DNA from: an uncultured Gammaproteobacteria bacterium
GTDB lineage: Bacteria; Patescibacteriota; Microgenomatia; Levybacterales; UBA12049
Assembly (NCBI GenBank): GCA_964635045.1
Contig: CAZWMJ010000005.1
Coordinates: 1-52,553, forward strand
Length of the DNA stretch: 52,553 nt
Direction: 5' to 3'
Shown here: piece after piece, positions 1 through 52,553 of the stretch
How positions within the stretch are numbered: the stretch's first letter is position 1
Layout of the letters: each line of letters opens with the position of its first letter
Position numbers and translations under genes: made by a program
The notes under the pieces: generated by a model
Told to the model about the DNA's origin: nothing
Databases searched by the model: none
The model's input: the letters and a program-made list of their open reading frames with translations, nothing else

Positions 1-150
1 CTAAATCAAATATTACTGCCTTAATCACAAAATTAATTGTACCACACTAGAAAAGACATATTAAATAAACCTTTATGGATATTTAATTTCGCGCATTGTT
101 TCTTCAACTATGGATACTCCATGGGAGTTTTCTGCCACTTCTCCCTTTGA

Positions 151-363
151 TTCTTCTTAATTGTTATCGCATACATAAGGTATTACCTGGAACACATGGA
201 GCATTTGTTGCCAGAAAGCTTAACTCTCATTCATGAAATTGAAACGGATGATCCAAGCTGTATTGATGCCTGCTGGCATAGAAGATTTGAGTCAAAAAGG
301 AAAAATGGCGAATGGTTTGATCTTAATTCTTCCGACGTAAAATCATTTAAGAGGCGAAGGTGA
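151..363 (+). pseudogene. C-terminal remnant of a T5orf172/MUG113-type GIY-YIG-superfamily protein
   Basis: Manual translation from ATG 196: MEHLLPESLTLIHEIETDDPSCIDACWHRRFESKRKNGEWFDLNSSDVKSFKRRR*. It resembles the family C-terminus (IxTDDPxxIExxWHxRFxxKRxNGEWF). An in-frame TGA at 148-150 leaves no N-terminal half. Confidence 0.6.
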
Positions 364-492
364 ATAGTCTAGAATACCAAATTCTTTTAATTTAAGGTTA
401 CATAGGCTTGCAGTTGTTGGTACATTGTTTGGTATTCCTGTATAATTAGTTCGAAAGTAGCAATATCGGGCTCACCAGATAACAGATTAAAG

Positions 493-1545
493 CTAAATTA
501 GCTGAGATATTTTGTCACCGAGCTCTGACGTAGTTAGCGGGTTTGGTGAAATATCTTTGGTGCCAAAACCATCTTCAATTGTTTTTTTAACAGCGTTTAC
601 AACTGTTTCACTTTCTTCTGCTAGATCAAAACTGTATTTCAACATCATGGCGGCAGACAGAATCGAGCCGATGGGATTAGCCGTATTTGTACCGGCGGCT
701 TTGGGAAAAGAGCCATGAATTGGTTCATAGAGTGATATTTTTTCTCCCAAAGAGGCAGACGGCAAAAGTCCGATTGAGCCGGCAATCACCGATGCTTCAT
801 CAGACAGAATATCGCCGAAGATATTATCGGTTAAGATTACATCAAACATAATCGGCCGCTTAATTATCTGCATGGCGGCGTTGTCAACGTACATATATTC
901 ACAAGTAACATCGGGAAAATTTTTAGCGTATTCCATCACCGTTTCCCGCCAGAGCTTTGATGTTTCCAAAACGTTGGCTTTATCAACAAGCGTAACCTTT
1001 TTATTTCTTTTTCTGGCTAGTTCAAAGGCAATTTTGGCAACGCGCAAAATCTCTTTCTTACTATAAATATTAGTTTCAAAAGCTGTTTTATCAATATTTT
1101 TTCTGCCCCGGGGTTTGCCAAAATACAATCCTCCTGTTAGCTCGCGAACGATAACAAAATCAACATTTTGCACAACTTCTTTTTTAAGCGGAGATGTTTC
1201 TATTTGTGGAAATGAAAAAATTGGCCGGATGTTGGCAAATAGACCAAGTTGTTGACGAAGCGCCAGCAGTCCCTGTTCGGGGCGGACTTTATTTTTGGGA
1301 TTGCTGTCGTATTTTGGATCTCCCACCGCTCCCAGCAAAATGGCGTCGGCGTCTTGGCAGATGGTAATTGTTTCCTTGGGCAATGCAGAACCTGTTTTAG
1401 CAATAGCGGAAGCGCCTATCAGAGCATTATTGAACACAAATTGGTGGCGAAATTTTGTGCTCAATTTTTTGAGTACTTTTATTGCTTCATTTATGACTTC
1501 CGGGCCTACACCGTCGCCTGATAATACCGCAATCGTTTTTTTCAT
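493..1545 (-). CDS. leuB: 3-isopropylmalate dehydrogenase
   Basis: GDGVGPEV, RPEQGLLALR, NIFGDILSDEAS and EPIHGS motifs. Confidence 0.97.
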   Translation of the reverse strand: MKKTIAVLSGDGVGPEVINEAIKVLKKLSTKFRHQFVFNNALIGASAIAKTGSALPKETITICQDADAILLGAVGDPKYDSNPKNKVRPEQGLLALRQQLGLFANIRPIFSFPQIETSPLKKEVVQNVDFVIVRELTGGLYFGKPRGRKNIDKTAFETNIYSKKEILRVAKIAFELARKRNKKVTLVDKANVLETSKLWRETVMEYAKNFPDVTCEYMYVDNAAMQIIKRPIMFDVILTDNIFGDILSDEASVIAGSIGLLPSASLGEKISLYEPIHGSFPKAAGTNTANPIGSILSAAMMLKYSFDLAEESETVVNAVKKTIEDGFGTKDISPNPLTTSELGDKISQLI

Positions 1546-2135
1546 ATCGAAAAATCGTTTCTCCTTTTCCTTTCAAAGGCAAAAATTTGCGATTGTAAAC
1601 TTAATAAATAATCAATATCGTCATACTCTTTAATAAGACACATTTTTCGATAAGGATCAAGAGGGAATTTTTCTTTAATATTGATATTTTCAATTTCAAT
1701 AGTTTGGTTTGGGATATCAATATTAACAATTGTTTTATGATTTATTTTTACCTCAGCAAAAAGTTTATTTAAAAAAGTTTGCGAAACCTGTACGGGTAGA
1801 AGTTGATTTATTAAGGCATTATTTTTGAAAATATCGGCAAAAGAGCTGGAAATTACAGCATCAAAACCATAGTCTTTCAATGCCCAAGCAGCGTGTTCCC
1901 GGCTTGAACCAATGCCGAAATTTCGGCCCGCCGCCAGTATTTTTCCCTTGAATGTTTTATCGTTTAATACAAAATCTTTTCTTGGTTTGTTGTTTGAGTC
2001 AAAGCGCCAGTCGCGAAAAAGATGCTGGTCAAAACCTTCCCGCGTTACTGCCTTAAGAAAGCGCGCCGGGATAATCTGATCGGTATCAATGTTTTCCATT
2101 GGCAGTGGTACGCAGGTTGAGAAAATTTTCTTCAT
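1542..2135 (-). CDS. leuD: 3-isopropylmalate dehydratase small subunit
   Basis: [13 protein letters not shown] and [15 protein letters not shown] motifs; 4-nt overlap with leuB. Confidence 0.97.
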
Positions 2136-3538
2136 AGTAATTCTCTTGGGTCGGTTATGCGACCGGTTAAAGCCGACGCGGCCGCTGTTAATGGACTGGC
2201 CAAAAACGTGCGGGCACCGGGACCCTGACGGCCTTCAAAATTTCTATTTGAGGTAGAGATACAATATTTTCCCGAGGGAATTTTATCTTCGTTCATGCCC
2301 AGGCAGGCCGAGCATCCGGGGCCCCGTAGTTCAAAACCAGAATCTTTCAGAATTTTATCAATTCCCTCTTTGCGAGCTTGAGTTTCCACTTGCCTTGAAC
2401 CGGGGACGACGAAAACTTCCACATCGTCCGCTTTTTTTCTTCCTTTAACAATGTGCGCTACCATACGTAGATCTTCAATGCGGGAATTGGTGCAGCTTCC
2501 CAAAAAGACATAATCAACTTTTTGATCTTGTATTTTTTTACCGGGTTTTATGTTCATATAATTTACGGCTTTGCGAAAACTACTGCGCTGACTCTCCATT
2601 TGAAAATTATCTTCGGTGGGAATGTGTTGGCTGATTTTAATTCCCATGCCTGGATTAGTTCCATATGTCACCATCGGTTCAATGTCAGAAGCGTCAAAAG
2701 CGACCCGTTTGTCATATTTAGCCCCTTTGTCGGTAGGCAAGGTTTGCCAATTCCGCAAAGCAGAATCCCAGTTTTTTTCTTTTGGTGCAAACGGTCTGCC
2801 TTTCATGTATTGATATGTGGTTTCATCAGGCGCAATCAAGCCGCCCCGCGCCCCCATCTCAATGCTCATGTTACAAATAGTCATGCGGGCTTCCATGGAA
2901 AGATTTTTAATAGTTGAGCCGGTGTATTCCACAAAATAGCCCGTGCCGCCGCCGGTTGATATTTTGCTGATAATGTAAAGGATGATATCTTTTGACACCA
3001 CGCCTTTTCCCAATTTACCATTTACTTCAATATTCATAGTTTTTGGTTTGTTTTGCAGGATGCATTGACTGGCCAAGACTTGTTCTACTTCGCTGGTTCC
3101 GATGCCAAAGGCCACCGCCCCAAAAGCGCCGTGGGTGGAGGTGTGGCTGTCGCCGCAGACAATGGTCATGCCGGGTTTAGTAATGCCCAGCTCCGGACCT
3201 ATGATATGAACAATCCCCTGAAAAGGATGTCCCATGCCGTAAAGACGGATGCCAAACTCCGAACAGTTTTTGGTAAGTTTTTCTACCTGAATTTTGGATA
3301 ACAATTCTTTAATCGGCAGATGCTGATTTTTAGTCGGCACGTTGTGGTCGGCCGTAGCCCAAGTTCTATCGGGTCGGGCGACTTTTATTTTTCTTCGTCT
3401 TAGTCCGTCAAAAGCCTGCGGAGTTGTCACCTCGTGAATTAAATGCGCGTCTATATAAAGCGCGTCAGGATATCCAACTTTTCGCTGCACAACATGAGCT
3501 TCCCAAATTTTGTCAAAAAGCGTTCGCGGTTTATTCAT
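2132..3538 (-). CDS. leuC: 3-isopropylmalate dehydratase large subunit
   Basis: [44 protein letters not shown] and [12 protein letters not shown] motifs; Fe-S cysteines present. Confidence 0.97.
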
Positions 3539-3562
3539 AAAAACATTCTATCATAAAATTTT

Positions 3563-4138
3563 CTATTTAGCGCGTTTTAGGCGGTTCTTAAAGGTTGTGA
3601 ACTGTTCCTTAAATTTTTCATTTACTTCTTTGAATAATTCCGGTTTACCATCTATACTAGATAGTATGGAGTCCAACTTCTTTCGCTCTTTTTCGTCGCT
3701 TCTTTTGATAATTTCTTCAAGAATAAATTCGGGCAAAAAATACATGGAGTACCTGCGTTTGAAATTATACAAAGAGTAAGGGATATATTTCTCTTCAAGC
3801 GTATGTTCATATATCTTTTTTCCTTTTTTTGGAATCCTCCCAATAACCAGGCGAAAGCCACTGCCGGAGAGTGTTAACCAAGCGTTAACTCTGGCAACAG
3901 TATTAAAGCCAACTCTCAAAGCGGTTCGTATTTCTTCGTATGTTTTGCCGTTAATTAATAATCTTGCAACCTCCAACCGTTTTGCTAACATTTCAAGTTC
4001 TTGAGGGCCAAGTAAATCTGTTAAAAATTGTGCCGCTTCCTCTTTATTTTTAAGAGAAGTAATTGCCTCGCAAAAAGCTATTAAAAGTTTTTGTCTTTCT
4101 TCTTTATTCAATTTTGGAATTCTTGCAAACTTCGCCAT
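3563..4138 (-). CDS. TrpR-like (YerC/YecD family) HTH repressor with C-terminal extension
   Basis: FLTDLLGPQELEMLAKRLEVARLLINGKTYEEIRTALRVGFNTVARV matches the Trp repressor fold. Confidence 0.85.
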   Translation of the reverse strand: MAKFARIPKLNKEERQKLLIAFCEAITSLKNKEEAAQFLTDLLGPQELEMLAKRLEVARLLINGKTYEEIRTALRVGFNTVARVNAWLTLSGSGFRLVIGRIPKKGKKIYEHTLEEKYIPYSLYNFKRRYSMYFLPEFILEEIIKRSDEKERKKLDSILSSIDGKPELFKEVNEKFKEQFTTFKNRLKRAK

Positions 4139-4141
4139 TTA

Positions 4142-4176
4142 TATCCATACTATAGAGTATGAATAGTAGTTGTCAA
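4142..4176 (-). promoter_or_regulatory. sigma70 promoter for trpR-like-leuCDB with overlapping palindromic operator
   Basis: Minus strand TTGACA (4176-4171), 16 nt, TATAGT (4154-4149); inverted repeat CATACT-ATAG-AGTATG at 4146-4161. Confidence 0.65.
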
Positions 4177-4210
4177 GAGAGGGAGACGTATATGCTATAA
4201 TGGCGCTGTT

Positions 4211-5056
4211 ATGCTTGGCGAGGGACATAGAAGTATTGATTATAGATATTTTGATGAAGAAGTTGAAGGACCGTATCGAGGTATTATTCGAACTGGCAGT
4301 TATGGCTTAGTGTCGCTTGTTCGAGCGGATTTTGTACAGCAAGGAGTAGATAAGGCATTTAAGTCGAAAGCCAGATGGGGTTTGCGGTTAGGCGATTTTT
4401 TTAGCGGAGTTCGTCGTTCTTCTACGGCCGAAGCGTTTGACATAGGAGCAGTTACGCATCGGGTGATAGATGAGGGGGTAGCTAGAGAAGATGATATTGG
4501 AAGATTTCCCAGAGACGTAAAAAAAAGAAGCGATCTTATCAAACTTGCCAATATTATAGCGGGTATGGCGAGTTTGTATGGACATCGCGTTCTTCAAGAA
4601 CAAAGAACGGGAAATATTGGGCAACCTTATACTTTAGGTTTACAATTGTCCGATTTTTTGGAAGTGGTTCCGCCAGAGGTTGCCGCAAGAGTTCTTTTTG
4701 CCGCATCAGATCCTGATATCGCCCAAACAATTCTAAAAGGACAAGGCTCACTTCGAGGTCTTCGGCATATTGACGTGCAGCCTCATGCCGTTGAAGCAGT
4801 TGTTCTTTTGCCGAAAGACGCTCGGCACGAGATTTTTACACAAATGGTAGCGCTTGAGCCGGGAATAGGAGGAAGGGCAAATCGATTTTTTGGGGTGATT
4901 GCTTCCAACTGGGCAAACAGGACTTCGGATTATTGTGGCCAAACGCTCATATATCAAAACCTACAAGGCGACAGGGCCATGAGGCAAATTTTAGAAATGC
5001 AGACAGATTTAGCAGAACTTGGACCGCTTGTTAGAGGTGAGGCGGTCAGGAGTTAG
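4211..5056 (+). CDS. hypothetical protein (281 aa), opposite orientation inside the ilv/leu cluster
   Basis: Long ORF filling the trpR-ridA gap; TGcTATAAT at 4193-4201 just upstream; no recognisable motif. Confidence 0.7.
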
Positions 5057-5432
5057 AGATAAGGCCAATTGCCTCGATTTCGACAAGTGCTCCTTTGGGG
5101 AGACTTAAGACTTCAACTGTGGCACGGGCAGGTTTGCCGGTAAAAAACTTGGCATAAATCTCGTTCATTTTGGCAAAATCATTGATGTTTTTAAGATAAA
5201 CTGTGGTTTTAACCACTTTTGTCAAATCAGAACCGGCCGCCTCCAAAACAGCCTCGATATTTGTAATAACTTGTTTAACCTGATTTTCCAGCCCTTCAGC
5301 CAGACTGCCGGTTACAGGATCCATGCCGATTTGCGCCGCGCAGAAAACAAATCCTCCCGCCACCACCGCCTGTGAATACGGCCCAATTGCCTTCGGCGCT
5401 TTATTGGTTTGAATTGATTTAATTTTACTCAT
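5046..5432 (-). CDS. ridA: RidA/YjgF family enamine-imine deaminase
   Basis: [28 protein letters not shown] and LVEIEAI motifs. Confidence 0.93.
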
Positions 5433-7186
5433 GATGTTACTGCTCCCGTGCTGGCGCTTGAGACCAGTTTGGCGTATTTGGCCAAGACGCCTCTATTGTA
5501 TTTTGGTTTTGGCACCCGCCACTGACCTTTTCGTTTCGCCAGCTCACTGCTTGCCACTTCCAGATTAACTTCTCTTTTGGCCAAATCAATTGTAATTCTA
5601 TCTCCCTCTTTTATCAAGGCAATGGTGCCGCCCGCTTGAGCTTCGGGGGTAATATGGCCAATGGTGATTCCGTGGGTGCCGCCGGAGAAGCGGCCGTCGG
5701 TTATAAGCGTCACATCTTGTCCCAGACCCGCGCCCATCAGGGCAGCAGTAGGAGAGAGCATCTCCCGCATGCCCGGACCGCCTTTAGGCCCCTCATAGCG
5801 GATAACCATCACATCTCCTTTGTTAATCCTTTTTTGCAGAATAGCATCAAGAGCATCTTCTTCCCGTTCAAATATCCGGGCCGGGCCCTCAAACTTTTTG
5901 ACTTCGCGGCCGGAAAGCTTGATGATGGCTCCCTCGCGGGCCAAGTTGCCGTAGATAATGATCATGTGGTGTTCGGGTTTAGCCAACGGTTTATCAATCG
6001 GATAGATAACATTTTGACCTTTGGGGAAATCGGGAGCAGTTTGCAAATTTTCTGCCACGGTTTTTCCGGTGACCGTCAAACAATCGCCATGAATAAGTCC
6101 GGCCCGCAAAAGCATTTTCATCACCATCGGTATTCCTCCGATATTATCCAAGTCTGCCATGACATATTGACCAAAAGGCTTGAAATTGCCCAGAAGCGGC
6201 ACTTTTTTGGCAATTCTGCTAAAGTCATCAAGATTTAATTTAATTTCTGCTTCATGAGCTAAGGACAAAAGATGGAGTACCATGTTGGTGGAGCCGCCCA
6301 GAGCCAAGGCCACGGTGATGGCATTTTCAAAAGCCTTTTTGGTCATAATATCACGCACGTGAATATCTTTTTCTAAAAGATGAAAAAGGGCCTTGGCGGT
6401 TTCAATGCTGTCGCGGCGTTTTTTATCGGAAATGCGGTTTTTTTCATCCACTGCCGGATGTGAGGCGCTACCCGGAATACTCATACCCAATGCCTCAAGA
6501 ACCGAGGCCATGGTATTGGCGGTGTACATGCCCCCGCAGGAGCCGTTGCCCGGACAACTGCGGCATTCTATTTCATGAAAATCCTTTTCACTCATCTTGC
6601 CCGCCGAGTACTGTCCAATTGCTTCAAAAGTGCTAACAATAGTTAAGTCTTGGCCTTTATAATGACCCGGCAATATTGTTCCGCCATAAAGAGTGATGCC
6701 GATACTGTTGTTTCTAGCCAGAGGAATAAGAGAAGCGGGAATTGTCTTATCGCATCCTGATAGTGTTATTGCCCCGTCTGCCGCGTAGGCTTCATGCATC
6801 ATTTCAATGGAGTCGGCGATTAGCTCCCGTGAAGGAAGCGAATATTTCATGCCTTCCATACCCATGGTTTCTCCGTCGGTGACCACCGGCGTGCCAAAAA
6901 TAATCCCCTTGCCGCCCTGCTTTTCCAGCTCGTCCATTATTAAATTTCCTAAATCGTAAATATGGGCGTTGCAGGGAGTGATATTGGTAAAAGGACAGGC
7001 CACAGTTATAAGAGGTTTGGTAAAATCGTTATCTTTAAAACCTACGGCCCTCATCATGGCCCGGGCATGAGCCCGTTTTACCCAATCTTTGCCGTTTAGA
7101 CTTCCCGTCAAAGCGGTACTGCGTATTTTTAGGTCCTGGCAGTCGCAGTTTTCACAATCTTCACAATGGCCGGTATTTTTTTTCAT
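5429..7186 (-). CDS. ilvD: dihydroxy-acid dehydratase
   Basis: [46 protein letters not shown] and TDGRFSGG motifs. Confidence 0.97.
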
Positions 7187-8673
7187 ACAATCTTTTGCAG
7201 TCCGTCAAGATAAGCCTTGACCGATGCCACCACAATATCGGTATCGGCGCCAAAACCAAAATAAATGTTGTTTTTATAATTAAGCTGAATATGCACCTTG
7301 CCGATGTCGTCGCTGCCCCCAGTTATGGCCTGCACCAAATACTCTTCCAACAAAACTTTTTTGTTGACAATTTTGTTAACCGCGTTAAAAGAAGCATCAA
7401 CAGGGCCGTTTCCCGAGGCCTTGGCAGTTTTTTCCACTCCCTTAATTTTAAGCCTTATTTCTGCCGACGGCTTTGTTTTGGTACCGGAAGAGACATTAAG
7501 CGACACAAGAGCCAGACCGGTTTCAGCACCCTTTTGGCCCATCAGCACGTGTAGATCATCGTCATTAATATCCTTTTTTTTGTCGGCAAATTCCAGGAAT
7601 TTTTGATACAGACTGTCAAGTTTTTCCTGTGAGATTTCGTAGCCCAGTCTTTCCAAGTGATGGCGCAGAGCCGATCTTCCGGAACGGGCTGTTAAAACAA
7701 GTTGCGACTGAGTAATTCCCACATCCTGCGGGTTGATAATTTCGTAGTTTAGTCTATTTTTCAAAACCCCGTTTTGGTGAATACCGGAGGAGTGGGCAAA
7801 GGCGTTTCGCCCGACGATGGCCTTATTGGCCTGAACAGGCATGCGCATAAGACGGGATACAAGGCGGGAAGTTCGGGCAATTTTTTCGGTATTGATATTG
7901 GTTTTACTAGCAAGATCCTGACGAGTTTTGATAATCATTACCACTTCCTCTAACGCGGTGTTTCCCGCCCGCTCTCCCAAACCATTGACAGTTACTTCTA
8001 TTTGCGTGGCGCCATTGATAACAGAAATGATAGTATTGGCAGTGGCCAGGCCCAAATCGTTATGGCAATGAACAGAAACGATTACTTTGTCAATTCCTTT
8101 GACATTTTCAAATAAGTATTTTATTTTTGCTCCAAATTCATCCGGCAGGCAGTAGCCGGTGGTGTCGGGAATATTTACAGTGGTGGCTCCGGCTTTGATT
8201 GCTTCTTCAATAAAGCGGGCTAAAAAGGCGTTTTCCGTTCGTCCGGCGTCCATGGCGGAAAATTCCACATCGTGGGCAAATTTTTTGGCGTATTTTATTG
8301 CGTCAATGCCCTGCTGAAGAATTTTTTCTCTCGTTGAACGAAACTGATATTTAATGTGTACGTCGGAACTGCTGATAAAAGTGTGAATTCTTTTATTTTT
8401 GGCTTTTTCCAGTGAAGATGCCGCCGCGTCAATATCCTCTTTAATGGCTCGGGCAAGGGCGCAGATAACCGGCCGTCTGACTGTTTTTGAAACTTCAATA
8501 ATAGATTTGAGATCTCCCGGGCTGGAAATGGGAAACCCTGCCTCAATAATATCAACGCCTAAATCGTCCAAAGCTTGCGCCACCTCAATTTTTTCAATGG
8601 TATTTAATTGACAGCCCGGCACCTGCTCCCCGTCTCTAAGTGTAGTATCAAAAACAAAAATCTGCCGTTTCAT
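7183..8673 (-). CDS. leuA: 2-isopropylmalate synthase
   Basis: [25 protein letters not shown] and GNGPVDA motifs. Start moved to ATG 8673 (ATGA overlap with the ilvC stop); the ORF-track extension runs through repeat DNA. Confidence 0.95.
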
Positions 8674-9788
8674 TTCTTTACCTCGCCCGCCATCGCTACG
8701 CTCAGGCGTTGCGGGCGGGTCCTTTCCGGGCGAAGACCTGTACCAGACGGTACGGGTCGCAGTTCTCTCACTTTCGCTCCTGCTCTCCACATTTCTGAAT
8801 TTCTCATTTCTAAGAGTTCTTTTTCTAACCCTTTTTTGTAGTCAGGTTTACTGTTGGCTTTAATTACTACTTGCGCTTCATGTCCGTTTTTTACTTTTTG
8901 ATACAATTCCTCAAAAACCGGCTCCACCGCTTTTCTAAATTTGTGCCGCCAATCCAGCGCTCCTCTTTGAGCGGTGGTGGAACAGTTGGCGTACATCCAG
9001 TCCATGCCGTTTTCCGCAATTAATGGGATTAGGCTTTGAGTCAGTTCCTCCACCGTTTCATTAAACGCCTCGCTGGGGCTGTGTCCCATCCTTCGCAAAA
9101 TGTTGTATTGAGCTTCCATAATACCGGCCGTAGCTCCCATCAGCACTCCCCGCTCGCCGGTGAGATCGCTGAACACCTCTTTTTCAAATGTAGTTTCAAA
9201 TAGGTAACCCGATCCAATGCCAATTCCCATAGCCAAAACTTTTTCTCTCGCCTTTCCTGTGGCGTCCTGATAGAGAGCAAAACTGCTATTTATTCCCTTT
9301 CCTTCCAAAAAGAGTTTACGAACCGTTCTGCCGGAACCTTTGGGGGCTACCAGAATAACATCGACGGTTTTTGGCGGAACAATACCGGTGTGTTTTTTGT
9401 AGGTAATGCCAAAGCCATGCGAGAAATAGAGCGCCTTACCTTTTGCTAGATGCCTTTTAATAGTTGGCCAGGCTTCAATTTGTCCGGCATCGGACAGCAA
9501 ATAGGCAATAATTGTACCCCGTCCGGCCGCTTCTTCTATTTCAAAAAGCGACTTATTTGGTTTCCATCCATCAGTTACGGCTTTCTTCCAGGAGTCGCCG
9601 CCTTTTCTTTGGCCGACAATCACATTAAAGCCGTTGTCGCGCAAATTAAGAGCCTGCGCCGGTCCCTGAACGCCATAGCCGATAACAGAAATAACTTCGT
9701 TTTTAAGCGTCTGTTTGGCTTTTGAGAGAGGAAATTCACTTCTAGTTACCACTTCCTCTGCGACGTCGCCAAATTTCATTTTTGTCAT
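8670..9788 (-). CDS. ilvC: ketol-acid reductoisomerase with a repeat-derived C-terminal tail
   Basis: [21 protein letters not shown] and [12 protein letters not shown] motifs; N-terminal [10 protein letters not shown] as in Bacteroidetes/fungal-type KARI. Confidence 0.95.
8681..8720. repeat. palindromic element (CCCGCCATCGC...GCTCAGGCGTTGCGGGC family) in the ilvC 3' end
   Basis: cctcgcccgccatcgctacgctcaggcgttgcgggcgggt; both arms shared with 29281-29328. Confidence 0.8.
8735..8758. repeat. 24-bp imperfect palindrome, in frame in ilvC
   Basis: gacctgtacc-agac-ggtacgggtc (9/10 bp stem); the protein reads [12 protein letters not shown]. Confidence 0.65.
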
Positions 9789-9798
9789 AAAATCTCCT

Positions 9799-11463
9799 TT
9801 AGCTAAATTTTTTATTGAGATAATTTACCAGTCTTCTTAGTCCTTGACGCAATACATCGTCTTCGCAGCCAAACGAGATGCGGATGTGATTTTCTCCGCC
9901 CGGCCCAAAAGGCGAGCCGGGAACAACCGCCACTTTGGCTTGTTTTATTAGCTCAACAGCAAATTTTCTATCGTCAACAGGTTTGGTAATTTTGGGAAAA
10001 GCATAATAGGCGCCCTGTATGGGAGTAGATTGTAAAAATGGCGTCTTGGCTAATTCTTCCTCCACAATTTTTCTTCGCCGCACGTAAGCCTTTTTATACT
10101 CATCATAAACATTTTTGCCCTCAAGTGCTGAAAGAGCCGCGTATTGGGATGGGGCGGCGGGACAGGTAACAATGGCATCATGAACCTTAAAAATTCTGTC
10201 GATAAGTGGTTGACTGGCTACAATATAGCCGATTCTCCAGCCGGTCATGGCGTATGATTTGGAAACTCCAAAAACCGAGATGATTTTACTGCCGGCGCTA
10301 TGAAGGCTGGCAATACTGACATGTTTTTTTCCGTCGTAAACAAAATTTTCATACATTTCATCGGAGATGATAATTAAATCGTGTTTACGGGCTATTTTTA
10401 TAATATCGGTCAGTTCCTTTTTACTATAAACTTTGCCTGTTGGATTGCTGGGATTGCAAATCACTATGGCCCGCGTTTGGGGGGTGATGGCTTTTTCCAA
10501 AGATTCGGTATTTAACAGCCACCCCTCTTTAGTTTCTTCCATAGGCACATAAATAGGCGAGCGGCCGCGCAAAGCAATCCTTATTTGTGTAATATGTGGA
10601 TTGTAATTGGGCGATGGCATTAAGATATCATCCTGCGGATCAAGAATGCTTAAGAAAATTGCCATCATTGCTTCCATTGCGCCGTGGGCGACAATTACTT
10701 GAGAAGGGGAAACAGCGATGCCGTTATCCCGTTTGACCTTTTTGGCAATTGCCGCCCGCAGTGGTTCAATCCCATAGCCGGCCGTATATTTATCGGTGAG
10801 ATTTTGGTCCATTGCCCGCTTGACTGCCTGTTTTATATGAGCGGACGTGAAAAAGGATGGAGTTCCCTGAGCCAGAGAAATAACGTCCTTATTCTGTTTG
10901 GCTAATAACTCTATCTGTTTTATGACGGAAACCTCAATGGTGGAAGTAACATGCGGACTATCCACCTTCTTGGTTGGCTCTTTCTCCAAAGCAATTCTGC
11001 CCGAGCGAACAACATCCTCAATACCAAATGGTACAAGCTTAGATCTTAGATGATCAATCTCCTCTTCGGTACCTGTCTTTTCTACAATGACATAGTTTTT
11101 GCCTCTATGTGTAATATTGCTCCCTGTGCGGTAAGCAATATGCTGAATGTCCTGGGCTTCTTTCGGGCTTTTGTCTTTTACCTTAAAAAGGGCAATTTCT
11201 TTGAAAATAAGGTCTTTGTCGCCGTGCGCATGCACACTTAGCACCTCAATAATTCTTTGCAGTTGATTGGTGATTTTAGCGATAATTTCGGGATTTTCTT
11301 TGACCGCAATGGTAAAGCGCGAAACGTGTTTTTCTTCGATTTCCGAAACAGTCAGACTTTCAATATTGATTTTGCGTCTAAGAAACTGATTGGCGATATG
11401 ATACAAAACGCCCGGCCTATTTTCGGAAAATACGGTTATTGTTGTTGTTTGTTTTTGTTCCAT
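9799..11463 (-). CDS. ilvH: acetolactate synthase regulatory subunit (ACT domains) fused to a class I PLP aminotransferase
   Basis: aa 1-160: ENRPGVLYHIANQFLRRKINIESLTV and VVRSGRIAL. C-terminal part: QGTP, CNPSNPTG, SDEMY, SKSYAMTGWRIG (PLP lysine) and PGSPFG. Confidence 0.9.
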   Translation of the reverse strand: MEQKQTTTITVFSENRPGVLYHIANQFLRRKINIESLTVSEIEEKHVSRFTIAVKENPEIIAKITNQLQRIIEVLSVHAHGDKDLIFKEIALFKVKDKSPKEAQDIQHIAYRTGSNITHRGKNYVIVEKTGTEEEIDHLRSKLVPFGIEDVVRSGRIALEKEPTKKVDSPHVTSTIEVSVIKQIELLAKQNKDVISLAQGTPSFFTSAHIKQAVKRAMDQNLTDKYTAGYGIEPLRAAIAKKVKRDNGIAVSPSQVIVAHGAMEAMMAIFLSILDPQDDILMPSPNYNPHITQIRIALRGRSPIYVPMEETKEGWLLNTESLEKAITPQTRAIVICNPSNPTGKVYSKKELTDIIKIARKHDLIIISDEMYENFVYDGKKHVSIASLHSAGSKIISVFGVSKSYAMTGWRIGYIVASQPLIDRIFKVHDAIVTCPAAPSQYAALSALEGKNVYDEYKKAYVRRRKIVEEELAKTPFLQSTPIQGAYYAFPKITKPVDDRKFAVELIKQAKVAVVPGSPFGPGGENHIRISFGCEDDVLRQGLRRLVNYLNKKFS

Positions 11464-11467
11464 ATGC

Positions 11468-13153
11468 TTACTCCAAAACTATTTCATCGCAGGCAGCACC
11501 TGATGGTACCATCGGAAAAACATTTTCTTCTTTCTCGCAGACCACCTCAAGCAAGTACGCCTCTTTTGCCGAAAGAAGTTTATCTATTTCTCCATTAAGT
11601 TTTGAGCGCTTATCAACTGATTGGGCCTTAATATAAAAGCCTTTGGCAACAGCCACAAAATCAGGATTTTTTAAGTCCACAAATGAGTAGCGCTTTTCAA
11701 AAAAAAGCTGCTGCCACTGGCGGACCATGCCAAGAAAGTTATTATTCAGTATAACTATTTTTAGCGGGATTTGGTCCTGGGCAATGGTTGCCAGCTCTTG
11801 AACGGTCATTTGAAACCCTCCATCGCCGATAACTACGATGACCTGTCGATTGGGAGAGGCGATTTTAGCGCCAACGCCGGCCGGCAGGGCAAATCCCATT
11901 GTCCCCAATCCGCCCGATGTGATAAAACTATTCGGTTTTACAAAATTATAGTAGCGCGCCGCTATCATTTGGTTCTGGCCAACGTCTGCCACAATAATTG
12001 CTTCTCCTTTTGTTTTTTCCGAAAGGAGTTGTACCACTTGTACCATTTTTATCTCATCATGCTTTGACAGCATTTCCTTTTTGGTCACTTTTTCGTATTC
12101 GATTTGATCGTATTTTCGAAACTGCGACAGCCAGCCGTCGTGAGTATTTTTCTTTATTATTGGCAAAAGCTTTGAGAGTGCTTGCTTGGCGTCGGCGTTT
12201 ATAGCCACATCGGCCTTAACATTTTTATTAAGTTCGGCGCTGTCAATATCTATGTGTATTATTTTTGCCTGCCTTGCGTAATCGTCAACTTTGCCGGTCA
12301 CTCTATCGTCGAAACGCATCCCTACAGCCAAAATCACATCAGCTTTGTTAGTCAAAATGTTTGCTCCATAGCGTCCATGCATGCCCAAAAGCCCCACATA
12401 TAATGGGTGATTGGCCGGCATGGCAGAAAGTCCGTGCAGTGTTGTGCCAACAGCAATGCCGCTTTTTTCAGCAAATGCCAACACTTCTTTCTCAGCATGA
12501 GCAATAAGAATGCCATGACCTATCAGCATAAATGGCCTTTTTGCCTTATTTATAAGCTGTGCCGCCTTTTTAAGATCATTTTGACTTATCGAATAGGTCG
12601 GATTATAACCTGGAATTTTTATTGCTTTTTGCGGTTTATAATCAAAAGTTTCAATTTGCGCATTTTTGGTGATATCAATTACCACCGGTCCGGGTCTGCC
12701 CGAGCCGGCTATAAAAAATGCTTTTTTAAGAATGTACGGAATTTCCGAAGCGTTGGTTATTTGATAATTCCATTTTGCAATAGGCGTTGTTATTCCAATA
12801 ACATCTGTTTCCTGGAAAGCATCCGTGCCAACTAAGTGCGCTGTCACCTGCCCGCTTATAAAAACCACCGGCACCGAATCCAGCATGGCATCGGCAATGC
12901 CCGTAACTAAGTTGGTGGCGCCCGGACCGGAGGTCACCAACACCACTCCCGGTTTGCCTGTTATTCGGGCGTATCCTTCGGCGGCATGTGCCGCCCCCTG
13001 TTCATGCCGCACCAAAATATGGCGTATTTGTTTATTATAGTCGTACAGCGCATCGTATACAGGCATGATAGCGCCTCCCGGATAGCCAAAAATTACTTTT
13101 ACTCCTTCGTTAACGAGCGATTTACAAACAGCTTGCGCTCCTGTTATTTTCAT
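11468..13153 (-). CDS. ilvB: acetolactate synthase catalytic subunit
   Basis: FGYPGGA, RHEQGAAHAA, TSGPGATN, SGGLGTMG and GDGGFQM...NN ThDP motif. Confidence 0.97.
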   Translation of the reverse strand: MKITGAQAVCKSLVNEGVKVIFGYPGGAIMPVYDALYDYNKQIRHILVRHEQGAAHAAEGYARITGKPGVVLVTSGPGATNLVTGIADAMLDSVPVVFISGQVTAHLVGTDAFQETDVIGITTPIAKWNYQITNASEIPYILKKAFFIAGSGRPGPVVIDITKNAQIETFDYKPQKAIKIPGYNPTYSISQNDLKKAAQLINKAKRPFMLIGHGILIAHAEKEVLAFAEKSGIAVGTTLHGLSAMPANHPLYVGLLGMHGRYGANILTNKADVILAVGMRFDDRVTGKVDDYARQAKIIHIDIDSAELNKNVKADVAINADAKQALSKLLPIIKKNTHDGWLSQFRKYDQIEYEKVTKKEMLSKHDEIKMVQVVQLLSEKTKGEAIIVADVGQNQMIAARYYNFVKPNSFITSGGLGTMGFALPAGVGAKIASPNRQVIVVIGDGGFQMTVQELATIAQDQIPLKIVILNNNFLGMVRQWQQLFFEKRYSFVDLKNPDFVAVAKGFYIKAQSVDKRSKLNGEIDKLLSAKEAYLLEVVCEKEENVFPMVPSGAACDEIVLE

Positions 13154-13156
13154 AAG

Positions 13157-14086
13157 TTATACCTTTATTTTTGTGCACCACTTCTCATACTTTTTTTCCC
13201 TTCCATAAACGATGGAAAAATAAAGCTGCTGAAGTTTTGCCGTAATGGGACCCCGTTTCCCATCGCCGATGGTACGGTTATCGACCTTGGCAATCCAGGC
13301 CACTTGTACGCCGGTTCCGCTAAAGAATGCTTCATCGGCAATATAAAGCTCCGTTCTATCAATTGTTCGGACTTGTGTTTTAATACCCAAATCCTCTGCC
13401 AGTTGTAAAATAGTGCGTCTGGTTATTCCTTCAAGAATATCATCAGTTACGGGCGGGGTTAGCAAAACGCCGTCCCGCACCACAAAAATATTTTCGGCAG
13501 AACCCTCAGACAGATGACCGTCTTCTGTCAGCATGATCGCCTCGTCAAAACCCAGCTTTGTGGCTTCCTGCCGGGCAAGGGCGGAATTTATGTAGGAGCC
13601 GGAAATTTTGCCGCGGGCGGGAATAGCGTTGTCGGAAATTCGCCTCCACGATGACACCATGGCCGAAAGACCCTTATCAACCGGTAGGTATTCGCCAAGA
13701 GGCATCATATAAAGCGCGAATTCAAAGGCGGCGTCTCTTTCAAGGTTGGGCGATAGATTAGTACTGCCGGCGTAGGCAAAAGGCCGCATATAGGTATCGG
13801 TGGCCGGCTTATTGTTTTTAACAAGTTCAAGGGTAATCTTTTTGAGCTGCGCCTCATCGTATGGTATGTGCGTTCCTATAATCTTCAAAGAAGAAAGAAA
13901 CCGTTTGTAGTGATCTTCTATTCGAAACAGAGATAAATATTTACCCTTTTTATTATAGTATCCCCTAATACCGCCGAACACACCCGTGCCATATTGCAGG
14001 GCGTTAGTCATAATAGGAACATTGGCGTCCTCCGTTTTGACAACTTTGCCTTGAAAAAATATATGTGGAAAATATTCGCTTTTCAT
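13157..14086 (-). CDS. ilvE: branched-chain amino acid aminotransferase
   Basis: LQYGTGVFGGIRGY, GKISGSYINS, SEGSAEN and ILEGITR motifs; start moved to ATG 14086, downstream of the terminator. Confidence 0.95.
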   Translation of the reverse strand: MKSEYFPHIFFQGKVVKTEDANVPIMTNALQYGTGVFGGIRGYYNKKGKYLSLFRIEDHYKRFLSSLKIIGTHIPYDEAQLKKITLELVKNNKPATDTYMRPFAYAGSTNLSPNLERDAAFEFALYMMPLGEYLPVDKGLSAMVSSWRRISDNAIPARGKISGSYINSALARQEATKLGFDEAIMLTEDGHLSEGSAENIFVVRDGVLLTPPVTDDILEGITRRTILQLAEDLGIKTQVRTIDRTELYIADEAFFSGTGVQVAWIAKVDNRTIGDGKRGPITAKLQQLYFSIVYGREKKYEKWCTKIKV

Positions 14087-14089
14087 ACT

Positions 14090-14114
14090 AAAAACCCGCC
14101 CATACGGCGGGAAG
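14090..14114 (-). terminator. attenuator terminator hairpin
   Basis: Minus strand CCCGCC-GTATG-GGCGGG followed by TTTTT. Confidence 0.85.
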
Positions 14115-14149
14115 ATTTGTTGCCTTGCCAACTGGCGCACCTCCCGCCC
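14090..14149 (-). promoter_or_regulatory. transcription attenuator with mutually exclusive antiterminator and terminator
   Basis: GGCGGGAGG just after the leader stop pairs with CTTCCCGCC (9 bp, one G:U), the 5' arm of the terminator. Confidence 0.8.
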
Positions 14150-14197
14150 TTAGCGAGTAACGAGAAGAACAACAATTGACAAACTTATGTTAGTCAT
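14150..14197 (-). CDS. ilv/leu leader peptide MTNISLSIVVLLVTR (15 aa)
   Basis: ATG ACT AAC ATA AGT TTG TCA ATT GTT GTT CTT CTC GTT ACT CGC TAA; run of I-V-V-L-L-V codons; below the ORF-track cutoff. Confidence 0.85.
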   Translation of the reverse strand: MTNISLSIVVLLVTR

Positions 14198-14206
14198 GTA
14201 AATACT

Positions 14207-14235
14207 ATTGTAGTACACTTTTTTTGAAAAAGCAA
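14207..14235 (-). promoter_or_regulatory. sigma70 promoter of the ilv operon
   Basis: TTGCTT (14235-14230), 17 nt, TACAAT (14212-14207); TACTA-CAA-TAGTA palindrome over the -10. Confidence 0.7.
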
Positions 14236-14236
14236 G

Positions 14237-14884
14237 TTATCCGGTTTGGGATGCTAAAACACGTTCGTTGGACAAGCCGAAGGTGGTGCCGTGCTTTTTG
14301 AACATACTCCAATATTGTTTTTGTTTTTTCTTGCTTTTGAACATGGATAGCCATGAAGTAGCGTCTTCAATTCTCATTCGGGCGTGTTTTACAAAATTCA
14401 ATAGCCACGCGAAAAAGTTTTCATGATAAGCGCCTATTTTTGCCGGAATTTGTTCTACCACTATTTGTTTGTAGGTAATTTGAAGTTCCTGAGATTTTGA
14501 GATAAGCACTCTTAACTCAAAAAGAATCTCCTGAATTTTTTGTGTAACGCTTTGGTCTTTTTCTCTCTCAATTCTTTCTCCCGCATGCAAAATTTCCCGT
14601 CTGTAGTCAATGCCCGGTTCCACATTCCAGGCCTTTTTTTCGGAACGTTTTTCCGCCAGTTGGCTTAAATTTAATTCCTGTCCTTCCAAAAGATCTCCGC
14701 CACTGCGCGTTCCGTCACTGCGTTCATGTCCTCCTAACATTTGATTCCAAATACTATTTACCGATTCTTTGGCAAAATCAGAAGTAAAAGATCGGGCAAC
14801 TGCGCCGGGAATAGACTTTACATTCTCAAAAGAGTCTTGCTCGACAAGTCTTTCTGTTTTTACTTTTGTTTTATTACTTTTCAT
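14237..14884 (-). CDS. conserved Microgenomates hypothetical protein (DUF5660-like)
   Basis: C-terminal YWSMFKKHGTTFGLSNER and GIDYRREI motifs; family name from recall. Confidence 0.6.
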   Translation of the reverse strand: MKSNKTKVKTERLVEQDSFENVKSIPGAVARSFTSDFAKESVNSIWNQMLGGHERSDGTRSGGDLLEGQELNLSQLAEKRSEKKAWNVEPGIDYRREILHAGERIEREKDQSVTQKIQEILFELRVLISKSQELQITYKQIVVEQIPAKIGAYHENFFAWLLNFVKHARMRIEDATSWLSMFKSKKKQKQYWSMFKKHGTTFGLSNERVLASQTG

Positions 14885-14898
14885 TATGGGTTACAATA

Positions 14899-15738
14899 TC
14901 ACAAATTTTTCAGAAAATCAAGTGTTTTTTGCTGACGCAAGATACCGGCCAAAAGATATCTGTTTGCTTCAAGGGCTTTTCTCTCTCCAGCGCTTTTGCC
15001 TTTTTGGACAGCTTCTTCGATTTCTTTATCATTTACCGTAATATGTTCATCCTCGGCAATTTTTTGCAGAGCAAATTCCAGTTTAAGATCGCCCTCCGCT
15101 TTTCTTTGATATTCGTCCCTAAGAGACTGAGGCGTTCTTCCGGATGAAGAAAGATACTGATCAAGGCTAAGGCCTAATTTTTTAACGTCGTCCAATGTTT
15201 GCGACAAAAGTCTTTCCACCTGCTGATCAAGAAGAATTTGAGGAACAACGACAGTCAGACCCCCTATAAGAGCGGCAATAATATCTTCAAACTTTGTCGG
15301 TAGAGGCTCCTTGCCCGGGACAATAATTTTACTTTTGGCTGTGACCGTTTGAATATTTTTTTTATAATCTCCAAGTTGAATTTCGGGGGTCTCGCAGGTT
15401 AACGCATAAAATTGCCAATCGCGCGGGGAAGTGATGGGATCATCCAGTTTCTCTACGTGAATTTTAGGAGTAATAATGGGTTTAATCGAATGTTCTTTGA
15501 TAGCCTCCAAATAATACTGAGGAAGCAGTTTTTTGAGCACTTCTTCTTTTACTTCTTCCCGATTTATTTTTTCCTCGGCAATTTTTTTTGGGGCCTTACC
15601 TTTTCTAAAACCGGGAACTGAGAGCGATTTAGCCTTTTTTACCAGCTCTTCTTCGAACGCCTTTTTTACGGCGTCATTGGGAATTGTTACGGTCAATTTT
15701 ACTGTCCCGTCTGATAATTTTTGCAATGCAGATATCAT
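14899..15738 (-). CDS. tig: trigger factor, short form (ribosome-binding plus C domain, no PPIase)
   Basis: GFRKGKAP signature; 279 aa; start moved to ATG 15738, outside the tRNA. Confidence 0.85.
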   Translation of the reverse strand: MISALQKLSDGTVKLTVTIPNDAVKKAFEEELVKKAKSLSVPGFRKGKAPKKIAEEKINREEVKEEVLKKLLPQYYLEAIKEHSIKPIITPKIHVEKLDDPITSPRDWQFYALTCETPEIQLGDYKKNIQTVTAKSKIIVPGKEPLPTKFEDIIAALIGGLTVVVPQILLDQQVERLLSQTLDDVKKLGLSLDQYLSSSGRTPQSLRDEYQRKAEGDLKLEFALQKIAEDEHITVNDKEIEEAVQKGKSAGERKALEANRYLLAGILRQQKTLDFLKNL

Positions 15739-15744
15739 ATCAAG

Positions 15745-15825
15745 TGCGGGCGGAGGGATTTGAACCCCCACGAGTTTCCTCACAAGGTTCTAAACCTTGC
15801 GTGTCTGCCATTTCACCACGCCCGC
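15745..15825 (-). tRNA. tRNA-Leu(TAG)
   Basis: GCGGGCG acceptor, CAAGG-TTTAGAA-CCTTG anticodon arm, long variable arm, GGTTCAAATCC. Confidence 0.95.
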
Positions 15826-15858
15826 CCACCTTTGCGCGCTTGATGCAGTATACACGAT

Positions 15859-16416
15859 TTATAAAGAAATGTGAAGTGCGCTTGAAGGGTTATTTTCGGC
15901 AAATCGGTCTATTTTGTTTATTGTGCCTTCAACTCTTTGCGCCCACGTGGGAGAGGCGGAGTATATTCTGCCAATGGAATACACATCTTCGACTTTCCAC
16001 GAGTTAATATACTGTTCGCGCAGCCCTTTGGAGACAACTTCAATGCCTTCGTCAAACGAAGAAAATCGAATGACATTGTCTCCATATATACCCCATCCCC
16101 ACGCATTGTATGAATTGGTAGGAATTTGTTGGCCATAGGTTGACTCAATAGCCGAGATAGCCACCAGCAGTTTCCAGTCAAGTTGATATTTATCGGCGAC
16201 TTTTACAAATGTTTCGGCAGAAGGAGTCAGCGGCGAATCGTATTGTTTAAGATATTGTGTAAGTATTTTTGCGCGGACGTCTTCTTTCATAACAGGAGAA
16301 GCAGGCATGAGAACAGCAGATGAACCTGATGCTTTTTGCTCGGCGTATATTTTCTGTGGATTTAAAATTGAGATAGATATGATGACAAACAAAGTTATTG
16401 CAACTTTTATCTGCAT
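15859..16416 (-). CDS. membrane-anchored lysozyme-like/glucosaminidase-domain protein
   Basis: N-terminal TM; DWKLLVAISAIESTYG and YNAWGWG; paralog of 16515-17069; start moved to ATG 16416. Confidence 0.65.
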   Translation of the reverse strand: MQIKVAITLFVIISISILNPQKIYAEQKASGSSAVLMPASPVMKEDVRAKILTQYLKQYDSPLTPSAETFVKVADKYQLDWKLLVAISAIESTYGQQIPTNSYNAWGWGIYGDNVIRFSSFDEGIEVVSKGLREQYINSWKVEDVYSIGRIYSASPTWAQRVEGTINKIDRFAENNPSSALHISL

Positions 16417-16418
16417 AT

Positions 16419-16460
16419 AAAAAAATCCTAACGTACGCCGTTTATGACATACCTTAGGAT
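16419..16460 (-). terminator. terminator-like hairpin with U-tract occupying the 5' UTR
   Basis: ATCCTAA-G-GTATGTC-ATAAAC-GGCGTAC-G-TTAGGAT then TTTTTT; ends 2 nt before ATG 16416. Confidence 0.6.
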
Positions 16461-16469
16461 CTGATAGGG

Positions 16470-16498
16470 ATTGTATCACATAACTATAGGTTTGTCAA
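16470..16498 (-). promoter_or_regulatory. sigma70 promoter
   Basis: TTGACA (16498-16493), 17 nt, TACAAT (16475-16470). Confidence 0.75.
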
Positions 16499-16514
16499 GT
16501 CCTTTACTATGGGG

Positions 16515-17069
16515 TTATAGCTGATTCATGAAGTGAGTGACGCCTCTTGCCCAACTGCCGTCGCTTGGAGGAGTGTAAACCTTCATTATTTGCTCAGGCG
16601 TTTCCAAACCTTTTTGTTTGTATTCCTTTGCCAGCGTCTTTGTTACAATATCTATCCCTTCCTGATAACTTTGAAATTTTCTTACTTTGTTGCCATAAAT
16701 ACCAAATCCCCAGCAATTGTATGAGCCTAATGGAGCTTTTTTACACAAGTTAGATTCTTGCATTGCAATGGCAGGCAGAAGACGAAAATCAATGCCATAG
16801 AGCTCGGCGGCATCTATTATATTTTGAGCATAAGGTTGAAGAGGAGACTGGTATTTGGCAAAAAATTCACTAATTGACTCCAAGCGATTATCTTTTCCAA
16901 CCACATCGCTTGTCAGAACATTTTGTGTGGCCGGTAAGGCGGCGAAGGCAATACTTTTTGGCGCATCGTTATTCTGTTTATACGACAGAAAAAGAAAATA
17001 AGTCAGAGTGAAAACAAAAACAATCGGCGCTAAAAGTACAAAAGTTACGAGCAGGTATAGCCTTTGCAT
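16515..17069 (-). CDS. membrane-anchored lysozyme-like/glucosaminidase-domain protein
   Basis: N-terminal TM; IDFRLLPAIAMQESNL and YNCWGFG. Confidence 0.65.
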   Translation of the reverse strand: MQRLYLLVTFVLLAPIVFVFTLTYFLFLSYKQNNDAPKSIAFAALPATQNVLTSDVVGKDNRLESISEFFAKYQSPLQPYAQNIIDAAELYGIDFRLLPAIAMQESNLCKKAPLGSYNCWGFGIYGNKVRKFQSYQEGIDIVTKTLAKEYKQKGLETPEQIMKVYTPPSDGSWARGVTHFMNQL

Positions 17070-17157
17070 GAATAATTCATCCTCGCATACTTTCGCTCTG
17101 TTGTCAAGTTTTCAAGGCTATGATAGAATTAGAATATAGGTGTATGGGCATGTGGCG

Positions 17158-17190
17158 CCCCACAAATCCGCCAGCTGGCGGATAGCGGGG
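17158..17190. repeat. perfect 18-bp palindrome nested in a CCCCAC...GCGGGG hairpin
   Basis: atccgccagctggcggat at 17166-17183, upstream of the tRNA cluster. Confidence 0.7.
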
Positions 17191-17209
17191 TAAAGAATTG
17201 TTATATAAC

Positions 17210-17296
17210 GCGGACGTGGCGGAATGGTAGACGCGATAGGTTCAGGACCTATTGACCCAAAAGGTCATGGGGGTTCAACTCCCTTCGTCCGCACCA
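17210..17296 (+). tRNA. tRNA-Leu(CAG)
   Basis: GCGGACG acceptor, ATAGG-TTCAGGA-CCTAT, long variable arm, ends ACCA. Confidence 0.95.
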
Positions 17297-17317
17297 CTTC
17301 GACAGGTTTAGTGTAAG
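17295..17317 (+). repeat. tRNA-abutting repeat (CACTTCG...CAGTGTAA family), degenerate copy
   Basis: cacttcgacaggtttagtgtaag overlaps the CCA of tRNA-Leu(CAG). Confidence 0.6.
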
Positions 17318-17320
17318 CAA

Positions 17321-17403
17321 GGGTCGGTGGCGGAACTTGGTATACGCGCATGCTTGAGGTGCATGTCCCGCAAGGGGTGGAGGTTCAACTCCTCTCCGAC
17401 CCA
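17321..17403 (+). tRNA. tRNA-Leu(GAG)
   Basis: GGGTCGG acceptor, CATGC-TTGAGGT-GCATG, long variable arm. Confidence 0.95.
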
Positions 17404-17404
17404 C

Positions 17405-17486
17405 ATCTGCAAAGCAGATTTCTGATATTTCATGTTTACATTTTAAAAAGCTTAAAATTGAAAAGTAAAAATTCTGCTCTGCAGAA
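17405..17486 (+). mobile_element. 82-bp internally deleted (MITE-like) derivative of the GIY-YIG element at 23128-23436
   Basis: Ends ATCTGC-AAA-GCAGAT and TTCTGC-TCT-GCAGAA; interior 17425-17457 reads (I)FHVYILKSLK, a GIY-YIG N-terminus. Confidence 0.75.
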
Positions 17487-17561
17487 GGTCGATTAGCTCA
17501 ATGGTAGAGCGCTTCGTTTACATCGAAGATGTTGGGGGTTCGAGTCCCTCATCGACCACCA
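17487..17561 (+). tRNA. tRNA-Val(TAC)
   Basis: GGTCGAT acceptor, CTTCG-TTTACAT-CGAAG, ends ACCA. Confidence 0.96.
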
Positions 17562-17583
17562 TTTGTTGTATAATAAAGGTCCT

Positions 17584-17656
17584 GCCGAAGTTGCCAATGT
17601 GGTCAAGGCGTCCGCCTGAAGAGCGGATTATCGGTGTTCGATTCACCGCTTCGGCA
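17584..17656 (+). tRNA. tRNA-Phe(GAA)
   Basis: GCCGAAG acceptor, TCCGC-CTGAAGA-GCGGA, CGGTG-TTCGATT-CACCG; atypical GCC/GGC D-stem. Confidence 0.88.
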
Positions 17657-17684
17657 CCCGCCAAAAATTGAATATTTGGGCGGG
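17657..17684. repeat. spacer hairpin joining tRNA-Phe and tRNA-Gly
   Basis: cccgcc-aaaaattgaatatttg-ggcggg; starts right after the Phe discriminator and its last G is +1 of tRNA-Gly. Confidence 0.6.
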
Positions 17685-17755
17685 CGCGAGTAGTTCAGTG
17701 GTAGAACGTCTCGTTGCCAACGAGAAGGTCGCCGGTTCAATCCCGGTCTCGCGCT
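17684..17755 (+). tRNA. tRNA-Gly(GCC)
   Basis: GCGCGAG acceptor, TCTCG-TTGCCAA-CGAGA, U73. Confidence 0.96.
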
Positions 17756-17784
17756 CAAGGAGTCTGACTCGGCTAATTATTGCT

Positions 17785-18144
17785 ATGATATTTTGGGGAA
17801 AGGTAAGAAAACGAAGCGGCAGAGGCAAAACGCTTGGTTTCCCAACGGCAAATGTTAACTTGCGCAAGCCGATTTCTCAAGGAATTTATATTTCCCAAAC
17901 CAGAGTTGGGAAGAATTTGTATCATTCGGTTACTTTTATCGGCCAAGCCAAAACCTTCAACGAGACCAAGTTTCAGGCGGAGAGCTATATTTTCAACTTT
18001 AACAAATCAATCTACGGTCAATGGATATCTATGTATTTGATTAAAAAGATTAGAAATAATAAAAAATTTACCTCTAAAGAAGATCTTGTTAAAGAGATAA
18101 AAAAGGACATTACAAAAGCCAAAGCGTATTTTAGCCGATTGTAA
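17785..18144 (+). CDS. stand-alone riboflavin kinase (RibF C-terminal domain only)
   Basis: GRGKTLGFPTAN, QGIY, ESYIFNF and IRNNKKF motifs; start moved to ATG 17785. Confidence 0.88.
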   Translation: MIFWGKVRKRSGRGKTLGFPTANVNLRKPISQGIYISQTRVGKNLYHSVTFIGQAKTFNETKFQAESYIFNFNKSIYGQWISMYLIKKIRNNKKFTSKEDLVKEIKKDITKAKAYFSRL

Positions 18145-18279
18145 ATAACGGAAGTCGATTTTATCTTCCTAAACCACAGTAAAAAATAATCAAGGGCTGT
18201 TATACCAATTACTCCTGACCAGAGCTGCATTGATGTGCCCTTGAGTAAAACACAACAGACCGATTCCCTACCTGATAGT

Positions 18280-19038
18280 TTAGGGAAAAACAGCTCCCTG
18301 TGTTCTTCCATGATTTGTCGAGATGTCATATTGAACTTCTTGTTGTTTATATTTGTCTAGAATTTCGTTTCCCAGATTTATTACTCGCTGATTATGTTCA
18401 ACGCAATTATTAGAAAAAGGTAAACTGTAGAGAGCGTCCATGATTTCTTGAGTAGCCCCAGTTGCAATATCCTGATGCCCGCTTTCATGATTTTTTAAAG
18501 CCTCAATATACTTAGTCCATTTTGAATCCAAATTTGAATCGGGATTACCTGGTTTAATCCATTTAGGGAAGGTAAAAACTATATTTATTCTAACGAATGG
18601 TAGTTCATTACAAGGCTTCGACCAAATAATATCCCACTTTGTGTATGCATCATGTCTGCCATAGGAATCGGTAGGCCCAAGAGTATTCATTTGTTGTCTT
18701 AGATCGTTTTCCGTTAGTCCCTGAATATTATAATAATTTGTAACAATGTTTAGACCTATTTTTGGTTTACTAGACTTTACGGTATTTTCAGGTTGTTTAT
18801 CTTCTATAACTGTTTTTCGTGTGGGGGAAGGAGAGAGGGCCTCGTTATTATTGATTGTATCTTTATTTAAATCATTCGATATGCGAGTTTTTTGAGATAT
18901 ACTTATTGAATTTCCTTCGATATAGACGCGATAACCCAAAGACTGTAATCCTATGTATACTGTTATAAGTAAGATAGAGCAAATAAATAATATTCTTTTT
19001 CTCGTAATTTTTTTTAAAAATTTTTGTGACCCATCCAT
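18280..19038 (-). CDS. membrane-anchored DUF922-like putative Zn protease
   Basis: N-terminal TM; TFPKW, HESGH (HExxH) and YDISTNHGRTQG. Confidence 0.7.
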   Translation of the reverse strand: MDGSQKFLKKITRKRILFICSILLITVYIGLQSLGYRVYIEGNSISISQKTRISNDLNKDTINNNEALSPSPTRKTVIEDKQPENTVKSSKPKIGLNIVTNYYNIQGLTENDLRQQMNTLGPTDSYGRHDAYTKWDIIWSKPCNELPFVRINIVFTFPKWIKPGNPDSNLDSKWTKYIEALKNHESGHQDIATGATQEIMDALYSLPFSNNCVEHNQRVINLGNEILDKYKQQEVQYDISTNHGRTQGAVFP

Positions 19039-19065
19039 AATTTTCTTCTCTTACTAGCTGGCCGT

Positions 19066-20277
19066 TTATCGAAAATGTCGAATTTCTTGGATTTTGGTTT
19101 TATTAAGAGGCAGTTCAACAGTAAAGCTTGTGCCATTTTTTGGAATACTAGAAACTTTAATTCTCCCACCATGCATTTTAACTATCTCAGATGTTATAAA
19201 AAGGCCTACACCCAACCCTTTTTTATATTCCTTAGGTCCCGATGCATGTTTAAAAAGATCAAAGATAACTTTTTGTTCTTGAGTAGGAATTCCTATGCCC
19301 TCATCTTTAATGATAAATTTTCCCCAACCTCCGTTCATAAAAATCTTAATTTCAATTGGTTTGCTTTCCCCATATTTTATTGCATTCGAAATAAGATTTG
19401 TAATTACTTGCTCAATTTTTACCTTATCCCATCTTCCCACAACAGATGATTTTGCGTGGATTTTTATCTTGTATTTTTCTTTTTTTAACATCTCAGAAAA
19501 ACTCTGCTTTACCTGCTCTGTTACACTCACAAGATCAGTATCTTCAAGCTGTAATTTCATCCTTCCCGTTGAAATAAGAGAAACGTCAAGTAAATCGTTA
19601 ATTATTAATGATAACCATTTTATTTGTTGTTCCGAATTATTCAACACTTTCATTAATTTCTGAATTGAAAAATTTGCGAGCGAAACATTTTGTATGCTAT
19701 TTAACATGTCATGAAGTTTTAAAAGCATTATGGCAAGAGGTGTTTTTAGCTCGTGTGATACTATGGAAAGGAATTGGTCTCTTGCCTTGATGTTCTTACG
19801 GGCTATCTCATATTCATCATATAATTGAATAAAGGTACGTGCATATGTTTTCTCTTGTTTTTTTAATTTTGTTACTTCATTAGCTTCTTTAATTAAATTT
19901 ATTAGATAGCTTATAATAATTGCCCCACCTATGAAAAAGGCGAGTTGTATATACAAAGTTAAATCCAAATCAGTTTTGTAAAAAGCTCTGAAAAGAAAAT
20001 AGGCTTCAAGCGAAATAATCCCCATAGTCAATAAAGCAGAATATAAACCACCTAAAAAAGCGCTGAGGGCTATGATTATTAGAAAAAAAAGGTAAAAAGG
20101 TGTCTTATCGGAATAAGTTTTGAATAAATCAATTGCAAAATATATAAGTATTCCAAAAAGCGTGTTAGCTCCAAATATAAAAAAATACCTTACAAGTTGC
20201 CTTTTATATGATATATACCTTTTTGAGTAATTATATAGATTAAAAAATTTGTCTTTGAAATGTGGATCATTTTTCAT
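19066..20277 (-). CDS. sensor histidine kinase (DUF4118-like TM, HisKA, HATPase)
   Basis: SHELKTPL, NLISNAIKYG, DEGIGI and GLGVGLFI motifs. Confidence 0.93.
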   Translation of the reverse strand: MKNDPHFKDKFFNLYNYSKRYISYKRQLVRYFFIFGANTLFGILIYFAIDLFKTYSDKTPFYLFFLIIIALSAFLGGLYSALLTMGIISLEAYFLFRAFYKTDLDLTLYIQLAFFIGGAIIISYLINLIKEANEVTKLKKQEKTYARTFIQLYDEYEIARKNIKARDQFLSIVSHELKTPLAIMLLKLHDMLNSIQNVSLANFSIQKLMKVLNNSEQQIKWLSLIINDLLDVSLISTGRMKLQLEDTDLVSVTEQVKQSFSEMLKKEKYKIKIHAKSSVVGRWDKVKIEQVITNLISNAIKYGESKPIEIKIFMNGGWGKFIIKDEGIGIPTQEQKVIFDLFKHASGPKEYKKGLGVGLFITSEIVKMHGGRIKVSSIPKNGTSFTVELPLNKTKIQEIRHFR

Positions 20278-20357
20278 ATAGCATTACATTAGCAGACTTT
20301 GCCTGTGTAATTCAAGTGCGTTGGTGGTTAGTCCAGGTTAATGGTATAATTTAGGCA

Positions 20358-21296
20358 ATGCAAAAAACTATCCTTATTGTTGATGACGATGATGAGCTAA
20401 GGGACTTTTTAAAAAAAGTCTTGGTTGCTAATAACTTTAAAGTAGTAGAGGCATCTGATGGAGCGCAAGCTTTGGAAGCTGTAGAAAAATACTTTCCGGA
20501 TTTAGTACTTCTTGATTTCGGATTACCAAAAGTTCCAGGAGAAACTGTTTGTGTAAAAATCAAAAAAGACCACCCAAATATTATTGTAATTGCTTTAACT
20601 AAAAAAACCCAAAATTCTGATGTTGTGCATGGTTTACAAATAGGCGCTGATGATTATATAAGTAAACCTTTCGTTGCCGAGGAGTTAATAGCCCGAATAG
20701 ATGCAAGGTTTAAAAACAAAACTACCAATGCGCAAGTTCAATCAGGAGTAGAAGAATCATTGGTGGATGAAGCAGAGTCGGGCAAAATAATCTTTAGAGA
20801 AAGTGTTGCTTTAATTATTATCCGCTTAATCTTAACAGAAGCTCTCTTTGGATTTTCGATTCTCCTTTTTAATATTTTATACTCGTATATAAATTCATAC
20901 TTAAATAATAGCGACCTCTCTACTTTGTATTTTATAGTTTTAGGAGGAGCGTTTTTAATTAACCTTATGATGGTATCTTCGATTGCCTTAAAATGGGCAT
21001 CAGAATATACTGAGATATCCAAAGAAGGAGTTGTGAGACATACCGGCATTCTTCACAAAAAAGAACAAAAATACGCCTGCAATTTTGTTGAAGGAGCTAA
21101 GCTTAACCAATCATTCCTGGGATTACTTTTTAACTACGGGACAATTGAACTATATGATCCCGCTCTTAAAGAGCAAGTTTATTTATTAAACATAGCAAAT
21201 CCTAAAAAAAATAGTGAAAAAATACAAAAGATTGTTTCAAAGCCAAAAACTCAGCCTATGCCGTTTATAGTTGGAACGAACTCAAAAACTCAATAG
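20358..21296 (+). CDS. response-regulator receiver fused to two TM helices and a bacterial PH-like domain
   Basis: ILIVDDD, LVLLDFGLP and GADDYISKPF; C-terminal GVVRHTGILHKKE and QSFLGLLFNYGTIEL; no DNA-binding domain. Confidence 0.75.
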   Translation: MQKTILIVDDDDELRDFLKKVLVANNFKVVEASDGAQALEAVEKYFPDLVLLDFGLPKVPGETVCVKIKKDHPNIIVIALTKKTQNSDVVHGLQIGADDYISKPFVAEELIARIDARFKNKTTNAQVQSGVEESLVDEAESGKIIFRESVALIIIRLILTEALFGFSILLFNILYSYINSYLNNSDLSTLYFIVLGGAFLINLMMVSSIALKWASEYTEISKEGVVRHTGILHKKEQKYACNFVEGAKLNQSFLGLLFNYGTIELYDPALKEQVYLLNIANPKKNSEKIQKIVSKPKTQPMPFIVGTNSKTQ

Positions 21297-21337
21297 TTTA
21301 ATTAAAAAATCTTGTAGGACATAAACTTATTATATAG

Positions 21338-21372
21338 CCCTTCGACCCTTCGCTATGCTCCTCGCTCAGGGA
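21338..21372 (+). repeat. repeat-family copy
   Basis: cccttcgacccttcgctatgctcctcgctcaggga shares the TCGCTWTGCTCYTC core with 23514-23563 and 26871-26900. Confidence 0.55.
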
Positions 21373-21423
21373 GTTCGACTTTTAGATTTCAGAGATAATT
21401 TGACAAATATAGTGGTTATAACA

Positions 21424-21456
21424 GTGAGCGAACCCAATTTATTGGGTGAGTCGAAC
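21424..21456 (-). repeat. hairpin repeat at the 3' end of the disrupted tRNA-Gln
   Basis: Minus strand GTTCGACTCA-CCCAAT-AA-ATTGGG-TTCGCTCAC. Confidence 0.55.
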
Positions 21457-21458
21457 TG

Positions 21459-21565
21459 CTGGGAGACTAGGATTCGAACCTAGATAGTAAGATCCAAAGT
21501 CTTACGTCTCATCGCCTTTGGCGAGACCGCGCCGAAGGCGCTGGCTACCGTTAGATGACTCATGT
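21459..21565 (-). pseudogene. tRNA-Gln(TTG) pseudogene with 36-nt D-loop insertion and lost 5' acceptor strand
   Basis: TAAGA-CTTTGGA-TCTTA arm, CTAGG-TTCGAAT-CCTAG and TCTCCCA-G are intact; 5' ACATGAG cannot pair; insertion at 21509-21544. Confidence 0.75.
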
Positions 21566-21571
21566 CTAGAG

Positions 21572-21642
21572 CTGCCGGGCTTGGATTCGAACCAAAATAG
21601 ACGGATCCAAAGTCCGTCGTCCTACCATTAGACGACCCGGCA
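21572..21642 (-). tRNA. tRNA-Gln(TTG), intact
   Basis: TGCCGGG/CCCGGCA-G acceptor, GTCT-AATGGTA-GGAC, ACGGA-CTTTGGA-TCCGT. Confidence 0.95.
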
Positions 21643-21645
21643 GTT

Positions 21646-21888
21646 CTAGACACCAATCAATTTCTTAAATGCCTCTCCATGCTTATATTTCTTTATTTGT
21701 TGTTCTCTTTTAAAGGCTTCACTTTTTGTTTCAAATTCTTCTTCATAAACAATTTCAAATGGTCTATACGGCTTTGTCGATTTATTTTTACCTGCGTTAT
21801 GAGTTCTTAGTCTTTTATATTTATCCAATGTATGACTAATGTAATACCAATCATTAATCTTACTTCTTAGAATATAGGTAACATACAT
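21646..21888 (-). CDS. minimal GIY-YIG nuclease (80 aa, YhbQ/SLX1-like)
   Basis: MYVTYILRS..YYISHT..RLRTHN..STKPYRPF..EAFKREQQIK; the second motif has S instead of G. Confidence 0.9.
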   Translation of the reverse strand: MYVTYILRSKINDWYYISHTLDKYKRLRTHNAGKNKSTKPYRPFEIVYEEEFETKSEAFKREQQIKKYKHGEAFKKLIGV

Positions 21889-21892
21889 ATTT

Positions 21893-21967
21893 GATCCAAA
21901 GTCCGTTGTCTCATCGCCTTTGGCGAGACCGCGCCGAAGGCTCTGGCTACCGTTAGACGAACCGGCA
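21893..21967 (-). pseudogene. 5' half of tRNA-Gln(TTG) with the same 36-nt D-loop insertion, broken after the anticodon loop
   Basis: TGCCGGT-TC-GTCT-AACGGTAG-[21946-21911]-GAC-A-ACGGA-CTTTGGA-TC, then AAAT-ATG of the GIY-YIG gene. Confidence 0.8.
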
Positions 21968-22042
21968 ATCCTCATAATTATAGCACAGGAAGCGATTTTT
22001 TTGCGGTTGACCTTGGCTTCTAATTCAAATTATAATAATTGA

Positions 22043-22996
22043 ATGAAATATGGTTTGTTAATTCTGCTAAGCATTCTTTTAGGAATTTTAATGTGGCTTG
22101 TTTATCCGCTGTTAAAATCCGAAAAAATTACAATTATTTCATCTTTGCCCAATTTTCTGACTATGGCAAAAAATAATCAGGTGACAACTCTTGATTTGTG
22201 GCTTCCTCAGATAGATGATAGTAATAATGAAATAGGTTTTGCGCCGAATATCTCGGCCAGATCAGCTCTTGTTTACGATTTGACTACCAATCAGGTTATC
22301 TTTGCCAAAAATCCAAAGGACAAATTGCCTATCGCTTCTCTGACTAAAGTGATGACGGCAATTATTGCTTTGGAAAATAAAAGAAAGGACGATCGTTATC
22401 TGGTGGTAAAAGACAGTCTGGTTGGCGAAAACAGCATGGGACTTGCGCTTGGTGAAGTTTTGACAATTGAGGAGCTTTTATACGGACTGCTTCTTCCATC
22501 CGGAAACGACGCGTCGGAGGTACTGGCTGACAGTTTCCCTTCCGGCAGAGAGGGATTTATCAAAGCCATGAATAGCAAGGCAATGACCATGGGACTGCGA
22601 GATAGCAATTTTACAAATCCATCCGGTTTGGAAGGAGATGGTGATCAATACTCCACCGCATATGACTTGTTGGTGATAACCCGGTACGCCATCTCCAACT
22701 TCCCTTTATTTAATAAAATCGTTGCGACTGCGCAGTACAGTATTACCGAAACTCAAACACACAAGGAATATTACTTGCAGAATGAGACCAATCTTTTGAC
22801 AAGTTATCCGGGCGTTAAAGGAGTAAAAACCGGTTACACGCCGGAGGCCGGACTATGTTTAATTACTTACCTTGACTATAATGGACATCAAATTATTAGC
22901 GTTTTGTTGGGAAGCAGTAATCGAAGAGAGGAAATGAAAGAACTTTTGGATTACTCTCTCAAAAAGTTTGGAGTTAAGATTCTCGAAAGACCGTAA
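22043..22996 (+). CDS. D-alanyl-D-alanine carboxypeptidase (peptidase S11)
   Basis: ASLTK (SxxK), SGND (SxN) and KTG motifs; N-terminal TM. Confidence 0.93.
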   Translation: MKYGLLILLSILLGILMWLVYPLLKSEKITIISSLPNFLTMAKNNQVTTLDLWLPQIDDSNNEIGFAPNISARSALVYDLTTNQVIFAKNPKDKLPIASLTKVMTAIIALENKRKDDRYLVVKDSLVGENSMGLALGEVLTIEELLYGLLLPSGNDASEVLADSFPSGREGFIKAMNSKAMTMGLRDSNFTNPSGLEGDGDQYSTAYDLLVITRYAISNFPLFNKIVATAQYSITETQTHKEYYLQNETNLLTSYPGVKGVKTGYTPEAGLCLITYLDYNGHQIISVLLGSSNRREEMKELLDYSLKKFGVKILERP

Positions 22997-23043
22997 ACTT
23001 GAAGCAAAGTCTCATTTACGATACAATGGAAACTGTAAGTATC

Positions 23044-23126
23044 GGGCGAGTGGTGGAATGGTATACACGAAGGCCTTAAGAGCCTTTGACCGCAAGGTCG
23101 TGTGGGTTCGACTCCCTCCTCGCCCA
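23044..23126 (+). tRNA. tRNA-Leu(TAA)
   Basis: GGGCGAG acceptor, AAGGC-CTTAAGA-GCCTT, long variable arm; one T-stem mismatch. Confidence 0.92.
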
Positions 23127-23127
23127 C

Positions 23128-23436
23128 ACCTGCAGAGCAGGTTTCTTAAGACTTAATGTATAAGGTTTACTTATTAAAAAGTTTAGCTAAACCTGAAAAA
23201 AGTTATGTAGGTAGAACAATTAAACCGATAGTGGAACGTTTAAAAGAACATAATTCAGGTCAAGCGAGGTCAACTAAATCTTATATACCGTGGAAGCTGA
23301 TATATTATGAACAATTTTATTGTGAATTATGTTCAGATAAAAGAGAGGTTTTTCTGAAATCGGGAAAGGGTTTTAGATTAAGAAAAATTATATTAGAAAA
23401 CCAAGAGTTATTAAGATAGTGTTCTGCTTTGCAGAA
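23128..23436 (+). mobile_element. 309-bp GIY-YIG cassette with inverted hairpin termini, between tRNA-Leu and tRNA-Pro
   Basis: Left end ACCTGC-AGA-GCAGGT; right end GTTCTGC-TTT-GCAGAA(C), where the C is +1 of tRNA-Pro. Confidence 0.75.
23156..23419 (+). CDS. minimal GIY-YIG nuclease (87 aa)
   Basis: MYKVYLLKS..SYVGRT..RLKEHN..STKSYIPWKLIYYE..KREVFLKSG. Confidence 0.92.
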   Translation: MYKVYLLKSLAKPEKSYVGRTIKPIVERLKEHNSGQARSTKSYIPWKLIYYEQFYCELCSDKREVFLKSGKGFRLRKIILENQELLR

Positions 23437-23510
23437 CGGGGAGTAGCTCAGTTGGCTAGAGCGCGCGGTTTGGGACCGTGAGGTCGGAGGTTCAAGTCCT
23501 CTCTCCCCGA
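23437..23510 (+). tRNA. tRNA-Pro(TGG)
   Basis: CGGGGAG acceptor, CGCGG-TTTGGGA-CCGTG. Confidence 0.95.
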
Positions 23511-23513
23511 CAA

Positions 23514-23563
23514 GTTTACACTGAGGAGCAAAGCCAAGTCAGACTTGGCAAAGCGACGAAGTG
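23514..23563 (-). repeat. tRNA-abutting repeat with nested GCCAAGTCAGACTTGGC palindrome
   Basis: gtttacactgaggagcaaa-gccaagtcagacttggc-aaagcgacgaagt|G, where G is +1 of tRNA-Gly. Confidence 0.75.
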
Positions 23564-23633
23564 CGGGTGTAGTTCAATGGTAGAACACGACTTTTCCAAA
23601 GTCGATACGAGGGTTCGATTCCCTTCACCCGCT
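23563..23633 (+). tRNA. tRNA-Gly(TCC)
   Basis: GCGGGTG acceptor, CGACT-TTTCCAA-AGTCG, U73. Confidence 0.95.
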
Positions 23634-23771
23634 CACAAGTTCCGAGTGGGCGGGGCGGTGCGAAGTACCGCCCATGGGTTTAGGCCTTCAGAACTCACCT
23701 TTTTGTCGGAGAGTATGAGGTTCGGGCCAAGCATTTTGTGTTTGTTGAAACTTGAGGATTTGCTCCTCCTT

Positions 23772-25499
23772 CTATCCAAAAGTAAATGCAAAAATCTCTG
23801 TTTTGTTATCCTCAAATTCGAGTCTTAAAATATGTCTCCCTGCAGTTGGTAAATTAATCAATTTATATAACTTATCTGAGTCAATCGTAACGATACCCTC
23901 TCTGTTATCCACTCCGAAATTTTGCAGTTTGTCATCAAGATAGACCTTTACTTTTGCTGGAGTACCTTTTGTACGCATGACTAGAAATACTTCCTTGGAT
24001 TCAAAGTTAAGAAGTAATTTTGCGCCTTTTTGTGGATTGGCATATTCTTCCATGACATTCCAATTGCCTGCGTAAGCAACTTGATTGCTCCCCAAACTGG
24101 TGGGAGATGTATAGGTACCAAGAGCATCTTTCTTAAGATGCTCAAGAGAAGCAAAGTTGTCAATACGTCCATATCCCAAATATATCTCAGGAGTTTTTGT
24201 TTGTACTTGATAGGTTGGATTATTTATCTCGAATGTTACATCTTTGGCACCAGTTTCTTTGAGTAAATCCTGAATTACTTCTTCGGTTTCATCATAAGCA
24301 CCTTCACCAAAATGGGTGTAGCGGATATACCCTTCCTTATCTATAATGTATTTAGCAGGCCAGTAGCGGTTGTTGTAAGCTTTCCAGGTAGCAAAATCAT
24401 TATCCTGGACAATTGGGTAGGGAAGCTTGAAGTCTTTGATTGCCTGTGCTAGATTTTTCTCGCTCTTTTCAAACTCGAATTCCGGCGAATGGACCCCAAT
24501 AATTATCAGCCCCTTGTCATTGTATGTTTTCCACCATTTTCGAAGATACGGCATAGTTCTTTGGCAATTGATGCAGCTATATGTCCAGAAATCGATGATC
24601 ACAACTTTACCTTTTAGTTGCTTAAGAGTGAGTGGGTCACTGTTAAACCACGCTCCCCCAGGAATAAGTTCTGGCGCAACTGGACCTTTCGGTAATGTCA
24701 TATCTGAGATAGGTTTACCAATTTTTGTTTTGTCTATAGGTTTTTGATTTATTTTCTCAAGCTCTTTTTTGACTGATATATTATCTTCAAATTTGGTTAA
24801 GCCAACTCCATATTGTGGGAAAGTGTTTAAAACAAATGTTTGAAACTTCCTATCAATATTAAAAAATATTCCAATGGCAGTTAGGATCATTAATATTCCG
24901 AACAGTTTTTGGATATTCCCAAGATTTGAAAGCAACCAGGGAACACGTCGAAGTGCATTTTGTCCACCAAGTATTATCAAAAACATCGGAATTGCAGTAC
25001 CCAGAGAATATGCAAGAGTAATAAGAAAGGCATCAAAAGTGACAGAGCCGGTAATTGCCAAAGATATAACAGATGCGAGGATTGGGCCGACACACGGTGT
25101 CCAGAGAAGTCCCACAGAAAAACCTATCAGTAATCCTCCGCCAAAGCCAGTTCTCTTTTGGCTACTTGGCATAAATCCTGCTAATTTGGAAAACAACCTC
25201 TCAACAACCAACTGAAACTGTGGAATAAGAAGTGATGCACCAAACCCCGCTATAACCACTACTGAAACAAGTCTCAGCATATCTGCTGAAATACCACTGA
25301 GGCGAACTATGGTTGAAAGGAAGAGAGTGAAAAAAGTAAAGCTTAAGATAAAGCCAATAACCACACCCATGGGTCGTGATTTTCCAATATTTTGACCTCC
25401 GATACTTGACGTAAGAATAATTGGGAGTATTGGTAGTATGCAAGGAGAAAGTATTGTTATAACTCCTGCTAGAAATGCAAATGCAATTAGTAATATCAT
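23772..25499 (-). CDS. dipZ: DipZ-type protein: CcdA/DsbD TM domain, thioredoxin-like domain and C-terminal domain
   Basis: SPCILPILP, WTPCVGPIL, FWTYSCINC and IGVHSPEF motifs. Confidence 0.9.
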   Translation of the reverse strand: MILLIAFAFLAGVITILSPCILPILPIILTSSIGGQNIGKSRPMGVVIGFILSFTFFTLFLSTIVRLSGISADMLRLVSVVVIAGFGASLLIPQFQLVVERLFSKLAGFMPSSQKRTGFGGGLLIGFSVGLLWTPCVGPILASVISLAITGSVTFDAFLITLAYSLGTAIPMFLIILGGQNALRRVPWLLSNLGNIQKLFGILMILTAIGIFFNIDRKFQTFVLNTFPQYGVGLTKFEDNISVKKELEKINQKPIDKTKIGKPISDMTLPKGPVAPELIPGGAWFNSDPLTLKQLKGKVVIIDFWTYSCINCQRTMPYLRKWWKTYNDKGLIIIGVHSPEFEFEKSEKNLAQAIKDFKLPYPIVQDNDFATWKAYNNRYWPAKYIIDKEGYIRYTHFGEGAYDETEEVIQDLLKETGAKDVTFEINNPTYQVQTKTPEIYLGYGRIDNFASLEHLKKDALGTYTSPTSLGSNQVAYAGNWNVMEEYANPQKGAKLLLNFESKEVFLVMRTKGTPAKVKVYLDDKLQNFGVDNREGIVTIDSDKLYKLINLPTAGRHILRLEFEDNKTEIFAFTFG

Positions 25500-25523
25500 A
25501 TTATTGTTAATTAACCTCTGATA

Positions 25524-25559
25524 CTAGTTTTTGTTTGCCCATATAAGGACAAAAACTAG
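25524..25559. other. intergenic hairpin with 11-bp arms
   Basis: CTAGTTTTTGT...ACAAAAACTAG between the thioredoxin gene and dipZ; no long U-tract on the minus strand. Confidence 0.45.
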
Positions 25560-25568
25560 CACCACAGA

Positions 25569-26066
25569 CTACTTAATATTGGCGAGTAACTCATCAGTTT
25601 TACCACCGTTCCATTTGGTTACTTCTTTTCCAAGGCCATCTATCTGGACGAATGTGTGCTGATAAGTGATTGCGTATTTTTTGGCAAGCTCCTTTTCTTC
25701 CTGATCAGTGTCAGTATCATTATAATTGACTCTAATAACTGTTACATCAGCTGGGATCTTACTCGAGTTCGCCGTAAGGTCGGCATCAGCTGGTTTACAG
25801 ATTGGGCACCAATTAGCGTAAAAATATAAGACCCTGCGCTTATTAGCTGATCCGTCAAGTACCCCCTTTGAGTACTCAACATAGCGTGAACTATCTTTTT
25901 TCATCATGACATCATCCTGCTTTGTAGTATTTCCCTTTTCCATGGTAGCTTTTTCCTGCTCCATTTTTACTTTTTCAGCCTGTTGAGAATTCTGATTTGC
26001 TATAAACAACCCTCCCACAACCAGAACTAAAACGACAACGCCTGCAATTATGATTCCTTTATTCAT
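25569..26066 (-). CDS. membrane-anchored thioredoxin-family protein
   Basis: YFYANWCPIC (CxxC) and ITYQHTFV; N-terminal TM. Confidence 0.9.
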   Translation of the reverse strand: MNKGIIIAGVVVLVLVVGGLFIANQNSQQAEKVKMEQEKATMEKGNTTKQDDVMMKKDSSRYVEYSKGVLDGSANKRRVLYFYANWCPICKPADADLTANSSKIPADVTVIRVNYNDTDTDQEEKELAKKYAITYQHTFVQIDGLGKEVTKWNGGKTDELLANIK

Positions 26067-26090
26067 TTATTTTTCACCCCCCCTCTCATA

Positions 26091-26456
26091 TTAATGTTTG
26101 ATATGCCCATAAATCAGTCCGAGTATCTTAGCTAATAAACCAATACAAAGCGAAATAACAAGAAAAGGATCAACCTCTCCTTTGAAACTTTGAAAAATAA
26201 CACCGAAGGTAAGTGTTGCAATAACAGCGAAATATGCAAACCGAGACGCAATGAATTTATGGAATTGTTCTCTTTCATCACCAGGTGTCTCTTTCCATAA
26301 AGCGGCGGCGAAAATAATAAATAGAACAACCAAGAACGGAACCATAAATGGATGGAGGGACTGTGGCATTAGGAGGTCAAGCGGATTTATAAAAAAGACT
26401 AGCAGTCCAATAAGGGCAAGCGAGATGATTATTTCACCGATAAATTTATTCTTCAT
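26091..26456 (-). CDS. small membrane protein (4 TM)
   Basis: Hydrophobic segments, DEREQFH motif, directly after the XRE regulator; start moved to ATG 26456. Confidence 0.7.
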   Translation of the reverse strand: MKNKFIGEIIISLALIGLLVFFINPLDLLMPQSLHPFMVPFLVVLFIIFAAALWKETPGDEREQFHKFIASRFAYFAVIATLTFGVIFQSFKGEVDPFLVISLCIGLLAKILGLIYGHIKH

Positions 26457-26658
26457 ATTTATATATAAACACTTCCTCGACAGGTTTTTTAAAAGACCTG
26501 GCAATTTTCATACCAAGCAACAGTGAAGGGATATAATTTCCCTTTTCGATTGCAATGACTGTCTGCCTTGAAACACCTAGAGCTTTTGCGAATTCTTCCT
26601 GGGTAACATCTTTTTCTTTTCGCAGCTCTAAAACTCTGTTATTAACATGTTCTCTCAT
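26446..26658 (-). CDS. XRE-family HTH transcriptional regulator
   Basis: TQEEFAKALGVSRQTVIAIEKGNYIPSL; start moved to ATG 26658. Confidence 0.92.
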   Translation of the reverse strand: MREHVNNRVLELRKEKDVTQEEFAKALGVSRQTVIAIEKGNYIPSLLLGMKIARSFKKPVEEVFIYKYEE

Positions 26659-26667
26659 AATTCCGTA

Positions 26668-26732
26668 AATGTCAAGTAGATTTGACATTATTTTAGAAGG
26701 CGAGAGTGGCTTTGTCAAGTAGGATTTACATT
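26668..26732 (-). promoter_or_regulatory. promoter with two palindromic operators
   Basis: TTGACA (26718-26713), 17 nt, TAAAAT (26695-26690); operators AATGTCAA-GTAGAT-TTGACATT (26668-26689) and TGTCAA-GTAGGA-TTTACA (26713-26730). Confidence 0.75.
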
Positions 26733-26870
26733 TTAACACCCGGTTTTGATTAGCTTATAATTATTTATAAAACTCCGGCAAATTTTCCCGCTCCGGCTTG
26801 AACGGATAAACGGGGCTACTCAGCATAAAATATGTTGTAAAGTCTCATAATTTGGTATAATTGAATATAT

Positions 26871-26900
26871 GCGCTTGCGCTGAAGAGCAAAGCGATGAAG
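26871..26900 (-). repeat. tRNA-abutting repeat, empty allele
   Basis: Minus strand CTTCATCGCTTTGCTCTTCAGCGCAAGCGC; inverted partner at 26976-26997. Confidence 0.7.
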
Positions 26901-26972
26901 CGCCCATAGCTCAACGGATAGAGCAAGTCGGTTCTAACGATTAGGTTGGGGGTTCGAATCCCTCTGGGCGCG
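26900..26972 (+). tRNA. tRNA-Arg(TCT)
   Basis: GCGCCCA acceptor, AGTCG-GTTCTAA-CGATT; G at position 32. Confidence 0.9.
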
Positions 26973-27073
26973 CCTCACATTCGTTCGGCGCAAGCGCTTT
27001 ACATCTCTTTGTTTCATTGATATACTTTGTATTGGAAATTGGTAGTATTGGTATTTATTGGTAGTATTTTTTT

Positions 27074-27146
27074 GGTGGTTGTAGCTCAATGGTAGAGCGC
27101 AAGCTTGTGGAGCTTGATGTTGCGGGTTCGATCCCCGTCAGCCACC
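27074..27146 (+). tRNA. tRNA-His(GTG)
   Basis: G-1:C73 pair, GTGGTTG acceptor, CAAGC-TTGTGGA-GCTTG. Confidence 0.96.
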
Positions 27147-27212
27147 CATAAAGCAGAACAAGTTCGCTCATGGCTACAGCCTCACATGTAAAAACTACAT
27201 TCATTAGGATCC

Positions 27213-27316
27213 ATGCGAAGAGAAAAACAATTAAAAAGATGGTCGCGTGCTAAAAAAAAGCGTTGATTGCAGGAAACATAAATGAGCTTAAAAAATTAAG
27301 TAAAAGTAAACATTAG
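27213..27316 (+). pseudogene. frameshifted C-terminal remnant of a minimal GIY-YIG (UPF0213-like) gene
   Basis: MRREKQLKRWSRAKK, frameshift in the A-run at 27252-27259, then ALIAGNINELKKLSKSKH*. Confidence 0.7.
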
Positions 27317-27445
27317 CACGAGAGATATTCCTTAAAAGTGGCTACAATAGAAAACAGTTTAAGAAAATACTGAAGAATACAATAGAAATTTTAGGAACTC
27401 ATCTTAATATATATTTCTAAAGAAAAAGTATGATAGACTAAGTTT

Positions 27446-28459
27446 ATGGAACCAGATTCAGGAGGAGGGTTGTTCAGAAGCGCTAGAGAATTATTTGGTC
27501 GTTTTAGAAGAGGTAAACCTGCCCCGTCAGAACCATCAGTTGTTAATCAAGATATATTGCATACTGAAACCTGCAGAGAGGCTGTTGCTTTATGGGGAAG
27601 GTCCCTATTTCTTAATGCGGATAGGGCTGCTGCTAGACAAGCTAACTATGACGGTAGCATACTAGAAGCTGTTTATAAGGCAAAATTTTCCGATCAGCTT
27701 GGATCAGAAGGAACTCTAACAGGTATTCCTCAACAGATTATGGCAAGTAGAGATAAATCTGGTGGTGTAGAATCCTTTCATTTTACAATTCTTCAAGGAA
27801 ATGTGCCAGTTAATTACTCCGTAGTTAAAAGAAGGAATGAGTTTCATGCAAATATAGCATACGAATATCCAGATAGCCAAGTTTTTGTTATTGTAGGTAC
27901 AGACGCATCAGGTCAATTACGTTTTGATCAGCTTTCTGTAAAAAGCATACCCTCAATCGATAAACAATATAACAGTAGAGGTCTATCACTAGACATAAAC
28001 ACTTTTTCCTCTACCGATGAAGGAAAAGAAAAACCAATAATTCTAAAACAATTTTTAGGCGAATCTACAGCCGATGGTGTATTTTCCGGTAGAATTAAAG
28101 CCACAATGGAGTATGGAGCTGTAGGTCCAAATAGTGATGTTGAATTAATAGATGGTCAGGAAGTTTGTGCGGAAACCAACGGTCCATTTTGGGGAATTTA
28201 TTCAAGGAATCATGGAATTACCTTCAAACTAAATAGGGATTTGTCACATTGGCAGACTCCACTAGCTGAATTAAATCCTAAAAAGGATGCAGTATTGTTA
28301 AAAGGATCGACTGAAGGTCGTGCTATTAGCTTTCCGGTGAAGACAAGTATTACGAGCTATTTAGAAAAAGTTCTGAAACTTAAACCTGGAAGGTTTGATC
28401 TTGACCCAACTGCAATACCTGCTATTTCGTCTCCAAGCGCGCCTACATCTACTGGTTAA
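27446..28459 (+). CDS. hypothetical protein (337 aa)
   Basis: Long ORF; TAGACT 6 nt before the ATG; no family recognised. Confidence 0.7.
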   Translation: MEPDSGGGLFRSARELFGRFRRGKPAPSEPSVVNQDILHTETCREAVALWGRSLFLNADRAAARQANYDGSILEAVYKAKFSDQLGSEGTLTGIPQQIMASRDKSGGVESFHFTILQGNVPVNYSVVKRRNEFHANIAYEYPDSQVFVIVGTDASGQLRFDQLSVKSIPSIDKQYNSRGLSLDINTFSSTDEGKEKPIILKQFLGESTADGVFSGRIKATMEYGAVGPNSDVELIDGQEVCAETNGPFWGIYSRNHGITFKLNRDLSHWQTPLAELNPKKDAVLLKGSTEGRAISFPVKTSITSYLEKVLKLKPGRFDLDPTAIPAISSPSAPTSTG

Positions 28460-28461
28460 AA

Positions 28462-28686
28462 TTAACGATAAATTGCAATTTTACTGTACCTGGAAAGAGA
28501 TTCAATTGTTTCCTCCTGAGCTTGTTCTACCCTGTCATTTACTTGTTCTACCCTTTTATTTACTAACTCTACCTTCATTTCAACTGTGTCTAGTTGTTGT
28601 TTAACTCCTCGCAAATCCACTTTAATTGGCTTCAGTTTTTTCTCTATCAAATCACCAATTTGACCTAAAAGTTTTTTATCATCCAT
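28462..28686 (-). CDS. small coiled-coil hypothetical protein
   Basis: Heptad-like VELVNKRVEQVNDRVEQ; TAGTAT 6 nt before the ATG. Confidence 0.55.
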   Translation of the reverse strand: MDDKKLLGQIGDLIEKKLKPIKVDLRGVKQQLDTVEMKVELVNKRVEQVNDRVEQAQEETIESLSRYSKIAIYR

Positions 28687-28806
28687 ATTTTTATACTACA
28701 CTTTCTAACCTTGTTTTTCAATGGGTAAATTACTCCAAAATACTAACTTTCATTGATCTAGTTTGTCCTCTTGCGCCTTCGCATATTTTTTGCGTATGAT
28801 GAGAGG

Positions 28807-30087
28807 ATGAGACAGATTCTCCACCTTGACTTTGATTCATTTTTTGCCAGCGTTGAACAGCAATATAATGCTCATCTGCGCGGAAAACCAATCGGTGTTA
28901 CCGCCCAAAATGGCAGAACCTGCATTATCGCTTCCAGCCGCGAAGCAAAACTATTAGGGATTAAAACCGGCGCGCGCAGTTGGGAAGCAAAAAAGATATG
29001 TCCGGCAATCACTTTAATACCCGCTGATTTTCCCAAATATTGGGAAGTTAGCAAAAAATTTCTAGGTATTGCCAAAGACTACTCTTCTGATGTGGAACTG
29101 TTTTCCATAGATGAAGTATTCATGGATATTAGTAAAACCAGACATTTGTTTGGCGGTGTATCTGGCGTGGTTGCAAGAATAAAAAATCGGATCAGAAAAG
29201 AAATCGGCGAGTATATTACCGTGTCTGTCGGTATTTCCTATAACAAATTATTATCAAAAATGGCATCAGGACTTGCAAAACCCGCCCGCCATCGCAAGCA
29301 TGAGCTTGCTCAGGCGTTGCGGGCAGGACCAAATGGGGTGGTCGAAATTCAACCGGCAGATGTGGACAAAATTTATTCATCGGCAAAATTAACCGATGTT
29401 TGCGGTATTGGGGAACAAATAAAGACGCGGCTTAACAATATTGGGATTTATTTTCTTTGGCAATTGCGAGATACTCCCCTGCCGTTTCTTGTGACCGAGT
29501 TTGGCGCGGCGGAGGCGGCATTTTTAAAAAATATAGGATTGGCCATAGATAATTCCCCGATTATTCCTTACACACAAGCCCCGGAGGTAAAATCGGTCGG
29601 CAGAAACTACTGTCTGCCGAAAAATGAATATAACAAACAGATAATTTTACAAAATATCTATGAGCTTTGTGAGGAAGTGGCATTGAAATTAAGAAGGCTG
29701 AATAAAAAAGCCAGAACGGTGAGGGTATTTTTGAATGGTAGTCAAACTATTAGCGGGCAAAAGACCTACCAAGAGGCTTATGATAGCGGCCAAGATTTCT
29801 TCAGATTAATTAAACGTCAATTTAGTTTGAATGAAAAAGACTATGTCCGACAAATCAGTATTGGCGTTTCCAATTTGGAAGATGCAAACATAGGACAAAT
29901 TTCTCTTTTTGATTCTGTAAAGAGGAATAGGCGTTTATTATCTGCAGTTGACGCCATTAACGAACGCTTTGGCCACCATACCATCCGCAATGGTTTTTTA
30001 TTATACGCAGATAAGCTGACTACCGTCCCTAACGGCTATATGGCGGATAAATACGAACGCGCCAAACTGGCCCGGACTGCGCGATAG
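28807..30087 (+). CDS. dinB: DNA polymerase IV (Y family) with a 16-aa in-frame insertion
   Basis: HLDFDSFFASVEQ, SREAK, FSIDEVFMD and SVGISYNKLLSK motifs; start moved to ATG 28807. Confidence 0.93.
   Translation: MRQILHLDFDSFFASVEQQYNAHLRGKPIGVTAQNGRTCIIASSREAKLLGIKTGARSWEAKKICPAITLIPADFPKYWEVSKKFLGIAKDYSSDVELFSIDEVFMDISKTRHLFGGVSGVVARIKNRIRKEIGEYITVSVGISYNKLLSKMASGLAKPARHRKHELAQALRAGPNGVVEIQPADVDKIYSSAKLTDVCGIGEQIKTRLNNIGIYFLWQLRDTPLPFLVTEFGAAEAAFLKNIGLAIDNSPIIPYTQAPEVKSVGRNYCLPKNEYNKQIILQNIYELCEEVALKLRRLNKKARTVRVFLNGSQTISGQKTYQEAYDSGQDFFRLIKRQFSLNEKDYVRQISIGVSNLEDANIGQISLFDSVKRNRRLLSAVDAINERFGHHTIRNGFLLYADKLTTVPNGYMADKYERAKLARTAR
29281..29328. repeat. 48-bp palindromic insertion in dinB
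   Basis: cccgcccgccatcgcaagcatgagcttgctcaggcgttgcgggcagga encodes PARHRKHELAQALRAG inside the KPNG motif. Confidence 0.85.
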
Positions 30088-30094
30088 AGATAAA

Positions 30095-30904
30095 TCACAT
30101 TTCCGAGACAAAGGAAGCCTCTCGTATCACTTCACTATGTTTTTGCGATGGCAGCTTTAGAACATTGAGACACTCCTTGTCATGGCAAATATCTTTCGCC
30201 AGCATTATTCTATTTTTGGAGAGTGTTTGTTTTTCTTTTTCAGAAAGAGAAGTCAGCGCGGTAATTGGAGAAAGGCCCGATTTCTCAATCATATCTCTCA
30301 AAGAGTCTCCTGTCGGATAGTTCCAGCTAATTACTTTCATTCCCATACAAAGTGAGTAAGCAATAGCATCCTGGGTAATTTTGGTATTGGTTATAAGCCA
30401 CGCCTGATTCAAATTGTTTCGTTCGATAAGATCATTAAAGCGGGCTTTCGTATATAAAGCGACATGCACATTGGTTTTTGCGCCTGCCAAATTATGATAC
30501 TTTGCCTCAATCATTATTTTCTCACTATTTTTTTGGGCAACCACATCAACTTCATGCGTGATGCATTTTCCCTGCATGATGTTTCTGACAGAGGTTTGGT
30601 AGCCAAACGCAGTCAACAGACGACCTAAAAAATCCTCAAAAGGGTAGCCGGTTGGGCCAAGGGCCATGATGGCTTGTTTGAGGCTAAACTTGGCAGCAGT
30701 ATAAGGATGAGAACTCCGCCCTAAAAATTCCACAATATGACCGTAAATTTCCGAGGTGCTCACTCCCTCATAAAGTTTTGATTTGACGTGAGAGAGCACC
30801 TGATTTTGCAATTTTACCGGAACACCTGCCCGACGGATGCCGCTTATGATTTTTTCTTCGCTATAAGGCTGTCTTTCTCCATCGGCTTTGGTGACAAAAA
30901 CCAT
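30095..30904 (-). CDS. ATP-cone domain plus Mrr-like PD-(D/E)xK nuclease domain protein
   Basis: VTKADGERQPYSEEKI ATP-cone start; HEVDVVA..IEAKYH nuclease motif. Confidence 0.8.
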   Translation of the reverse strand: MVFVTKADGERQPYSEEKIISGIRRAGVPVKLQNQVLSHVKSKLYEGVSTSEIYGHIVEFLGRSSHPYTAAKFSLKQAIMALGPTGYPFEDFLGRLLTAFGYQTSVRNIMQGKCITHEVDVVAQKNSEKIMIEAKYHNLAGAKTNVHVALYTKARFNDLIERNNLNQAWLITNTKITQDAIAYSLCMGMKVISWNYPTGDSLRDMIEKSGLSPITALTSLSEKEKQTLSKNRIMLAKDICHDKECLNVLKLPSQKHSEVIREASFVSEM

Positions 30905-30919
30905 ATCACCTATAGTTTC

Positions 30920-33271
30920 TCACAAACTTTGAAAAAATAAAAGGTCGCTTTGCAGTACGTTTAATTGATTATTTGATAAATTGTGATCGTCATCCTGATA
31001 TAGTTTAAGCTGTGATTTTTTATTCATGCTCAATAAATCATTGAAAAGTTCAATTGACCATTGATACGGTACGGTTTGATCATCTGTGCCGTGATCTATT
31101 TGAACGGGTATTTTTATATCGCTAAGATACAAAAGAGGAGATAAGCTGGACCAAAGTTTAGGATTATCAGCTGGGCTGCCCAAAATTTTAAAGGTGGTGA
31201 AATAAGGATATGGTCTTTCTTTTGCCTCCGGAAGAAGTCCTAAATGAGATTTTTCAAACCACTTGATTGGGTCTGTAACCGGCGCCCACAGGACGGCGCC
31301 TCTTATTTTACCCACTAATTCGGGTTTTTTGCCCATTACTTCCAATACTTTTAAGGTCACTTCCCCGCCCATGGAATGCCCCCATAAATAAATCTTATTG
31401 GCGTTGGCATTTGATAAATTTCCAATTGAGGTTACAAGATTAAGTACATCGATAGGATAGGCAAACCGCATCAGCGCCGTGTCCACAACTTCCGACTGAC
31501 CGTTTCCCCGAAAATCCGGTTTTAAGACCATAAAGCCATTAGATGCAAACCAATCGGCAATAGTTTTATACGAGGAGACAGTGTCGTAGTTTTTGGGAGA
31601 AATATAGCCGTGATTTAACACGATTACCGGATAGCCTTCTTTGGGCATTTTCGTTTTGGGAATATTAAGAAGCGCGTAAAGCTTCAAGCCGTCAGACATA
31701 TAGGAAACTATGGAGGAAGAAAATAGTATGGACGGCGGAAGATCTTTTTCAACTTTAATTTCACTGCCAATATAGTCTCTATGCTGTAATGTTTCAATTG
31801 ATAAAGCAAATAGTTTTACCTGTGTCGGCTTCTTTTGCAGATGTAAATTTCTCTTTTCAAAAACTATAAAATCGTCGTGTTTAAAAATTTCTACATAATT
31901 TTTATCTTTCTTCAGTTTTTCGGCAATATCTTTTTGCGCATCGAGTGTCGGCTGAGCAAAAGAATCGTTAAGTAAAAACAAAATTATGTCCGCCCGATCT
32001 ATTCCCACAGGGATGGTAAAAATTTTTTGTCTGCGGGAAAGATGCGAGCCAAGATTATTTGTGGCGGCAATGCTGTAGCGCTTTGGAATGCCATCCAGAA
32101 ATTCGCTAATAACAGTCTTGTTTGGCAGGGGTTTAACGAACATATCAATGCTGGCATTTTTTGCTAAAGGCAATGGACCAAATAAATATGCTGAGAGAAT
32201 AGTAAAAAAGATTAAATATATATAAAAATAAAATTTGGGAATTTTAGGAAACAATTTTATAAGTTTTCTTACACCGAAAATAGCAGAGACAAAAATAAAA
32301 GGAGTAATGACTGCGCTATATTGGTAATAAATTTGATGAAGTTGAGTGTTGTTGCTAAGCAAATTAATTAATAAATCAGGCACGGCAAATGCTAAATATA
32401 AGGGGGATAAAAGCGAAACGAACCCCAAAGGTATAAAAAGTTGTTTTATATATTCAATTCTTCCATCCTCAAGAATTTTCAAAAAAATTTTATGAGGAGA
32501 TAGAGACACATTTTTAATTACTTCTATTGGTGAATTTCCAAATTCCGAATAGTAGGATAGCGCAAAATGCTGCCCGTTTGCATTTTGAGGGATTACAATA
32601 GATACCAAATAAAAGAATAAAGCTAGGAATGTAATTATTATTAATAATCCCAAAGTTTTCGTTCTTTTCGCTTTTTCAAAAAATAAAGGAATCCCAAAAA
32701 TAGAAGTTGCGATCCACACTTGCTCTTTTGTAATACCTGAAAGAATAAGAAAAGCAGTCATCAACAAATAATTCCGTTTTATCAAAAAATAAAAAGATGC
32801 CAGAAGAAGAGTTGTCGCTAGAGTAACCGCGTGAAAATCATATAAATTGGTGTATTGTAGCGCAGGACTCATTAGAAATAAAAAGCTAAATATTAATGCA
32901 AAATGTTTATTTTTGAGAATGCTCTTTGCTATTAAAAAAATGAAAATAGCTCCAAGGGCAAGAATAATAGTTTGTGTTAATAAAAGAGTTTTTGGGTGAG
33001 ACCACAACAGGTATAATGGAGATAATAAAATAAGCATGAAGTCTGCATGGGCAGATAATCTGGAAATTATAAGTCCGTTGTCGCTGAAGCTTTGGAAAAT
33101 CCTTCCGTTAACTGTATTCCATACCGTCTGATCCATATTTCCCAAGTCATAACGACCCGTATAAAAATTGTCATAGCGTAAAAAACTAGCAACTGTGAAA
33201 TAAGCTATATAAATACAGATTAATATTCCAAGAACAAATTCGTGTGATTTTATGAGGCTTTTAATTTTCAT
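30920..33271 (-). CDS. DUF2079 (GT-C-like) membrane domain fused to an alpha/beta hydrolase (S9-like)
   Basis: YDLGNMDQ, YDFHAV, KEQVW and YQYSA in the N-part; NHGY, WGHSMGG, DQTVP and DDHNL in the C-part. Confidence 0.8.
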   Translation of the reverse strand: MKIKSLIKSHEFVLGILICIYIAYFTVASFLRYDNFYTGRYDLGNMDQTVWNTVNGRIFQSFSDNGLIISRLSAHADFMLILLSPLYLLWSHPKTLLLTQTIILALGAIFIFLIAKSILKNKHFALIFSFLFLMSPALQYTNLYDFHAVTLATTLLLASFYFLIKRNYLLMTAFLILSGITKEQVWIATSIFGIPLFFEKAKRTKTLGLLIIITFLALFFYLVSIVIPQNANGQHFALSYYSEFGNSPIEVIKNVSLSPHKIFLKILEDGRIEYIKQLFIPLGFVSLLSPLYLAFAVPDLLINLLSNNTQLHQIYYQYSAVITPFIFVSAIFGVRKLIKLFPKIPKFYFYIYLIFFTILSAYLFGPLPLAKNASIDMFVKPLPNKTVISEFLDGIPKRYSIAATNNLGSHLSRRQKIFTIPVGIDRADIILFLLNDSFAQPTLDAQKDIAEKLKKDKNYVEIFKHDDFIVFEKRNLHLQKKPTQVKLFALSIETLQHRDYIGSEIKVEKDLPPSILFSSSIVSYMSDGLKLYALLNIPKTKMPKEGYPVIVLNHGYISPKNYDTVSSYKTIADWFASNGFMVLKPDFRGNGQSEVVDTALMRFAYPIDVLNLVTSIGNLSNANANKIYLWGHSMGGEVTLKVLEVMGKKPELVGKIRGAVLWAPVTDPIKWFEKSHLGLLPEAKERPYPYFTTFKILGSPADNPKLWSSLSPLLYLSDIKIPVQIDHGTDDQTVPYQWSIELFNDLLSMNKKSQLKLYQDDDHNLSNNQLNVLQSDLLFFQSL

Positions 33272-33274
33272 TAG

Positions 33275-33347
33275 TGAGCCGCCTCGGAGTCGAACCGAGA
33301 ACCTACTCCTTAAGAGGGAGTTGCTCTGCCAGTTGAGCTAGCGGCCC
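33275..33347 (-). tRNA. tRNA-Lys(CTT)
   Basis: GGGCCGC acceptor, ACTCC-CTCTTAA-GGAGT. Confidence 0.95.
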
Positions 33348-33422
33348 ATTCATTTGAGGAAATGAACGTTATTTAGTATACTATAAGAAACAAGTTTAGA
33401 GCAAGTGTATTTTAGATAAAGA

Positions 33423-33495
33423 GCGCCTGTAGCTCAACGGATAGAGCACCTCGCTTCGGACGAGGGGGTTGGGGGTTCGATTCCCTTCAGGCGCG
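33423..33495 (+). tRNA. tRNA-Arg(TCG)
   Basis: GCGCCTG acceptor, CCTCG-CTTCGGA-CGAGG. Confidence 0.93.
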
Positions 33496-33545
33496 CAAAA
33501 AATTTTGACAATATCTTTAATATCTGCTAGCATTTCAAAGCATAG

Positions 33546-33950
33546 ATGAGAAAAATACTTAGCAGTATTGTTATCAACGGAGCTGGATTATTCATTCTTT
33601 CACAAGCTGTTTCCGGAGTAATAATAACAGGCGGATTGCCGACATATATTTTTGGAGCCCTGACGCTGTCGGTGATGTCTTTTCTTCTTAAACCAATCTT
33701 AAACCTTTTAACTTTGCCGCTTAACCTTGTCACATTTGGAACTTTTTCATTTCTGACGAATGCCGCTATTTTATATCTATTAACTGTTTTTATACCTCAA
33801 ATCTCTATCAACGCATTTATTTTTAAGGGATTTTCCGCTTTCGGATTTGTAATTCCCGAAATTTCATTCAACACTTTTTTCGCGTACATAGTATCGTCAC
33901 TTGTTTTATCTGTTATCTTATCATTTATTCAGTGGTTGATTAAAAAATGA
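33546..33950 (+). CDS. 4-TM phage-holin-family (YvlD-like) membrane protein
   Basis: LKPILNLLTLPLNLVTFGTFSFLTNA motif. Confidence 0.85.
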   Translation: MRKILSSIVINGAGLFILSQAVSGVIITGGLPTYIFGALTLSVMSFLLKPILNLLTLPLNLVTFGTFSFLTNAAILYLLTVFIPQISINAFIFKGFSAFGFVIPEISFNTFFAYIVSSLVLSVILSFIQWLIKK

Positions 33951-34912
33951 GTAAAGCGAAGGTGGATAAAAAAATTGTCTGTTTGGGCGGAGGTGTGGGA
34001 ACAGTCAATCTGATTAAAGGACTCAAAGAATATACACAGAGTATTACGGTGGTGGTGTCGATGGCCGATGATGGCGGTTCGGCCGGAAGACTTCGCAGGT
34101 TTTACCGCATACCCCCTCCCGGAGACATTATCAACTCTATCGCGGCAATGAGTAATGCGGAAGCGATACTTAAACAACTGTTGTTATATCGGTTTGCCGG
34201 CGATCGCTACGGCGCGGATTATTCTTTACCCGGTCACAAATTGGGCAACCTTATTTTCACCGCTCTAATTTCCATTACCGGAGATTTTAATAAAGCGCTT
34301 GAACAAATGCATGTAATTTTTAAAACCGTTGGCCGTATTCTGCCATCCACTGTGGAAAGCATATCCATTTGGGCGAAAACTTCGGTTGGAGAAAGAGTAG
34401 ATCGGGAAGAAAACATTGACCTTGGAAGATTCACCGGTAAAATTGAAAGGGTGTATCTGACACCATCAAAACCATCTACATCGAAGGAGGTTATTAGCTC
34501 AATTAACAATGCGGATGTGATTATTGCCGGGCCGGGAGATTTATATACCACTACCTTGCCTGTGCTTTTAGTTCCGGAAATTATTACCGCGATTAAAAAT
34601 GCCAAGGCTCGCAAATTATTTGTGGTAAACGTGGCTAATAAAAGTTTTGAAACGCCTAACTATTCCATAACCGATTATGTCAATGCCATAATTAAACATT
34701 GTAAAACTAAAGTTTTTGACACATTTTTAGTTAACAATAATTTTAAATCTGCAATTCCGGCAATCTACCGCCAGCAATATGAATACGTCACTAACATTGC
34801 CGATACTGGGAAAAATAATTTTGAGGTAATTACGGCCGACTTGGTAAATCAAAATTTTCCAATCTATCATGACTCAAAAAAACTTGCAAGAGTAATCTGG
34901 GAACGTATATAA
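33947..34912 (+). CDS. yvcK: YvcK/GlmR family protein
   Basis: GGGVG, DDGGSAGRLR, PPGD, GHKLGNL and GPGDLYT motifs. Confidence 0.9.
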   Translation: MSKAKVDKKIVCLGGGVGTVNLIKGLKEYTQSITVVVSMADDGGSAGRLRRFYRIPPPGDIINSIAAMSNAEAILKQLLLYRFAGDRYGADYSLPGHKLGNLIFTALISITGDFNKALEQMHVIFKTVGRILPSTVESISIWAKTSVGERVDREENIDLGRFTGKIERVYLTPSKPSTSKEVISSINNADVIIAGPGDLYTTTLPVLLVPEIITAIKNAKARKLFVVNVANKSFETPNYSITDYVNAIIKHCKTKVFDTFLVNNNFKSAIPAIYRQQYEYVTNIADTGKNNFEVITADLVNQNFPIYHDSKKLARVIWERI

Positions 34913-34920
34913 TAAAATTT

Positions 34921-35133
34921 ATGATTATTACATTATTGCAAATAATTGTTGCTTTGCTTTTGATAGGTGTCGTGCTCCTTCAGGTGCAGGGCAGCGGCAT
35001 CTCTTCTACTTTTGGCGGATCCGGTGAATTTTACAGAAGTAAAAGAAGTATAGAAAGAATGTTAATTTGGTTCACAATCGTGTTGACAATTCTTTTTGCC
35101 GTCTTATCAATCGCCGCGCTTATTTATTATTAA
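34921..35133 (+). CDS. secG: preprotein translocase subunit SecG
   Basis: VLLQVQGSGISSTFGG; two TM segments. Confidence 0.88.
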   Translation: MIITLLQIIVALLLIGVVLLQVQGSGISSTFGGSGEFYRSKRSIERMLIWFTIVLTILFAVLSIAALIYY

Positions 35134-35148
35134 AATAAGATCTCTCTT

Positions 35149-36507
35149 ATGTTAGTTTTTCGAAAGCGTCTAATCTATTGGTTGATAAAAGAATATATTA
35201 AAAAATCCGGTAGAACATTTTTATTCTTTTTCGCAATTGGTCTGATATTTTTTTTTATAATTTCACGCGTGTTGACGTTGGGTATATTCAATATAATACC
35301 AATCAATAGCGAATCTATAGGTATTGTCGGATCATATACGCTGGAGAAGCTGCCTTCAGAAATACTTGACCAGTTATCGATTGGTCTAACATCGGTATCG
35401 GCGGATGGCAGAATATTACCTGCTATTTCTGAAAAATGGAGAGTAGAAAACGACGGCAAAAAATACGTTTTCGAACTCAAAAAAAATCTTTATTTTACCG
35501 ATGGTAGTAAGCTTACCTCAAATGATATTAATTATAATTTTTCAAAAGTGACTGTCAAGAAAATTGATCGCCACAAGATTAGTTTTGAATTGAAAGAACC
35601 ATATAGTCCATTTTTGGTCAGCGCTTCCCGTCCGGTATTTAAAAAAGGCTTAGTGGGTGCGGGAAGCTATAAATTAAAAAAAATAAAGTTTAATGGCAGC
35701 TTCGTGGAATCATTAACGTTGGTTTCCGTCAAAAACAGCTTCAATACCAAAAAATATTTTTTTTACCCAACCGCCAAAGCATTGAAAACCGCTTATATGC
35801 TTGGCGAAGTGTCTAGAGCCGCAGGGCTTCTGGACACAACATATCGAAATGTTAACCTTGCTGAGTTTACCAACACTTCTGTGAATCGTCAAATTGATTC
35901 TTCACAAATAGTTTTGCTGTTTTACAACACCCGCGATCCAATTCTTTCAGAAAGAGAGGTTAGAAACGCTCTTTCTTACGTCCAGCCGGACAATTTCCCG
36001 GAAGGCAAGCGGGCATACACGCCAATTTCACCGCTGTCCTGGGCTTATGCTTCACAGTATGCAAATAATCAGGATTTGGAGTACGCTCAGACTCTCCTTT
36101 CTTCGTCTAATGCGGTCAAAAACAGCAAAAACGATTTAACTCTTGAGATAAAAACATTTGCCGAATATAAGCAGGTAGCGGAAAATATTGCAAAATCCCT
36201 GACCAAAGTTGGTGTAAAAAGCAAAATCGTGATTGTGGACTCCATACCGGCAAACTACCAAATATTTATAGGTAATTTTTTAGTACCTAAAGACCCCGAT
36301 CAATATATGCTTTGGCATTCGGGACAGGAAAATAACATTACCAGATACGAAAATAAAAGAATTGATAAATTGTTGGAGGACGGCAGAAAGACCGTTGATA
36401 TTAACGAACGTAGGAAGATTTACGCGGACTTTCAAAAATATCTTCTGGCCGATTCTCCGGCCTCATTTCTCTATTTTCCCTACAAATACGATATTACAAG
36501 AAAATAG
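35149..36507 (+). CDS. ABC transporter substrate-binding protein, family 5
   Basis: FTDGSKLTSND, FELKEPYSPF, DPDQYMLWHS and IDKLLEDGR motifs. Confidence 0.85.
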   Translation: MLVFRKRLIYWLIKEYIKKSGRTFLFFFAIGLIFFFIISRVLTLGIFNIIPINSESIGIVGSYTLEKLPSEILDQLSIGLTSVSADGRILPAISEKWRVENDGKKYVFELKKNLYFTDGSKLTSNDINYNFSKVTVKKIDRHKISFELKEPYSPFLVSASRPVFKKGLVGAGSYKLKKIKFNGSFVESLTLVSVKNSFNTKKYFFYPTAKALKTAYMLGEVSRAAGLLDTTYRNVNLAEFTNTSVNRQIDSSQIVLLFYNTRDPILSEREVRNALSYVQPDNFPEGKRAYTPISPLSWAYASQYANNQDLEYAQTLLSSSNAVKNSKNDLTLEIKTFAEYKQVAENIAKSLTKVGVKSKIVIVDSIPANYQIFIGNFLVPKDPDQYMLWHSGQENNITRYENKRIDKLLEDGRKTVDINERRKIYADFQKYLLADSPASFLYFPYKYDITRK

Positions 36508-37792
36508 CCTGCCGGCGAAGTTTTCGGTGGTGGGCAAGGGCAAAACGGTGAGCTTCATCTCGAAGCCGCTGGAGTAATTTAAGCGCGCGGCTGTTTCTTG
36601 GCAAGCGAATTATGGTAGCACCCTTAAAATGTCCTTTTGGAATAACAATTTCTTCTTCACGCTTCGCCAAACCGATAACAGGAATTTTTAAATCAGTTTC
36701 TTTAACGACGGTTTTTGCGGCATTGACTTGATTTACTCCCCCATCAACAATAATAAGGTTAGGTATGACCCATTCGCGATGTTTTAGTCTTCTTCGCAAA
36801 ACCTCCATGAGCATCGATACATCATCGGGCGTATGCTTTAACCTGATTTTAAACAAACGATACTGACTTTTGTCAATGACGCCCTTTGCGGCAACCACCA
36901 TGGAGCCGGTGGCTTGTTTCCCCTGAATGTTGGAGATATCATAGCATTCGATTCTGGAAAGATTATAAACTTTTACGCCGTAATTTTTTAGCGCATTTTT
37001 TAGCTCGTTGATATCTAATGCGGATTCATCACTTAGCAAGTTTGGATTTTGAGCGTATTCTATTGGGTCTCTGATAGACGCTGTTACAACATTGATTGTA
37101 TCAATCTGTTTTTTAATTAGTTTTGCTTCTTCAAAGTTTTCATTTTTTGCCGCTGTTTTCATTTTGTCAAACAAAAGTTTCAAAATATATTCTTTTTTGC
37201 CTTCAAGAAATGCAATAATCATTTTTATTGTTTGTCTGTATTTTCGCCGTAAAACTTCCGAGTTAAACGCAGGTAGGCAGGGACAAAGATTGAGATAATG
37301 ATATAAACATGGTTTTTTCCCATGATTTTTAACTGACTGGTACGGAAAAATCCTGCGGATCATTTTGAGAATTTTTCGAACGTCTCCAATATTTGGATAC
37401 GGCCCAAAATAAACCGCCTTTGGATCATCAATTTTTCTAACTTGCAGGACAGCGGGAAACATGTCTTTTACGGTAATTTTGATAAACGGATAGGCCTTGC
37501 CGTCCGTCCAACGAACATTATATGAAGGATTGTATTTTTTAATAAGATTCGCTTCAAGCAGTAAAGCTTCCAGTTCAGACTCTACCAGAATGTGAGAGAT
37601 TTTATAAATTCTTGAAACCAGACTGGCGGTTTTTGGGGGCAGACTTTCAATAGCTCCGAAATAACTCGCAACTCGCAGTTTTAGATTTTTTGCCTTGCCG
37701 ACGTAAAGTACATTACTCTTTTCGTCTAAAAAAAGATATACGCCGAAGTCTTCCGGCAATGACCGATAAGATGAGTACAAAAATCGACGCAC
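36494..37792 (-). CDS. uvrC: excinuclease ABC subunit C, lacking the C-terminal HhH domain
   Basis: LYVGKAKNL, IECYDISNIQG, DGGVNQ and RDEAHRFA motifs; GTG 37792 has AGGAGG 8 nt upstream (ORF track starts at 37801). Confidence 0.93.
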   Translation of the reverse strand: MRRFLYSSYRSLPEDFGVYLFLDEKSNVLYVGKAKNLKLRVASYFGAIESLPPKTASLVSRIYKISHILVESELEALLLEANLIKKYNPSYNVRWTDGKAYPFIKITVKDMFPAVLQVRKIDDPKAVYFGPYPNIGDVRKILKMIRRIFPYQSVKNHGKKPCLYHYLNLCPCLPAFNSEVLRRKYRQTIKMIIAFLEGKKEYILKLLFDKMKTAAKNENFEEAKLIKKQIDTINVVTASIRDPIEYAQNPNLLSDESALDINELKNALKNYGVKVYNLSRIECYDISNIQGKQATGSMVVAAKGVIDKSQYRLFKIRLKHTPDDVSMLMEVLRRRLKHREWVIPNLIIVDGGVNQVNAAKTVVKETDLKIPVIGLAKREEEIVIPKGHFKGATIIRLPRNSRALKLLQRLRDEAHRFALAHHRKLRRQAIFL

Positions 37793-39563
37793 CGATAACA
37801 CCTCCTAAAATTGTCCATTTTGTCACAAAAATGGGTGATATTTCTATCTTGTTTTGAATATTAGTTTGACCGGAGAGTATTGTAATAGTATCTTGTTCAT
37901 TTGTCAAAAACGGCGTTTTTTCAAAGGAAAAAGATCTGTCAATATATCCGAACGGAGGTATATTGCCAAAGGCAATTTTTTGAGTTTTCGGCTTAAGTTT
38001 AGTTGACCGAATCGTAACAGTTTGGGCTCCGACAACTCTTCCCCCGCGATTATATATTCGAAGTGACCCGCCAACCGGCAGACCCGATAGTTGTTTTGGC
38101 GACACCTCGCTGGTAAATAACACGTTCTCATTATATTGAGTTTCCTGTGTAGTGAAATATACCGACACATCTTTGACATTTTCAAATCCGGGAATTTTAT
38201 AACCTCCCGCCGGAGGGGGATAACTGCTGTTGTATCCCTTAACCACAAAAGCGATATGATCGAAATCCATCACATTGAAATAGTCAACCCCTCCGGTGGT
38301 ATTTCCCCAAGTCGGATCTACCATTACCCAAGTCATAAGCTCCCTGTCGTAATACTCGGGCCATGCATGAAGAACGTCCTTCACCAGCGATAGAGGTCTT
38401 TCTCTGGAATTATCCGTGTAGGCAAAACCATCCACTTCCCGAGCAGGAATTCCGGCGGCCCGGGCAAGAGCCACGAAAAGATCTGTAAATTCCAGGCATA
38501 CCGCGGAAGCCGGATTATTTAAAACATTGACGGCACCTAAACGCGGTTTGCTGTTTGTAACTCTTGAATAGTCATAGGTTAAATTCTTCACCAAATATTG
38601 GTAGATGGCGGCCGGGGTTTTTAGCGAATTGGCAAGCTTTTTAATCTCATCATTTTGTGTCTGCCAGTAAGGTTTTTCTATTAAGTAGGGAGAAAGATCC
38701 GTTTCCGATAAAATTTCTTTTTTGGGGTAAAGCGACAATTCAACCTTACCTTTTACCACAACATCTTTTTTTTCAGAAGGAGAAAGAGAATACTTCGCCA
38801 GCCAATTTCCGTCCCCGTCTTCAACCACGTTTACAGGCGCGGGCGTTATATCTTCTATAAAAACATCCTGGTAATTGGTGGCGGGAGGCAGGGCAATCTC
38901 GGTTTTAACCGGAAATAAATTATTATTTTTCAGATGGTAGGAAAGTGTGAAACCATATATTTGTTTTTCTCCGTAAGCGATGGAAATTCCCGATTTTTTC
39001 AATTGATCTTTGGTAAAATCCAAAGTGTTATTTTGGTAACTTAAGACTTTAAAAAAGTCAGGTTTTACGTAGGAGGGCTTGCCAAAAGTCTGAGGAGTTT
39101 TAACGTGCACCGTAAAGTTTGAGAAATCGCTTTGATTTGAAAGCCCGGGAATATTTATCTCCCAAATACTGCCTTGTTTTTTAGCAACGTCATCGGTATC
39201 AAATTGCAGATTAAAATTAAGAATTGCCCCCTCCCCCACCACCCGCTTGTTAAACGACAGCTCAATATTGTTTCCCTCACTGGTTTTCGTGACAACCGGA
39301 TTGATTAGGCCGTCTGGATCGTTTGCGCGAATGTTTTTTATATCGCTGAATCCCAACTGTATTTTGTAGGATGAGGCATAGGAATTAGCGGACTTATTAG
39401 TCAAATTAACATTGAGATTGACATTGGTTACGCCGTTTATATTGATGGTGTAAATTACATCGGCGGAAATTGTAAAGTTTTCCGACGCCTGAATATGTTT
39501 AGAGAAAACAGAAAAAAACAAAAACACGATTGCGCCAATCAGAAAAATTTTCTTCATCCTCAA
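37713..39563 (-). CDS. secreted or membrane-anchored transglutaminase-like protein
   Basis: AVCLEFTDLF, HAWPE and VDPTW triad motifs; signal peptide and C-terminal TM. Confidence 0.88.
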   Translation of the reverse strand: MRMKKIFLIGAIVFLFFSVFSKHIQASENFTISADVIYTININGVTNVNLNVNLTNKSANSYASSYKIQLGFSDIKNIRANDPDGLINPVVTKTSEGNNIELSFNKRVVGEGAILNFNLQFDTDDVAKKQGSIWEINIPGLSNQSDFSNFTVHVKTPQTFGKPSYVKPDFFKVLSYQNNTLDFTKDQLKKSGISIAYGEKQIYGFTLSYHLKNNNLFPVKTEIALPPATNYQDVFIEDITPAPVNVVEDGDGNWLAKYSLSPSEKKDVVVKGKVELSLYPKKEILSETDLSPYLIEKPYWQTQNDEIKKLANSLKTPAAIYQYLVKNLTYDYSRVTNSKPRLGAVNVLNNPASAVCLEFTDLFVALARAAGIPAREVDGFAYTDNSRERPLSLVKDVLHAWPEYYDRELMTWVMVDPTWGNTTGGVDYFNVMDFDHIAFVVKGYNSSYPPPAGGYKIPGFENVKDVSVYFTTQETQYNENVLFTSEVSPKQLSGLPVGGSLRIYNRGGRVVGAQTVTIRSTKLKPKTQKIAFGNIPPFGYIDRSFSFEKTPFLTNEQDTITILSGQTNIQNKIEISPIFVTKWTILGGVIGASIFVLILSVIAGRLRRISFFRRKE

Positions 39564-39653
39564 TCTATTGTACTACAAAAAATATCGTAATTAATACAGG
39601 TTTTGTAACCTTTAAGGTTGTAAATAAATTCTCATTATGTTATAAAGTGATTT

Positions 39654-40640
39654 ATGAGTGCGGAGAGGGCAAAACATATTGAACTTGAAGGATTTAATGC
39701 AATTTTGCCAGAAAGCGTGATAAAACTTCCAAACGGAACTTTTTGGTTAGAGTTAAAAACTAAATCTGGATCCGTTGAGGGAGTACTGCATTTACCCCCT
39801 CAACCTAATGGTTCAATTTTACTTTTTGAACCAGACTTTCCCGGTGATGCGTCGACTAGATTAGAGCAACTTTGGGCAACAAATTTGGTTGAAAATGGCT
39901 ACACAATATTTGCTGCAAGACACAACGGAACTATTATAAATGGACAGCATTCCGACATTTACTTGAACTGTCCTGAAAGACAAGTGCAGGCAAAAGCAAA
40001 GGATCAGGAAATTCTTGGAGAAAAAGATAGTCCAACAATGGCGGATTGGCTTAAAGAACCACTTGTTATGATGGAGGCGTTTGCCCCATTCTATCAAGAA
40101 GTTGTTCTGGCGGGTCATTCGTTTGGCGCTCTCGCAACTCTTTTTTCGTTAATAGATTTTTCGAAACAAAATCCGGAATTAACTAGTCATATCAGAAGAT
40201 TTGTATCTCTTGCCGGGGCAGTTGGTAGATTTATAGGTGATGGCGAAGGTCCGATGAAAGGATGGCATATGTATGTAGATACGGATGCTGTTCGTGCAAA
40301 AGTCAAAATAGGAAGTAAAGACGAAAATCTGGAAGCGCTTAGGGATGCGTATATAAAAATTCACGAACAAGCTTCTTTCTTTCCAGTAGATATGGATTTT
40401 CTATTTGTAGTTCCATGGGGAAATGAAGAGGGAACGATGGATGAATTAGTCCCCCCCGAAGAAGCGCTAGATATGATTTCTTCCTTAGGTAGAGGGCATT
40501 TAATTCTTGATCAGGGAGAACAATCGGATGTACATAGCGGGAGGCTTGTTCACGACATGCATAATCTTAGGCCTGATAGCTTGGTTCAGCTTCTCAACAA
40601 AAATTGGCTTCCCCCAGATGAATTTTCCATCTTACCCTAA
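39654..40640 (+). CDS. alpha/beta-hydrolase-fold protein
   Basis: AGHSFGA nucleophile elbow; DELVP and VHDM candidate acid and His. Confidence 0.65.
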   Translation: MSAERAKHIELEGFNAILPESVIKLPNGTFWLELKTKSGSVEGVLHLPPQPNGSILLFEPDFPGDASTRLEQLWATNLVENGYTIFAARHNGTIINGQHSDIYLNCPERQVQAKAKDQEILGEKDSPTMADWLKEPLVMMEAFAPFYQEVVLAGHSFGALATLFSLIDFSKQNPELTSHIRRFVSLAGAVGRFIGDGEGPMKGWHMYVDTDAVRAKVKIGSKDENLEALRDAYIKIHEQASFFPVDMDFLFVVPWGNEEGTMDELVPPEEALDMISSLGRGHLILDQGEQSDVHSGRLVHDMHNLRPDSLVQLLNKNWLPPDEFSILP

Positions 40641-40658
40641 GGAATTTCCGATACCTCA

Positions 40659-42206
40659 TTATACTTTCCAATCATCTATTCTGCTAAAAATAGGATCGGA
40701 ATCTGTAATTTTGGGTGGGTAAAGCGTATATAAGCCGGTTTCTGGGTCTTTCTCGCCTGTGAATCCAAATCTCCTATAAAAATCTAATACGTTGCATTCA
40801 TCAATTGTCAAAACTGGTTTTTGTCTTTCAATAAGTTGATCTACAACCTTTTTTCCCACTCCAGATCCTCTTGATTCTTGACTAAGATAGATTACTCTTT
40901 TGTTTTCATACTCTGCAAATACGCCAATTATTCTGCTATCCAAAAATATTGGTTTTAAAACCATCTCACTCAACGTATCTTCCTTATGTATATCAACTAA
41001 ATGTTGTGTAAATTCTTCTAAGTTTTTTTCCCATTCCAGCCGTAATCTTTCAACCCCGTCTTCAGGTAAACCAATTAAATATCCGTGATGCAATAATTCA
41101 ATAGAAAATTCATTCCTGTTTGGATCTGCACCAATTTGCTTGATAATCTCATCCACTTCTTCTTTGGAGCCGCAAGGTTGAGGAAATGAAGTTACGTTGG
41201 ATGATTTACCCCATTGCGAGTGAAAATGAAGCAGATATTTAATGTTTGGAAAATAGCGGTACAAAGAATCACTAACAGCAGTATCTATTGATGATTTTGT
41301 TCCTCCTTTAAAAAAGACGTTTCTGTTTTCATGGTCAACTAAAGCAATCGCCGATTCGTCAACAGTCGTTTTACTTTTGTCTACTTGTCTTGGAGTAACA
41401 ACTATAAATTCACCGTACCTCATTGAGATATTTCCAGAGGTGTCGAAAAGAAGCTTGGTATTTTGGGCAAATTGAAGCAATCTAGAAAACTTTTCTTTTT
41501 CTTTCATGGGAACATCGGGAAGATCTGATACTTGCTCCGTGTGATACCAGCTTACCCTTGATCTTTTTTTGACGAACTCCACAAGTTTTCTTGATACATC
41601 TTCTCTGCTTCCGACAAGATTAATAGTACCACCTTCAGCAGTGACAAGGATAACCGGATGCATTCCATCGTGAAGATCCACGGAATCGTTTGCAACAGTT
41701 AGATTTAAATGGGCACTTGCATTTTGCTCTATCGCAGCAGCTATTAGTTCTTGTCTCGTTACTCCGGACAATAATTTAAAGCCTACAATAAATACAGGAT
41801 TTCCATATGTTTCTCTTAATAATGGAAGAATTTTGGGTGTTGGTTCTAATTCAATCGTTAAACCTTCTTGTGATGAACTTATTTTTCCATCTACCACCAC
41901 TCTGGGTCTATAATCGGCAACCGCAGCTGCATGAATGATTATATCTGGTCTCTCTTTACATAAAAGCATACCTTGAAGACTTTGTGCGGTTGTAAAAAAT
42001 TCGTGATTAACCTCTGGAATTGTACGGCCAAACAGTGCCGGTACATCTTTATGGCATTGTACGGTAACATCATAACCACTATCAACTAAAGCCTGTGCTA
42101 TCCAATAACCAAATCTTCCGGTGGAAAAATTCGTGATAGCTCTAACCCTGTCAATTGGTTCTTTAGTCCCGCCAGTAGTTACTATTGCACTTTCCAGACT
42201 TCTCAT
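40659..42206 (-). CDS. CoaB-like ligase, class II aldolase-like and GNAT triple fusion
   Basis: TTGGTKEPIDRVRAITNFSTGRFG, HAAAVADYRP and VGFKL; TSGNISMR, LLHFH and HHG; RGSGVGK and FYRRFGF. Confidence 0.8.
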   Translation of the reverse strand: MRSLESAIVTTGGTKEPIDRVRAITNFSTGRFGYWIAQALVDSGYDVTVQCHKDVPALFGRTIPEVNHEFFTTAQSLQGMLLCKERPDIIIHAAAVADYRPRVVVDGKISSSQEGLTIELEPTPKILPLLRETYGNPVFIVGFKLLSGVTRQELIAAAIEQNASAHLNLTVANDSVDLHDGMHPVILVTAEGGTINLVGSREDVSRKLVEFVKKRSRVSWYHTEQVSDLPDVPMKEKEKFSRLLQFAQNTKLLFDTSGNISMRYGEFIVVTPRQVDKSKTTVDESAIALVDHENRNVFFKGGTKSSIDTAVSDSLYRYFPNIKYLLHFHSQWGKSSNVTSFPQPCGSKEEVDEIIKQIGADPNRNEFSIELLHHGYLIGLPEDGVERLRLEWEKNLEEFTQHLVDIHKEDTLSEMVLKPIFLDSRIIGVFAEYENKRVIYLSQESRGSGVGKKVVDQLIERQKPVLTIDECNVLDFYRRFGFTGEKDPETGLYTLYPPKITDSDPIFSRIDDWKV

Positions 42207-42279
42207 AAATCAAGTGAATTTTAGCACTTGATAAATCAAATAGCAATAAATTGAGATGTAAAACTATATATGTTAGAAA

Positions 42280-45156
42280 TTAGAGAACTTTTTTAAGGAA
42301 TTGTCCTGTGTAGGAGGATTTTACTTTAATTAAATCCTCTGGGGTGCCCTGCGCCACTATATGCCCGCCCTGATCTCCTCCCTCCGGACCCAGGTCAATA
42401 ATCCATTCGGCGTTTTTCACCACATCAAGATTATGCTCAATGACGATAACCGTATTCCCCTGATCAACCAGATTACGCACCACTTTGAGCAACTTCTCCA
42501 AATCCGCAAAGTGCAGTCCGGTGGTAGGTTCATCTAAAAGATATAACGCCCCTCTGCCTCTCTTTGACAGCTCGGAGGCCAGTTTTACCCGCTGCGCCTC
42601 CCCTCCCGATAATGTTGGAGCGCTCTGGCCAAGTTTTATATATGAGAGCCCTACATCATAAAGCGTTTGTAATTTATGCGCAAGTCCGGGAACGAACGAA
42701 AAAAAGTTCAGCGCTTCGGTAACGCTCATCGATAAAACATCGGCGATATTTTTTCCATTAAATAAAACCTGCAAGGCTTCAGAAGCATACTGTTTTCCTT
42801 CGCACACCTCGCAAGTTACATAAACATCCGGCATAAACTGCATTTCAATTTTGAGTTGTCCTTCGCCCTCGCAAACTTCACATCTGCCGCCTTTGACATT
42901 AAAACTAAATCTCCCCGGGCCATATCCCCTAAGGCGCGCCTCTTTAGTTTTGGCAAAAAGTTCTCTAATGTAGGTAAAAGATCCGGTATAGGTAGCCGGG
43001 TTGCTCCTGGAAGTCCTGCCGATTGGCGATTGATCTATTAAAAATACATTTTTTATATTTTCCTCACCCGTAATTCTTCCATAGGCGCCGGGTTTCTGTC
43101 TGTGAAATGGATTTTGTTTTTGCATAAGAGCGTGATATAAAATATCATTGACAAGTGTTGATTTGCCGCTTCCCGACACGCCGGTTACCACAATAAACTT
43201 GTTGAGCGGGAAATTAACGTCTATGTTTTTCAAATTATGTTCGGATGCTCCATGAATAGTAAGATATTTACCGGATGTTTGAGAATCTTTAATAATTTCC
43301 AAACCGCGATTTCCAATATCTATTTTTTTCTTTCCGCTGAGATACTGTCCGGTCAGAGAATTACTATTTCTTTTTAGCTCATCAACCGATCCCCAAGCCG
43401 TAATTTTTCCCCCATTTTCCCCCGCGCCCGGACCAAAATCAACTAAAAAATCCGCCTCTTCCATTGTCTCCTTGTCATGTTCCACAACAATCACCGTGTT
43501 CCCCAAATCCCTCAGTCTCTTAAGGGTTTCGATAAGTTTTTTGTTATCGCGCTGGTGAAGACCAATTGACGGCTCATCCAACACATAAAGAACGCCTGTT
43601 AGTCCGCTGCCGATTTGGGAGGCCAGTCTGATTCTTTGCGCTTCGCCTCCGGCCAAAGTCTGCGCCCCTCTTGACAGCGTTAAATAATCTAAACCTACAT
43701 CTACCAAAAAACGAATCCTGGTTTGAATTTCTTTAATAATTAGTCCGCCAATCTCCAATTCTTTTGAATTTAGAACTTTTCTCAACTGATCAATAAACTC
43801 CAAAACGGCGATAATTGAAAAACTGCAAACATCAACGATAGATTTGCCATTTATTGTCACGGATAACGCTTCTTTTTTTAGCCGACTACCTTGGCAAGTA
43901 GTACAGACTTCATATCTCATAAACCGTTCAATTTGCGATTTAATAAACATTGAATCGTTTTCGCGGTGGCGCTTACGAAGCTCTTCCACAATACCCCGAA
44001 AAGGTTCGAATATAACAGTTTCTCTGCCCCATCTGTTATTTCCAGCAACTTCATATTCTTTGTCGGCGGTTCCCTCAAGTATCACTTTTTTTTCTGCTTC
44101 GGAAAACAGAGACAATCTTTTTGATTGAGAGATATTATTTTTCTCGCAAAATATCTTAAATGTTCTGGCAAACCAGGTATCCTGCTGAGAAACATTGGCA
44201 AACGGCAGAATTCCTCCCTCGGCAATTGACAAATTGTTGTTAATAATCAAATCCTCGTCAATGGTTAACACTGTTCCCAGCCCGCCGCAAGCTGAGCACG
44301 CCCCGTTGGGAGTGTTAAAGGAAAACAGTCGCGGCTCAATTTCAGATAGAGAGATATTGCAATTGGGACAGGCGAATTTCTCCGAGAAAAGTTCGTCTTT
44401 CATCTTTCTGGGTTTTTCCGGAAGATTAAATCCTTTATCCTGAATAATCGAAGCAATGATCTCTCCGTTGCCGAATTTTAAAGCTATTTCCACATCGCGG
44501 CTTACTCTTTCCCGATCTGTTTTTTTCGTTAAAATTAACGCGTCAACCACCAATTCAATGGTGTGCTTATTGGTTTTTATTAAAATGAAATTGTCGTCAA
44601 TTAAAAAAATCTCTCCGTCTATTCGCGCCTTTTTATAACCCCGTTTTTTTAAATCGAGAAAAAGCTCTCTATATTCTCCTTTTCTATCTTTAACTAAAGG
44701 CGCAAGTATCAATAATTTAGTCTCCTTCGCCTTGGCAATAATGGCGTCTGTGATCTGTTCCTTGGACTGACGGGAAATCTCAAGGCCACATTTGGGACAA
44801 TGAGGATGGCCGACTCGGGCAAACAGCAGACGCAAATAATCGTAGATTTCGGTAACCGTCCCCACCGTGCTTCTTGGATTATGCGATGTTCCCTTCTGAT
44901 CAATGGAAATGGCGGGAGAAAGTCCGATGATTTGATCAACATCGGGTTTCTTCATAATGCCGAGGAATTGACGGGCGTAAGATGACAAACTTTCCACGTA
45001 TCGCCTCTGCCCCTCCGCGTAAATTGTGTCAAAAGCCAAGCTGGATTTGCCGCTGCCGGACAGTCCGGTAAAAACCGTCAGTTTATTTTTGGCAATCTCC
45101 AAATCGATATTTTTTAGATTGTGTTCTCTGGCTCCTTTTATGATGATGCTATCCAT
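42280..45156 (-). CDS. uvrA: excinuclease ABC subunit A
   Basis: GLSGSGKSS, GVSGSGKST, two LA/SGGEAQR signatures and Zn fingers. Confidence 0.98.
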   Translation of the reverse strand: MDSIIIKGAREHNLKNIDLEIAKNKLTVFTGLSGSGKSSLAFDTIYAEGQRRYVESLSSYARQFLGIMKKPDVDQIIGLSPAISIDQKGTSHNPRSTVGTVTEIYDYLRLLFARVGHPHCPKCGLEISRQSKEQITDAIIAKAKETKLLILAPLVKDRKGEYRELFLDLKKRGYKKARIDGEIFLIDDNFILIKTNKHTIELVVDALILTKKTDRERVSRDVEIALKFGNGEIIASIIQDKGFNLPEKPRKMKDELFSEKFACPNCNISLSEIEPRLFSFNTPNGACSACGGLGTVLTIDEDLIINNNLSIAEGGILPFANVSQQDTWFARTFKIFCEKNNISQSKRLSLFSEAEKKVILEGTADKEYEVAGNNRWGRETVIFEPFRGIVEELRKRHRENDSMFIKSQIERFMRYEVCTTCQGSRLKKEALSVTINGKSIVDVCSFSIIAVLEFIDQLRKVLNSKELEIGGLIIKEIQTRIRFLVDVGLDYLTLSRGAQTLAGGEAQRIRLASQIGSGLTGVLYVLDEPSIGLHQRDNKKLIETLKRLRDLGNTVIVVEHDKETMEEADFLVDFGPGAGENGGKITAWGSVDELKRNSNSLTGQYLSGKKKIDIGNRGLEIIKDSQTSGKYLTIHGASEHNLKNIDVNFPLNKFIVVTGVSGSGKSTLVNDILYHALMQKQNPFHRQKPGAYGRITGEENIKNVFLIDQSPIGRTSRSNPATYTGSFTYIRELFAKTKEARLRGYGPGRFSFNVKGGRCEVCEGEGQLKIEMQFMPDVYVTCEVCEGKQYASEALQVLFNGKNIADVLSMSVTEALNFFSFVPGLAHKLQTLYDVGLSYIKLGQSAPTLSGGEAQRVKLASELSKRGRGALYLLDEPTTGLHFADLEKLLKVVRNLVDQGNTVIVIEHNLDVVKNAEWIIDLGPEGGDQGGHIVAQGTPEDLIKVKSSYTGQFLKKVL

Positions 45157-45217
45157 GCCGAATTTTTATTTTACCAATTTCTTTGCGAATTTACCATAGT
45201 CGTAATATAATAGTTGA

Positions 45218-46453
45218 ATGCCAATTAGAATTGCCATGATTTCCTATCACTCCTGTCCTCTGGCATCGGTTGAGGGTAAGGAAACAGGAGGACTAAATGT
45301 TTATGTCCTCCAGTTATCCAAAGAACTAGCCAAACTAGGCTTTATGGTGGACATGTTTACCAGATGCCAGGACGAAAAACAGCCAAAAGAGGTTAAGTTG
45401 AGCGAAAATCTTCGGCTTTTTCATTTGGAAAGCGGACCGACAAAGCCTATTCCCAAAAAAAGTTTAATGCAATATCTGCCTGAGTTCATCGACAGCTTTA
45501 CAAAGTTTGTTGAAGATAATGGCATTCAATATGACATCTACCATTGTCACTATTATCTATCCGGGCTGGTCGGACTTAACATAAATAAACAACGTAAGGA
45601 GAAAATACCTATTATTATCACTCTTCACACACTGGCATTAATGAAAAATCTGGTGGCCAGAGACGAGATGGAGAAAGAAGATAAGTTTCGGATTGAGGCG
45701 GAATTAATGCTGGTTGCTCAGGCTGATAGAATTATCTGCTCAAGTGAAAGCGGCGGAGAATATCTGTCGCATCTTTATAGCGCGCCATCCTCAAAAATTA
45801 CCATTGTTACTCCCGGAGTTGATACTAAACTTTTTCGGCCCATCGACCGCCTCAGAGCCAAAAAACATATCAAAGCCCTCCCAAAGCATAAAATAATTAT
45901 GTTTGTCGGTCGAATTGAAGCCATTAAAGGACTCGATGTACTTTTGTATGCCATGAAAATGCTTATCGCCAAACTTAAGAACATGCGCCTTTGTCTGTGG
46001 ATTGTAGGAGGAGATATTTCGCAAAAACGCAGTCTTTGGTCAAGGGAGCTGATAAAGCTTGAACAACTGCGCGCGCTTTTAAATATTACAACGGAAGTAA
46101 AATTTGTGGGAAGAAAACCCCAAAAAGAATTACCATTTTATTATAACGCCGCCGAGTTGGTGGTGATGCCTTCACACTATGAATCATTTGGCTTGGCCGC
46201 TTTGGAGGCCATGGCCTGCGACAAACCCGTCATTACTACCGATGTCGCCGGCGTTTCGGGTGTTTTTGATAAAAAACATCAGGATTTGATTATCTCTTCC
46301 AATAATCCCCTTTCTCTGGCACAACAAATGGAGAAACTTCTTACCAGGAAAAGTCAGATATCAGGCGATCTTCGCCGGGCCATATCTGACCTGACATGGG
46401 AAAATGCGGCCCGCAAAGTCGCCAAAGTTTATGAAGACATTTTATCTGTTTAG
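45218..46453 (+). CDS. GT4 glycosyltransferase, MshA-like
   Basis: HSCPL..TGGLNVY, HCHYYLSG, VGRIEAIKG and YESFGLAALEAMAC motifs. Confidence 0.85.
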   Translation: MPIRIAMISYHSCPLASVEGKETGGLNVYVLQLSKELAKLGFMVDMFTRCQDEKQPKEVKLSENLRLFHLESGPTKPIPKKSLMQYLPEFIDSFTKFVEDNGIQYDIYHCHYYLSGLVGLNINKQRKEKIPIIITLHTLALMKNLVARDEMEKEDKFRIEAELMLVAQADRIICSSESGGEYLSHLYSAPSSKITIVTPGVDTKLFRPIDRLRAKKHIKALPKHKIIMFVGRIEAIKGLDVLLYAMKMLIAKLKNMRLCLWIVGGDISQKRSLWSRELIKLEQLRALLNITTEVKFVGRKPQKELPFYYNAAELVVMPSHYESFGLAALEAMACDKPVITTDVAGVSGVFDKKHQDLIISSNNPLSLAQQMEKLLTRKSQISGDLRRAISDLTWENAARKVAKVYEDILSV

Positions 46454-46928
46454 ACATGCCGAAACCAAAAAAGAAGGAGAGCATTACACAAAGGAGGATA
46501 TCATCAGCGCGCAAATTCTGAAAGAGGGTGTCCCACCCATAAAGCGCATGGCCAAGTTTCTTAAAAACTGTCCTATTGACGCGTGGTATGTTTCCGAATA
46601 TCTTCGCTGCCAGCAAACAGCGGATATTATATCCAGTATTACAAAAACAAAATTTACTAAAGATAAGCGCTTAGGCGAGTTTCACCCAAGATATCTTCCG
46701 GAACCCTTTTACCGCTTCAGAAAACGCATAGCCGATTTTTTAAAGATGATTCTTAAAAGTAATCACCATGATATAGTTATTTGCACTCACGGAGCGGTTG
46801 TCTCGGGATTTAAACATTTTTTGACAGGAAAGGAATTTAAACGAAACAATATATATGATGATTTAGATACCGGAGTTATAACTATTGTAAAAAATAACAG
46901 TGTTGAAGTAATAAATTTTTCCAACTGA
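46431..46928 (+). CDS. histidine phosphatase (phosphoglycerate mutase superfamily)
   Basis: RHAE, SEYLRCQQTA, RLGE and THG motifs; start moved to ATG 46431. Confidence 0.85.
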   Translation: MKTFYLFRHAETKKEGEHYTKEDIISAQILKEGVPPIKRMAKFLKNCPIDAWYVSEYLRCQQTADIISSITKTKFTKDKRLGEFHPRYLPEPFYRFRKRIADFLKMILKSNHHDIVICTHGAVVSGFKHFLTGKEFKRNNIYDDLDTGVITIVKNNSVEVINFSN

Positions 46929-46932
46929 ATTG

Positions 46933-47006
46933 TACCGCGTGCGGGAGTCGAACCCGCGATTTTCGGGATGAAAACCCGACGTCCTAGGCCACTAGACGAA
47001 CGCGGC
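46933..47006 (-). tRNA. tRNA-Glu(TTC)
   Basis: GCCGCGT acceptor, TCGGG-TTTTCAT-CCCGA. Confidence 0.94.
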
Positions 47007-47040
47007 AAAGTCAGACTTTGCCAGCCAAGTTTGACTTGGC
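47004..47040. repeat. tandem palindromes at the 5' end of tRNA-Glu
   Basis: GGCAAAGTC-A-GACTTTGCC (47004-47022, overlapping tRNA +1 to +3) and GCCAAGT-TTG-ACTTGGC (47024-47040); same family as 23533-23549. Confidence 0.75.
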
Positions 47041-47142
47041 GGCCTGCTAACAAGTATTATAGCAAATTGTGAAATAGATTAAAATAACACAGTACCACCA
47101 TGTGGCACTGTGTCCGAAATAAATTCAAGAACTAAATCTAAT

Positions 47143-47805
47143 TTATTTCAGCTTTTTCTTTAAGGCCTCAACCACTTCTTTCGCCGAACCCTGTCCTCCC
47201 AAGCCGAATGCTATTCCTCCGGCTATTGCCACCATGGCCACAAATCCGGTAAATAGTATTCTGATCAGGTCACTGGCTACGCCAAGCTGATTAAGTACGG
47301 CTAAAAAGACAAATATCGTTATAGCCCAACGCGCAACAGATGCTACCGTTTGAGCTGTTTCAGACGATATGCCTCGACTTGACGCCAAAATTACGTCATG
47401 AGAAAGCCGTGAGAAAACCAGTCCGACAAGACCTATGATTGCCGCCACAAACACGTTTGGCAGGTAAATTAAAAATGTATTTAATACCGTTGTGATTTGA
47501 GGTAATCCCCACACGTCTGCTGTTGGTATTAAAAATAGCACGATGATAAACCACCTGACTATTTCCGCCAATATGTTTGACCAAACAAATTCTTCTTTGG
47601 CTTCCGGCACCCCGTATTTGTGCAAAAACGCCTCTATTTTCAAACTTTTCAAAAGTTCCAAAACAAGGCCTTTGAGTATGGAAGCGACTATTATACCTAC
47701 AAGAAGAATTATAACTCCGGCCAAAAACTTTGGGACAAAACCTGCCACCGCGCCTAGACCGCTATTGAGGGATACTATTATGCTTTGACCGATATCAGGT
47801 ACCAC
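47143..47805 (-). CDS. conserved TM-helix-repeat membrane protein (MscS-associated/CmpX-like)
   Basis: FVPKFLAG, YLPNVFVAA and VLNQLGVA repeats; GTG 47805 preceded by GGAGGTG. Confidence 0.75.
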   Translation of the reverse strand: MVPDIGQSIIVSLNSGLGAVAGFVPKFLAGVIILLVGIIVASILKGLVLELLKSLKIEAFLHKYGVPEAKEEFVWSNILAEIVRWFIIVLFLIPTADVWGLPQITTVLNTFLIYLPNVFVAAIIGLVGLVFSRLSHDVILASSRGISSETAQTVASVARWAITIFVFLAVLNQLGVASDLIRILFTGFVAMVAIAGGIAFGLGGQGSAKEVVEALKKKLK

Positions 47806-47932
47806 TTTCTTTCTCACCTCCCTTCATCCGCCGAGATTGGTGATACGAAGGCGGTATACACATATCTATAATTAGTGTAGAATGCTATTTTCATCTTGTC
47901 AAGTGGGAATAATCACTGTATAATTTAAAAGG

Positions 47933-47954
47933 GTTTACCCTGAACGAAGTGAAG
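47933..47954 (-). repeat. tRNA-abutting repeat, minimal copy
   Basis: gtttaccctgaacgaagtgaa|G, where G is +1 of tRNA-Lys. Confidence 0.7.
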
Positions 47955-48028
47955 GGCCGGTAGCTCAGCGGTAGAGCAGGAGCCTTTTAAGCTCTTGGTC
48001 ACAGGTTCGAATCCTGTCCGGCTCACCA
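47954..48028 (+). tRNA. tRNA-Lys(TTT)
   Basis: GGGCCGG acceptor, GGAGC-CTTTTAA-GCTCT, ends ACCA. Confidence 0.96.
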
Positions 48029-48117
48029 TTTCGGATTTTGAAGCAGGATTGTAGGATTGGCTCCGGCTGGGTGGTAAGAGACCTAAATGTTATCTAAATT
48101 CTGATATACTTTAACTG

Positions 48118-48675
48118 ATGAACCATTGGCAATCTTGGAAATACAAGAATCTTAGTATTTTCTTTCTCTCATTGATAGTTGCGTTTTCTCTCTCTCGCTA
48201 TGAGGGCTTTCACAGTTTTTTGCTAAATTTAGGAGAACTCGGATATATCGGCGCGTTTCTCGGCGGCACATTATTTGTTTCAACATTTACCGTAGCAACT
48301 GGAGCGGTTGTTCTTTTAGTTCTTGCAGAAAGGTTATCACCGGTAGAAATAGGAATTATTGCGGGTCTCGGTGCAGTTGTGGGAGACTTCACTATATTTC
48401 GATTTATTAAAGATAACTTAATAGCTGAAGTAACACCCATTTATAATGGATTAGGTGGTAGCCATGTAACAAAAATGTTGCATAGTAAATACTTTAGTTG
48501 GACTTTACCAGTTATCGGGGCAATCATTATTGCTTCGCCGTTTCCTGACGAAATTGGGGTAAGCCTTATAGGGATATCAAAAATGAAAACCTATCAATTT
48601 CTTATAGTATCTTTTATACTTAATGCAGTTGGTATATTCCTTGTTGTTTCAGCTTCTTTGGTTATCAAGCCATAA
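48118..48675 (+). CDS. multi-pass membrane protein, possibly VTT/DedA-like
   Basis: Several TM segments; GAVVGDFTIFRF and SPFPDE. Confidence 0.6.
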   Translation: MNHWQSWKYKNLSIFFLSLIVAFSLSRYEGFHSFLLNLGELGYIGAFLGGTLFVSTFTVATGAVVLLVLAERLSPVEIGIIAGLGAVVGDFTIFRFIKDNLIAEVTPIYNGLGGSHVTKMLHSKYFSWTLPVIGAIIIASPFPDEIGVSLIGISKMKTYQFLIVSFILNAVGIFLVVSASLVIKP

Positions 48676-48733
48676 TAGAAAGGAAACTATAATCACCACT
48701 TCATTGTCTTTGAAATGATTAAAAATAGTCTGT

Positions 48734-49849
48734 TCATATAAAATTTAATGCTGCCTGTGCTTCTTTGAGATTCTTATTGTAATAGACAGCTTTTTCAAAT
48801 TCATTCCGCGCAGCCTCAATATTTCCTTGTTTTTGGTAAATCCTTCCGCGCAAGATGTAAAGCTCTGAAAAAGCTCTATTGTAACTGCTCAAAACTTTAT
48901 TAGTTATCTGAAACACTCTGTCATAATTTTCCAGCTGATAATATGCTTGAATTGGTTCTATCTGATACCAAAGAGTTCTGAAGGGAAGGGTAGCTTCTAC
49001 CTTTTCGAATTCCTCAACAGATTGTTGATACTGCCCTGTATTGTAAAAAGCTACAGATAGATTAAAGCGTGAATAAATATCATCAGGATTTACTACCAGC
49101 TGTCTCTGCGCATTCTGCGCTGCTTTTTGCCAAGCTTTCTTGATGTTGAAGTCCTCTCCTAAAATTGCTTCAGCTATTTTCTTCTTTTCTTGAGATACCA
49201 AAACAAGGTATTCAAAGTTAAATTTTTCCCAGATGGTATTGAAAGTGTCATAGTCAAACCAGAGATTTTTATTTTGCAGAGAGTCATCTTGGATGATTTG
49301 ACTATTAGTATCATCGTATCCTTTAACTACTCTGTAGTGGCCTATATCTTCATTAACCTTAGTCCAAGTTCTGGCAATAACCGGAATGTCGTAAGTAATA
49401 AAAAGCTTAATTTTTTCGATATCTCCATTAGGTCTATGGTACGAGACAAGATCGTATTCCCTAGCTTTGTCTGCCATCTCCTCTAAGGTTACTGATTTAT
49501 CATCGTTGTCGCCAATCGGATTTTGATAAGGTCGCAAATCCTGCCCTAGTTTAGCTTGAGTTTCATTTATACCAAAATATGAAAGAACCATAGACAGTGA
49601 AGCAGGCCCGCAGTTGTTGAATGTCTGAAAAATATGATAGTCATTTGCCAAGATTTTACTTTGAGAAGGTTGAATTAGGCTTATTTTTGGAATAGGAGAA
49701 GGATAAACAGGGAGGGTGATATCTTGAATAACGTTTTCCGGAGCGTTCTTAGAATTAAGATTTATTCCTATTGCGACAAAAATAGAAACTGAAACAACAA
49801 CCAGTGGTATGAATAATACTGTCTTTTTAGGAATTTTTGGTATATTCAT
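48734..49849 (-). CDS. C39-like cysteine peptidase with TPR repeats, membrane-anchored
   Basis: QTFNNCGPAS and GHYRVVKGYD; C-terminal TPR-like helices. Confidence 0.85.
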   Translation of the reverse strand: MNIPKIPKKTVLFIPLVVVSVSIFVAIGINLNSKNAPENVIQDITLPVYPSPIPKISLIQPSQSKILANDYHIFQTFNNCGPASLSMVLSYFGINETQAKLGQDLRPYQNPIGDNDDKSVTLEEMADKAREYDLVSYHRPNGDIEKIKLFITYDIPVIARTWTKVNEDIGHYRVVKGYDDTNSQIIQDDSLQNKNLWFDYDTFNTIWEKFNFEYLVLVSQEKKKIAEAILGEDFNIKKAWQKAAQNAQRQLVVNPDDIYSRFNLSVAFYNTGQYQQSVEEFEKVEATLPFRTLWYQIEPIQAYYQLENYDRVFQITNKVLSSYNRAFSELYILRGRIYQKQGNIEAARNEFEKAVYYNKNLKEAQAALNFI

Positions 49850-50891
49850 CAGTTTTCAGATATTTATCAAAAAACTCAATCGAGCGTTTCATGGCAGTAT
49901 CAAAACTATTAGTTAAGTTATGGTCATCGCCTTCATAAGAATAGAGTTCAACAAGTTTGTTAGCCTCTTGAAGTTGGGTATTCAATTTCTCTGAAAAAAT
50001 AAATGGGACATGGGAATCGTCTTTTGCATGATGAAGTTGCATTAGTCCGGAAATATCTTTGACATAAGAATTGGCAGAAATTGAGTTCCAAAACTGTGGA
50101 TTTTTCGAAGGCTCACCATATTGGTCAATCAGGTTTTGCCTCCAAGAAGTTGCCCAAAAAGGCGGCGCGCTTGAGGGCGGCGTTCTTCTCCTCCAGTTTT
50201 CCAGTAAATCCTGGTATGAGCCAACTACCCCTGCCCAAATCACGCCGACTTTAATGTCTTTTGAAATAACCATTGAGCGCAAAGTAATACTTCCTCCCAT
50301 TGAGTGTCCCCACATGCCCACTCTTTCAGGATCTGCATCCTGGTATTTTTTGATGGAGCTTAAAGCGTTCAAGACGTCAATTGTATAGGCATTTGAACCA
50401 TACCCTCCCTCTGCTTTGCCTTCGGAATTTCCATGTCCGCGATAATCAGATTTAAAAACTATATAGCCATTTCTGGCAAATGCATCAACATAATCTGTAT
50501 AACGTTCAGTTGTTCGATATTGTACTGGTTGAATATAGCCATGATTAAAAATAATCACCGGCCAGCCCGAAGTCGGCCTCTGGCCGATGGGAACAGTTAA
50601 TAAAGTACAAATTTTAAGACCATCGGATTTGTAAGAGGCAATATACTGATTATAATTACTCCCAGGAAGAAGTGTTTGTTCGATGGTGATCTCGCTTCCC
50701 GGATATACTTGCTTTCTCATATATTCAATTGACAAGGGGTGCAGCTCTTCTTGAAGTCCTCCTAAATTGCTATCTTCTATTTGGGTCTTGTCCTTTTGAG
50801 ATGATAGGTTCGATAAGAAAACACCAGTCAAAATAATTAAAACGCCGAAAGTGCTTAAAATAACAATGAGAATTGGGTTTGCTTTCAACAT
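49827..50891 (-). CDS. S9-like alpha/beta hydrolase, membrane-anchored
   Basis: NHGY, DYRGHG, WGHSMGG, DSHVP and DDHNL; paralog of the C-domain of 30920-33271. Confidence 0.85.
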   Translation of the reverse strand: MLKANPILIVILSTFGVLIILTGVFLSNLSSQKDKTQIEDSNLGGLQEELHPLSIEYMRKQVYPGSEITIEQTLLPGSNYNQYIASYKSDGLKICTLLTVPIGQRPTSGWPVIIFNHGYIQPVQYRTTERYTDYVDAFARNGYIVFKSDYRGHGNSEGKAEGGYGSNAYTIDVLNALSSIKKYQDADPERVGMWGHSMGGSITLRSMVISKDIKVGVIWAGVVGSYQDLLENWRRRTPPSSAPPFWATSWRQNLIDQYGEPSKNPQFWNSISANSYVKDISGLMQLHHAKDDSHVPFIFSEKLNTQLQEANKLVELYSYEGDDHNLTNSFDTAMKRSIEFFDKYLKTDEYTKNS

Positions 50892-50898
50892 ATCAGTA

Positions 50899-52023
50899 TT
50901 ACCTAAAAACCTCAGGATTAATTTTGATTAGCCTATCGTCATTTTCTTTTGGATTTCCCCTGCCATCGGTATTACTGGTAGTGATATACAAATAGTTATC
51001 AGGACCAAGAACTACTGCTCTAATGCGGCCAAATTGTCCTTGAAAATGTCTTTTTAAGGATTTATCGGCGATTTTATATTCAAAAAGCGCCTCACCGCGA
51101 AGTCCGCCGAAGAAAATACTCCCATTAGAAAAAGTGGCTCCGGCCGGCGCCCAAGTAGCATTTGGTCCTGATTGAATAATAGGGCTAACCATTCCTTCTT
51201 GCTTTCGGTCGCCCTGAACCACCGGCCAGCCGTAATTTTTGCCTTTCTCAATAAGGTTTAATTCATCAAGAGCTTGCGGCCCGTGTTCTGTCGCCCAAAG
51301 CCTGTCTTGATTATCCCATGTAAGTCCTTGCGGGTTACGATGTCCATAAGAATAAATAAGATTACCAAAAGGGTTGTCGGGTACCGCTTTCCCTTCATCC
51401 GTAACTCTTAAAATTTTCCCGGCTGGTGAATTTATGTCTTGAGCTAAAGACGGATTTTGAGCATCCCCGGTTGTAATGTATAAATATTCATCCGGCCCAA
51501 ATTTTATTCTGCCTCCGTTGTGATTAATTGCTCCGGGAATTTCATCAATAATTACCTGTTCATTTGCTAACTTATTATTTTCAAATTTAAACCTTACTAC
51601 CCTGTTTAGCGTATCGTCTCTATTGCTTGAATAAGTGTAATAAAGATAAACATGCTTGTTGTTTTCAAAATCAGGGTGGACGGCGACACCTAAAAGTCCA
51701 CCCTCTCCAATATGTTTTACTTCTTGAATTATAATTTTCTGTTTATTTTTGATTAAAAGCAGTGTTCCAGGCCTTTCGGTAATTAAAATTTCACCATCCG
51801 GCAGAAAAACTATTTCCCAGGGGATATTGAGGTTTTCGGCGATTATTTCTCTGTCCTCTTGCCCCTCTTGAACAGATTGAGCCCGATCAACTTTCTTAGT
51901 TACCTCCTTAAATTCCGGTTGTTTGCTCTGATAAAAATACAGTCCCATAAGTACACCTATAAATACCACCAACGCTAGCCCAACAAATATATTTTTTTTC
52001 GAAGAAAAGCTTTGCCTATTCAT
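50899..52023 (-). CDS. PQQ-dependent sugar dehydrogenase (GSDH/YliI family)
   Basis: EGGLLGVAVHPDF, HNGGRIKFGPD, YGHRNPQG and GRIRAV motifs. Confidence 0.9.
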   Translation of the reverse strand: MNRQSFSSKKNIFVGLALVVFIGVLMGLYFYQSKQPEFKEVTKKVDRAQSVQEGQEDREIIAENLNIPWEIVFLPDGEILITERPGTLLLIKNKQKIIIQEVKHIGEGGLLGVAVHPDFENNKHVYLYYTYSSNRDDTLNRVVRFKFENNKLANEQVIIDEIPGAINHNGGRIKFGPDEYLYITTGDAQNPSLAQDINSPAGKILRVTDEGKAVPDNPFGNLIYSYGHRNPQGLTWDNQDRLWATEHGPQALDELNLIEKGKNYGWPVVQGDRKQEGMVSPIIQSGPNATWAPAGATFSNGSIFFGGLRGEALFEYKIADKSLKRHFQGQFGRIRAVVLGPDNYLYITTSNTDGRGNPKENDDRLIKINPEVFR

Positions 52024-52198
52024 ATCTTAAAGCTTCGATGCTGTGTTTTTTTCTTTTTCCAAGTTTTCTAATCTTATTTTCTGCCATAATTCATTCTATA
52101 ATAGAATATTGCTCAAAAATTATCATGGCAGATTTTAAGCCATCTGTAAATAACAAATGCGGTTGCAATGATGCTAAACTCTGCTATACTAAACATAC

Positions 52199-52553
52199 GT
52201 GAACGTTACTAAATTTTTTTCCTGGACATTCTCAGGTCTAGCCTTTGTCACCTTTATTTTCTTCTCAAGCATTGTTTCCTTAATTACTGACTGGTGGTGG
52301 TATCAGGAAGTAGGACTTACCGAAGTTTTTATCAAATCCCTCAGCACTAAAATCATTGTAGGAACCGTAACAGGAACTATTGCCGCAATTTTTCTTCTTA
52401 CGAATTTATCTTTTGCCATCCGTTCGAAAATACCCTGGATGGTGGCCATTCCCGAAAGTCTCATTGGTAAACCCTTAACTCTGGATAACCGGATGGTTGG
52501 GAAACTCGGAATTATCTTAACCTTTCTTATCGCCTTTTTTATCGGCTTAGTCA
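52199..52553 (+). CDS. UPF0182-family membrane protein, truncated by the window end
   Basis: Manual translation from GTG 52199: ..SLITDWWWYQEVGLTEVFIK..; open to the window end; TGcTATACT upstream. Confidence 0.7.
   Translation, partial: MNVTKFFSWTFSGLAFVTFIFFSSIVSLITDWWWYQEVGLTEVFIKSLSTKIIVGTVTGTIAAIFLLTNLSFAIRSKIPWMVAIPESLIGKPLTLDNRMVGKLGIILTFLIAFFIGLV

Follow-up and report, generated by a model that had tools for sequence, protein, structure and literature searches.

The window (the whole 52,553-nucleotide stretch of DNA that was analysed) carries a cluster of ilv and leu genes, on the minus strand inside 493-14086, that is predicted to be a complete, working valine/leucine biosynthesis operon in the reduced genome of a member of the Levybacteria (CPR, Microgenomates). 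The ten-gene ilv/leu/ridA set listed in an earlier, sequence-only reading of this DNA is present: all ten named functions are encoded (Table 1), and each cluster gene scores above the curated cut-off of an NCBIfam equivalog or subfamily model, with nearly the entire profile covered. Details of that reading need amending. The IlvH function (ACT and ALS_ss_C domains) is there, not as a separate gene but as the N-terminal domain of a fusion protein; the "4-nt translational couplings" are real at five junctions, where start and stop codons overlap as ATGA (ilvC/leuA, with the leuA start at 8673, leuA/ilvD, ilvD/ridA, leuC/leuD and leuD/leuB), while the remaining junctions are gaps of 3-10 nt; and the cluster is not contiguous, a 1.5-kb insert of two unrelated genes, both lacking in the nearest relatives, dividing ridA from leuC. 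"Intact catalytic motifs" are directly evident in the fused aminotransferase, whose PLP-lysine motif and class I residues are invariant in its family; for the other enzymes what is confirmed are full-length matches above cut-off. The ilvE start codon (ATG at 14086) coincides with the end coordinate given for the cluster in the earlier reading, and also fits relatives of 309 aa. IlvC has a C-terminal 66-nt insertion (about 8680-8760) that relatives lack, judging by a gap between blastn blocks and by the sequence itself. Valine and leucine are covered; synthesis of isoleucine is unproven, because no ilvA (threonine dehydratase) is found on the contig.

Table 1. Features of the operon and its surroundings in the window
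Feature	Position	Strand	Evidence
MUG113/T5orf172 (GIY-YIG-associated) gene remnant, just past the operon end	196-363	+	PF13455, E = 5.4e-8, C-terminal part only
leuB, 3-isopropylmalate dehydrogenase	493-1545	-	TIGR00169, 466 bits (cut-off 353)
leuD, 3-isopropylmalate dehydratase small subunit	1542-2135	-	NF002458, 231 bits (cut-off 167)
leuC, 3-isopropylmalate dehydratase large subunit	2132-3538	-	NF004016, 764 bits (cut-off 510)
YerC/YecD TrpR-related gene, 24 nt upstream of leuC	3563-4138	-	TIGR02531, 58 bits (cut-off 42); PF01371
Near-consensus promoter TTGACA-16-TATAGT, upstream of the yerC-like gene and leuCDB	4149-4176	-	Consensus scan
281-aa ORF in insert, convergent with ridA	4211-5056	+	
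ridA, enamine/imine deaminase	5046-5432	-	TIGR00004, 159 bits (cut-off 106)
ilvD, dihydroxy-acid dehydratase	5429-7186	-	NF002068, 768 bits (cut-off 644)
leuA, 2-isopropylmalate synthase, 496 aa with C-terminal regulatory region	7183-8673	-	NF002086, 722 bits (cut-off 532)
ilvC, ketol-acid reductoisomerase	8670-9788	-	TIGR00465, 323 bits (cut-off 226)
ilvH::aminotransferase fusion, 554 aa	9799-11463	-	Pfam PF22629, PF10369, PF00155
ilvB, acetolactate synthase large subunit	11468-13153	-	TIGR00118, 728 bits (cut-off 538); profile 2-555 of 557
ilvE, branched-chain amino acid aminotransferase, 309 aa	13157-14086	-	NF005146, 375 bits (cut-off 279)
Predicted attenuator RNA	14090-14149	-	Folding and terminator scan
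Leader peptide ORF, MTNISLSIVVLLVTR followed by stop	14150-14197	-	ILV-rich ORF upstream of ilvE
Promoter-like element, TTGCTT (14235-14230), 17-nt spacer, TACAAT (14212-14207)	14207-14235	-	Read from sequence
DUF5660 gene (backbone flank)	14237-14884	-	Pfam
Short trigger factor gene, tig (backbone flank)	14899-15771	-	Pfam

The IlvH fusion and the two transcription units

Residues 1-166 of the fusion protein constitute an IlvH regulatory subunit (ACT plus ALS_ss_C) and residues 167-554 a class I/II aminotransferase, as delimited by Pfam. Clustered at 90% identity, the family comprises 119 or more other full-length clusters of about 560 aa, every taxon-named one of them CPR, and a single 50%-identity representative spans the fusion junction. 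The PLP-lysine motif and K402, N340, D368, Y371, R410 and R528 are invariant across it. The closest solved structures to the aminotransferase are 1DJU, 1GD9 and Thermus AspAT. What might it contribute? It would probably supply or recycle the amino-group donor, or else transaminate keto acids directly.

The genes fall into two predicted transcription units. The first consists of the promoter-like element, the leader ORF, the alternative hairpins and then ilvE-ilvB-ilvH::aminotransferase-ilvC-leuA-ilvD-ridA; the second starts from a separate near-consensus promoter, which agrees with the consensus at 11 of 12 positions, better than anything else in the first 15.9 kb, and continues with the YerC/TrpR-like gene and leuC-leuD-leuB. 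The 281-aa ORF of the insert has no Pfam or NCBIfam match and no counterpart among the selected related loci, including L001 and L087, which represent the lineage with the closest operon. Both insert genes have a GC3 of 0.33, which makes the 281-aa ORF backbone-like; the insert would have come later, dividing the operon into its two units. LeuB is the final gene of the block that the window has in common with L001 and L087.

The predicted attenuator

The promoter-like element lies 9 nt ahead of the leader ATG and is kept in L001 and L087. Because its -35 hexamer matches the sigma-70 consensus (which may not be that of CPR) at only three of six positions, it is missing from the list produced by the consensus scan. 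Ile, Val and Leu account for eight of the 15 residues of the leader peptide, six of them in one unbroken run. Leader ORFs of the same kind, ILV-rich and 13-17 aa long, precede ilvE in L001, L087, L084, L085 and L086. Each of the six loci also has a -10-like hexamer, 4-12 nt ahead of the leader ATG.

Downstream of the leader ORF, region 2 (GGGCGGGAGG, 14149-14140) and region 3 (CUUCCCGCC, 14114-14106) precede or overlap a terminator, CCCGCC-GUAUG-GGCGGG (14111-14095) followed by U5 (14094-14090), that was picked up by the scan. The minimum free energy fold of the attenuator RNA yields 1:2 and 3:4 hairpins; when the fold omits region 4, the 2:3 antiterminator comes to -22.4 kcal/mol. The leader ORF, both hairpins and the 2:3 alternative occur in all six loci, which come from different lineages. 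The operon thus seems to be under the control of a classical leader-peptide attenuator, on the strength of folding predictions and of an architecture conserved in only six, highly divergent, loci. The Rfam search returned no family at threshold on the attenuator (the best, Phe_leader, scored 17.6 bits against a gathering score of 55).

How would such a device work? With charged Ile, Val and Leu tRNAs plentiful, the ribosome would get to the leader stop codon and cover region 2; the terminator would then form, 3 nt ahead of ilvE, and transcription would stop. With charged tRNAs scarce, the ribosome would stall on the IVVLLV codons, region 2 would pair with the terminator's 5' arm, and RNA polymerase would read through. 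The enzymes of the operon would convert two pyruvate to 2-ketoisovalerate and valine and, with acetyl-CoA, also generate 2-ketoisocaproate and leucine; feedback would be exerted through the ACT domain of IlvH and the regulatory domain of LeuA. Because an ILV-rich leader and an antiterminator/terminator precede ilvE in each of the six loci examined, the anabolic role is probably one regulated by the supply of Ile, Val and Leu.

Host, spread and probable lateral origin

The sequence-only reading took the contig to be from a "putative CPR bacterium", and this is borne out: by the best matches of two of its proteins, the backbone is CPR (Levybacteria, Microgenomates). The taxon-specific names among the best matches of UvrA, encoded 28 kb from the cluster, are all Candidatus Levybacteria/Patescibacteria group (71-74% identity), and those of the trigger factor adjoining the cluster are likewise all Levybacteria/Patescibacteria group.

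Does the operon belong to that backbone, or is it that of a co-occurring L001/L087 relative, joined to a Levybacterium near 14.2 kb by the assembly? The operon lies at one contig end, L001/L087 identity and GC3 shift sharply at the boundary, and the DUF5660 gene ends in some 35 conserved nt that could serve as a bridging repeat. Against this stands a 2225-bp Logan contig, assembled separately from the single run SRR12113430 and recorded in two samples, which spans tig, DUF5660, leader and ilvE and is 100% identical to window positions 13595-15819, with no mismatch across the junction; Logan contigs are independent assemblies that may share the sample series of the window, and so are not necessarily independent samples. 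Two other runs yielded contigs over the adjacent backbone that end before the junction. The final 40 nt of DUF5660, moreover, look like the backbone lineage, and the switch in similarity comes at a gene boundary, as biological exchange would predict. Because an independent per-run assembly reproduces the boundary exactly, an assembly chimera is highly improbable.

The usual description of CPR genomes is that they lack amino acid synthesis (PMC13293708, PMC9166423), and the sequence-only reading framed the operon as an anomaly among them, an acquired island that reduces host dependence, provisions a host or takes up NAD(P)H and pyruvate in a fermenter. Taken to imply an outside origin, that reading becomes one of a non-CPR donor, with host feeding or the disposal of pyruvate and NAD(P)H during fermentation as the main use. 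The general description of CPR speaks for this, and so does the GC content of the operon, which is higher than that of the backbone. The anomaly itself has to be given up: the same operon, fusion and gene order recur in contigs of assemblies with the NCBI protein labels Levybacteria, Roizmanbacteria and Patescibacteria group, the fusion in at least 119 further clusters; the gene order is identical in L084, L085 and L086; and trp or thr genes adjoin the operon in some Microgenomates lineages. By these comparisons the operon type is common in the wider group and found in several Microgenomates lineages. That synteny, together with a single fusion family whose taxon-named close homologues are all CPR, argues against an outside donor, and a leader that reads charged Ile, Val and Leu tRNAs, combined with feedback domains, is the regulation expected of an operon serving its owner's translation, not of a sink. 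A non-CPR donor and such uses are thus very unlikely: nothing supports host provisioning or a redox/pyruvate sink, and the evidence points to the anabolic role, the only one of the three proposed with sequence support.

Wide spread combined with vertical inheritance was one of the refutations that the sequence-only reading had named. Because operon and fusion recur across CPR-labelled assemblies, the first half of that holds; this copy, on the other hand, looks laterally acquired. Homology to L001 and L087 (blastn) begins at 14314, no more than about 80 nt from the stop codon of DUF5660, and ends at about 560. Vertical descent would have the operon sitting beside DUF5660 since the ancestor of the window and L001/L087, with slowly evolving enzymes, fast tig and DUF5660 genes, and repeated loss in other Levybacteria. 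The tig-DUF5660-operon arrangement is indeed common to all three, biosynthetic enzymes are generally well conserved, and the ridA-ilvA pair that a core Levybacterium (L091) has at the site could be an operon remnant. Synonymous sites argue otherwise: seven cluster genes of the window are 87% identical to those of L001/L087, with a synonymous third-position identity of 0.63-0.65, far above the saturation baseline of 0.37-0.45 and equal to that between L001 and L087 themselves (0.65, at an overall identity of 0.89), whereas tig of the window is 46-49% identical to theirs, with a synonymous identity of 0.46. Nor are tig and DUF5660 fast genes: between L001 and L087 they are 89-90% identical, the operon 77-92%. 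The window trigger factor is closer to at least 119 other clusters (59-66%) than to those of L001/L087, whose identity to each of the 120 listed clusters, that of the window among them, is 46-54%; the backbone distance between the window and L001/L087 is that of four flanking genes. In 13 loci that have tig-DUF5660 and continue for 2.5 kb or more downstream, the operon is absent from the site. GC3 of the cluster is also unlike that of the backbone (0.43 vs 0.35, p = 3e-4) and matches the L001 operon, with some backbone genes, such as uvrA, reaching the cluster level. Vertical inheritance is thus unlikely.

The copy in the window is probably an intra-CPR lateral replacement or insertion, from another CPR lineage, with the direction of transfer read chiefly from GC3 and from the lack of the operon in backbone relatives. 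A block the size of the operon, bounded by the stop codon of DUF5660 and the end of leuB, would have come from a relative of the L001/L087 lineage and taken up the corresponding site, with recombination in conserved flanking genes as the probable route; past leuB the contig runs on for just 492 nt, which leaves only one boundary of the block to examine. The "acquired island" of the sequence-only reading survives as to lateral origin (phylogenetic, synonymous-site, presence/absence and GC3 discordance all speak for it) and not as to an origin outside the group, the closest operon being in a lineage that shares the backbone synteny. Taken whole, a predicted working Val/Leu operon of Microgenomates type, laterally exchanged from another CPR lineage, is the best explanation, and one that we hold with reasonable confidence.

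Comparison with known systems

Classical genomic islands (integrase-mediated, tRNA-associated) resemble the block in compositional offset, phylogenetic discordance and its absence at this site from the closest backbone relatives. Unlike them, it comprises exactly one operon, with no integrase, direct repeats or flanking tRNA found at the block. The lineage with the closest operon has it at an identical place in the backbone, which suggests that related genomes exchanged it by homologous recombination.

The IlvH/IlvN small subunit is recognizable in residues 1-166 of the fusion by its ACT_AHAS_ss and ALS_ss_C domains and by a match to the plant AHAS small subunit 6U9H; the familiar subunit, however, is free-standing, at about 165 aa, and that of the window is fused in frame to a 388-aa aminotransferase, an architecture with one 50%-identity family, in which every named taxon is CPR. 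Over their whole length, residues 170-550 align with class Ib aspartate/aromatic/prephenate aminotransferases (Pyrococcus horikoshii 1DJU and 1GD9; Thermus thermophilus AspAT 1BJW), with E-values of 1e-64 to 1e-79, and the SK..M.GWR PLP-lysine motif and other fold-type I residues of that class are invariant in the fusion family. The window enzyme differs in being fused to IlvH, and in its place within a branched-chain operon that already carries IlvE.

The Bacillus subtilis-type ilv-leu operon is ilvBHC-leuABCD. It also unites ilv and leu genes, for the shared and the leucine-specific steps, in a single operon; the window order differs in placing ilvE first and ilvD and ridA internally, with ilvH fused to an aminotransferase. 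Regulation also appears to differ, by a leader peptide instead of a T-box, none of which was found in the Rfam search.

Leader-peptide (ribosome-mediated) attenuators of branched-chain operons are those of Escherichia coli ilvGMEDA, ilvBN and leuABCD. Further examples are Corynebacterium glutamicum ilvBNC (PMC11857589, PMC10272879) and the ilv-leu attenuator peptide of Staphylococcus aureus (PMC5794164). The window case, predicted from sequence, differs from the known ones in its CPR (Microgenomates) host with no matching Rfam leader family, in the brevity of its leader (13-17 codons), which appears to be leaderless or almost so, and in controlling an operon that begins with ilvE. What it shares with them is the design: a short ORF packed with codons for the end products of the pathway, a leader stop codon adjoining region 2, and mutually exclusive antiterminator and terminator hairpins with a U-run directly 5' of the first biosynthetic gene.

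Gene content of the operon and the fused AHAS subunit

The proposal, made from the sequence alone, of a valine and leucine gene cluster at 493-14086 stands, with corrections: all of its enzymes score above curated NCBIfam equivalog or subfamily cut-offs over essentially the whole of each profile (the IlvH domains are recognized by Pfam). Every step from pyruvate to valine and leucine is encoded (AHAS large and small subunits, KARI, DHAD, IPMS, IPMI large and small subunits, IPMDH and BCAT), in the transcription order ilvE, ilvB, a fusion gene, ilvC, leuA, ilvD, ridA, a 1.5-kb insert, leuC, leuD, leuB. Five of the gene junctions are ATGA overlaps, that of leuA (start at the ATG at 8673) with the ilvC stop among them, and the rest are gaps of 3-10 nt; the true start of ilvE is the ATG at 14086, which is also where the sequence-only reading had ended the cluster. 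Family searches of the 52.5-kb contig found no IlvA or CimA as a source of 2-oxobutanoate for the isoleucine branch, and by score the LeuA homologue is an isopropylmalate synthase and not a CimA. The gene ilvA is present in L084, L085 and L086 (contigs from NCBI assemblies with more distant copies of the same operon type) and in L091 (a Levybacteria locus with the backbone synteny of the window).

Features of the operon, its leader and its insert (window coordinates)
Feature	Position	Strand	Basis or remark
Promoter-like element TTGCTT-17-TACAAT			first in DUF5660-ilvE intergenic region
Leader ORF MTNISLSIVVLLVTR	14197-14150	minus	15 codons
Region 2 segment GGGCGGGAGG			immediately 3' of leader stop codon
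Segment CUUCCCGCC			between GGGCGGGAGG and terminator
Terminator CCCGCC-GUAUG-GGCGGG + U5	stem 14111-14095		terminator scan; ends 3 nt ahead of ilvE ATG
ilvE	13157-14086	minus	NCBIfam
ilvB	11468-13153	minus	NCBIfam
554-aa fusion gene	9799-11463	minus	Pfam
ilvC	8670-9788	minus	NCBIfam
leuA	7183-8673	minus	NCBIfam
ilvD	5429-7186	minus	NCBIfam
ridA	5046-5432	minus	NCBIfam
Insert	3539-5045		splits operon between ridA and leuC
281-aa ORF	4211-5056	plus	convergent
Near-consensus promoter TTGACA-16-TATAGT	4176-4149	minus	ahead of YerC-like gene
YerC/TrpR-related gene	3563-4138	minus	family match; directly upstream of leuC
leuC	2132-3538	minus	NCBIfam
leuD	1542-2135	minus	NCBIfam
leuB	493-1545	minus	NCBIfam
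MUG113/T5orf172 C-terminal remnant	196-363	plus	GIY-YIG-associated type; 130 nt beyond leuB
109-aa GIY-YIG ORF	21646-21975	minus	adjoins tRNA-Gln

The leuA of L001 (3300027819, Ga0209514_10000564), one of two environmental contigs carrying the closest operon (the other is L087), encodes only 381 aa (12725-13870) and lacks the C-terminal LeuA_dimer regulatory domain that is retained in the leuA of the window, L087 and L084-L086 (495-497 aa); this truncation may represent a loss of leucine feedback in one lineage. Toward the 3' end of ilvC (window about 8680-8760), a 66-nt in-frame insertion that is absent in L001 and L087 holds a GC-rich inverted repeat, CCCGCC...GGCGGG, like the terminator stem ahead of ilvE.

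A separate ilvH gene had also been listed. The IlvH domains are real, but they belong to a 554-aa fusion: ACT_AHAS_ss (PF22629, E = 1.9e-15) and ALS_ss_C (PF10369, E = 5.9e-17) at residues 10-161 are followed by a class I/II aminotransferase domain, also complete, that spans residues 192-545 (Pfam). The N-terminal ACT and ALS_ss_C of the AHAS small subunit IlvH/IlvN are thus present, here as a domain and not as a gene of its own. End-to-end alignments (E 1e-64 to 1e-79) match the aminotransferase half to the aromatic and aspartate aminotransferases of Pyrococcus horikoshii and to Thermus AspAT, and across 20 aligned sequences of the fusion family neither the PLP-lysine motif nor the other fold-type I residues vary. 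Two functions for this half can be offered: 1) it might draw on aspartate or some other donor to regenerate glutamate for IlvE; 2) it might transaminate keto acids directly, possibly controlled by the valine-binding ACT domain. The biochemical question raised by the fusion is whether valine bound to the ACT domain controls transamination or whether being fused keeps the aminotransferase on the synthase.

Both genes of the insert are missing from the closest relatives, L001 and L087 included, and their GC3 (0.33) is backbone-like, the backbone being the window outside the operon. The YerC-like gene has its own near-consensus promoter; leuCDB has therefore probably become a transcription unit of its own with that gene at its head, and the TrpR-like protein could be its regulator. 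The 281-aa ORF has no family match at any threshold in Pfam or NCBIfam. Downstream of leuB, thrC was sought, as it is found there in L001; it is absent, and the 492 nt past leuB hold the MUG113 remnant. Small GIY-YIG genes similar in kind to the 109-aa ORF occur in L001 and L091.

The host genome and the occurrence of the operon within CPR

By its protein matches the backbone is CPR (Microgenomates, Levybacteria), as had been supposed. UvrA, encoded 28 kb from the cluster, has best matches 71-74% identical, and the trigger factor adjoining the cluster has matches at 59-66% identity that include Levybacteria bacterium GW2011_GWA1_37_16; all taxon-specific source names among the matches of these two proteins are Candidatus Levybacteria or Patescibacteria group. 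Rfam and protein family searches found no rRNA or ribosomal protein genes within the window. Might the junction of cluster and backbone be an artifact of assembly? A chimera is unlikely, since an independent assembler reproduces the junction. Three short contigs in single-run Logan assemblies encode the exact trigger factor protein of the window: one of 2225 bp (SRR12113430, recorded in two samples) matches window 13595-15819 at 100% identity, a stretch that takes in the trigger factor gene (tig), DUF5660, the leader ahead of ilvE and 492 nt of ilvE itself, while the two others hold only adjacent backbone and end before the junction. The same exact look-up, with the fusion protein of the window as the query, returned no match.

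The cluster had been taken to be alien to CPR, and for this clade that finds no support. The fusion protein has at least 119 other full-length clusters (at 90% identity), about 560 aa long and 50-89% identical to the window copy; those with taxon names come from Levybacteria, Roizmanbacteria and the Patescibacteria group. When a junction-spanning query was searched against 1.84 billion 50%-identity representatives, only one covered both sides of the fusion junction; by this measure, therefore, all copies of the fusion make up one fairly tight family. (A technical note: a species-genome scan with the fusion alignment settled on generic aminotransferase motifs, and the matches listed are all non-CPR aminotransferases at 32-40% identity.) Essentially the same gene order, ilvE-ilvB-fusion-ilvC-leuA-ilvD-ridA-leuC(D,B), recurs in L084 (GCA_016204465.1; fusion protein labelled Levybacteria), L085 (GCA_037132015.1; labelled Roizmanbacteria) and L086 (a 348-kb contig of GCA_026415975.1; labelled Patescibacteria group); an extra aminotransferase is present in two of these three, and an adjoining trp operon likewise in two of three. 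In L001, the closest relative, thrC and a gene for an aspartokinase/homoserine dehydrogenase lie downstream. General statements usually portray CPR bacteria as being without amino acid synthesis and hence obligately host-dependent, and allow "some exceptions" (PMC13293708, PMC9166423, PMC12114108); branched-chain pathways are mentioned for Gracilibacteria in one source. Judged by gene order and homologues, the operon is less unusual for CPR than the sequence-only reading assumed.

Discordance between operon and backbone

In L001 and L087 the operon lies at the same place as in the window, after tig-DUF5660. Between the window and these two contigs, the operon proteins are 64-93% identical, versus 46-49% for the trigger factor, 37-41% for DUF5660 and 42-50% for the glucosaminidase-like protein; between L001 and L087, the corresponding figures are 77-92% (operon proteins), 89% (trigger factor) and 90% (DUF5660). 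The operon of the window is 87% identical to those of L001/L087 and at most 71% identical to those of L084-L086 (three other operons compared). Third-position identity within identical residues, our measure of synonymous sites, is 0.63-0.65 in all three operon pairs among the window, L001 and L087, against a saturation baseline of 0.37-0.45 (comparison with the distant operons of L084-L086); for tig it is 0.46 in the window-L001 pair and 0.74 in the L001-L087 pair. The trigger factor of the window is 59-66% identical to at least 119 other clusters, while those of L001 and L087 share 46-54% identity with every one of the 120 clusters listed, that of the window included.

(The trigger factors are themselves short: in the window (14899-15771) and in all 119 listed clusters of relatives (P0242-P0360) they have only 273-329 aa, with Trigger_N and Trigger_C and without the FKBP-type PPIase domain; the JGI name is nonetheless FKBP-type isomerase. 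At its 5' end the called ORF of the window runs into tRNA-Leu(TAG) (15744-15825); the true tig start is therefore probably further downstream.)

An ilv/leu operon follows glucosaminidase-tig-DUF5660 in none of 13 loci examined, each of which has this synteny and 2.5 kb or more of sequence downstream (the matches listed in a metagenome trigger factor search gave ten usable backbone loci); beyond DUF5660, several of them run into thrS-infC-rpmI-rplT-pheST. At the site of the window operon, the locus of GW2011_GWA1_37_16, a core Levybacterium (L091/L092, 11472-13103), has only ridA and ilvA after DUF5660, which could be a remnant of the operon or a stand-alone threonine/serine deaminase module. 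The GC3 of the operon is 0.428 versus 0.346 for the backbone (Mann-Whitney p = 3e-4), with some backbone genes overlapping its range, and it agrees with that of the L001 operon (about 0.41). Nucleotide homology with L001 and L087 (blastn) extends from about 14314 to 560, covering everything between the ends of DUF5660 and leuB except the insert. A breakpoint inside DUF5660 at 14314, which blastn suggested, was rejected: in a six-way alignment the last 40 nt of DUF5660 resemble the backbone lineage, and the switch in similarity is consequently placed no more closely than within some 80 nt of the stop codon of DUF5660. As for features of mobility, no integrase was found, the nearest tRNA is 1.6 kb off, and the contig ends 492 nt past leuB.

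In our reading, two distantly related CPR lineages have laterally exchanged a block the size of the operon. This block would have integrated at the equivalent backbone position, most simply via recombination in the conserved flanking genes; its GC3 and its absence from backbone relatives suggest that the window genome is the recipient. The acquired island of the sequence-only reading accordingly survives, through its discordance with the backbone, only as an exchange within CPR.

There are 16 tRNA genes in the 52 kb of the contig (15744-17756, 21571-27147, 33274-33496 and 46932-48028), including four tRNA-Leu isoacceptors. A patch of low GC (18000-21300; 0.30-0.34, GC3 about 0.25) that directly follows an array of six of them may be a further segment of foreign origin; it encodes a sensor histidine kinase, a response regulator and a DUF922 protein. 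Two fusions are unusual: DFP (phosphopantothenate-cysteine ligase-like), class II aldolase and GNAT domains at 40659-42206, and an ATP-cone joined to an Mrr-type restriction endonuclease domain at 30095-30904.

A putative attenuator ahead of ilvE

The 150 nt between DUF5660 and ilvE have a four-part layout that is also present, with differing sequences, upstream of ilvE in L001, L087, L084, L085 and L086, where the leaders are likewise rich in Ile, Val and Leu and 13-17 aa long (among them MKNKVLSIVVLLIR, MKRFFSLIVVFLIILA and MVCSTVINVVLSP). In the minimum-energy fold of the window leader, the Ile/Val/Leu codon region pairs with the post-stop segment (1:2) and the terminator forms too (3:4); with region 4 withheld, the post-stop segment pairs with the 5' arm of the terminator (2:3) at -22.4 kcal/mol, and this 2:3 hairpin forms in all six loci under the same constraint. 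A -10-like hexamer lies 4-12 nt ahead of the leader ATG in each of the six, which suggests that the leader mRNA is leaderless or nearly so. From these folds we infer the architecture of classical ribosome-mediated attenuation. A T-box or other known leader RNA is ruled out by Rfam: in the window scan only tRNAs reached gathering scores, no leader or T-box family did so, and the best match in E-value mode was Phe_leader, at 17.6 bits versus 55.

If the attenuator is real, the operon would be expressed when the cell's own supply of charged Ile, Val or Leu tRNA is low. Of the roles that had been offered for the cluster, this favours the anabolic one and disfavours a metabolic sink or the provisioning of a host.

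Putting these elements together, we propose, with slightly less than even confidence, that one CPR clade (Levybacteria, Roizmanbacteria and relatives) keeps and trades self-regulated modules of amino acid prototrophy: an ilv-leu operon, which has a leaderless ribosome-mediated Ile/Val/Leu attenuator and whose AHAS regulatory subunit is fused, specifically in this clade, to an aminotransferase, would move as an operon-sized cassette between distant CPR genomes via recombination at conserved flanks. In the open-access literature we found no prior description of the IlvH-aminotransferase fusion, of a leader-peptide attenuator in CPR or of such cassette-like exchange, nor any account of this operon in Levybacteria, Microgenomates or CPR. 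If the proposal is true, the attenuator would be the first of its kind described in CPR, a concrete cis-regulatory mechanism for a group whose gene regulation is almost unknown, and the biosynthetic capacity of CPR would be dynamic and open to exchange, more than just a relic under loss. Part of the Microgenomates keeps a complete and apparently finely regulated Val/Leu pathway (relatives also have Ile, Trp and Thr genes) that appears able to pass between CPR lineages. The locus thus bears on the real host dependence of these lineages, on the design of media for their cultivation, and on whether CPR genome reduction is one-directional.

The predicted attenuator is alike in architecture to those of the enterobacterial ilv and leu operons. 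The likeness extends to the attenuator of Corynebacterium ilvBNC (PMC11857589).

Follow-up and report, generated by a model that had tools for sequence, protein, structure and literature searches.

A Microgenomates fusion of an AHAS small subunit and a class I aminotransferase encoded within the ilv/leu operon

Acetohydroxyacid synthase (AHAS) catalyses the first step in the synthesis of valine, leucine and isoleucine. Its regulatory subunits are known as small stand-alone proteins and, in plants, as tandem repeats. Bacterial IlvH (E. coli AHAS III, 2F1F; T. maritima, 2FGC; Nitrosomonas, 2PC6) has an ACT domain followed by an ALS_ss_C domain, and its gene lies right after that of the catalytic subunit. 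ACT domains and class I transaminases are both homodimeric, and ACT domains act as allosteric sensors in SerA, PheA and aspartate kinase. The Microgenomates, tiny groundwater bacteria, are commonly considered poor in amino-acid biosynthesis. In the window analysed here (the whole stretch of DNA, 52,553 nucleotides), an ilv/leu operon carries a gene, ilvH~AT, that resembles bacterial ilvH in domain architecture, in its place after the catalytic subunit gene and in the mapped valine-response residues, and that continues in frame into a class I aminotransferase.

The fused gene (9799..11463, minus strand) was defined from the ORF list and its translation, Pfam domains, 118 full-length fused homologues and contigs from 4 runs. 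It starts with ATG and runs for 554 codons to a TAA stop (9799-9801) with no internal stop, and the translation and Pfam bear out the initial annotation of a single uninterrupted 554-aa ORF uniting two modules. From the N-terminus, all on the minus strand, these are the ACT domain of an AHAS small subunit (aa 7-80; 11224..11445; Pfam ACT_AHAS_ss and ACT, PDB matches), a second ACT-like domain, ALS_ss_C (aa 88-161; 10981..11202; Pfam PF10369), a linker recognized by poor conservation, variable length and low AF2 pLDDT (aa 162-178; 10930..10980), and a class I (fold type I) aminotransferase module (aa 179-554; 9802..10929; Pfam Aminotran_1_2 at full length, PDB and Foldseek matches). Across the junction (aa 162-178) Logan contigs from 4 groundwater metagenome runs show no other letter and no indel, and contigs of 4 groundwater metagenome runs match the whole gene with zero differences, this support coming from assembled contigs rather than raw reads. 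Because the contigs agree and the same fused frame recurs in at least 118 clusters at 90% identity, the junction cannot be a chimera or hide a stop codon or frameshift, the last two of which the initial annotation had raised as possible objections. That two separate genes were joined in the contig through faulty sequencing or assembly, or through a frameshift, is accordingly of negligible probability: the contigs from 4 runs contain neither mismatches nor indels, more than 118 independent fused homologues derive from NCBI, JGI, ENA and Logan assemblies, and the linkers of these homologues vary in length and sequence with the frame always kept.

Mean identity across the homologues is 57% in the ACT domain, 46% in ALS_ss_C and 57% in the transaminase, compared with 21% in the linker. 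The segment between reference positions 160 and 179 ranges from 18 to 32 residues (median 26; 118 homologues), and the linker of the window protein, counted as aa 162-178, has 17. AF2 pLDDT falls to 58-73 in the linker and is about 90 or more elsewhere, and the linker is predicted to be disordered. Logan unitigs end within this region (10910-10947), yet overlap consistently. We also considered whether translation might begin internally and release a free transaminase, and rejected this. Only 38 of the 118 homologues have a linker Met, and its position is not conserved, which leaves no conserved internal start; the window protein has no Met between M1 and M218.

The N-terminal module has the domains, the effector-site residues and the gene position after ilvB of an AHAS regulatory small subunit (IlvH/IlvN). 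Pfam ACT_AHAS_ss (PF22629) aligns with aa 10-75 (E 1.9e-15; 57 bits, cutoff 27) and ALS_ss_C with aa 88-161 (E 5.9e-17; 62 bits, cutoff 23; profile positions 1-73 of 74), so that the full small subunit initially proposed stands, the two domains extending over aa 10-161. Five AHAS small subunits, including 6U9H (the best match), 2FGC, 2PC6 and 2F1F, are the PDB matches of this module, which is 30-50% identical to free-standing IlvH. N15, G18, N33 and T38, which we map to the valine-response residues N11, G14, N29 and T34 of E. coli IlvH, are kept in 117, 118, 117 and 118 of the 118 homologues, respectively. The lineage motif RRK(I)NIESL, shared with the closest unfused relatives, stands in place of RRG(Y/F)NIESL in IlvH. 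In length the protein departs from a free-standing polypeptide of ~90-190 aa, having 554 aa and a C-terminal enzyme module, whereas its nearest unfused IlvH relatives have 157-190 aa.

The C-terminal module has the full domain and fold and the catalytic and PLP residues of a class I (fold type I) aminotransferase. Pfam Aminotran_1_2 (PF00155) covers aa 192-545 (profile 1-361 of 361; E 8.4e-67) and the PLP lysine K402 is present (codon 10258-10260, minus strand), in agreement with the complete enzyme described initially. Residues K402, D368, Y371, N340, R410, R528 and Y226 are invariant in the 118 homologues, and K402, D368, N340, Y371, R410 and R528 have identical counterparts in 1DJU and 1BJW. 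In class I enzymes the Lys forms the Schiff base, an Asp contacts the pyridine N, an Asn and a Tyr the O3', one Arg the phosphate and another Arg the substrate α-carboxylate. The module thus appears catalytically competent, as judged from its residues. AF2 models it with pLDDT of ~90-97, and Foldseek aligns it with subgroup Ib Asp, aromatic and prephenate aminotransferases at target-normalised TM-scores of 0.88-0.93. By sequence the closest PDB entries are 1DJU/1GD9 and 1BJW. No curated NCBIfam family threshold is passed: the AspAT models asp_aminotase_Arch (302 vs 550 bits), PRK08361 (247 vs 624) and PRK06107 (223 vs 617) all score below cutoff, as do PRK08363 (259 vs 534) and the alanine transaminase model PRK08175 (183 vs 647). 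The likeness to AlaA and AvtA drawn at the outset is not supported as kinship. E. coli AlaA (4CVQ) ranks 25th among the PDB sequence matches, with E 1.5e-39 compared to 2.3e-79 for the Pyrococcus enzyme, the alanine transaminase model falls short as above, and the 25 best families include no model named for AvtA.

With respect to specificity, the module lacks the distal-carboxylate Lys of subgroup Ib and lies below the AspAT cutoffs. This Lys (K109 in Thermus, K169 in Arabidopsis) holds the distal carboxylate when Asp, Glu or prephenate is the substrate; a K109S mutant entry present in the alignment is consistent with this role. At the K109 position the 118 homologues have Ile (109), Thr (4), Met (3) or Leu (2), and the window protein has M263 (codon 10675-10677, minus strand). 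The reading of specificity draws on this position and not on the second determinant, in the N-terminal lid, which is not reliably alignable to PAT T84 or to Thermus T16/T17. A neutral or hydrophobic substrate is the likelier one on sequence grounds, because the distal-carboxylate Lys is replaced (Ile/Met) and no curated threshold is passed. One hydrophobic residue at this position is insufficient to define specificity, and the Pyrococcus enzyme, with Asn there, still uses 2-oxoglutarate. In Arabidopsis PAT, the T84V/K169V change, which includes the Lys equivalent to Thermus K109, was reported to abolish activity with Asp and prephenate and to make Ala and Trp donors (PMC10875765).

The fused gene lies within a minus-strand operon. 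Upstream are ilvB for the AHAS large (catalytic) subunit, the presumed partner (11468..13153; TIGR00118, 728 bits vs cutoff 538), and ilvE for a class IV branched-chain aminotransferase (13157..14140; NF005146, 375 bits vs cutoff 279), the latter confirming, above NCBIfam BCAT cutoffs, the separate ilvE of the initial annotation. The end of ilvB is 4 nt from the ilvH~AT start codon, and a GGAG (11471-11474) lies within the last ilvB codons, 7 nt before that start. Downstream, after the ilvH~AT stop and an AGGAG Shine-Dalgarno sequence, comes ilvC, which encodes ketol-acid reductoisomerase (8670..9788; TIGR00465, 323 bits vs cutoff 226). The rest of the operon, downstream of ilvC (493..8673, minus strand), was assigned with Pfam and NCBIfam and consists of leuA (7183-8673, its start inferred from the homologue at locus L081 and an ATGA overlap with the ilvC stop), ilvD (5429-7186), ridA (5046-5432), a Trp_repressor-family gene (3563-4138), leuC (2132-3538), leuD (1542-2135) and leuB (493-1545). 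No ilvA, thrC, aspartate kinase or other class I transaminase occurs within the window. In all 9 fused loci examined ilvB is directly upstream of the fused gene, ilvE belongs to the same ilv/leu operon, and no second AHAS small-subunit gene was seen in these operons. They sit in amino-acid 'superclusters' beside trp, thr and leu genes. The premise of an absent ilvA, on which a supply of 2-oxobutyrate by the enzyme had been suggested, fails at this level, since ilvA for threonine dehydratase (PALP and Thr_dehydrat_C) is in the operon of 6 of the 9 (L083, L085, L087, L088, L093, L094), and to our knowledge a class I transaminase cannot produce 2-oxobutyrate from threonine. The closest unfused relative (L089) has the near-identical operon ilvB-ilvH-ilvC-ilvA-ilvD-ridA...ilvE with no transaminase, so that the transaminase is dispensable for the pathway as such.

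A search for the domain architecture, suggested initially, returned the same fusion in at least 118 full-length homologues, which form distinct 90%-identity clusters and are 50-89% identical to the window protein. Among the best 120 matches the ACT domain is N-terminal in 120 and ALS_ss_C is present as well in 118; there are therefore no free-standing transaminases among them, and no fission of the fused gene was found in this set. ALS_ss_C is missing from two natural variants, P0113 and P0056, in which the transaminase follows ACT almost immediately; P0113 occupies the same operon slot as ilvH~AT. Fused homologues with a named source come from Levy-, Roizman- or Woesebacteria or the "Patescibacteria group", and within the Microgenomates the family spans three candidate phyla or more. 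All fused members collapse into one representative upon clustering at 50% identity, and the most closely related IlvH proteins stand alone, with no transaminase gene nearby; for these two reasons the fusion probably had a single origin, to judge from the sequences compared. Unfused transaminases were sought in genome contigs with two transaminase peptide motifs, and the matches listed, beyond which closer relatives may exist, are 32-40% identical and come from many phyla. No Patescibacteria are among the unfused aminotransferase matches listed, and 72 of the 80 unfused loci among them have no ilv or leu gene nearby. Among the best 150 IlvH representatives at 50% identity, nine long proteins besides P0115 were scanned and provided no convincing further fusion of IlvH to an enzyme: seven are plant-type tandem repeats, P0248 has a single IlvH module, and P0226 (IlvH with an FMN_dh fragment, on a 1.4 kb contig) is a likely artefact.

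We read the fusion, its conservation and operon position, and the intact functional residues of both modules as those of a bifunctional, Microgenomates-specific polypeptide in which an AHAS regulatory subunit is tethered to an accessory neutral/hydrophobic transaminase, an interpretation that we favour by a little over even odds. The N-terminal 160 residues would bind and activate the IlvB encoded just upstream and carry the valine-binding ACT site, while the flexible linker would tether this small subunit to a PLP-dependent class I transaminase. Since ACT domains and class I transaminases both homodimerize, a transaminase dimer would be expected on the AHAS holoenzyme, in a fixed 1:1 ratio with the regulatory subunit. 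The substrates of the transaminase would most likely be amino and oxo acids of neutral or hydrophobic character (alanine/pyruvate, BCAA keto acids, aromatic or methionine-type compounds), and the enzyme would then work in the ilv/leu pathway as an accessory transaminase, the second beside IlvE; IlvB binding, valine sensing, this substrate class and channelling or co-regulation are the parts that we infer. The AF2 monomer model, which covers ilvH~AT alone with no IlvB docking, is confident in each module. A tighter arrangement, in which alanine (or some other neutral amino acid) donates its amino group to BCAA keto acids or 2-oxoglutarate, pyruvate is freed at the AHAS active site and valine at the ACT dimer stops both enzymes, is improbable. 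If true, this AHAS-transaminase metabolon would give an organism whose nitrogen metabolism is minimal one sensor for the entry of both carbon and nitrogen into BCAA synthesis.

The fusion may alternatively be neutral, of the 'Rosetta-stone' kind, having arisen when a housekeeping Asp, aromatic or Ala aminotransferase beside ilvH lost the intervening stop; each half would then function on its own, with the tether providing co-expression only and no kinetic or regulatory coupling. The unconserved, length-variable and predictedly disordered linker would suit such an origin, as would the trp/thr/leu superclusters, a fitting place for a general transaminase; among characterized enzymes, general Asp and aromatic aminotransferases are the nearest, and the unfused sister operon does without the enzyme. 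The fused transaminase could even be the cell's only general transaminase, the comparison having covered loci rather than whole genomes. Set against neutrality are the persistence of the N-terminal ACT in all 120 best matches, which represent three candidate phyla and identities as low as 50%, without fission; the failure to find adjacent but separate ilvH and transaminase genes at any locus inspected; and the unfused transaminases, at most 40% identical and with ilvH near none of the 80 loci, among the matches listed. On balance we regard neutrality as possible, though rather unlikely. Doubtful to a greater degree is a role for ACT mainly as an allosteric sensor of the attached enzyme, with BCAA levels controlling the transaminase. 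The conserved ACT ligand-site residues, the nearly contiguous ACT and transaminase of P0113 and P0056, and an AF2 pTM of 0.76, compatible with some fixed inter-module geometry, are consistent with such gating. However, the N-terminal module is of the AHAS small-subunit type and the sole one beside ilvB, and hence needed for AHAS, and the long variable linker speaks against a rigid allosteric interface. The short variants moreover require no new role, as AHAS regulatory subunits with one ACT domain, IlvM for example, are known to be functional (bioRxiv 10.1101/2024.10.14.618325).

Literature searches, including the GapMind 2026 preprint, produced no published description of an IlvH-aminotransferase fusion, and as far as these searches show a regulatory AHAS subunit bearing an entire second enzyme is undescribed. 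The conserved fusion marks a Microgenomates lineage that retains a full ilv/leu operon. It provides a natural system in which to examine the tethering of enzymes or the channelling of substrate at the pyruvate node, and a compact construct for engineering. Databases label such proteins 'acetolactate synthase small subunit' or 'aminotransferase', either name omitting half of the protein.

Compared to bacterial IlvH, ilvH~AT has ~390 extra C-terminal residues that constitute an entire enzyme. Plant and algal AHAS small subunits (Arabidopsis 6U9H) are likewise enlarged by fusion, as tandem ACT + ALS_ss_C repeats, but what they gained is another regulatory repeat, whereas ilvH~AT gained an unrelated enzyme. 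Among aminotransferases, the Pyrococcus horikoshii aromatic aminotransferase (1DJU/1GD9) is the best match both in sequence (270 bits, E 2.3e-79) and in fold (target-normalised TM-score 0.93, 38% identity), and has the same short N-terminal 'S-x-I-[RK]' lid and PLP site; it is unfused and has Asn at the Thermus K109 position, whereas the fused proteins have Ile/Met. Subgroup Ib AspAT/PAT enzymes (Thermus thermophilus 1BJW, 220 bits; Arabidopsis 5WMH; Rhizobium 6F35/6F77) are alike in fold (target-normalised TM-score ~0.9) and catalytic residues. E. coli AvtA and AlaA share the class I fold and are otherwise distant relatives, though the substrate type may possibly be like theirs (neutral amino acids with pyruvate). 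Particular to the fused family are an invariant Q199 in 'AQG(I)PSF', where relatives have 'GEPDF', and the further invariant residues H260, E264, H290 and Q293.

The fusion of an AHAS small subunit to a class I aminotransferase in one 554-aa ORF, proposed in the initial annotation together with a separate ilvE in the same operon, stands on both counts. The ORF list and translation place the fused gene (ilvH~AT) at 9799-11463 on the minus strand, which that annotation did not specify, as a single ORF with an ATG start, 554 codons and a TAA end. Pfam resolves its product into an ACT domain of the AHAS small-subunit type (aa 10-75), ALS_ss_C (aa 88-161) and, at aa 192-545, a class I/II aminotransferase domain that matches the profile over its whole length (positions 1-361 of 361, E 8.4e-67). 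By Pfam and NCBIfam the gene lies in a tight minus-strand operon ordered trigger-factor-like, DUF5660, ilvE (13157-14140, -), ilvB (11468-13153, -), ilvH~AT, ilvC (8670-9788, -), leuA, ilvD, ridA, a Trp_repressor-family gene, leuC, leuD and leuB. Its ATG follows the end of ilvB by 4 nt with GGAG within the last ilvB codons, and AGGAG stands after its stop, before ilvC. The fused gene is co-transcribed with ilvB and is probably also translationally coupled to it.

Downstream, the mechanically called leuA ORF (7183-8790, -) opens at a GTG at 8790 and reaches 120 nt into ilvC; translation probably begins at the ATG at 8673, which shares an ATGA with the ilvC stop. This leuA keeps its LeuA_dimer regulatory domain, while the 92% identical orthologue at locus L081, a close relative (12725-13870), is called at only 381 aa and without it. 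Between ridA and leuC lie a 191-aa Trp_repressor-family gene (PF01371; 3563-4138, -) and, in the opposite orientation, a 281-aa ORF (4211-5056, +) with no Pfam or NCBIfam match. Because leuC directly follows ridA in L081, the two look like an insertion into the operon.

An assembly or sequencing artefact is excluded by two lines of evidence. All sampled words of the junction region are present in four groundwater metagenome runs, and the assembled Logan contigs of these runs cover 9700-11600 without a single substitution or indel, so that the junction carries neither stop nor frameshift. The protein search is the stronger evidence: it recovered at least 118 full-length fused relatives (552-601 aa, 50-89% identity) with the same three domains, drawn from NCBI, JGI, ENA and Logan assemblies. 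Both modules are conserved in the 118-sequence alignment, averaging 57% (ACT), 46% (ALS_ss_C) and 57% (transaminase) identity to the window protein; the linker, at 21%, is not. It spans 18-32 residues and is in frame every time. Since a linker Met occurs in just 38 of the 118 sequences and at no conserved position, a conserved internal translation start appears unlikely. Short Logan unitig nodes at 10210-10257 and 10910-10947 are 3-4 times deeper than those adjacent to them, and one minor, low-depth variant contig occurs in run X1; these point to closely related strains co-occurring in the same groundwater samples, not to a mis-join.

Family members carry the source names Candidatus Levybacteria, Roizmanbacteria, Woesebacteria (all within the Microgenomates group) and 'Patescibacteria group bacterium'. 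When the N-terminal 168 residues were searched against 1.84 billion 50%-identity representatives, the whole fused family formed one entry (P0115), and the next matches were ordinary free-standing IlvH proteins of 157-190 aa (42-52% identity); seven of nine other long matches scanned are plant-type tandem small subunits. Another of the nine, P0226 (343 aa, on a 1.4 kb JGI contig), has IlvH (ACT + ALS_ss_C) followed by an FMN_dh fragment in a single ORF; it was observed once and may result from faulty assembly or gene calling. Among unfused IlvH proteins P0122 is the nearest; its subfamily and the fused proteins have the RRK(I)NIESL motif in common, and the P0122 operon (ilvB-ilvH-ilvC-ilvA-ilvD-ridA...FTR1-ilvE) is nearly alike in gene order to the fused locus L083; no transaminase was found across the 10.7 kb of the P0122 locus. 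On the transaminase side, the nearest unfused enzymes among the matches listed from species-representative genomes are 32-40% identical and spread over many phyla; an ilv or leu gene lies near 8 of the 80 such loci examined, and ilvH near none of these 80. The best 120 matches to the fused protein all keep the N-terminal ACT, with no free-standing transaminase among them. The simplest reading is that the two genes fused once, in the ancestor of a Microgenomates clade.

The N-terminal module matches the solved AHAS small subunits of Arabidopsis (6U9H), T. maritima (2FGC) and Nitrosomonas (2PC6) as well as E. coli IlvH (2F1F) and IlvN. Mutations at N11, G14, N29 and T34 of E. coli IlvH alter its valine response; the residues that we take to correspond, N15, G18, N33 and T38, are kept in 117, 118, 117 and 118 of the 118 family members, respectively. 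As ilvH~AT is the only small-subunit gene adjoining ilvB, its N-terminal module, judging from sequence and gene context, almost certainly serves these organisms as AHAS regulatory subunit. ALS_ss_C is missing from two clusters, P0113 (472 aa) and P0056 (476 aa), in which hardly any sequence separates ACT from the transaminase. P0113 is found on three contigs from independent assemblies (including L085 6500-7918 and L086 3090-4508) and occupies the same operon slot between ilvB and ilvC. Functional single-ACT AHAS regulatory subunits are known, namely E. coli IlvM and proteins of Xanthomonadales (bioRxiv 10.1101/2024.10.14.618325).

In the transaminase module K402 (PLP Schiff base), D368, N340, Y371, R410, R528 and Y226 are invariant in 118/118 homologues, and the module is therefore predicted to be an active enzyme, apparently not a degenerate scaffold. 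The kinship to AlaA/AvtA initially suggested did not emerge: the closest solved structure by sequence is the Pyrococcus horikoshii aromatic aminotransferase (1DJU/1GD9, 270 bits), and Thermus thermophilus aspartate aminotransferase scores 220 bits, with Phormidium AspAT, Streptococcus aromatic aminotransferase, Pyrococcus furiosus alanine aminotransferase and prephenate aminotransferases also close. The AlphaFold model (mean pLDDT 91.8, pTM 0.76) has the linker as its sole weak stretch, and these enzymes come up again in Foldseek (target-normalised TM-score 0.88-0.93), with no solved structure spanning both modules among its matches. No NCBIfam cutoff is passed by the module, the best scores being 327 bits vs 415 for GntC, 321 vs 575 for aminotransferase A and 302 vs 550 for archaeal AspAT. 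In the HMMER alignment M263 pairs with Thermus K109, the residue replaced in the K109S mutant (PDB 1B5O). Arabidopsis K169, mutated in 5WMK, is presumably the same position. Across the 118 sequences it is occupied by Ile (109), Thr (4), Met (3) or Leu (2). The Arabidopsis T84V/K169V mutant is reported to lose aspartate and prephenate activities and to use alanine or tryptophan as donors (PMC10875765). Together with that occupancy, this behaviour indicates that the family falls outside the canonical subgroup Ib aspartate aminotransferases and offers a lead towards a neutral or hydrophobic substrate as the likelier one. The family also has invariant polar residues of its own (Q199 in 'AQG(I)PSF', H260, E264, H290, Q293).

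Across nine fused loci (the window, L081, L083, L085, L087, L088, L092, L093 and L094) ilvB is directly upstream of the fused gene in 9/9, and the usual companions are ilvE, ilvC, ilvD, ridA and leuA-D. No ilvA, thrC or aspartate kinase gene is found in the window, a 52.6 kb piece of the genome. The threonine dehydratase gene ilvA lies within the operon in six of the nine loci, however; the three that lack it are the window, its close relative L081 and the short contig L092. A transaminase supplying 2-oxobutyrate in place of ilvA, as originally proposed, thus does not fit the family; of that interpretation the fusion and the pathway association survive, and the no-ilvA rationale falls along with the AlaA/AvtA kinship. 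Directly upstream of the ilv operon, five fused-lineage loci carry a conserved pair, a trigger-factor-like gene (275-294 aa, with Trigger_N and Trigger_C and no match to a PPIase domain) followed by a DUF5660 gene (window 14237-15783, -; L081 5707-7224; L083 6611-8149; L085 2232-3735; L094 3682-5140). In the Roizmanbacteria operon L088, ilvA and ilvD flank a gene for a second, free-standing class I aminotransferase (15822-17072; 416 aa) that shares ~20% identity with the fused enzyme. In L085 (8910-11211), whose operon carries P0113, leuA survives as a 94-aa LeuA_dimer remnant, ahead of which lie an ABC_tran gene and a gene of 412 aa without Pfam match, suggesting that this operon is possibly decaying.

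Regulatory module and transaminase, both intact, are thus conserved as a unit in one polypeptide. By analogy with other AHAS enzymes the ACT module would dimerise and bind IlvB, while the flexible 18-32-residue linker would let the transaminase modules form their obligatory homodimer outside the AHAS complex, so that one transaminase per regulatory subunit made by the cell would be sited at a pyruvate-consuming enzyme. The most economical guess at function is that the module acts alongside IlvE as an accessory transaminase of the pathway with neutral substrates, for example in alanine/pyruvate exchange with BCAA keto acids or 2-oxoglutarate. The main rival to this reading, that a housekeeping transaminase became fused without functional consequence, draws its best support from the unfused sister operon, which manages without a transaminase; we consider it possible but on the unlikely side. 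Gating of the transaminase by valine, in the sense of the BCAA-allosteric enzyme first envisaged, seems to us distinctly improbable.

Three further multi-domain ORFs lie in the window: a 515-aa ORF (40659-42206, -) joins a DFP domain (CoaB-type, aa 6-178) to a class II aldolase/adducin domain (aa 253-334), an unusual combination; a 269-aa ORF (30095-30904, -) has an ATP-cone (aa 3-75) and then an Mrr-type restriction endonuclease domain (aa 86-184); and a 783-aa ORF (30920-33271, -) has a DUF2079 membrane domain (aa 32-426) and an S9/S33 alpha/beta-hydrolase domain (aa 527-781), with another hydrolase of this type, 354 aa long and encoded separately, at 49827-50891.

Fused IlvH-aminotransferase proteins are already in databases under half-correct names, and no description of the fusion was found in the searched literature. 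The host lineage is one where biosynthetic operons are noteworthy in themselves, and the fusion overturns nothing. Its domain architecture is new and its two component families are well known; it provides a clean, conserved and testable example of a regulatory subunit with an enzyme tethered to it.

Follow-up and report, generated by a model that had tools for sequence, protein, structure and literature searches.

The window, by which we mean the whole 52,553-nt stretch of DNA that was analyzed and that makes up an entire NCBI contig, carries a cluster of genes for branched-chain amino acid (BCAA) biosynthesis in the order ilvE-ilvB-ilvN-ilvC-leuA-ilvD, and leuC, leuD, and leuB are found farther along, beyond ilvD. 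The first gene of the operon, ilvE, encodes a branched-chain aminotransferase and is separated from a DUF5660 gene, its upstream neighbor, by a gap of 150 nt that contains the region described here (Table 1). The ilvN product is a 554-aa fusion of ACT_AHAS_ss and ALS_ss_C with a full class I/II aminotransferase; the same fusion is encoded in the related loci L161, L162, and L165, and a separate 159-aa ilvN was observed in L168 and L171. The cluster is interrupted between ilvD and leuC by a gene for a YerC/YecD TrpR-related protein, which may regulate the leu genes, and by a 281-aa ORF. The trigger factor of 294 aa encoded beyond the DUF5660 gene contains Trigger_N and Trigger_C only, with no PPIase domain, and its true start should be later than the GTG, because the GTG-start ORF overlaps the gene for tRNA-Leu(UAG). 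Adjacent to each other are also two paralogous glucosaminidase-like genes, separated by a strong terminator-like hairpin (-19.7 kcal/mol, U7, U-tract from 16425). The window has 16 tRNA genes, and a tRNA gene cluster was observed 3 kb upstream of the ilvE leader region.

The preliminary description had assigned this DNA to a CPR genome, and the relatives of three proteins uphold the assignment. IlvD belongs to a cluster, formed at 90% identity, that bears the name Candidatus Microgenomates; UvrA, encoded 28 kb away, has named relatives only in Candidatus Levybacteria and Patescibacteria, with 71-74% identity; and the relatives of IlvE are Levy-, Roizman-, and Woesebacteria. Many of the species-representative MAGs with a CPR-like ilvE and a leader have the record titles 'uncultured Gammaproteobacteria bacterium' or 'Neisseria sp.' (L001-L005, L007, L009, L010, L013, L014, L018, L019, L021, and L028), and such titles seem to be placeholders or taxonomic mislabels. 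When the ilvE ORF was called mechanically, it started at a GTG and crossed both the terminator and the antiterminator described below, and several database IlvE homologues have similar N-terminal extensions (326-334 aa; P0006, P0021, and P0023). Since homologues are annotated with such extensions, gene callers probably carry the ilvE start too far upstream, over the attenuator, where no Shine-Dalgarno (SD) sequence is present.

Table 1. Positions of the genes and of the predicted regulatory features in the window.
Feature	Position	Strand	Basis or remark
YerC/YecD TrpR-related gene	3563-4138	minus	
281-aa ORF	4211-5056	plus	no Pfam match
Rest of operon, ilvB to ilvD	5429-13153	minus	Pfam
ilvD	5429-7186	minus	Pfam
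leuA ORF	7183-8790	minus	Pfam; true start probably later
ilvC	8670-9788	minus	Pfam
ilvN-aminotransferase fusion	9799-11463	minus	Pfam
ilvB	11468-13153	minus	Pfam
ilvE, first operon gene	13157-14086	minus	Pfam Aminotran_4; NCBIfam NF005146, 375 bits vs cut-off 279
ilvE ORF as called mechanically	13157-14140	minus	GTG start at 14140; 327 aa
ilvE ATG	14086	minus	after AGU spacer; no SD
Attenuator region	14090-14235	minus	
Region 4, terminator 3' arm GGCGGG + U5	14100-14095 + 14094-14090	minus	
Terminator loop GUAUG	14105-14101	minus	
CUUCCCGCC	14114-14106	minus	ends in the terminator 5' arm CCCGCC (14111-14106)
Region 3, CUUCCCGCCGU	14114-14104	minus	antiterminator partner of region 2
Region 2, protector helix 3' arm	14150-14124	minus	begins at last base of stop codon
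AGGGCGGGAGG	14150-14140	minus	first 11 nt of region 2; antiterminator 5' strand
GGCGGGAGG, post-stop segment	14148-14140	minus	
Region 1, protector (anti-antiterminator) helix 5' arm	14183-14156	minus	in leader ORF
Candidate control codons I8 V9 V10 L11 L12 V13	14176-14159	minus	AUU GUU GUU CUU CUC GUU
L6 codon	14182-14180	minus	also within protector helix
Leader ORF MTNISLSIVVLLVTR	14197-14150	minus	15 codons + TAA (14152-14150)
Leader ATG	14197-14195	minus	sequence
-10 box TACAAT	14212-14207	minus	9 nt ahead of leader ATG
Promoter spacer	17 nt	minus	sequence
-35 box TTGCTT	14235-14230	minus	1 nt past DUF5660 TAA
DUF5660 gene	14237-14884		TAA stop 14239-14237
Trigger factor gene	14899-15783	minus	
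tRNA-Leu(UAG) gene	15744-15825		
Glucosaminidase-like paralogues	15859-16479, 16515-17069	minus	
tRNA gene cluster	17210-17756		Leu(CAG), Leu(GAG), Val(UAC), Phe, Gly

The promoter TTGCTT-17-TACAAT, the 9-nt gap, and the 15-codon ORF with 2 Ile, 3 Val, and 3 Leu that had been described before were all found, on the minus strand. The segment that follows the stop codon was also located where it had been placed and is complementary to the stretch with the terminator 5' arm, and the terminator CCCGCC-GUAUG-GGCGGG-U5 lies just ahead of ilvE; the distance from the U-tract to the ilvE ATG, previously given as 4 nt, is 3 nt. The -35 box agrees with the consensus at 3 of 6 positions, and the whole promoter at 8 of 12. 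The output of the consensus promoter scan did not include the window promoter, because of this poor -35 box. Moreover, the automatic promoter picker preferred other hexamers in the window, L161, and L162; we retained TTGCTT-17-TA(C/A)(A/C)AT, whose position is conserved among these three loci and with L014. TTGCTT is also present in L161, L162, and L014, and TTGCAA or TTGACA in the remaining homologues. The window promoter is credible mainly because it aligns with TTGcaa-17-TATAAT promoters at homologous loci: a clear TTGnnn-16/18-TATAAT-type promoter, with the end of the -10 box 7-16 nt ahead of the ATG, was found at 13 loci, and the window, L161, and L162 showed weaker boxes at the same place. 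When an SD-like motif was sought in the 20 nt 5' of the leader ATG, none of the 16 loci had one. The short distance from the -10 box to the ATG and the lack of an SD indicate that the leader ORF is effectively leaderless, with a 5' UTR that, judging from the -10 position, would be about 2-3 nt. The essentially leaderless leader peptide proposed earlier is, thus, in line with a near-leaderless promoter geometry that is conserved in related CPR genomes.

In the window leader, 8 of the 15 residues are Ile, Val, or Leu, including a run of six. The homologous leader ORFs have 14-18 codons (16 complete loci) and encode peptides such as MKNKVLSVVILLTR, MKNKVLSIVVLLIR, MHILSSYIIVLLINR, MNRNFSTIVVLLINPA, MNTNLLVLLVNVINQI, and MNKNSLLLVVDLLILVEK; over the 16 leaders, these three amino acids make up 118 of 252 residues (0.47), compared with 0.245 in the proteins of the window. 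The alternative frames over the leader span were open at few loci, the +1 frame at 1 of 16 and the +2 frame at 3 of 16. A short ORF rich in codons for the end products was, thus, found ahead of the biosynthetic operon, as in classical attenuators. The stop codon lies in or beside the apex of the protector helix in most loci, 0-6 nt ahead of region 2. Rare-codon control was also considered and was ruled out by the leader codons, which are mostly common; only CUC is rare, with 6% of Leu codons. The conservation of the peptide is not independent evidence of translation, because RNA pairing also puts a constraint on some of the conserved codons (CUC CUU, AAC CGC).

The terminator was the top entry of the terminator scan and the sole site with 6 G-C pairs (-13.1 kcal/mol). 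No other intergenic terminator in the window has such an ORF ahead of it, and no further attenuators were found elsewhere in the window. The minimum free energy fold of the region (z = -3.25) has as its dominant feature a 25-bp helix of regions 1 and 2, which pairs leader codons 5-14 with the post-stop segment and is followed by the terminator. The G-rich strand has two competing partners, either CUUCUCGUU, which corresponds to the Leu-Leu-Val codons (helix 1:2), or CUUCCCGCC (helix 2:3). The preliminary description had overlooked this protector helix; once it is included, the 1:2, 2:3, and 3:4 pairings of a four-region attenuator are complete, and the folds point to the 1:2 helix as the part that would actually couple codon stalling to antitermination.

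Folding of both conformers, which had been proposed as a check, yielded the terminator fold and the antiterminator fold, with the position of the ribosome deciding between them. The free RNA folded into 1:2 plus 3:4, at -39.2 kcal/mol. When the A site was placed at I8, V9, or V10 and the bases to +12 were masked, a 10-bp antiterminator of region 3 with the first 11 nt of region 2 was formed, along with the pairing ACUCGCU:GGCGGGU that sequestered region 4, at about -32 kcal/mol; with the ribosome at the stop codon, the antiterminator strand was masked and the terminator was formed, at -18.3 kcal/mol. The duplex of regions 2 and 3 in the window had an energy of -19.0 kcal/mol versus -13.1 for the terminator, and 1.4% of shuffled sequences equaled it. 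In the ribosome-mask scan of the window, the terminator probability was about 0 with the A site at S5 to V10 and went up to 1.0 by R15 and the stop codon. When the same scan was applied to the homologues, an equilibrium switch between terminator and antiterminator was clear in about 6 of 16, partial in 5, and absent in 5. We did not take the equilibrium scan as proof, and folds of the nascent transcript fit a kinetic mechanism better; indeed, kinetic, co-transcriptional folding is required by the model, because the equilibrium switch is clear in so few loci, and a kinetic decision is also found in classical systems. In nascent folds without the terminator 3' arm, a stall in the Ile/Leu/Val run let region 2 pair with virtually all of the terminator 5' arm at 13 of 16 loci, and a ribosome at the stop codon left this arm fully free in only 5 of 16.

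For the comparative analysis, ilvE loci were drawn from species-representative genomes, metagenomes, and contigs that encode the closest IlvE proteins; the metagenome scan contributed only about 9 CPR-like loci. The preliminary description had also suggested looking at orthologous clusters, and a homologous leader, with Ile/Val/Leu codons and covarying helices, was found 5' of ilvE in 17 non-redundant CPR loci (16 complete and non-identical, and 1 cut by the end of the contig). All 16 complete homologues showed a terminator with U5-U9 between the leader ORF and ilvE, a 1:2 protector helix of 17-28 bp over the control codons, and an antiterminator helix that cannot coexist with the terminator. 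The pairing of each 1:2 helix with its own arm averaged -22.4 kcal/mol compared with -14.0 for foreign arms, and the own 3' arm was the best partner in 11 of 16; the sequence of the outer helix differs markedly between subgroups, with the complementarity kept. The duplexes of regions 2 and 3 ranged from -10.5 to -21.7 kcal/mol in all 16 loci, and in 12 of these, no more than 5% of shuffles matched them. Across the homologues, the antiterminator strand in region 2 tracks region 3 of its own locus. In L082 and L166, a distinct terminator, AUCUCCC/GGGAGAU, was found, and region 2 reads correspondingly GGAGAUC/GAGAU.

When the 16 leaders were aligned with MAFFT alone, the helices were shifted against each other, and the alignment had no value for counting pairs. 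It was replaced by per-sequence folds, self-versus-cross duplex tests, and an alignment guided by a covariance model, which was built from 8 leaders and recovered all the others. In this alignment, which was fitted to the model, 82.9% of the cells were paired versus 67.2% in shuffles. Compensatory changes were found at 19 of 21 pairs, and the covariation score was 0.356 compared with values of 0.10 or lower in slid controls, both from the fitted alignment and from sequences that are phylogenetically related. The model gave zero matches on about 700 kb of non-CPR ilvE loci. The window itself scored weakly with model R1 (24.9 bits, E = 0.06), because R1 was built from a different subgroup; we assigned it to the family on the basis of its anatomy and of L161 and L162, to which it is closely related, and not on this score.

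The presence of the leader was associated with the gene that follows ilvE. Among non-redundant CPR-like loci, it was found in 17 of 18 when ilvB is next and in 0 of 19 with another downstream gene (Fisher's exact test, 1e-9, uncorrected for phylogeny). The lone ilvB-linked locus without a leader is L004, where the upstream sequence has just 180 nt. The genes upstream of ilvE vary and include DUF5660, chorismate synthase, and unknown genes, and in L174, a close relative with the same DUF5660-ilvE junction and no ilvB next, there is no leader. These observations bear on a simpler explanation, i.e., that the hairpin is a plain terminator of the tig-DUF5660 unit preceded by a chance ORF, or that the ORF encodes a functional small hydrophobic membrane peptide. 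The leader peptide is indeed hydrophobic, and the stretch from the DUF5660 stop to ilvE contains no second terminator, so that the hairpin probably also ends upstream transcripts; however, the element follows ilvE when the upstream neighbors differ, it is lacking at the L174 junction, it is linked to ilvB, and its helices covary. Since the comparative data tie it to ilvE-ilvB, the upstream-terminator version is largely refuted, and we consider this explanation, in both versions, hardly credible.

It is very doubtful, moreover, that the hairpin acts mainly on translation, occluding the ilvE start until the alternative fold opens it, in a translational or dual control. The position of the ilvE ATG, 0-4 nt past the U-tract in the window, L161, and L162 and with no SD, is compatible with this; but the other 13 homologues start ilvE about 25-70 nt or more past the terminator, and the proximity is, therefore, not conserved. 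In addition, a stem followed by 5-9 U is a canonical intrinsic terminator.

When the window and 17 related loci were compared with Rfam 15, no family reached its gathering score. The best match to the window leader was Phe_leader (RF01859), with 17.6 bits versus a gathering score of 55 and E = 2.5, and the existing families of amino-acid leaders (Leu_leader, Thr_leader, His_leader, Trp_leader, Phe_leader, and others) were all sub-threshold. A T-box riboswitch was rejected, with no match in 13900-14400 even at E <= 10, and so was any other Rfam riboswitch identity, with no match at the gathering score and only the sub-threshold resemblance to Phe_leader at E <= 10.

The covariance model also matched elements that share this architecture but have different codon runs. 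A leader that begins with MDIEKFFFFFFTQ... (FFFFFF) was found 66 nt 5' of the gene for prephenate dehydratase (PDT, pheA), the Leu-rich MIKNLLLGLSLLSV was found 5' of leuA, and MNAGNIIITTIITTT..., with an Ile/Thr run, 5' of the genes for a P-loop kinase and threonine synthase (thrC; TIGR00260, 299 bits). Ile-rich leaders were also present in L164 and L170. The attenuators on the same scaffold are L170:4655-4765, L170:3046-3153, L170:3891-3995, L164:2967-3087, L164:3492-3631, L005:3977-4075, L009:5-104, and L003:2145-2259 (minus strand); those of L170 are three tandem attenuators in 1.8 kb where the gene caller put no genes. The identity of the codons, thus, matches the downstream operon, as expected of attenuators, both in the link to ilvB and in the Phe, Leu, and Ile/Thr leaders. 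A codon run that varies with the pathway on a constant RNA scaffold fits ribosome-mediated sensing, and an RNA that binds a ligand or a protein, or an ORF for a functional peptide, would not predict such a change.

These siblings are also relevant to the possibility that the attenuator is conserved but that a protein or a small ligand chooses the fold, with the short ORF being incidental or serving merely to unwind the helix. We regard this as unlikely. In its favor, when the candidate control codons of the Streptomyces coelicolor ilvB leader were mutated, regulation was unchanged (PMC1262725), and this result calls for caution over the stalling mechanism; moreover, the conservation of the peptide largely coincides with paired bases, and the ilv-leu cluster contains the YerC/YecD TrpR-related gene. 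On the other hand, the codon run follows the operon and the scaffold stays constant, the ATG keeps a constant, short spacing to the -10 box, the reading frame stays open, and the stop codon is near the helix apex. There is also no match to a Rfam riboswitch or T-box in the leader, and its 108 nt are too short for a T-box.

Collectively, the region is probably a classical ribosome-mediated (leader-peptide) transcription attenuator, predicted to control ilvE-ilvB-ilvN-ilvC-leuA-ilvD. The BCAA-sensing logic put forward in the preliminary description is, thus, supported in silico and comparatively, by the folds, the conservation, the covariation, the link to ilvB, and the siblings. From the sequence, we infer the transcription start, the translation of the ORF, the stalling or pausing, and the regulatory and physiological response as follows. 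Transcription would begin about 2-3 nt ahead of the leader AUG, and a 70S ribosome would load on the essentially leaderless mRNA. Leader codons L6-T14 (region 1) would pair with the post-stop segment (region 2) to form the protector helix. When charged Ile, Val, and Leu tRNAs are ample, the ribosome should reach the stop codon at the helix apex and cover AGGGCGGGAGG; with no ribosome, the 1:2 helix would sequester this strand instead. In either case, CCCGCC:GGCGGG would form and RNA polymerase would terminate at U5, 3 nt short of ilvE. Scarcity of a branched-chain tRNA would stall the ribosome on I8, V9, or V10 (possibly also on L6 or L11), with region 1 melted and region 2 left free. The free region 2 could then capture CUUCCCGCCGU before the terminator 3' arm exists, and the polymerase would enter the operon.

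The element is new and uncatalogued in Rfam; the type of switch is very well known, and regulation in the host phylum is essentially unexplored. How CPR/Patescibacteria regulate their genes is, to our knowledge, almost unknown, since nearly all of them are uncultivated. The preliminary description was aware of no report of leader-peptide attenuation in these bacteria, and a full-text search of a limited literature collection gave no relevant paper on the subject. It is likely that Microgenomates-type CPR bacteria have a whole set of Rfam-absent, leaderless attenuators that serve BCAA, Leu, Phe, and Thr/Ile operons on one scaffold (an ORF near the 5' end, a stop codon at the apex, an antiterminator strand of the GGCGGG type, and a CCCGCC/GGCGGG-U7 terminator). 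If so, there would for the first time be evidence that these bacteria, which are uncultivated and have reduced genomes, use the coupling of transcription and translation to sense tRNA charging, and their amino-acid pathways would be live and regulated, and not relics. A conserved family that can be read from the sequence suggests that at least the Levy/Roizmanbacteria-type lineages that keep the biosynthesis of BCAA, Phe, and Thr regulate it via the supply of charged tRNA, and such regulation implies coupled transcription-translation and an efficient initiation on leaderless mRNA. There is also a gain for annotation, since gene callers carry ilvE across the terminator and leave out the leader ORFs, and Rfam could receive a new covariance model. 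The compact element is testable in a heterologous host. The understanding of attenuation itself is unaltered: the mechanism can be found in textbooks, and Corynebacterium is already known to have a leaderless IlvL of 15 aa.

The enterobacterial ilvGMEDA (ilvL), ilvBN, and leu leaders have 28-32 codons, with an SD and a 5' UTR; their control codons are in region 1, the stop codon is near region 2, and the 3:4 pairing with a U-run is the terminator. The ilvGMEDA leader exerts a multivalent control by Ile, Val, and Leu. The window shares the four-region logic with these leaders; in contrast, its leader has 15 codons, no SD, and a near-leaderless start, and it was unmatched by the enterobacterial leader models of Rfam, the Phe_leader score being the best. 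The T-box of ilv-leu operons in Bacillus-type Firmicutes is about 200-300 nt long, binds tRNA directly, and needs no ORF. As in the T-box, the sensing of tRNA charging, proposed here, would be combined with a terminator/antiterminator switch ahead of the BCAA genes; unlike the T-box, the window element is 108 nt long and has a conserved ORF, and the T-box model did not match it.

For the leucine-rich attenuator peptide of Staphylococcus aureus and for Rli60 of Listeria, a short ORF with BCAA codons is reported to control read-through into ilv-leu (PMC5794164, PMC5864092), and the window is similar in having such an ORF ahead of ilv-leu genes. The Firmicute BCAA leaders work with CodY and often with T-boxes, whereas neither a T-box nor another Rfam element was found in the window. 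Among described systems, the nearest is ilvBNC of Corynebacterium glutamicum, in which the 15-aa IlvL MTIIRLVVVTARRLP contains 2 Ile, 3 Val, and 2 Leu, transcription starts 1 nt from the start codon, i.e., the mRNA is leaderless, and anti-antiterminator, antiterminator, and terminator hairpins provide multivalent BCAA control of the acetohydroxyacid synthase genes (PMC11857589). The architecture of the window element and that of the corynebacterial IlvL/ilvB-II motif are alike, with no Rfam match and a length so short that homology is hard to separate from convergence. The C. glutamicum system is backed by mutational and reporter evidence, whereas the case for the window element is computational and comparative. 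The two differ in phylum, in the length of the regulatory region (292 nt versus about 110 nt here), and in the first gene (ilvB versus ilvE), and they have in common the 15-aa leader and, as predicted for the window, the leaderless start and the three hairpins.

Follow-up and report, generated by a model that had tools for sequence, protein, structure and literature searches.

Short hairpin repeats at tRNA gene ends of a Levybacteria-like genome, best read as ends and remnants of tiny GIY-YIG cassettes

Introduction

In the 52,553-nt stretch of DNA analyzed here (the window) short repeats stand directly at the ends of several tRNA genes. What are these repeats, and what ties them to the tRNA boundary? 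A first-pass annotation had proposed either traces of an element directed at tRNA boundaries, plausibly by the GIY-YIG nucleases encoded nearby, or RNA hairpins that modulate tRNA processing. The repeats are real, and according to the best reading they represent the ends, which form hairpins, and the remnants of tiny GIY-YIG cassettes. The host is Levybacteria-like (Microgenomates/CPR) and belongs to the ultra-small bacteria.

A Common Module at tRNA Gene Ends

The tRNA coordinates of the annotation were all correct, and its repeat family at or on +1 of tRNA-Gly, tRNA-Lys and tRNA-Arg, with an inverted copy after tRNA-Arg, was confirmed. The window holds four clean copies and several decayed ones of one common module. 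All four clean copies (the Gly-tcc, Arg-tct and Lys-ttt leaders and the inverted copy after Arg-tct) share the signature GYTTRCNCYGA. This signature matched five times in the window versus 0.60 expected, a number reached in 0 of 100 shuffles, and four of the five matches abut tRNA ends. The pattern CTGARGAGC..GCGAYGAAG was found twice (0 expected). The GARG end of the module always points toward the tRNA gene, with direct copies before +1 and inverted copies after the 3' end. The flanks of tRNA ends were also more structured than the background (35-mers: mean −5.9 versus −3.6 kcal/mol; Mann-Whitney p = 2e-5).

Outside tRNA genes, 35 signature matches were counted in 405 kb of related loci. About 24 of them fell 8–39 nt upstream of a tRNA boundary in the predicted orientation; such adjacency counts are inflated by the choice of these loci by tRNA pattern or motif. 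The unbiased part consists of the loci picked by protein similarity only (six lookups, L192 among them).

A chance resemblance between unrelated tRNA-flanking hairpins would agree with the behavior of a descriptor based on structure alone (NNGA-hairpin-GANN plus closing pairs), which was not enriched (92 matches versus 81 ± 9 in shuffles), and with the weakness of some listed copies (17297–17320, 27161–27175). However, the sequence signatures lie far above chance, identical 29-nt modules occur in different genomes, and the architecture recurs at independently sampled loci. Chance is therefore a most improbable explanation overall, and for the four core copies it was rejected on the basis of the signature counts and the independently sampled loci.

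Structure and Covariation of the Module

The module starts with a 5' tag GYTTRC-N, followed by CYGA, a variable stem-loop of 15 nt (short form) or 21 nt (long form), and GARG. At the helix base CYGA...GARG forms tandem G.A pairs on one strand. The outer strand of the closing helix is provided by the first 2-3 nt of the adjoining tRNA (nucleotides +1 to +3) or, for inverted copies, by its last 2-3 nt. The module helix covaries. The two innermost closing pairs use tRNA terminal nucleotides in 29/29 and 29/29 modules of the window and its relatives, at least four dinucleotide combinations are used for the first two closing pairs, and the flank pairs covary in 45 contexts. In some modules CUGA/GAAG is replaced by CCGA/GAGG, in others by UCGA/GAGA.

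GC-NNN-GC mini-hairpins with sheared closing G.A pairs are part of the cores, namely GAGC-AAA-GCGA and, in partner arms, GAGCGAAGCGA. In this respect the cores resemble the extraordinarily stable mini-hairpins of the d(GCGAAGC)/d(GCGAAAGC) type, which constitute a physical motif and not a genetic element (PMC13037366). A tRNA or cassette context, as found here, is not described in its title or abstract.

Modules in the Window

The type-A end module in the tRNA-Gly(tcc) leader (23514–23562, plus strand) carries the tag GTTTACA (23514–23520), and its core (23521–23561) is the 21-mer CTGAGGAGCAAAGCGACGAAG with an interrupted loop. Its closing pairs ACA/UGC use tRNA +1 and +2. In the related locus L086 the identical module of 29 nt stands before tRNA-Gly(gcc). 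The nested 20-nt insert in the loop (23534–23553), read directly from the sequence, carries the palindrome GCCAAGTCAGACTTGGC (23533–23549); the 6-nt direct repeat GCAAAG lies on either side of the insert.

In the type-A end module of the tRNA-Arg(tct) leader (26870–26900, plus strand) the tag GCTTGCG (26873–26879) and the core CTGAAGAGCAAAGCGATGAAG (26880–26900) lie between TATAAT (26856–26861) plus 8 nt and the tRNA, the final G being tRNA +1. Here the core pair G5-C17 is replaced by A5-U17, a compensatory change. Directly 3' of the same tRNA an inverted short-form module (26973–26997, minus strand), GCGCTTGCG-CCGAAC-GAA-UGUGAGG, overlaps the 2 nt after the discriminator and shows the compensatory change from CUGA/GAAG to CCGA/GAGG.

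The short-form module of the tRNA-Lys(ttt) leader (47931–47954, plus strand), GGGTTTACC-CUGAAC-GAA-GUGAAG, also ends with a G that is tRNA +1. It follows a promoter consisting of TTGTCA (47896–47901), 17 nt and TATAAT (47919–47924) plus 7 nt. This module matches the right end of an Arg-tcg/GIY-YIG/Lys-ctt cassette in L184 (Daviesbacteria), and a neighboring MS-channel gene is common to both loci. In the window, TATAAT is thus followed by 7-8 nt, the module and +1; in relatives without a module +1 follows after about 9–14 nt.

An inverted copy had also been placed at 17295–17317, where it was said to supply part of the CCA. This copy is present after tRNA-Leu(cag) (17297–17320, minus strand) but degenerate (GCTTACA-CTAA..CGAAG), and its CACTTCG indeed supplies the "CA" of an apparent CCA. 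The orthologous junction in L168 has GCTTGCA-CTGA-hairpin.

Such hairpins might be host-useful RNA elements of tRNA precursors, in which pairing with +1 to +3 or with the 3' end sets, delays or protects RNase P/RNase Z processing, and helices between leader and trailer, such as that around tRNA-Arg(tct), serve as counterparts of rRNA processing stems. Indeed, a perfect 10-nt complement is shared by leader and trailer of Arg-tct (GCGCUUGCGC/GCGCAAGCGC), the modules lie in the transcribed leader just 3' of promoters, and the invariant use of tRNA ends in the first two closing pairs through several compensating combinations would be expected. The same positions are also taken by different hairpin sequences, and trailer copies adopt the same hairpin geometry whichever strand is folded. 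However, the trailer copies are reverse complements of the leader copies; therefore their RNA would show U.C instead of G.A pairs and a different surface, and mirror images of this kind behind tRNA 3' ends point to something beyond a signal in the leader RNA. Moreover, a pairing of 2-3 bp cannot compete with a 7-bp acceptor stem. Module presence varies at the same tRNA among close relatives: L192, whose type-B GIY-YIG protein is 90% identical to that of the window, has no modules at Gly-tcc and Arg-tct. Most relatives manage with 0–12 nt spacers or short leaders, and the decayed copies and nested insertions resemble neutral debris. We consider a host function of this kind unlikely.

GIY-YIG Cassettes in Related Genomes

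The comparison with relatives supported the first proposal of the annotation, an element tied to tRNA boundaries and co-located GIY-YIG genes. In these genomes two inverted modules bracket an ORF for a GIY-YIG protein of about 85 aa exactly between tRNA genes. The Microgenomates cassette comprises 320–450 nt, carries one GIY-YIG gene on the strand of the tRNAs and fills the tRNA-tRNA gap to the nucleotide; the module tags point inward and the GARG ends outward. Complete type-A cassettes, bounded on either side by inverted modules, were found at Arg-tcg/Lys-ctt (L070), Leu-taa/Pro (L086) and Phe/Gly (L152 and L167). All six loci picked by protein similarity lie between two same-strand tRNAs, and five contain modules; the type-A locus L187–L189 is the one exception, with no modules. 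Among the selected loci, all 19 tblastn matches to GIY-YIG proteins were located on the strand of a tRNA and at most 157 nt away from it.

The end hairpins are specific to the GIY-YIG subtype: modules stand at both ends of 9/10 type-A cassettes, and the second subtype, type B, is flanked by different (CTGC) hairpins in 4/4 full cassettes (window, L139, L192, L193). Cassettes are present or absent at orthologous junctions, close relatives included. Cassette-bearing junctions are 0–12 nt long in other relatives; the Phe/Gly junction, for example, measures 2–12 nt in 18 related loci and 355–368 nt with the GIY-YIG gene in L152 and L167. Different cassette types occupy one junction in different genomes, as at Leu-taa/Pro, which holds type A in L086, type B in the window, L192 and L193, and a solo module in L070. 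Half-tRNA duplications were found beside cassettes. No target-site duplication was seen when filled and empty junctions were compared.

Cassettes, Remnants and Other Hairpins in the Window

Two GIY-YIG genes that lie embedded at tRNA genes of the window have intact frames, and one of the two has a hairpin at either end. In addition, the window contains a cassette with an internal deletion, a decayed ORF and orphan modules. The type-B cassette at the Leu(taa)/Pro(tgg) junction (23128–23437, plus strand) has an uninterrupted ORF (23156–23419; GIY-YIG, PF01541, E = 2e-9) between the hairpins ACCTGCAGAGCAGGT (23128–23142) and GTTCTGCTTTGCAGAAC (23421–23437), and tRNA-Pro starts (+1) with the final C of the second hairpin. 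L192 and L193 show the same arrangement and hairpins. At the Leu(gag)/Val(tac) junction (17405–17486, plus strand) both CTGC hairpins (17405–17419, 17472–17486) and the first ORF codons (ATGTTTACA..) are retained. Since the same two hairpins bound a complete 342-nt cassette at this junction in L139, the segment is, judged by this sequence comparison, a shortened version of the L139 cassette, that is, a deletion derivative.

The second intact frame belongs to a type-C cassette (21646–21967, minus strand), in which a 5' half copy of tRNA-Gln with a 39-nt D-loop insert (21893–21967) precedes the 80-aa GIY-YIG ORF (21646–21888; PF01541, E = 6e-14). The end of this ORF is separated by 3 nt from the full-length tRNA-Gln (21571–21642; ARAGORN and Rfam). 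A Gln-like pseudo-tRNA with the same insert but without the 5' acceptor strand follows (21458–21570, minus strand); it is 91% identical over 69 nt to 21893–21960, and its partial match to the Rfam tRNA family reached 26.6 bits, short of the gathering score of 29. The cores annotated at 21338–21372 and 21424–21456 do exist as an inverted pair without an ORF (21338–21457; arms 21338–21379 and 21425–21457) but form a sister subfamily (GTGAGCGA..GTCGAAC), which also follows tRNA-Gln in L168. The arm 21425–21457 abuts the 3' end of the pseudo-tRNA; the module end at 21338 abuts no tRNA. The core annotated at 27161–27175 turned out to be a weak remnant, AAGTTCGCTCATGGC, in a decayed type-A GIY-YIG gene after tRNA-His (27148–27300, plus strand), of which a frameshifted C-terminus (..REKQLKRWSRAKKK..) is the sole remainder.

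Other palindromes reported to overlap tRNA +1 exist but belong to different hairpin families. The CTGC-NNN-GCAG hairpins are the four type-B cassette ends mentioned above. The CCAAGT-YWR-ACTTGG palindromes comprise 23533–23549, 47004–47022 and 47024–47040; the latter two, of CCAAGT/CAAAGT type (47004–47040), lie between the promoter and +1 of tRNA-Glu(ttc), and the first of them overlaps +1 to +3. Members of this GCCAAGTCAGACTTGGC family also occur in tRNA spacers of L134, L140 and L177. Finally, a hairpin of −12 to −16 kcal/mol (17657–17684, plus strand) fills the Phe/Gly(gcc) junction and spans the 3' end of tRNA-Phe and Gly +1.

Independent Repeats or Cassette Ends?

The 21-nt core CTGAGGAGCAAAGCGACGAAG, which has no Rfam family, resembles REP elements, short repeated palindromes of bacteria. 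REP/REPIN elements are reportedly mobilized by RAYT transposases. Like them, the modules are imperfect palindromes of 20–40 nt that carry a short conserved tag on the 5' side of the hairpin foot, form inverted doublets and are present in many copies. Among the matches listed, the exact 21-mer occurs as a hairpin repeat in more than 100 loci of many bacterial phyla, and 37 of 84 cross-phylum copies form REPIN-like inverted doublets with complementary outer ends. Likewise among the matches listed, copies in unrelated phyla have no GIY-YIG gene or tRNA nearby (for GIY-YIG genes this holds for copies outside the CPR) and no recurrent ORF family beside them; therefore the hairpin can spread independently of GIY-YIG. 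The modules might accordingly be independent repeats whose copying depends on a trans-acting enzyme from another locus of the genome (e.g., a RAYT-type Y1 transposase) and that accumulate at tRNA junctions as the few tolerated, or preferred, non-coding sites of a compact genome, with GIY-YIG genes merely co-resident in these safe havens. In favor of this, a Pseudomonas copy (L102) has GTAG just 5' of the hairpin as in classical REPs, orphan single modules lie between promoter and +1 in the window, and the same AT-rich hairpin occupies different junctions in L168 and L192. However, chance co-residence would not lead one to expect subtype-specific ends (9/10 for type A, a different hairpin in 4/4 for type B). 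In Levybacteria the tag reads GYTTRC and not GTAG, the modules are tied to tRNA ends, and their orientation is opposite to that of REPIN doublets, with tags inward toward the ORF and doublets facing outward around it (or inward around a tRNA). No Y1 transposase (RAYT) gene was seen within the 52 kb of the window. This explanation is possible, if rather doubtful, and somewhat less so than a host RNA function.

The repeats are best explained as ends and remnants of tRNA-junction GIY-YIG cassettes, a reading to which we assign a probability of roughly 0.6; the window copies would be cassette ends, ORF-less deletion derivatives or orphan ends. The cassettes may be selfish genes that, much like homing endonuclease genes, invade tRNA junctions via DNA break and repair, a route that the half-tRNA duplications fit. 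Sequence-specific homing by the protein alone is doubtful because the GIY-YIG proteins (about 80–90 aa) consist of the catalytic domain only, without a DNA-binding domain. The cassettes would be transcribed together with the tRNAs, and cuts by RNase Z at the 5' end and by RNase P at the 3' end would free their RNA from the precursor. In that case the hairpins would form both termini of the freed mRNA and might keep the insert from disturbing tRNA folding. Since the Arg-tcg/GIY-YIG/Lys-ctt arrangement is conserved across several Microgenomates lineages, it could represent a gene that has been domesticated and is inherited vertically, instead of one that is actively mobile.

Comparison with Known Systems

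In Neurospora mitochondria GC-rich PstI palindromes are said to flank tRNA genes. Here, too, short palindromes lie directly beside tRNA genes and some contain CTGCAG, but the sequences are unrelated, the setting is a bacterial chromosome, and the GIY-YIG cassette link is specific to this case. As in the tRNA-punctuation model reportedly put forward for mitochondria, genes between tRNAs could be freed by tRNA processing.

Phage T4 is reported to carry segB, a free-standing GIY-YIG homing endonuclease gene, in its tRNA cluster. Seg proteins exceed 200 aa and have DNA-binding domains, whereas the cassette proteins are putative catalytic cores of about 85 aa; seg genes are not known to have inverted hairpin ends like those of the cassettes, whose hosts are cellular CPR genomes instead of a phage. 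Common to both systems are a GIY-YIG nuclease gene between tRNA genes on the same strand and its presence or absence among relatives at the same conserved site.

Repeat copies at the tRNA gene ends

The window contains 16 tRNA genes together with long housekeeping-type open reading frames (ORFs) on both strands, and its proteins have their nearest counterparts in Candidatus Levybacteria and other Microgenomates (CPR/Patescibacteria). It is cellular DNA and not phage DNA. The first-pass annotation had described short repeats abutting tRNA gene ends, either as footprints of a targeted element or as RNA hairpins, and on re-reading all of its coordinates proved correct. The leader copies of tRNA-Gly(tcc) (23514–23563), tRNA-Arg(tct) (26871–26900) and tRNA-Lys(ttt) (47933–47954) and the inverted copy after tRNA-Arg(tct) (26976–26997) share the signature GYTTRCNCYGA. 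This signature was found five times in the window versus 0.6 matches expected from shuffled controls, none of which reached five, and four of the five matches lie at tRNA ends. The pattern CTGARGAGC..GCGAYGAAG occurred twice with none expected, and sequence adjacent to tRNA ends showed more structure than background. A structure-only descriptor scan of the window was unspecific (92 matches versus 81 ± 9 in shuffles), and the 12-mer CTGAACGAAGTG with two mismatches allowed remained at chance level in the window. Because the variable stem-loop makes a single covariance model uninformative, the family was assessed by pattern, comparative and pair-count tests.

The copy after tRNA-Leu(cag) (17295–17317) is degenerate but has a better homologue at this junction in L168 (L-numbers denote loci of other genomes compared with the window). 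Among the cores described as related, 21338–21379 and 21425–21457 form an inverted pair belonging to a sister subfamily, and 27161–27175 is no more than a scrap. The palindromes reported at other tRNA starts (47004–47022, 17657–17684 and 23421–23437) exist, but they are members of two different families of hairpins, CTGC-NNN-GCAG and CCAAGT-YWR-ACTTGG.

The anticodon arm of tRNA-Val (17513–17529, CTTCG-TTTACAT-CGAAG) also includes two parts of the repeat, its GTTTACA tag and its CGAAG end. This likeness is probably a coincidence, and it yields false tag-pattern matches in relatives. CCA is encoded in only 3 of the 16 tRNA genes of the window. Many tRNA genes of the lineage (L125–L179) have a TATAAT box only about 9–14 nt before +1, so that their leaders would be a few nucleotides long.

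Structure of the hairpin module

The repeat unit, here called module, consists of a 5′ tag (GYTTRC-N), a helix base (C-Y-G-A ... G-A-R-G, with G.A and A.G facing each other), a variable stem-loop and, outermost, a closing helix. The short form of the stem-loop reads CUGAAC-GAA-GUGAAG and the long form CUGAGGAGC-AAA-GCGACGAAG. Nested insertions occur in the long-form hairpin loop. The tRNA-Gly(tcc) copy carries a 20-nt insert (23534–23553) that contains the palindrome GCCAAGTCAGACTTGGC and lies between the copies of a 6-nt direct repeat, and a nested insertion is also present at the right end of L182/L183, where in L182 a second short-form module lies within the first.

In every case the GARG end points toward the tRNA. 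Direct copies end at positions −2 to +1, and inverted copies begin 1–3 nt past the discriminator. The two core-proximal closing pairs use the terminal nucleotides of the tRNA itself in 29 of 29 and 29 of 29 modules of the window and relatives, in the combinations CA/UG, CC/GG, CG/CG, GC/GC, UA/UG and UC/GA. The helix base covaries from CUGA/GAAG to CCGA/GAGG and to UCGA/GAGA, and the long form from G5-C17 to A5-U17. Trailer copies fold on both strands, the G.A strand being slightly more stable (−10.5 versus −9.1 kcal/mol); a role as RNA and a role as DNA are therefore inseparable here.

Several other structural readings were rejected. Long-range pairing between the left and right ends of a cassette was discarded, as the variable tag position pairs with local tRNA nucleotides instead. 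A hammerhead-like reading of CUGARGAGC..GAAG gave no Rfam match at E ≤ 10, and its core lacks A14 and GAAA. A kink-turn or C/D box did not fit the tandem G.A between regular pairs with no 3-nt bulge; the sR14 match had 14 bits and E = 6.

GIY-YIG cassettes between tRNA genes

Three small GIY-YIG genes or their remains lie among the tRNA genes of the window: a type-B gene at 23156–23419 (PF01541, E = 2e-9), a type-C gene at 21646–21888 (PF01541, E = 6e-14) and a frameshifted C-terminal remnant at 27148–27300. The ORFs comprise 80–99 amino acids (about 85), and PF01541 is the sole family on record for them; PF10544 is additionally recorded for a few more distant matches of the type-B query.

A metagenome scan with the 5′ end of tRNA-Phe provided 55 related loci with an orthologous Leu-Leu-Val-Phe-Gly cluster, in which the junction spacers range from 0–3 nt to more than 3 kb. 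In this set 19 of 19 GIY-YIG tblastn matches lie on the same strand as a tRNA and at most 157 nt from it; adjacency counts are inflated, as several locus sets were chosen by tRNA or motif patterns. Type-A genes (..REREIKGWRREKK) are bracketed by modules. On the left, the tRNA 3′ end is followed by CTTCG..hairpin..TCAG-N-GTAAAC and the ORF; on the right, the ORF is followed by GYTTRC-N-CTGA..hairpin..GAAG and +1 of the next tRNA. The full bracket is present at the Arg-tcg/Lys-ctt junction of L070, the Leu-taa/Pro junction of L086 and the Phe/Gly junction of L152 and L167. The Phe/Gly junction measures only 2–12 nt in 18 other loci, and in L086 its 57-nt spacer consists of just two back-to-back modules.

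An independent sample was assembled from homologues of the type-A protein picked by protein similarity alone. It comprised six loci, including that of the close relative L192, from Gottesman-, Davies-, Roizmanbacteria and others. All six genes lie between two same-strand tRNAs, mostly Arg-tcg/Lys-ctt, and five of the six loci have modules at both ends. In L184 the right end reads AGGGTTTACCCTGAGGAGTAAAACGACGAAG followed by the tRNA start GGCCGGTAGCTCA; the tRNA-Lys(ttt) leader of the window reads AGGGTTTACCCTGAACGAAGTGAAG followed by the same start, and the same MS-channel gene lies upstream of both. The tRNA-Lys(ttt) copy of the window is thus the counterpart of the right end of a cassette. 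These comparisons show that the repeats stem from small GIY-YIG cassettes at tRNA junctions, as their end hairpins, their deletion derivatives or orphan ends.

tRNA-Lys(ctt) and tRNA-Arg(tcg) are divergent in the window, and their 75-nt spacer (33348–33422) holds the hairpin GTTCATTT-CCTC-AAATGAAT, which ends at +1 of tRNA-Lys. In five other lineages both genes are co-oriented with a type-A cassette in between. The deep conservation of this Arg-tcg/GIY/Lys-ctt arrangement could reflect domestication.

On the minus strand of the window the 5′ part of tRNA-Gln is present in two copies (21458–21570 and 21893–21967; 91% identity over 69 nt), each with a D-loop that holds a double-hairpin insert of 39 nt. 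One is a pseudo-tRNA without 5′ acceptor strand; the other lies directly upstream of a GIY-YIG ORF, whose predicted N-terminus it inflates. The proteins of a DipZ/thioredoxin/HTH block (23772–26739) are 82–87% identical in L001–L004, where the neighbourhoods are quite different and include resolvases, HNH genes and restriction-modification genes. This block behaves like a mobile island. DipZ was dropped as a synteny anchor, its neighbourhood being unconserved, poor in tRNAs and part of a variable island.

Subtype-specific ends and turnover

CTGC hairpins lie on both sides of the type-B gene (..FLKSGxGFRxRK) in the window (23128–23437), L139, L192 and L193, the L192 protein being 90% identical to that of the window. 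At 17405–17486 the two CTGC hairpins and the beginning of the ORF remain, and about 260 nt are lost compared with the same junction in L139. Each type-C gene lies between a copy of the 5′ half of a tRNA and that tRNA itself, which is 3–10 nt downstream. At the Leu-taa/Pro junction, L086 has type A and L070 a solo module, and type B is present in the window as well as in L192 and L193.

The tRNA-Gly(tcc) and tRNA-Arg(tct) genes carry modules in the window and none in L192. In the window TATAAT is followed by 7–8 nt, the module and +1; in relatives TATAAT is followed by about 9–14 nt and +1, with no module. It is unlikely that the hairpins serve solely as a processing signal of benefit to the host, since modules appear and disappear among such close relatives.

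Half-tRNA duplications and pseudo-tRNAs lie beside cassettes in several loci. Partial copies of the downstream tRNA, taken from its 5′ part, were seen in L143, L170, L171, L175 (Val/Phe spacer), L162/L169, L140 and L141; their length lies between 22 nt and roughly two thirds of the gene, and they adjoin ORF-less hairpin pairs or inserts. These partial copies suggest repeated break-and-repair events within tRNA genes. The Leu-taa/GIY-B/Pro block and the peptidase-S11/Gln/GIY block are inverted in relative order between the window (21571–23511) and L192 (9889–11689), and the rearrangement breakpoints coincide with tRNA/cassette boundaries.

The long-form core in other phyla

The cassette ends of the window have the same core as a hairpin repeat found without mismatch in many bacterial phyla. 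When one genome per species was scanned with the long core, the exact 21-mer CTGAGGAGCAAAGCGACGAAG was found in at least about 100 loci, whose carriers include Lachnospiraceae, Deltaproteobacteria, Chloroflexi, Acidobacteria, Omnitrophica, Pseudomonas and Patescibacteria. Among the matches listed, 45 distinct contexts show strong covariation of three flanking pairs outside the search pattern: 94.7% of the cells pair versus 27–38% with the partner slid, and pair 6–28 is CG in 22, UA in 13 and GC in 3 cases. The usual form in L005–L124 is tGTCATY-core-RATCT with an inverted partner arm. Such an arm lies 3–79 nt downstream in 37 of 84 copies listed, the outer ends being complementary (GTCATY...RATGAC).

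Almost none of the cross-phylum copies listed is near a tRNA, and among these matches neither a recurrent neighbouring ORF family nor, outside CPR, a neighbouring GIY-YIG gene was found. The 21-mer repeat has no family in Rfam. Sequence-string searches of the searchable literature found no description of CTGAGGAGCAAAGCGACGAAG, and together with the keywords GIY-YIG, UPF0213 and tRNA they returned nothing relevant except a review of mini-hairpin DNA. The plasmid collection gave weak matches only, with no annotated feature beneath them. The Deltaproteobacteria MAG nzgw171 carries at least 12 identical copies within a larger repeat at contig ends.

The main rival explanation takes the modules as REP-like repeats moved in trans, with the GIY-YIG genes only as co-residents. 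The cross-phylum distribution of the core speaks for it, but the cassettes have ends that are specific for their subtype, which argues against it.

Proposed mechanism and implications

A GIY-YIG cassette may spread by an endonuclease-provoked break and its repair at tRNA genes. It would be co-transcribed with the tRNAs, and RNase Z and RNase P would free a cassette RNA with a hairpin at each end. Beyond this, the tag-plus-hairpin end might act as a guide. In single-stranded or extruded DNA, pairing of its last 2–3 nt with the outermost nucleotides of a tRNA gene would determine the site of insertion, and the composite hairpin would be the substrate of the minimal GIY-YIG protein, a structure-specific nuclease on this view. 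We give this guide reading a probability of roughly one in eight.

If it is true, the cassettes represent a class of mobile elements unknown until now, driven by GIY-YIG, targeted by base pairing and specialised for tRNA gene ends. If only the cassette reading itself holds, these very small selfish units, each made of one ~85-amino-acid nuclease gene and two hairpins, form a coherent class that inhabits the tRNA-gene junctions of CPR bacteria and is apparently expressed via tRNA transcription and processing. They would reshape tRNA operons by variable spacers, half-tRNA duplications, pseudo-tRNAs and rearrangement breakpoints. This would account for spurious ORFs and unusual sequences beside tRNA genes in metagenome-assembled genomes of CPR bacteria and would offer testable substrates for uncharacterised minimal GIY-YIG proteins.

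Comparison with known elements

Rfam covariance models matched only tRNA at the modules, even at E ≤ 10. The window copies resemble REP sequences as short, imperfect, repeated palindromes that form hairpins, and the doublets of the cross-phylum 21-mer resemble REPINs in their complementary outer ends. In contrast to these elements, the 5′ foot of the window copies is GYTTRC-N and not GTAG, for which a Pseudomonas copy was the only case seen. Among the annotated ORFs of the 52-kb window no RAYT (Y1 transposase) was noticed. Tag and helix base, inverted at the two cassette ends, correspond to the terminal inverted repeats of a MITE or insertion sequence, the stem-loop tops mostly differing. No target-site duplication was seen on comparing filled with empty Phe/Gly junctions, the 6-nt direct repeat being confined to the nested palindrome, and no DDE transposase lies within the cassettes. 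Unlike in IS200/IS605, the hairpins at both ends are mutually inverted and not on the same strand; no TnpA (Y1) was seen. A free-standing GIY-YIG homing endonuclease gene differs from the window ORFs, which at 80–99 amino acids lack a separate DNA-binding domain for a long recognition site. The cassettes share with such genes the GIY-YIG catalytic domain PF01541 and a presence that varies among genomes at one conserved site with conserved genes on either side.

Follow-up and report, generated by a model that had tools for sequence, protein, structure and literature searches.

[quoted passage not shown] The cassette described here resembles the T4 Seg family in being an intergenic GIY-YIG gene inside such a cluster, with non-Mendelian or horizontal inheritance and with conserved flanks usable as repair homology, whereas Seg proteins exceed 200 aa and carry a DNA-binding domain and the cassette encodes a bare catalytic domain of 87 aa. 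The cassette also has bounding hairpins, which we do not know from Seg genes, and its nuclease family gave no relative in IMG/VR and no PHROG match. SLX1 cuts branched DNA, an activity that by analogy would fit the cassette's targets at stem/loop borders. Nearest in sequence and fold are SLX1 (PDB 7cq2, 6sei, 4xlg) and the UPF0213 proteins (1ywl, 1zg2); unlike SLX1, the cassette nuclease has neither a RING domain nor an SLX4 partner, and unlike both groups its gene is multi-copy, horizontally mobile and tRNA-linked, with a predicted activity.

Three groups of palindromic elements also invite comparison. IS200/IS605 and REP/RAYT systems likewise combine small hairpins with a dedicated nuclease gene, insert cleanly with no target duplication and leave ORF-less hairpin units scattered in the genome, but theirs are HUH Y1 transposases with covalent intermediates where the cassette has a GIY-YIG hydrolase, and we found no target tetranucleotide rule for the cassette. 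In fungal mitochondria, tiny, GC-rich double-hairpin elements and GC clusters, thought to be mobile, occur alongside free-standing GIY-YIG ORFs, and the mobile GIY-YIG ORF at Allomyces atp6 brings its own replacement for part of the target gene, a displaced fragment of which stays behind. Our double hairpins resemble the former as tiny hairpin pairs associated with GIY-YIG ORFs, and the tRNA-Gln locus below resembles the latter in its replacement copy and displaced fragment; the fungal elements differ in being organellar and of other sequence, and they are not known to be linked to stem/loop borders of tRNAs. Among Rickettsia palindromic elements and MITEs are ORF-less palindromic units inserted in frame and internal-deletion derivatives of full elements. 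Here too ORF-less palindromes lie in frame in housekeeping genes and an 82-bp unit arose by internal deletion, but the 30-nt units are much smaller, do not duplicate their target site and lack a transposase of any known class.

GIY-YIG units at tRNA genes in the window

The window is the whole stretch analysed, 52,553 nt of a contig from an uncultured member of the Microgenomatia. Two hairpin-bounded units occupy equivalent positions in it (Table 1), each beginning one base past the discriminator of a tRNA-Leu and ending flush with the next tRNA: the 309-bp spacer 23128-23436 before tRNA-Pro, and an 82-bp unit before tRNA-Val. ARAGORN and Rfam placements agreed with the initial annotation on this arrangement, and the four hairpin sequences, with TTCT after both left ones, read as originally written. 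That annotation had also called the right hairpin the inverse of the left, which holds for loop polarity and the CTGC/GCAG core, while the outer stem pairs differ. The right hairpin of the full element can be drawn with 7 bp (GTTCTGC/GCAGAAC), taking in base 1 of tRNA-Pro. The motif CTGCNNNGCAG has four occurrences in the window, all at the four cassette hairpins, against a chance expectation of 0.37 (four were reached in 0 of 100 shuffles). The promoter-like site upstream of tRNA-Leu(taa), a consensus match only, probably marks where a Leu-GIY-Pro-Gly transcript begins; we found no such site on the + strand between that tRNA and the 87-aa ORF. The cassette lies within the tRNA operon and is probably co-transcribed with the tRNAs. 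No transposase or integrase was seen in a by-eye check of 15.5-25.5 kb.

Table 1. Features at the three tRNA-associated GIY-YIG loci of the window
Feature	Position	Strand	Remarks
tRNA-Leu(gag), left flank of 82-bp unit	17321..17404	+	ARAGORN, Rfam (3' end 17403/4)
82-bp unit, internally deleted remnant	17405..17486	+	hairpin, two ORF relics, hairpin
Left hairpin of 82-bp unit	17405-17419	+	ATCTGC-AAA-GCAGAT, then TTCT
Relic of ORF codons ~2-10	about 17426-17454	+
Relic of ORF end	about 17455-17471	+	alignment with L100
Right hairpin of 82-bp unit	17472-17486	+	TTCTGC-TCT-GCAGAA
tRNA-Val(tac), right flank of 82-bp unit	17487..17561	+
Fragment C, tRNA-Gln pseudogene	21457..21558	-	first ~8 nt gone; double-hairpin insert in D-loop
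Intact tRNA-Gln(ttg)	21571..21642	-	3 nt past stop codon of third GIY-YIG gene
Third GIY-YIG gene, 80 aa	21646..21888	-	MYVTYILRS...; Pfam 6.5e-14
Fragment A, 5' part of tRNA-Gln	21893..21967	-	interrupted by insert
Fragment A, tRNA sequence resuming to anticodon arm	21910-21893	-
Fragment A, double-hairpin insert	21946-21911	-	~36 nt
Fragment A, tRNA-Gln nt 1-21	21967-21947	-
Promoter-like site	22999..23027	+	TTGAAG-17-TACAAT, upstream of tRNA-Leu(taa); consensus match only
tRNA-Leu(taa), left flank of full element	23044..23127	+	ARAGORN, Rfam (3' end 23126/7); discriminator 23126
Left hairpin of full element	23128..23142	+	ACCTGC-AGA-GCAGGT, 6-3-6, purine loop, then TTCT
Lone GIY-YIG nuclease gene, 87 aa	23156..23419	+	SLX1/UPF0213-like clade; Pfam GIY-YIG 2.3e-9
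Right hairpin of full element	23422..23436	+	TTCTGC-TTT-GCAGAA, pyrimidine loop, abuts base 1 of tRNA-Pro
tRNA-Pro(tgg), right flank of full element	23437..23511	+	L014 copy 100% identical

The GIY-YIG call for the long copy is borne out by Pfam. The catalytic residues Y5, Y17, R28, H32 and E64 are intact in the window protein and invariant, and the gene shows dS 0.34 and dN/dS 0.13 against its L014 counterpart, which indicates purifying selection. The AF2 model (pLDDT 95) gave its best Foldseek matches to SLX1 nuclease domains (TM 0.61-0.66), with a weak match to I-TevI, and the closest PDB sequences were the two UPF0213 proteins; by sequence and model comparison the nuclease is thus nearest to SLX1/UPF0213 rather than to phage homing enzymes.

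A third GIY-YIG gene, absent from the initial annotation, brings the window total to two intact copies plus the 82-bp unit. It lies between fragments A and C, which carry the same double-hairpin insert and share a 68-nt direct repeat (91%). The order at this locus, of a hairpin-interrupted 5' tRNA fragment, the ORF and an intact tRNA, is that of the wider family described below; at its tRNA-Gln site the relative L014 has an N-truncated GIY-YIG copy.

Horizontal exchange, empty junctions and decay

Between the window and L014, the Leu-GIY-Pro block is 93.4% identical over 470 nt (blastn), and the alignment ends at the outer tRNA borders; genes common to both align at 68-69% in DNA or not at all. 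Orthologous proteins of this pair are 38-68% identical and their GIY-YIG proteins 89-90%; against L002 the values are 38-41% and 74%. Levybacteria closer to the window genome (proteins 56-62%) nonetheless have GIY-YIG proteins only 62-63% identical. In a protein tree (without support values) the junction types were interleaved. These comparisons indicate that the cassette has been exchanged horizontally among distant Microgenomates, in line with the mobility first proposed for it. All relatives come from metagenome assemblies, where chimeric joins might in principle arise at identical tRNAs; counter to this, two separate lineages show the incongruence, and an independent JGI assembly (L003) has the arrangement of L002 as well.

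The initial annotation had suggested a search for empty junctions, and these exist. The Leu(taa)-Pro(tgg) junction measures 15-16 nt in L033 and L125 and 305-393 nt in 10 loci. The window and L014 have an empty Arg(tct)-His junction, which is filled in L018, L033, L065 and L125, and Leu(gag)-Val(tac) holds a full element in L100, the 82 bp in the window and an empty 23 nt in L125. Inheritance is not strictly vertical. The cassette occupies a given tRNA junction in some genomes and is missing from it in others, and different lineages carry it at different junctions. Several GIY-YIG copies each were found in L014, L019, L052 and L089.

When compared with four full elements, the interior of the 82-bp unit matches their codons ~2-10 at the homologous position (dinucleotide-shuffle test, P < 0.001 for L100 and 0.008-0.018 for the three others), which upholds the decayed ORF N-terminus read there originally. 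On alignment alone, its 3' part is similar to the final codons and stop of L100. The unit derives from a full element by internal deletion. It had been annotated as a non-autonomous element mobilised in trans, a claim that our data do not support: because L100 has a full copy at the same junction, it is most simply an in-situ remnant. No second unit of this type occurs in the window. The element of L108 (229 bp) has its ORF cut at residue 55 and retains both hairpins, as an intermediate of decay. Taken together, these comparisons support a cassette that is both mobile and selfish.

Hairpins in relatives and in the wider family

In 15 unique relatives the left hairpin is conserved while its stem varies in a compensatory way, and right stems vary likewise (TTCTTC/GAAGAA, TTCTCC/GGAGAA), such that each stem stays paired; no covariation between left and right stems was found across relatives. 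Loops are AAA, AGA or ATA on the left and TTT, TCT or ATT on the right. In 13 of the 15 unique elements the left stem begins directly at the tRNA end, and right stems stop ~2 nt or less from base 1 of the downstream tRNA, shifting at tRNA-His junctions such that the gap takes in the G-1 base; the hairpin positions coincide with RNase Z and RNase P cleavage sites. G:T pairs were not in excess over A:C in the stems (5 versus 5 among 1203 pairs). These hairpins are not a general feature of tRNA flanks: among the 47 CTGC-type sites that either adjoin a GIY ORF or abut a tRNA, 41 were GIY-adjacent, the other 55 of 102 motif sites being mostly short chance stems within coding sequence. CTGC-type hairpins with no GIY gene do occur at L019:2064 (the end of a tRNA array), L108:758 and L108:804, and a separate family of conserved hairpins borders tRNAs in the window with no GIY gene. 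Other tRNA leaders and trailers, in the window and in relatives, likewise bear conserved hairpins with no GIY gene. The right hairpin is present in seven tandem copies in L095, and ORF-less remnants in the window and L019 retain their hairpins.

A same-strand tRNA lies within 150 nt of 66 of the 99 full-length family genes, as against 110 of 1244 long ORFs at the same loci, counts that are biased by collection of the loci through similarity to the nuclease; the original description of a discrete, hairpin-bounded GIY-YIG unit tied to tRNA junctions stands. Double hairpins with the loop polarity of the window (A/C-rich, then T/G-rich) numbered 65 in 1.82 Mb, where about 4 were expected, and 47 of these (72%) lay within 150 nt of a GIY gene. 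Of 95 loci of the wider family, 44 share the design of fragment A, with a 20-nt or 30-nt hairpin insert in the upstream tRNA copy and breakpoints in the D-loop and anticodon arm; in most of the 32 loci with alignable continuation, the tRNA picks up again directly after the insert, with no base between. Each of the cassette's two hairpins corresponds to one half of a module made of two hairpins (2 x 6-3-6, opposite loop polarity), which occurs as clean insertions at stem/loop borders of tRNA sequences adjoining the nuclease gene. The interrupted 5' tRNA, ORF, intact tRNA design was found across CPR and Bacteroidota, mostly with the ORF outside the hairpin pair, so that "hairpin ends" are not a general rule. 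Other CPR genomes hold ORF-less 30-nt double hairpins, strongly associated with GIY-YIG genes, as clean tRNA insertions and in frame in protein genes, adding exactly 10 codons in TrmD-, RecG- and DnaJ-like genes; element sizes form a series of 305-330, 229, 82-96 and 30 bp. The window cassette is one member of a large family of selfish, tRNA-linked elements, and in the literature we found no prior description of a tRNA-linked, hairpin-capped GIY-YIG element family.

Explanations for the cassette

The account that we favour, at roughly even confidence, takes the 309-bp spacer as a selfish cassette, a hairpin-capped SLX1/UPF0213-type GIY-YIG gene that would target tRNA genes by cutting and repair. 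The nuclease would cut structured DNA at tRNA genes, as SLX1 does branched DNA, and the break would be repaired from an element-bearing copy with conserved tRNA sequences as homology arms, which would account for an element flush with both tRNAs. The hairpins may be the part of the module worked on as DNA by the nuclease or the repair reaction, and once RNase Z and RNase P have released the tRNAs, the nuclease mRNA would also end in a stem-loop on either side. Against this, the 87-aa protein has no site-specificity domain of the Seg/I-TevI kind, the ORF sits outside the hairpin pair in the wider family, left and right stems do not covary, CTGC-type and other tRNA-flanking hairpins exist with no GIY gene, and hairpins at RNase Z and RNase P sites are equally explained by a role in RNA only. 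Terminal stem-loops stabilise bacterial mRNAs, and the hairpins could be transcript signals rather than element ends, the nuclease gene still being a mobile passenger: cleavage by RNase Z past the discriminator of tRNA-Leu, and by RNase P at the following tRNA's base 1, would give an mRNA with a 5' stem-loop after 1-2 free bases and a blunt 3' stem-loop, protected from exonucleases, or else the hairpins would insulate tRNA folding from the ORF. The placement of both stems relative to the tRNAs (with the G-1 gap at tRNA-His), compensation within but not between stems, a promoter-like site upstream of tRNA-Leu with none found internally, and the conserved hairpins in GIY-less tRNA leaders and trailers all favour such signals. 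We nevertheless think this unlikely, since the stems have no G:U wobble excess, the family-wide opposite loop polarity is a two-fold symmetry of the DNA type, for which a role in RNA offers no evident reason, the 15-nt units occur paired inside tRNA sequences and in frame in genes, where they could not be mRNA end-caps, and the hairpins persist in ORF-less remnants.

That same two-fold symmetry suits a strict transposon, whose GIY-YIG protein would recognise and cut hairpin ends, target tRNA junctions and mobilise non-autonomous forms in trans (the 82-bp unit, and the 30-nt double hairpins elsewhere) beside the autonomous one. The ORF-less double hairpins as discrete insertions with the tRNA continuing at the next base, the 10-codon inserts, the concentration of double hairpins near GIY genes, the size series and the seven-fold tandem hairpin agree with it, but we hold it comparably doubtful: GIY-YIG enzymes are hydrolytic nucleases with, to our knowledge, no strand-transfer chemistry, in-situ deletion suffices for the lone 82-bp unit, and for most family members the hairpins do not enclose the ORF. 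Far less probable is a domesticated, vertically inherited SLX1-like repair nuclease placed in tRNA operons for expression, among ordinary spacer hairpins. Strong purifying selection, invariant catalytic residues and an S11 peptidase-Leu-GIY-Pro synteny common to L019 at similar divergence (61% versus 62%) speak for a host gene; the high identity of cassette DNA between genomes with divergent orthologues, the empty junctions, the copy number (three loci in 52 kb of a small genome, several copies in four relatives) and the truncated copies speak against one. Dunin-Horkawicz et al. 2006 (PMC1564403) report prokaryotic Slx1-like GIY-YIG domains in fusion with a TrmH-like tRNA Gm18 methyltransferase, as well as domains that are fused to COG4123 methyltransferases or share an operon with them, and suggested a role in RNA metabolism. 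These associations, and the tRNA-fragment breakpoints in the D-loop and anticodon arm, would fit a nuclease acting on tRNA or other RNA, its tRNA linkage reflecting coupling to tRNA metabolism rather than DNA targeting. We give this very little weight: we know of no GIY-YIG RNase, the duplication and interruption of the tRNA gene fragments are rearrangements at the DNA level, and horizontal transfer and decay point to a selfish DNA element.

Hairpin-bounded spacers between tRNA genes

ARAGORN and Rfam concur on 16 tRNAs in the window, and two of the spacers between them are bounded alike: the left hairpin starts one base past the discriminator of a tRNA-Leu, and a right hairpin (TTCTGC-TCT-GCAGAA or TTCTGC-TTT-GCAGAA) closes the spacer flush with the next tRNA. 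One spacer, the full element, holds an 87-aa ORF between its hairpins; the other is a unit of only 82 bp. The hairpin core CTGCNNNGCAG occurs four times in the 52.5 kb, always at one of the four element ends, against 0.37 expected by chance, and 0 of 100 shuffles reached four. The tRNA positions, the hairpin sequences, the rarity of the motif and the Pfam match of the ORF thus bear out the initial annotation, which had described two hairpin-bounded tRNA spacers and a GIY-YIG ORF. No target site duplication was seen at the window elements. Rfam, at its gathering threshold, reported the 16 tRNAs only, such that no known RNA family covers the hairpins. Intrinsic termination was discarded as a role for them: the sense strand has no T-run after the hairpins, and a consensus scan flagged only the minus-strand reading of 17472-17486.

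Features of the two spacers and of the tRNA-Gln locus (window coordinates)
Feature	Position	Strand	Remarks
tRNA-Leu(gag) discriminator	17403		ARAGORN and Rfam
Left hairpin, 82-bp unit	17405		ATCTGC-AAA-GCAGAT, 6-3-6, then TTCT
tRNA-Val start	17487		ARAGORN and Rfam
Pseudogene C, second interrupted tRNA-Gln	21558-21457	minus	same insert as fragment A
Third GIY-YIG gene	21646-21888	minus	ends 3 nt upstream of tRNA-Gln; overlooked in the initial annotation
Fragment A, 5' part of tRNA-Gln	21967-21893	minus	~36-nt double-hairpin insert in D-loop
tRNA-Leu(taa) discriminator	23126		ARAGORN and Rfam
Left hairpin, full element	23128		ACCTGC-AGA-GCAGGT, 6-3-6, then TTCT
GIY-YIG ORF of full element	23156-23419		87 aa, Pfam GIY-YIG match
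tRNA-Pro start	23437		ARAGORN and Rfam

The third GIY-YIG gene belongs to a locus (21457-21967, minus strand) with the order fragment A, ORF, intact tRNA-Gln, pseudogene C. A direct repeat of 68 nt (91%) links A with C; A itself is mosaic, in part C-like and in part like the intact tRNA. Residence of this ORF within a tRNA intron was rejected, ARAGORN with introns allowed finding no intron-containing tRNA at the locus.

Other hairpins also lie near tRNAs in the window. The leader of the Leu-Leu-Val-Phe-Gly array contains a perfect 18-nt palindrome, ATCCGCCAGCTGGCGGAT (17166-17183), lying after a promoter-like site (17101-17129) and before the first tRNA. Three copies of a second hairpin family, GCCAAGT-NNN-ACTTGGC, are present in the window (0.17 expected), with no GIY gene attached: two are paired as a double hairpin that abuts the 5' end of tRNA-Glu (47005-47040, sense strand minus), and the third is in the Pro>Gly spacer (23533-23549). 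Identical 17-mers occur in three relative loci; in L025 they overlap the GCCA at the 3' end of three tRNA-Ser genes, and the other two loci are L095 and L100.

A bare GIY-YIG nuclease

Two window proteins match the Pfam GIY-YIG model (PF01541), scoring 37.8 and 52.4 bits where the curated cut-off is 22.6. Seven residues are invariant in 39 aligned relatives (Y5, Y17, R28, H32, N33, E52 and E64), and the catalytic set of two Tyr, Arg, His and metal-binding Glu is fully present among them as Y5, Y17, R28, H32 and E64. The AlphaFold (AF2) model (pLDDT 95.2) has strands at 2-9, 16-21 and 46-54 plus helices, i.e., the fold of a three-stranded sheet with helices. The top Foldseek matches to this model were all GIY-YIG domains, the best superposition being on SLX1 nuclease domains (TM 0.61-0.66, 28-34% identity), with the I-TevI catalytic domain ranked far lower; a PDB profile search gave UPF0213 proteins (1ywl, 3.8e-8; 1zg2, 1.1e-7) and then SLX1 (9e-6). 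The catalytic domain spans the whole 87-aa length, and a C-terminal DNA-binding domain is absent. Searches for a phage origin returned no PHROG match, no NCBIfam model and no IMG/VR relative, and on this absence a phage origin was rejected. Given these nearest structures, the superposition and the lack of PHROG, NCBIfam or IMG/VR relatives, the protein is a bare catalytic domain of SLX1/UPF0213 type and does not belong with the homing enzymes of phages, which have a DNA-binding tail.

No record was found for the exact sequence of the window protein, and close homologues were used in its place. We collected 144 relatives from 5.8 billion proteins; with few exceptions they measure 77-127 aa and come from CPR bacteria. 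Among 1.84 billion representatives (50% identity clusters), a profile search matched 17,848 clusters at E<=1e-3, of which 4,343 reached E<=1e-10; nearly all are lone GIY-YIG domains of 76-130 aa. To our knowledge, lone UPF0213/Slx1-like GIY-YIG proteins have no established function.

The cassette in close relatives

Relatives at E<1e-33, comprising 15 unique elements (the close clade), invariably have the layout tRNA, hairpin, ORF, hairpin, tRNA. The junction is Leu(taa)>Pro(tgg) in most elements, the others being Arg(cct)>Pro(cgg), Arg(tcg)>Pro(tgg), Arg(tct)>His(gtg) and Leu(gag)>Val(tac). The hairpins vary in the left stem (ACCTGC, ATCTGC, TTCTGC, CTCTGC, GTACTGC), the right stem (TTCTGC, TTCTTC, TTCTCC) and the loops (AAA, AGA or ATA on the left; TTT, TCT or ATT on the right). 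Counts of the hairpin motif cover the fetched loci, a pattern of 15 nt being expected to match thousands of times by chance in 596 Gb. Every stem variant has a matching 3' arm, and therefore pairing is selected. Left and right stems show no joint change; since the compensatory right-stem changes TTCTTC and TTCTCC are not mirrored on the left, we rejected the ideas that the two hairpins pair together or form one shared terminal repeat.

In the relative locus L095 (6270-6428) the right hairpin unit CAAAGTTCTGCTCTGCAGA (19 nt) stands in about seven tandem copies between the GIY-YIG stop codon and tRNA-Pro. In locus L108 (758-818) a right-type TTCTTC-TCT-GAAGAA lies just past the stop of a protein gene and a left-type TTCTGC-AGA-GCAGAA 31 nt further on; neither a tRNA nor a GIY gene adjoins them, so hairpins of the CTGC type are not confined to such surroundings.

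Mobility and junction occupancy

When the window was compared by blastn with L014, a locus from a Microgenomates MAG, the stretch from tRNA-Leu start to tRNA-Pro end was 93.4% identical, whereas shared genes were at 68-69% or unaligned. At the protein level the GIY-YIG is 89-90% identical between these two, against 38-68% for orthologous proteins; for a further relative, L002, the values are 74% and 38-41%. Levybacteria are closer by genome (orthologous proteins at 56-62%), yet their GIY-YIG is just 62-63% identical. The ORF has a dS of 0.34 and a dN/dS of 0.13 between the window and L014. This conflict between gene tree and genome relatedness indicates that the gene has moved horizontally while kept under selection.

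Occupancy of the junctions also differs among the relatives, all of them from metagenome assemblies sampled around the nuclease. Leu(taa)>Pro(tgg) is empty (15-16 nt) in L033 and L125 and occupied (305-393 nt) in ten loci, while Arg(tct)>His(gtg) is empty in the window and L014 and occupied in L018, L033, L065 and L125; the window's Leu-Pro-Gly-Arg-His array is also present in L125 and L033, with occupancy reversed. Leu(gag)>Val(tac) measures 23 nt in L125, 82 bp in the window and 96 bp in L019 (hairpins, without ORF), and is full in L100. Junction types interleave on a neighbour-joining tree drawn without support values.

When 22043-23511 of the window is compared with L014 (identical to L001), taking the S11 peptidase gene as the reference, the Leu-GIY-Pro block is inverted in L014, where the opposite flank of that gene carries tRNA-Gln and then an N-truncated GIY copy; rearrangement breakpoints therefore coincide with tRNA/GIY units.

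Origin of the 82-bp unit

The interior of the 82-bp unit matches codons ~2-10 of full elements at the homologous position. Its best match is the element at the same junction in L100 (p<0.001), with three other elements at p 0.008-0.018, and by alignment only its 3' part is similar to the final stretch of the L100 ORF. In L108 an intermediate (229 bp) retains both hairpins and has its ORF cut at residue 55. The codon match and this intermediate argue that the unit is an internal-deletion derivative of a full element with the ends kept, and because L100 has a full copy at the same junction, decay in situ is the simplest account of it. The core idea of the initial annotation, that tRNA junctions harbour a mobile GIY-YIG element bounded by hairpins together with a short form derived from it, is largely right. 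Its further suggestions, that the 82-bp unit is mobilised in trans and that the nuclease recognises the hairpin ends, fare less well. The 82-bp type was found as a single copy in the window, at the junction that is full in L100, and it is the 30-nt double hairpins of other lineages that occur in multiple copies at non-orthologous sites.

The wider family and its double-hairpin module

Two scans fetched 160 loci of the wider family, in which 66 of the 99 full-length family genes lie no more than 150 nt from a tRNA, in every case one of the same strand, against 110 of 1244 long ORFs in the same loci. CPR lineages (at tRNA-Ser and tRNA-Tyr) and Flavobacteria (at tRNA-Arg) follow a four-part design: 9-22 nt copied exactly from the 5' start of the downstream tRNA; an insert, either a 20-nt palindrome or a double hairpin of 30 nt; a short run of further tRNA bases, mostly continuing where the copy stopped and decaying afterwards; and the ORF, with the intact tRNA 0-15 nt further. 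The upstream tRNA copy was found in 44 of 95 loci, and the window's tRNA-Gln locus follows the same design. Inserts fall either where D-stem and D-loop meet (positions 9-14 and 20-22) or within the anticodon arm (positions 28-38), and in most loci with an alignable continuation the 20-nt and 30-nt inserts are clean, with no duplication.

Adjacent double hairpins numbered 65 in 1.82 Mb (~4 expected), and for 47 of them a GIY gene is no more than 150 nt away. Read on the sense strand, they have an A/C-rich first loop (CAA, CGA, AGA) and a T/G-rich second loop (TTG, TCG, TTT). The window element shows the same polarity from its left to its right hairpin, and its two hairpins therefore resemble the halves of this module, set apart by the ORF. 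Solo copies are also seen at a distance from any GIY gene, some adding exactly ten codons to TrmD-, RecG- and DnaJ-like genes.

The in-frame 30-nt inserts are at L107:891-920 (TrmD-like), L078:13830-13859 and 14394-14423 (RecG-like, twice) and L034:19752-19781 (DnaJ-like); each gives ten residues (e.g., SARGGSAFGG), and all four have the same orientation, purine-rich loop first. At 50563-50587 of the window, CCAGCCCGA-AG-TCGGCC-TCT-GGCCGA is an apparent decayed copy of the CPR double hairpin CCAGCC-CGA-GGCTGG TCGGCC-TTG-GGCCGA; it is intergenic with no GIY gene nearby. The canonical form adjoins GIY genes in other genomes. In six loci of Flavobacteriia and other Bacteroidota (L029, L039, L060, L076, L082, L059) a 22-nt copy of the tRNA-Arg 5' end lies ~36-80 nt upstream of the GIY ORF, with the sequence past its 20-nt palindrome decaying. 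These copies are identical to the downstream tRNA of their own genome despite acceptor stems that vary by species (GGCTGCG, GGCCTCG, GGCCCAG), an identity that implies either independent insertions of recent date or continuing conversion between both copies.

DNA and RNA roles for the hairpins

Two readings of the hairpins remain, and they are compatible rather than exclusive. They may act as DNA structures, as suggested by the two-fold symmetry that the loops confer on the hairpin pair, the behaviour of hairpin units as discrete insertions, the resemblance of the nuclease to a structure-specific enzyme, and insertion at stem/loop borders of the tRNA cloverleaf or, in the window, at both ends of the acceptor stem. 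Alternatively they may act as terminal stabilisers in a tRNA-punctuated transcript: the stem-loops lie a few bases from predicted RNase Z and RNase P ends (the G-1 shift at tRNA-His included), no internal promoter-like site was found, and further conserved hairpins flank tRNAs here without a GIY gene. As to RNA-type covariation, in which G:U would be tolerated on the sense strand alone, mismatched stem pairs show no asymmetry (5 G:T and 5 A:C among 1203), short stems giving this comparison low power. Flush borders would require no precise insertion if the cassette spreads through the repair of breaks, since the tRNAs would then supply the homology arms and the spacer would be exchanged as a whole.

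It is conceivable, though we think it rather improbable, that these elements form a new class of bacterial mobile DNA, in which a bare SLX1-like GIY-YIG would recognise folded DNA (hairpins, the single-stranded cloverleaf of a tRNA gene) instead of sequence and mobilise hairpin units of 15 nt along with itself; its minimal non-autonomous form would then be the 30-nt double hairpins, with the 82-bp unit as an intermediate. Lone GIY-YIG proteins tied to tRNA genes in CPR and Bacteroidota, a recurrent double-hairpin module and horizontal transfer turn a 'hypothetical endonuclease' into a testable model, that of a structure-guided selfish nuclease. Such a model would help explain the rearranged tRNA arrays littered with tRNA fragments in reduced CPR genomes, the origin of 10-residue inserts in CPR housekeeping proteins, and target finding by a nuclease with no DNA-binding domain; recognition of folded DNA, if true, would also give a function to the long-uncharacterised bacterial UPF0213/YhbQ-type proteins. 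Annotation is affected as well, since the spacers, tRNA fragments and 30-nt inserts are now unannotated or read through as protein.

Relation to known systems

T4 SegB, a free-standing GIY-YIG homing enzyme within a tRNA cluster (PMC2330249), is the nearest functional analogue. Presence or absence at a conserved site and horizontal spread are common to the Seg/I-TevI type and the window element, but those endonucleases join a catalytic to a C-terminal DNA-binding domain, and the window protein, having none, falls outside their family. IS200/IS605 and REP/RAYT systems likewise have hairpins at or near both ends, a nuclease and clean insertion without target duplication; they are, however, defined by an HUH Y1 transposase, whereas the only ORF of the window element is the GIY-YIG. 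The 82-bp unit resembles MITEs in its internal deletion with ends kept, but not in target site duplication, none being seen. Double-hairpin elements with free-standing GIY-YIG ORFs are known from fungal mitochondria; the ORF-less units have their closest parallels in these and in the palindromic elements of Rickettsia. A full-text literature search, the coverage of which excluded most subscription journals, found no prior description of the GIY-YIG/hairpin/tRNA arrangement. Prokaryotic Slx1-like domains occur fused to the tRNA Gm18 methyltransferase and to COG4123 methyltransferases (Dunin-Horkawicz et al. 2006, PMC1564403), which is a further, independent link between the Slx1-like clade and tRNA.
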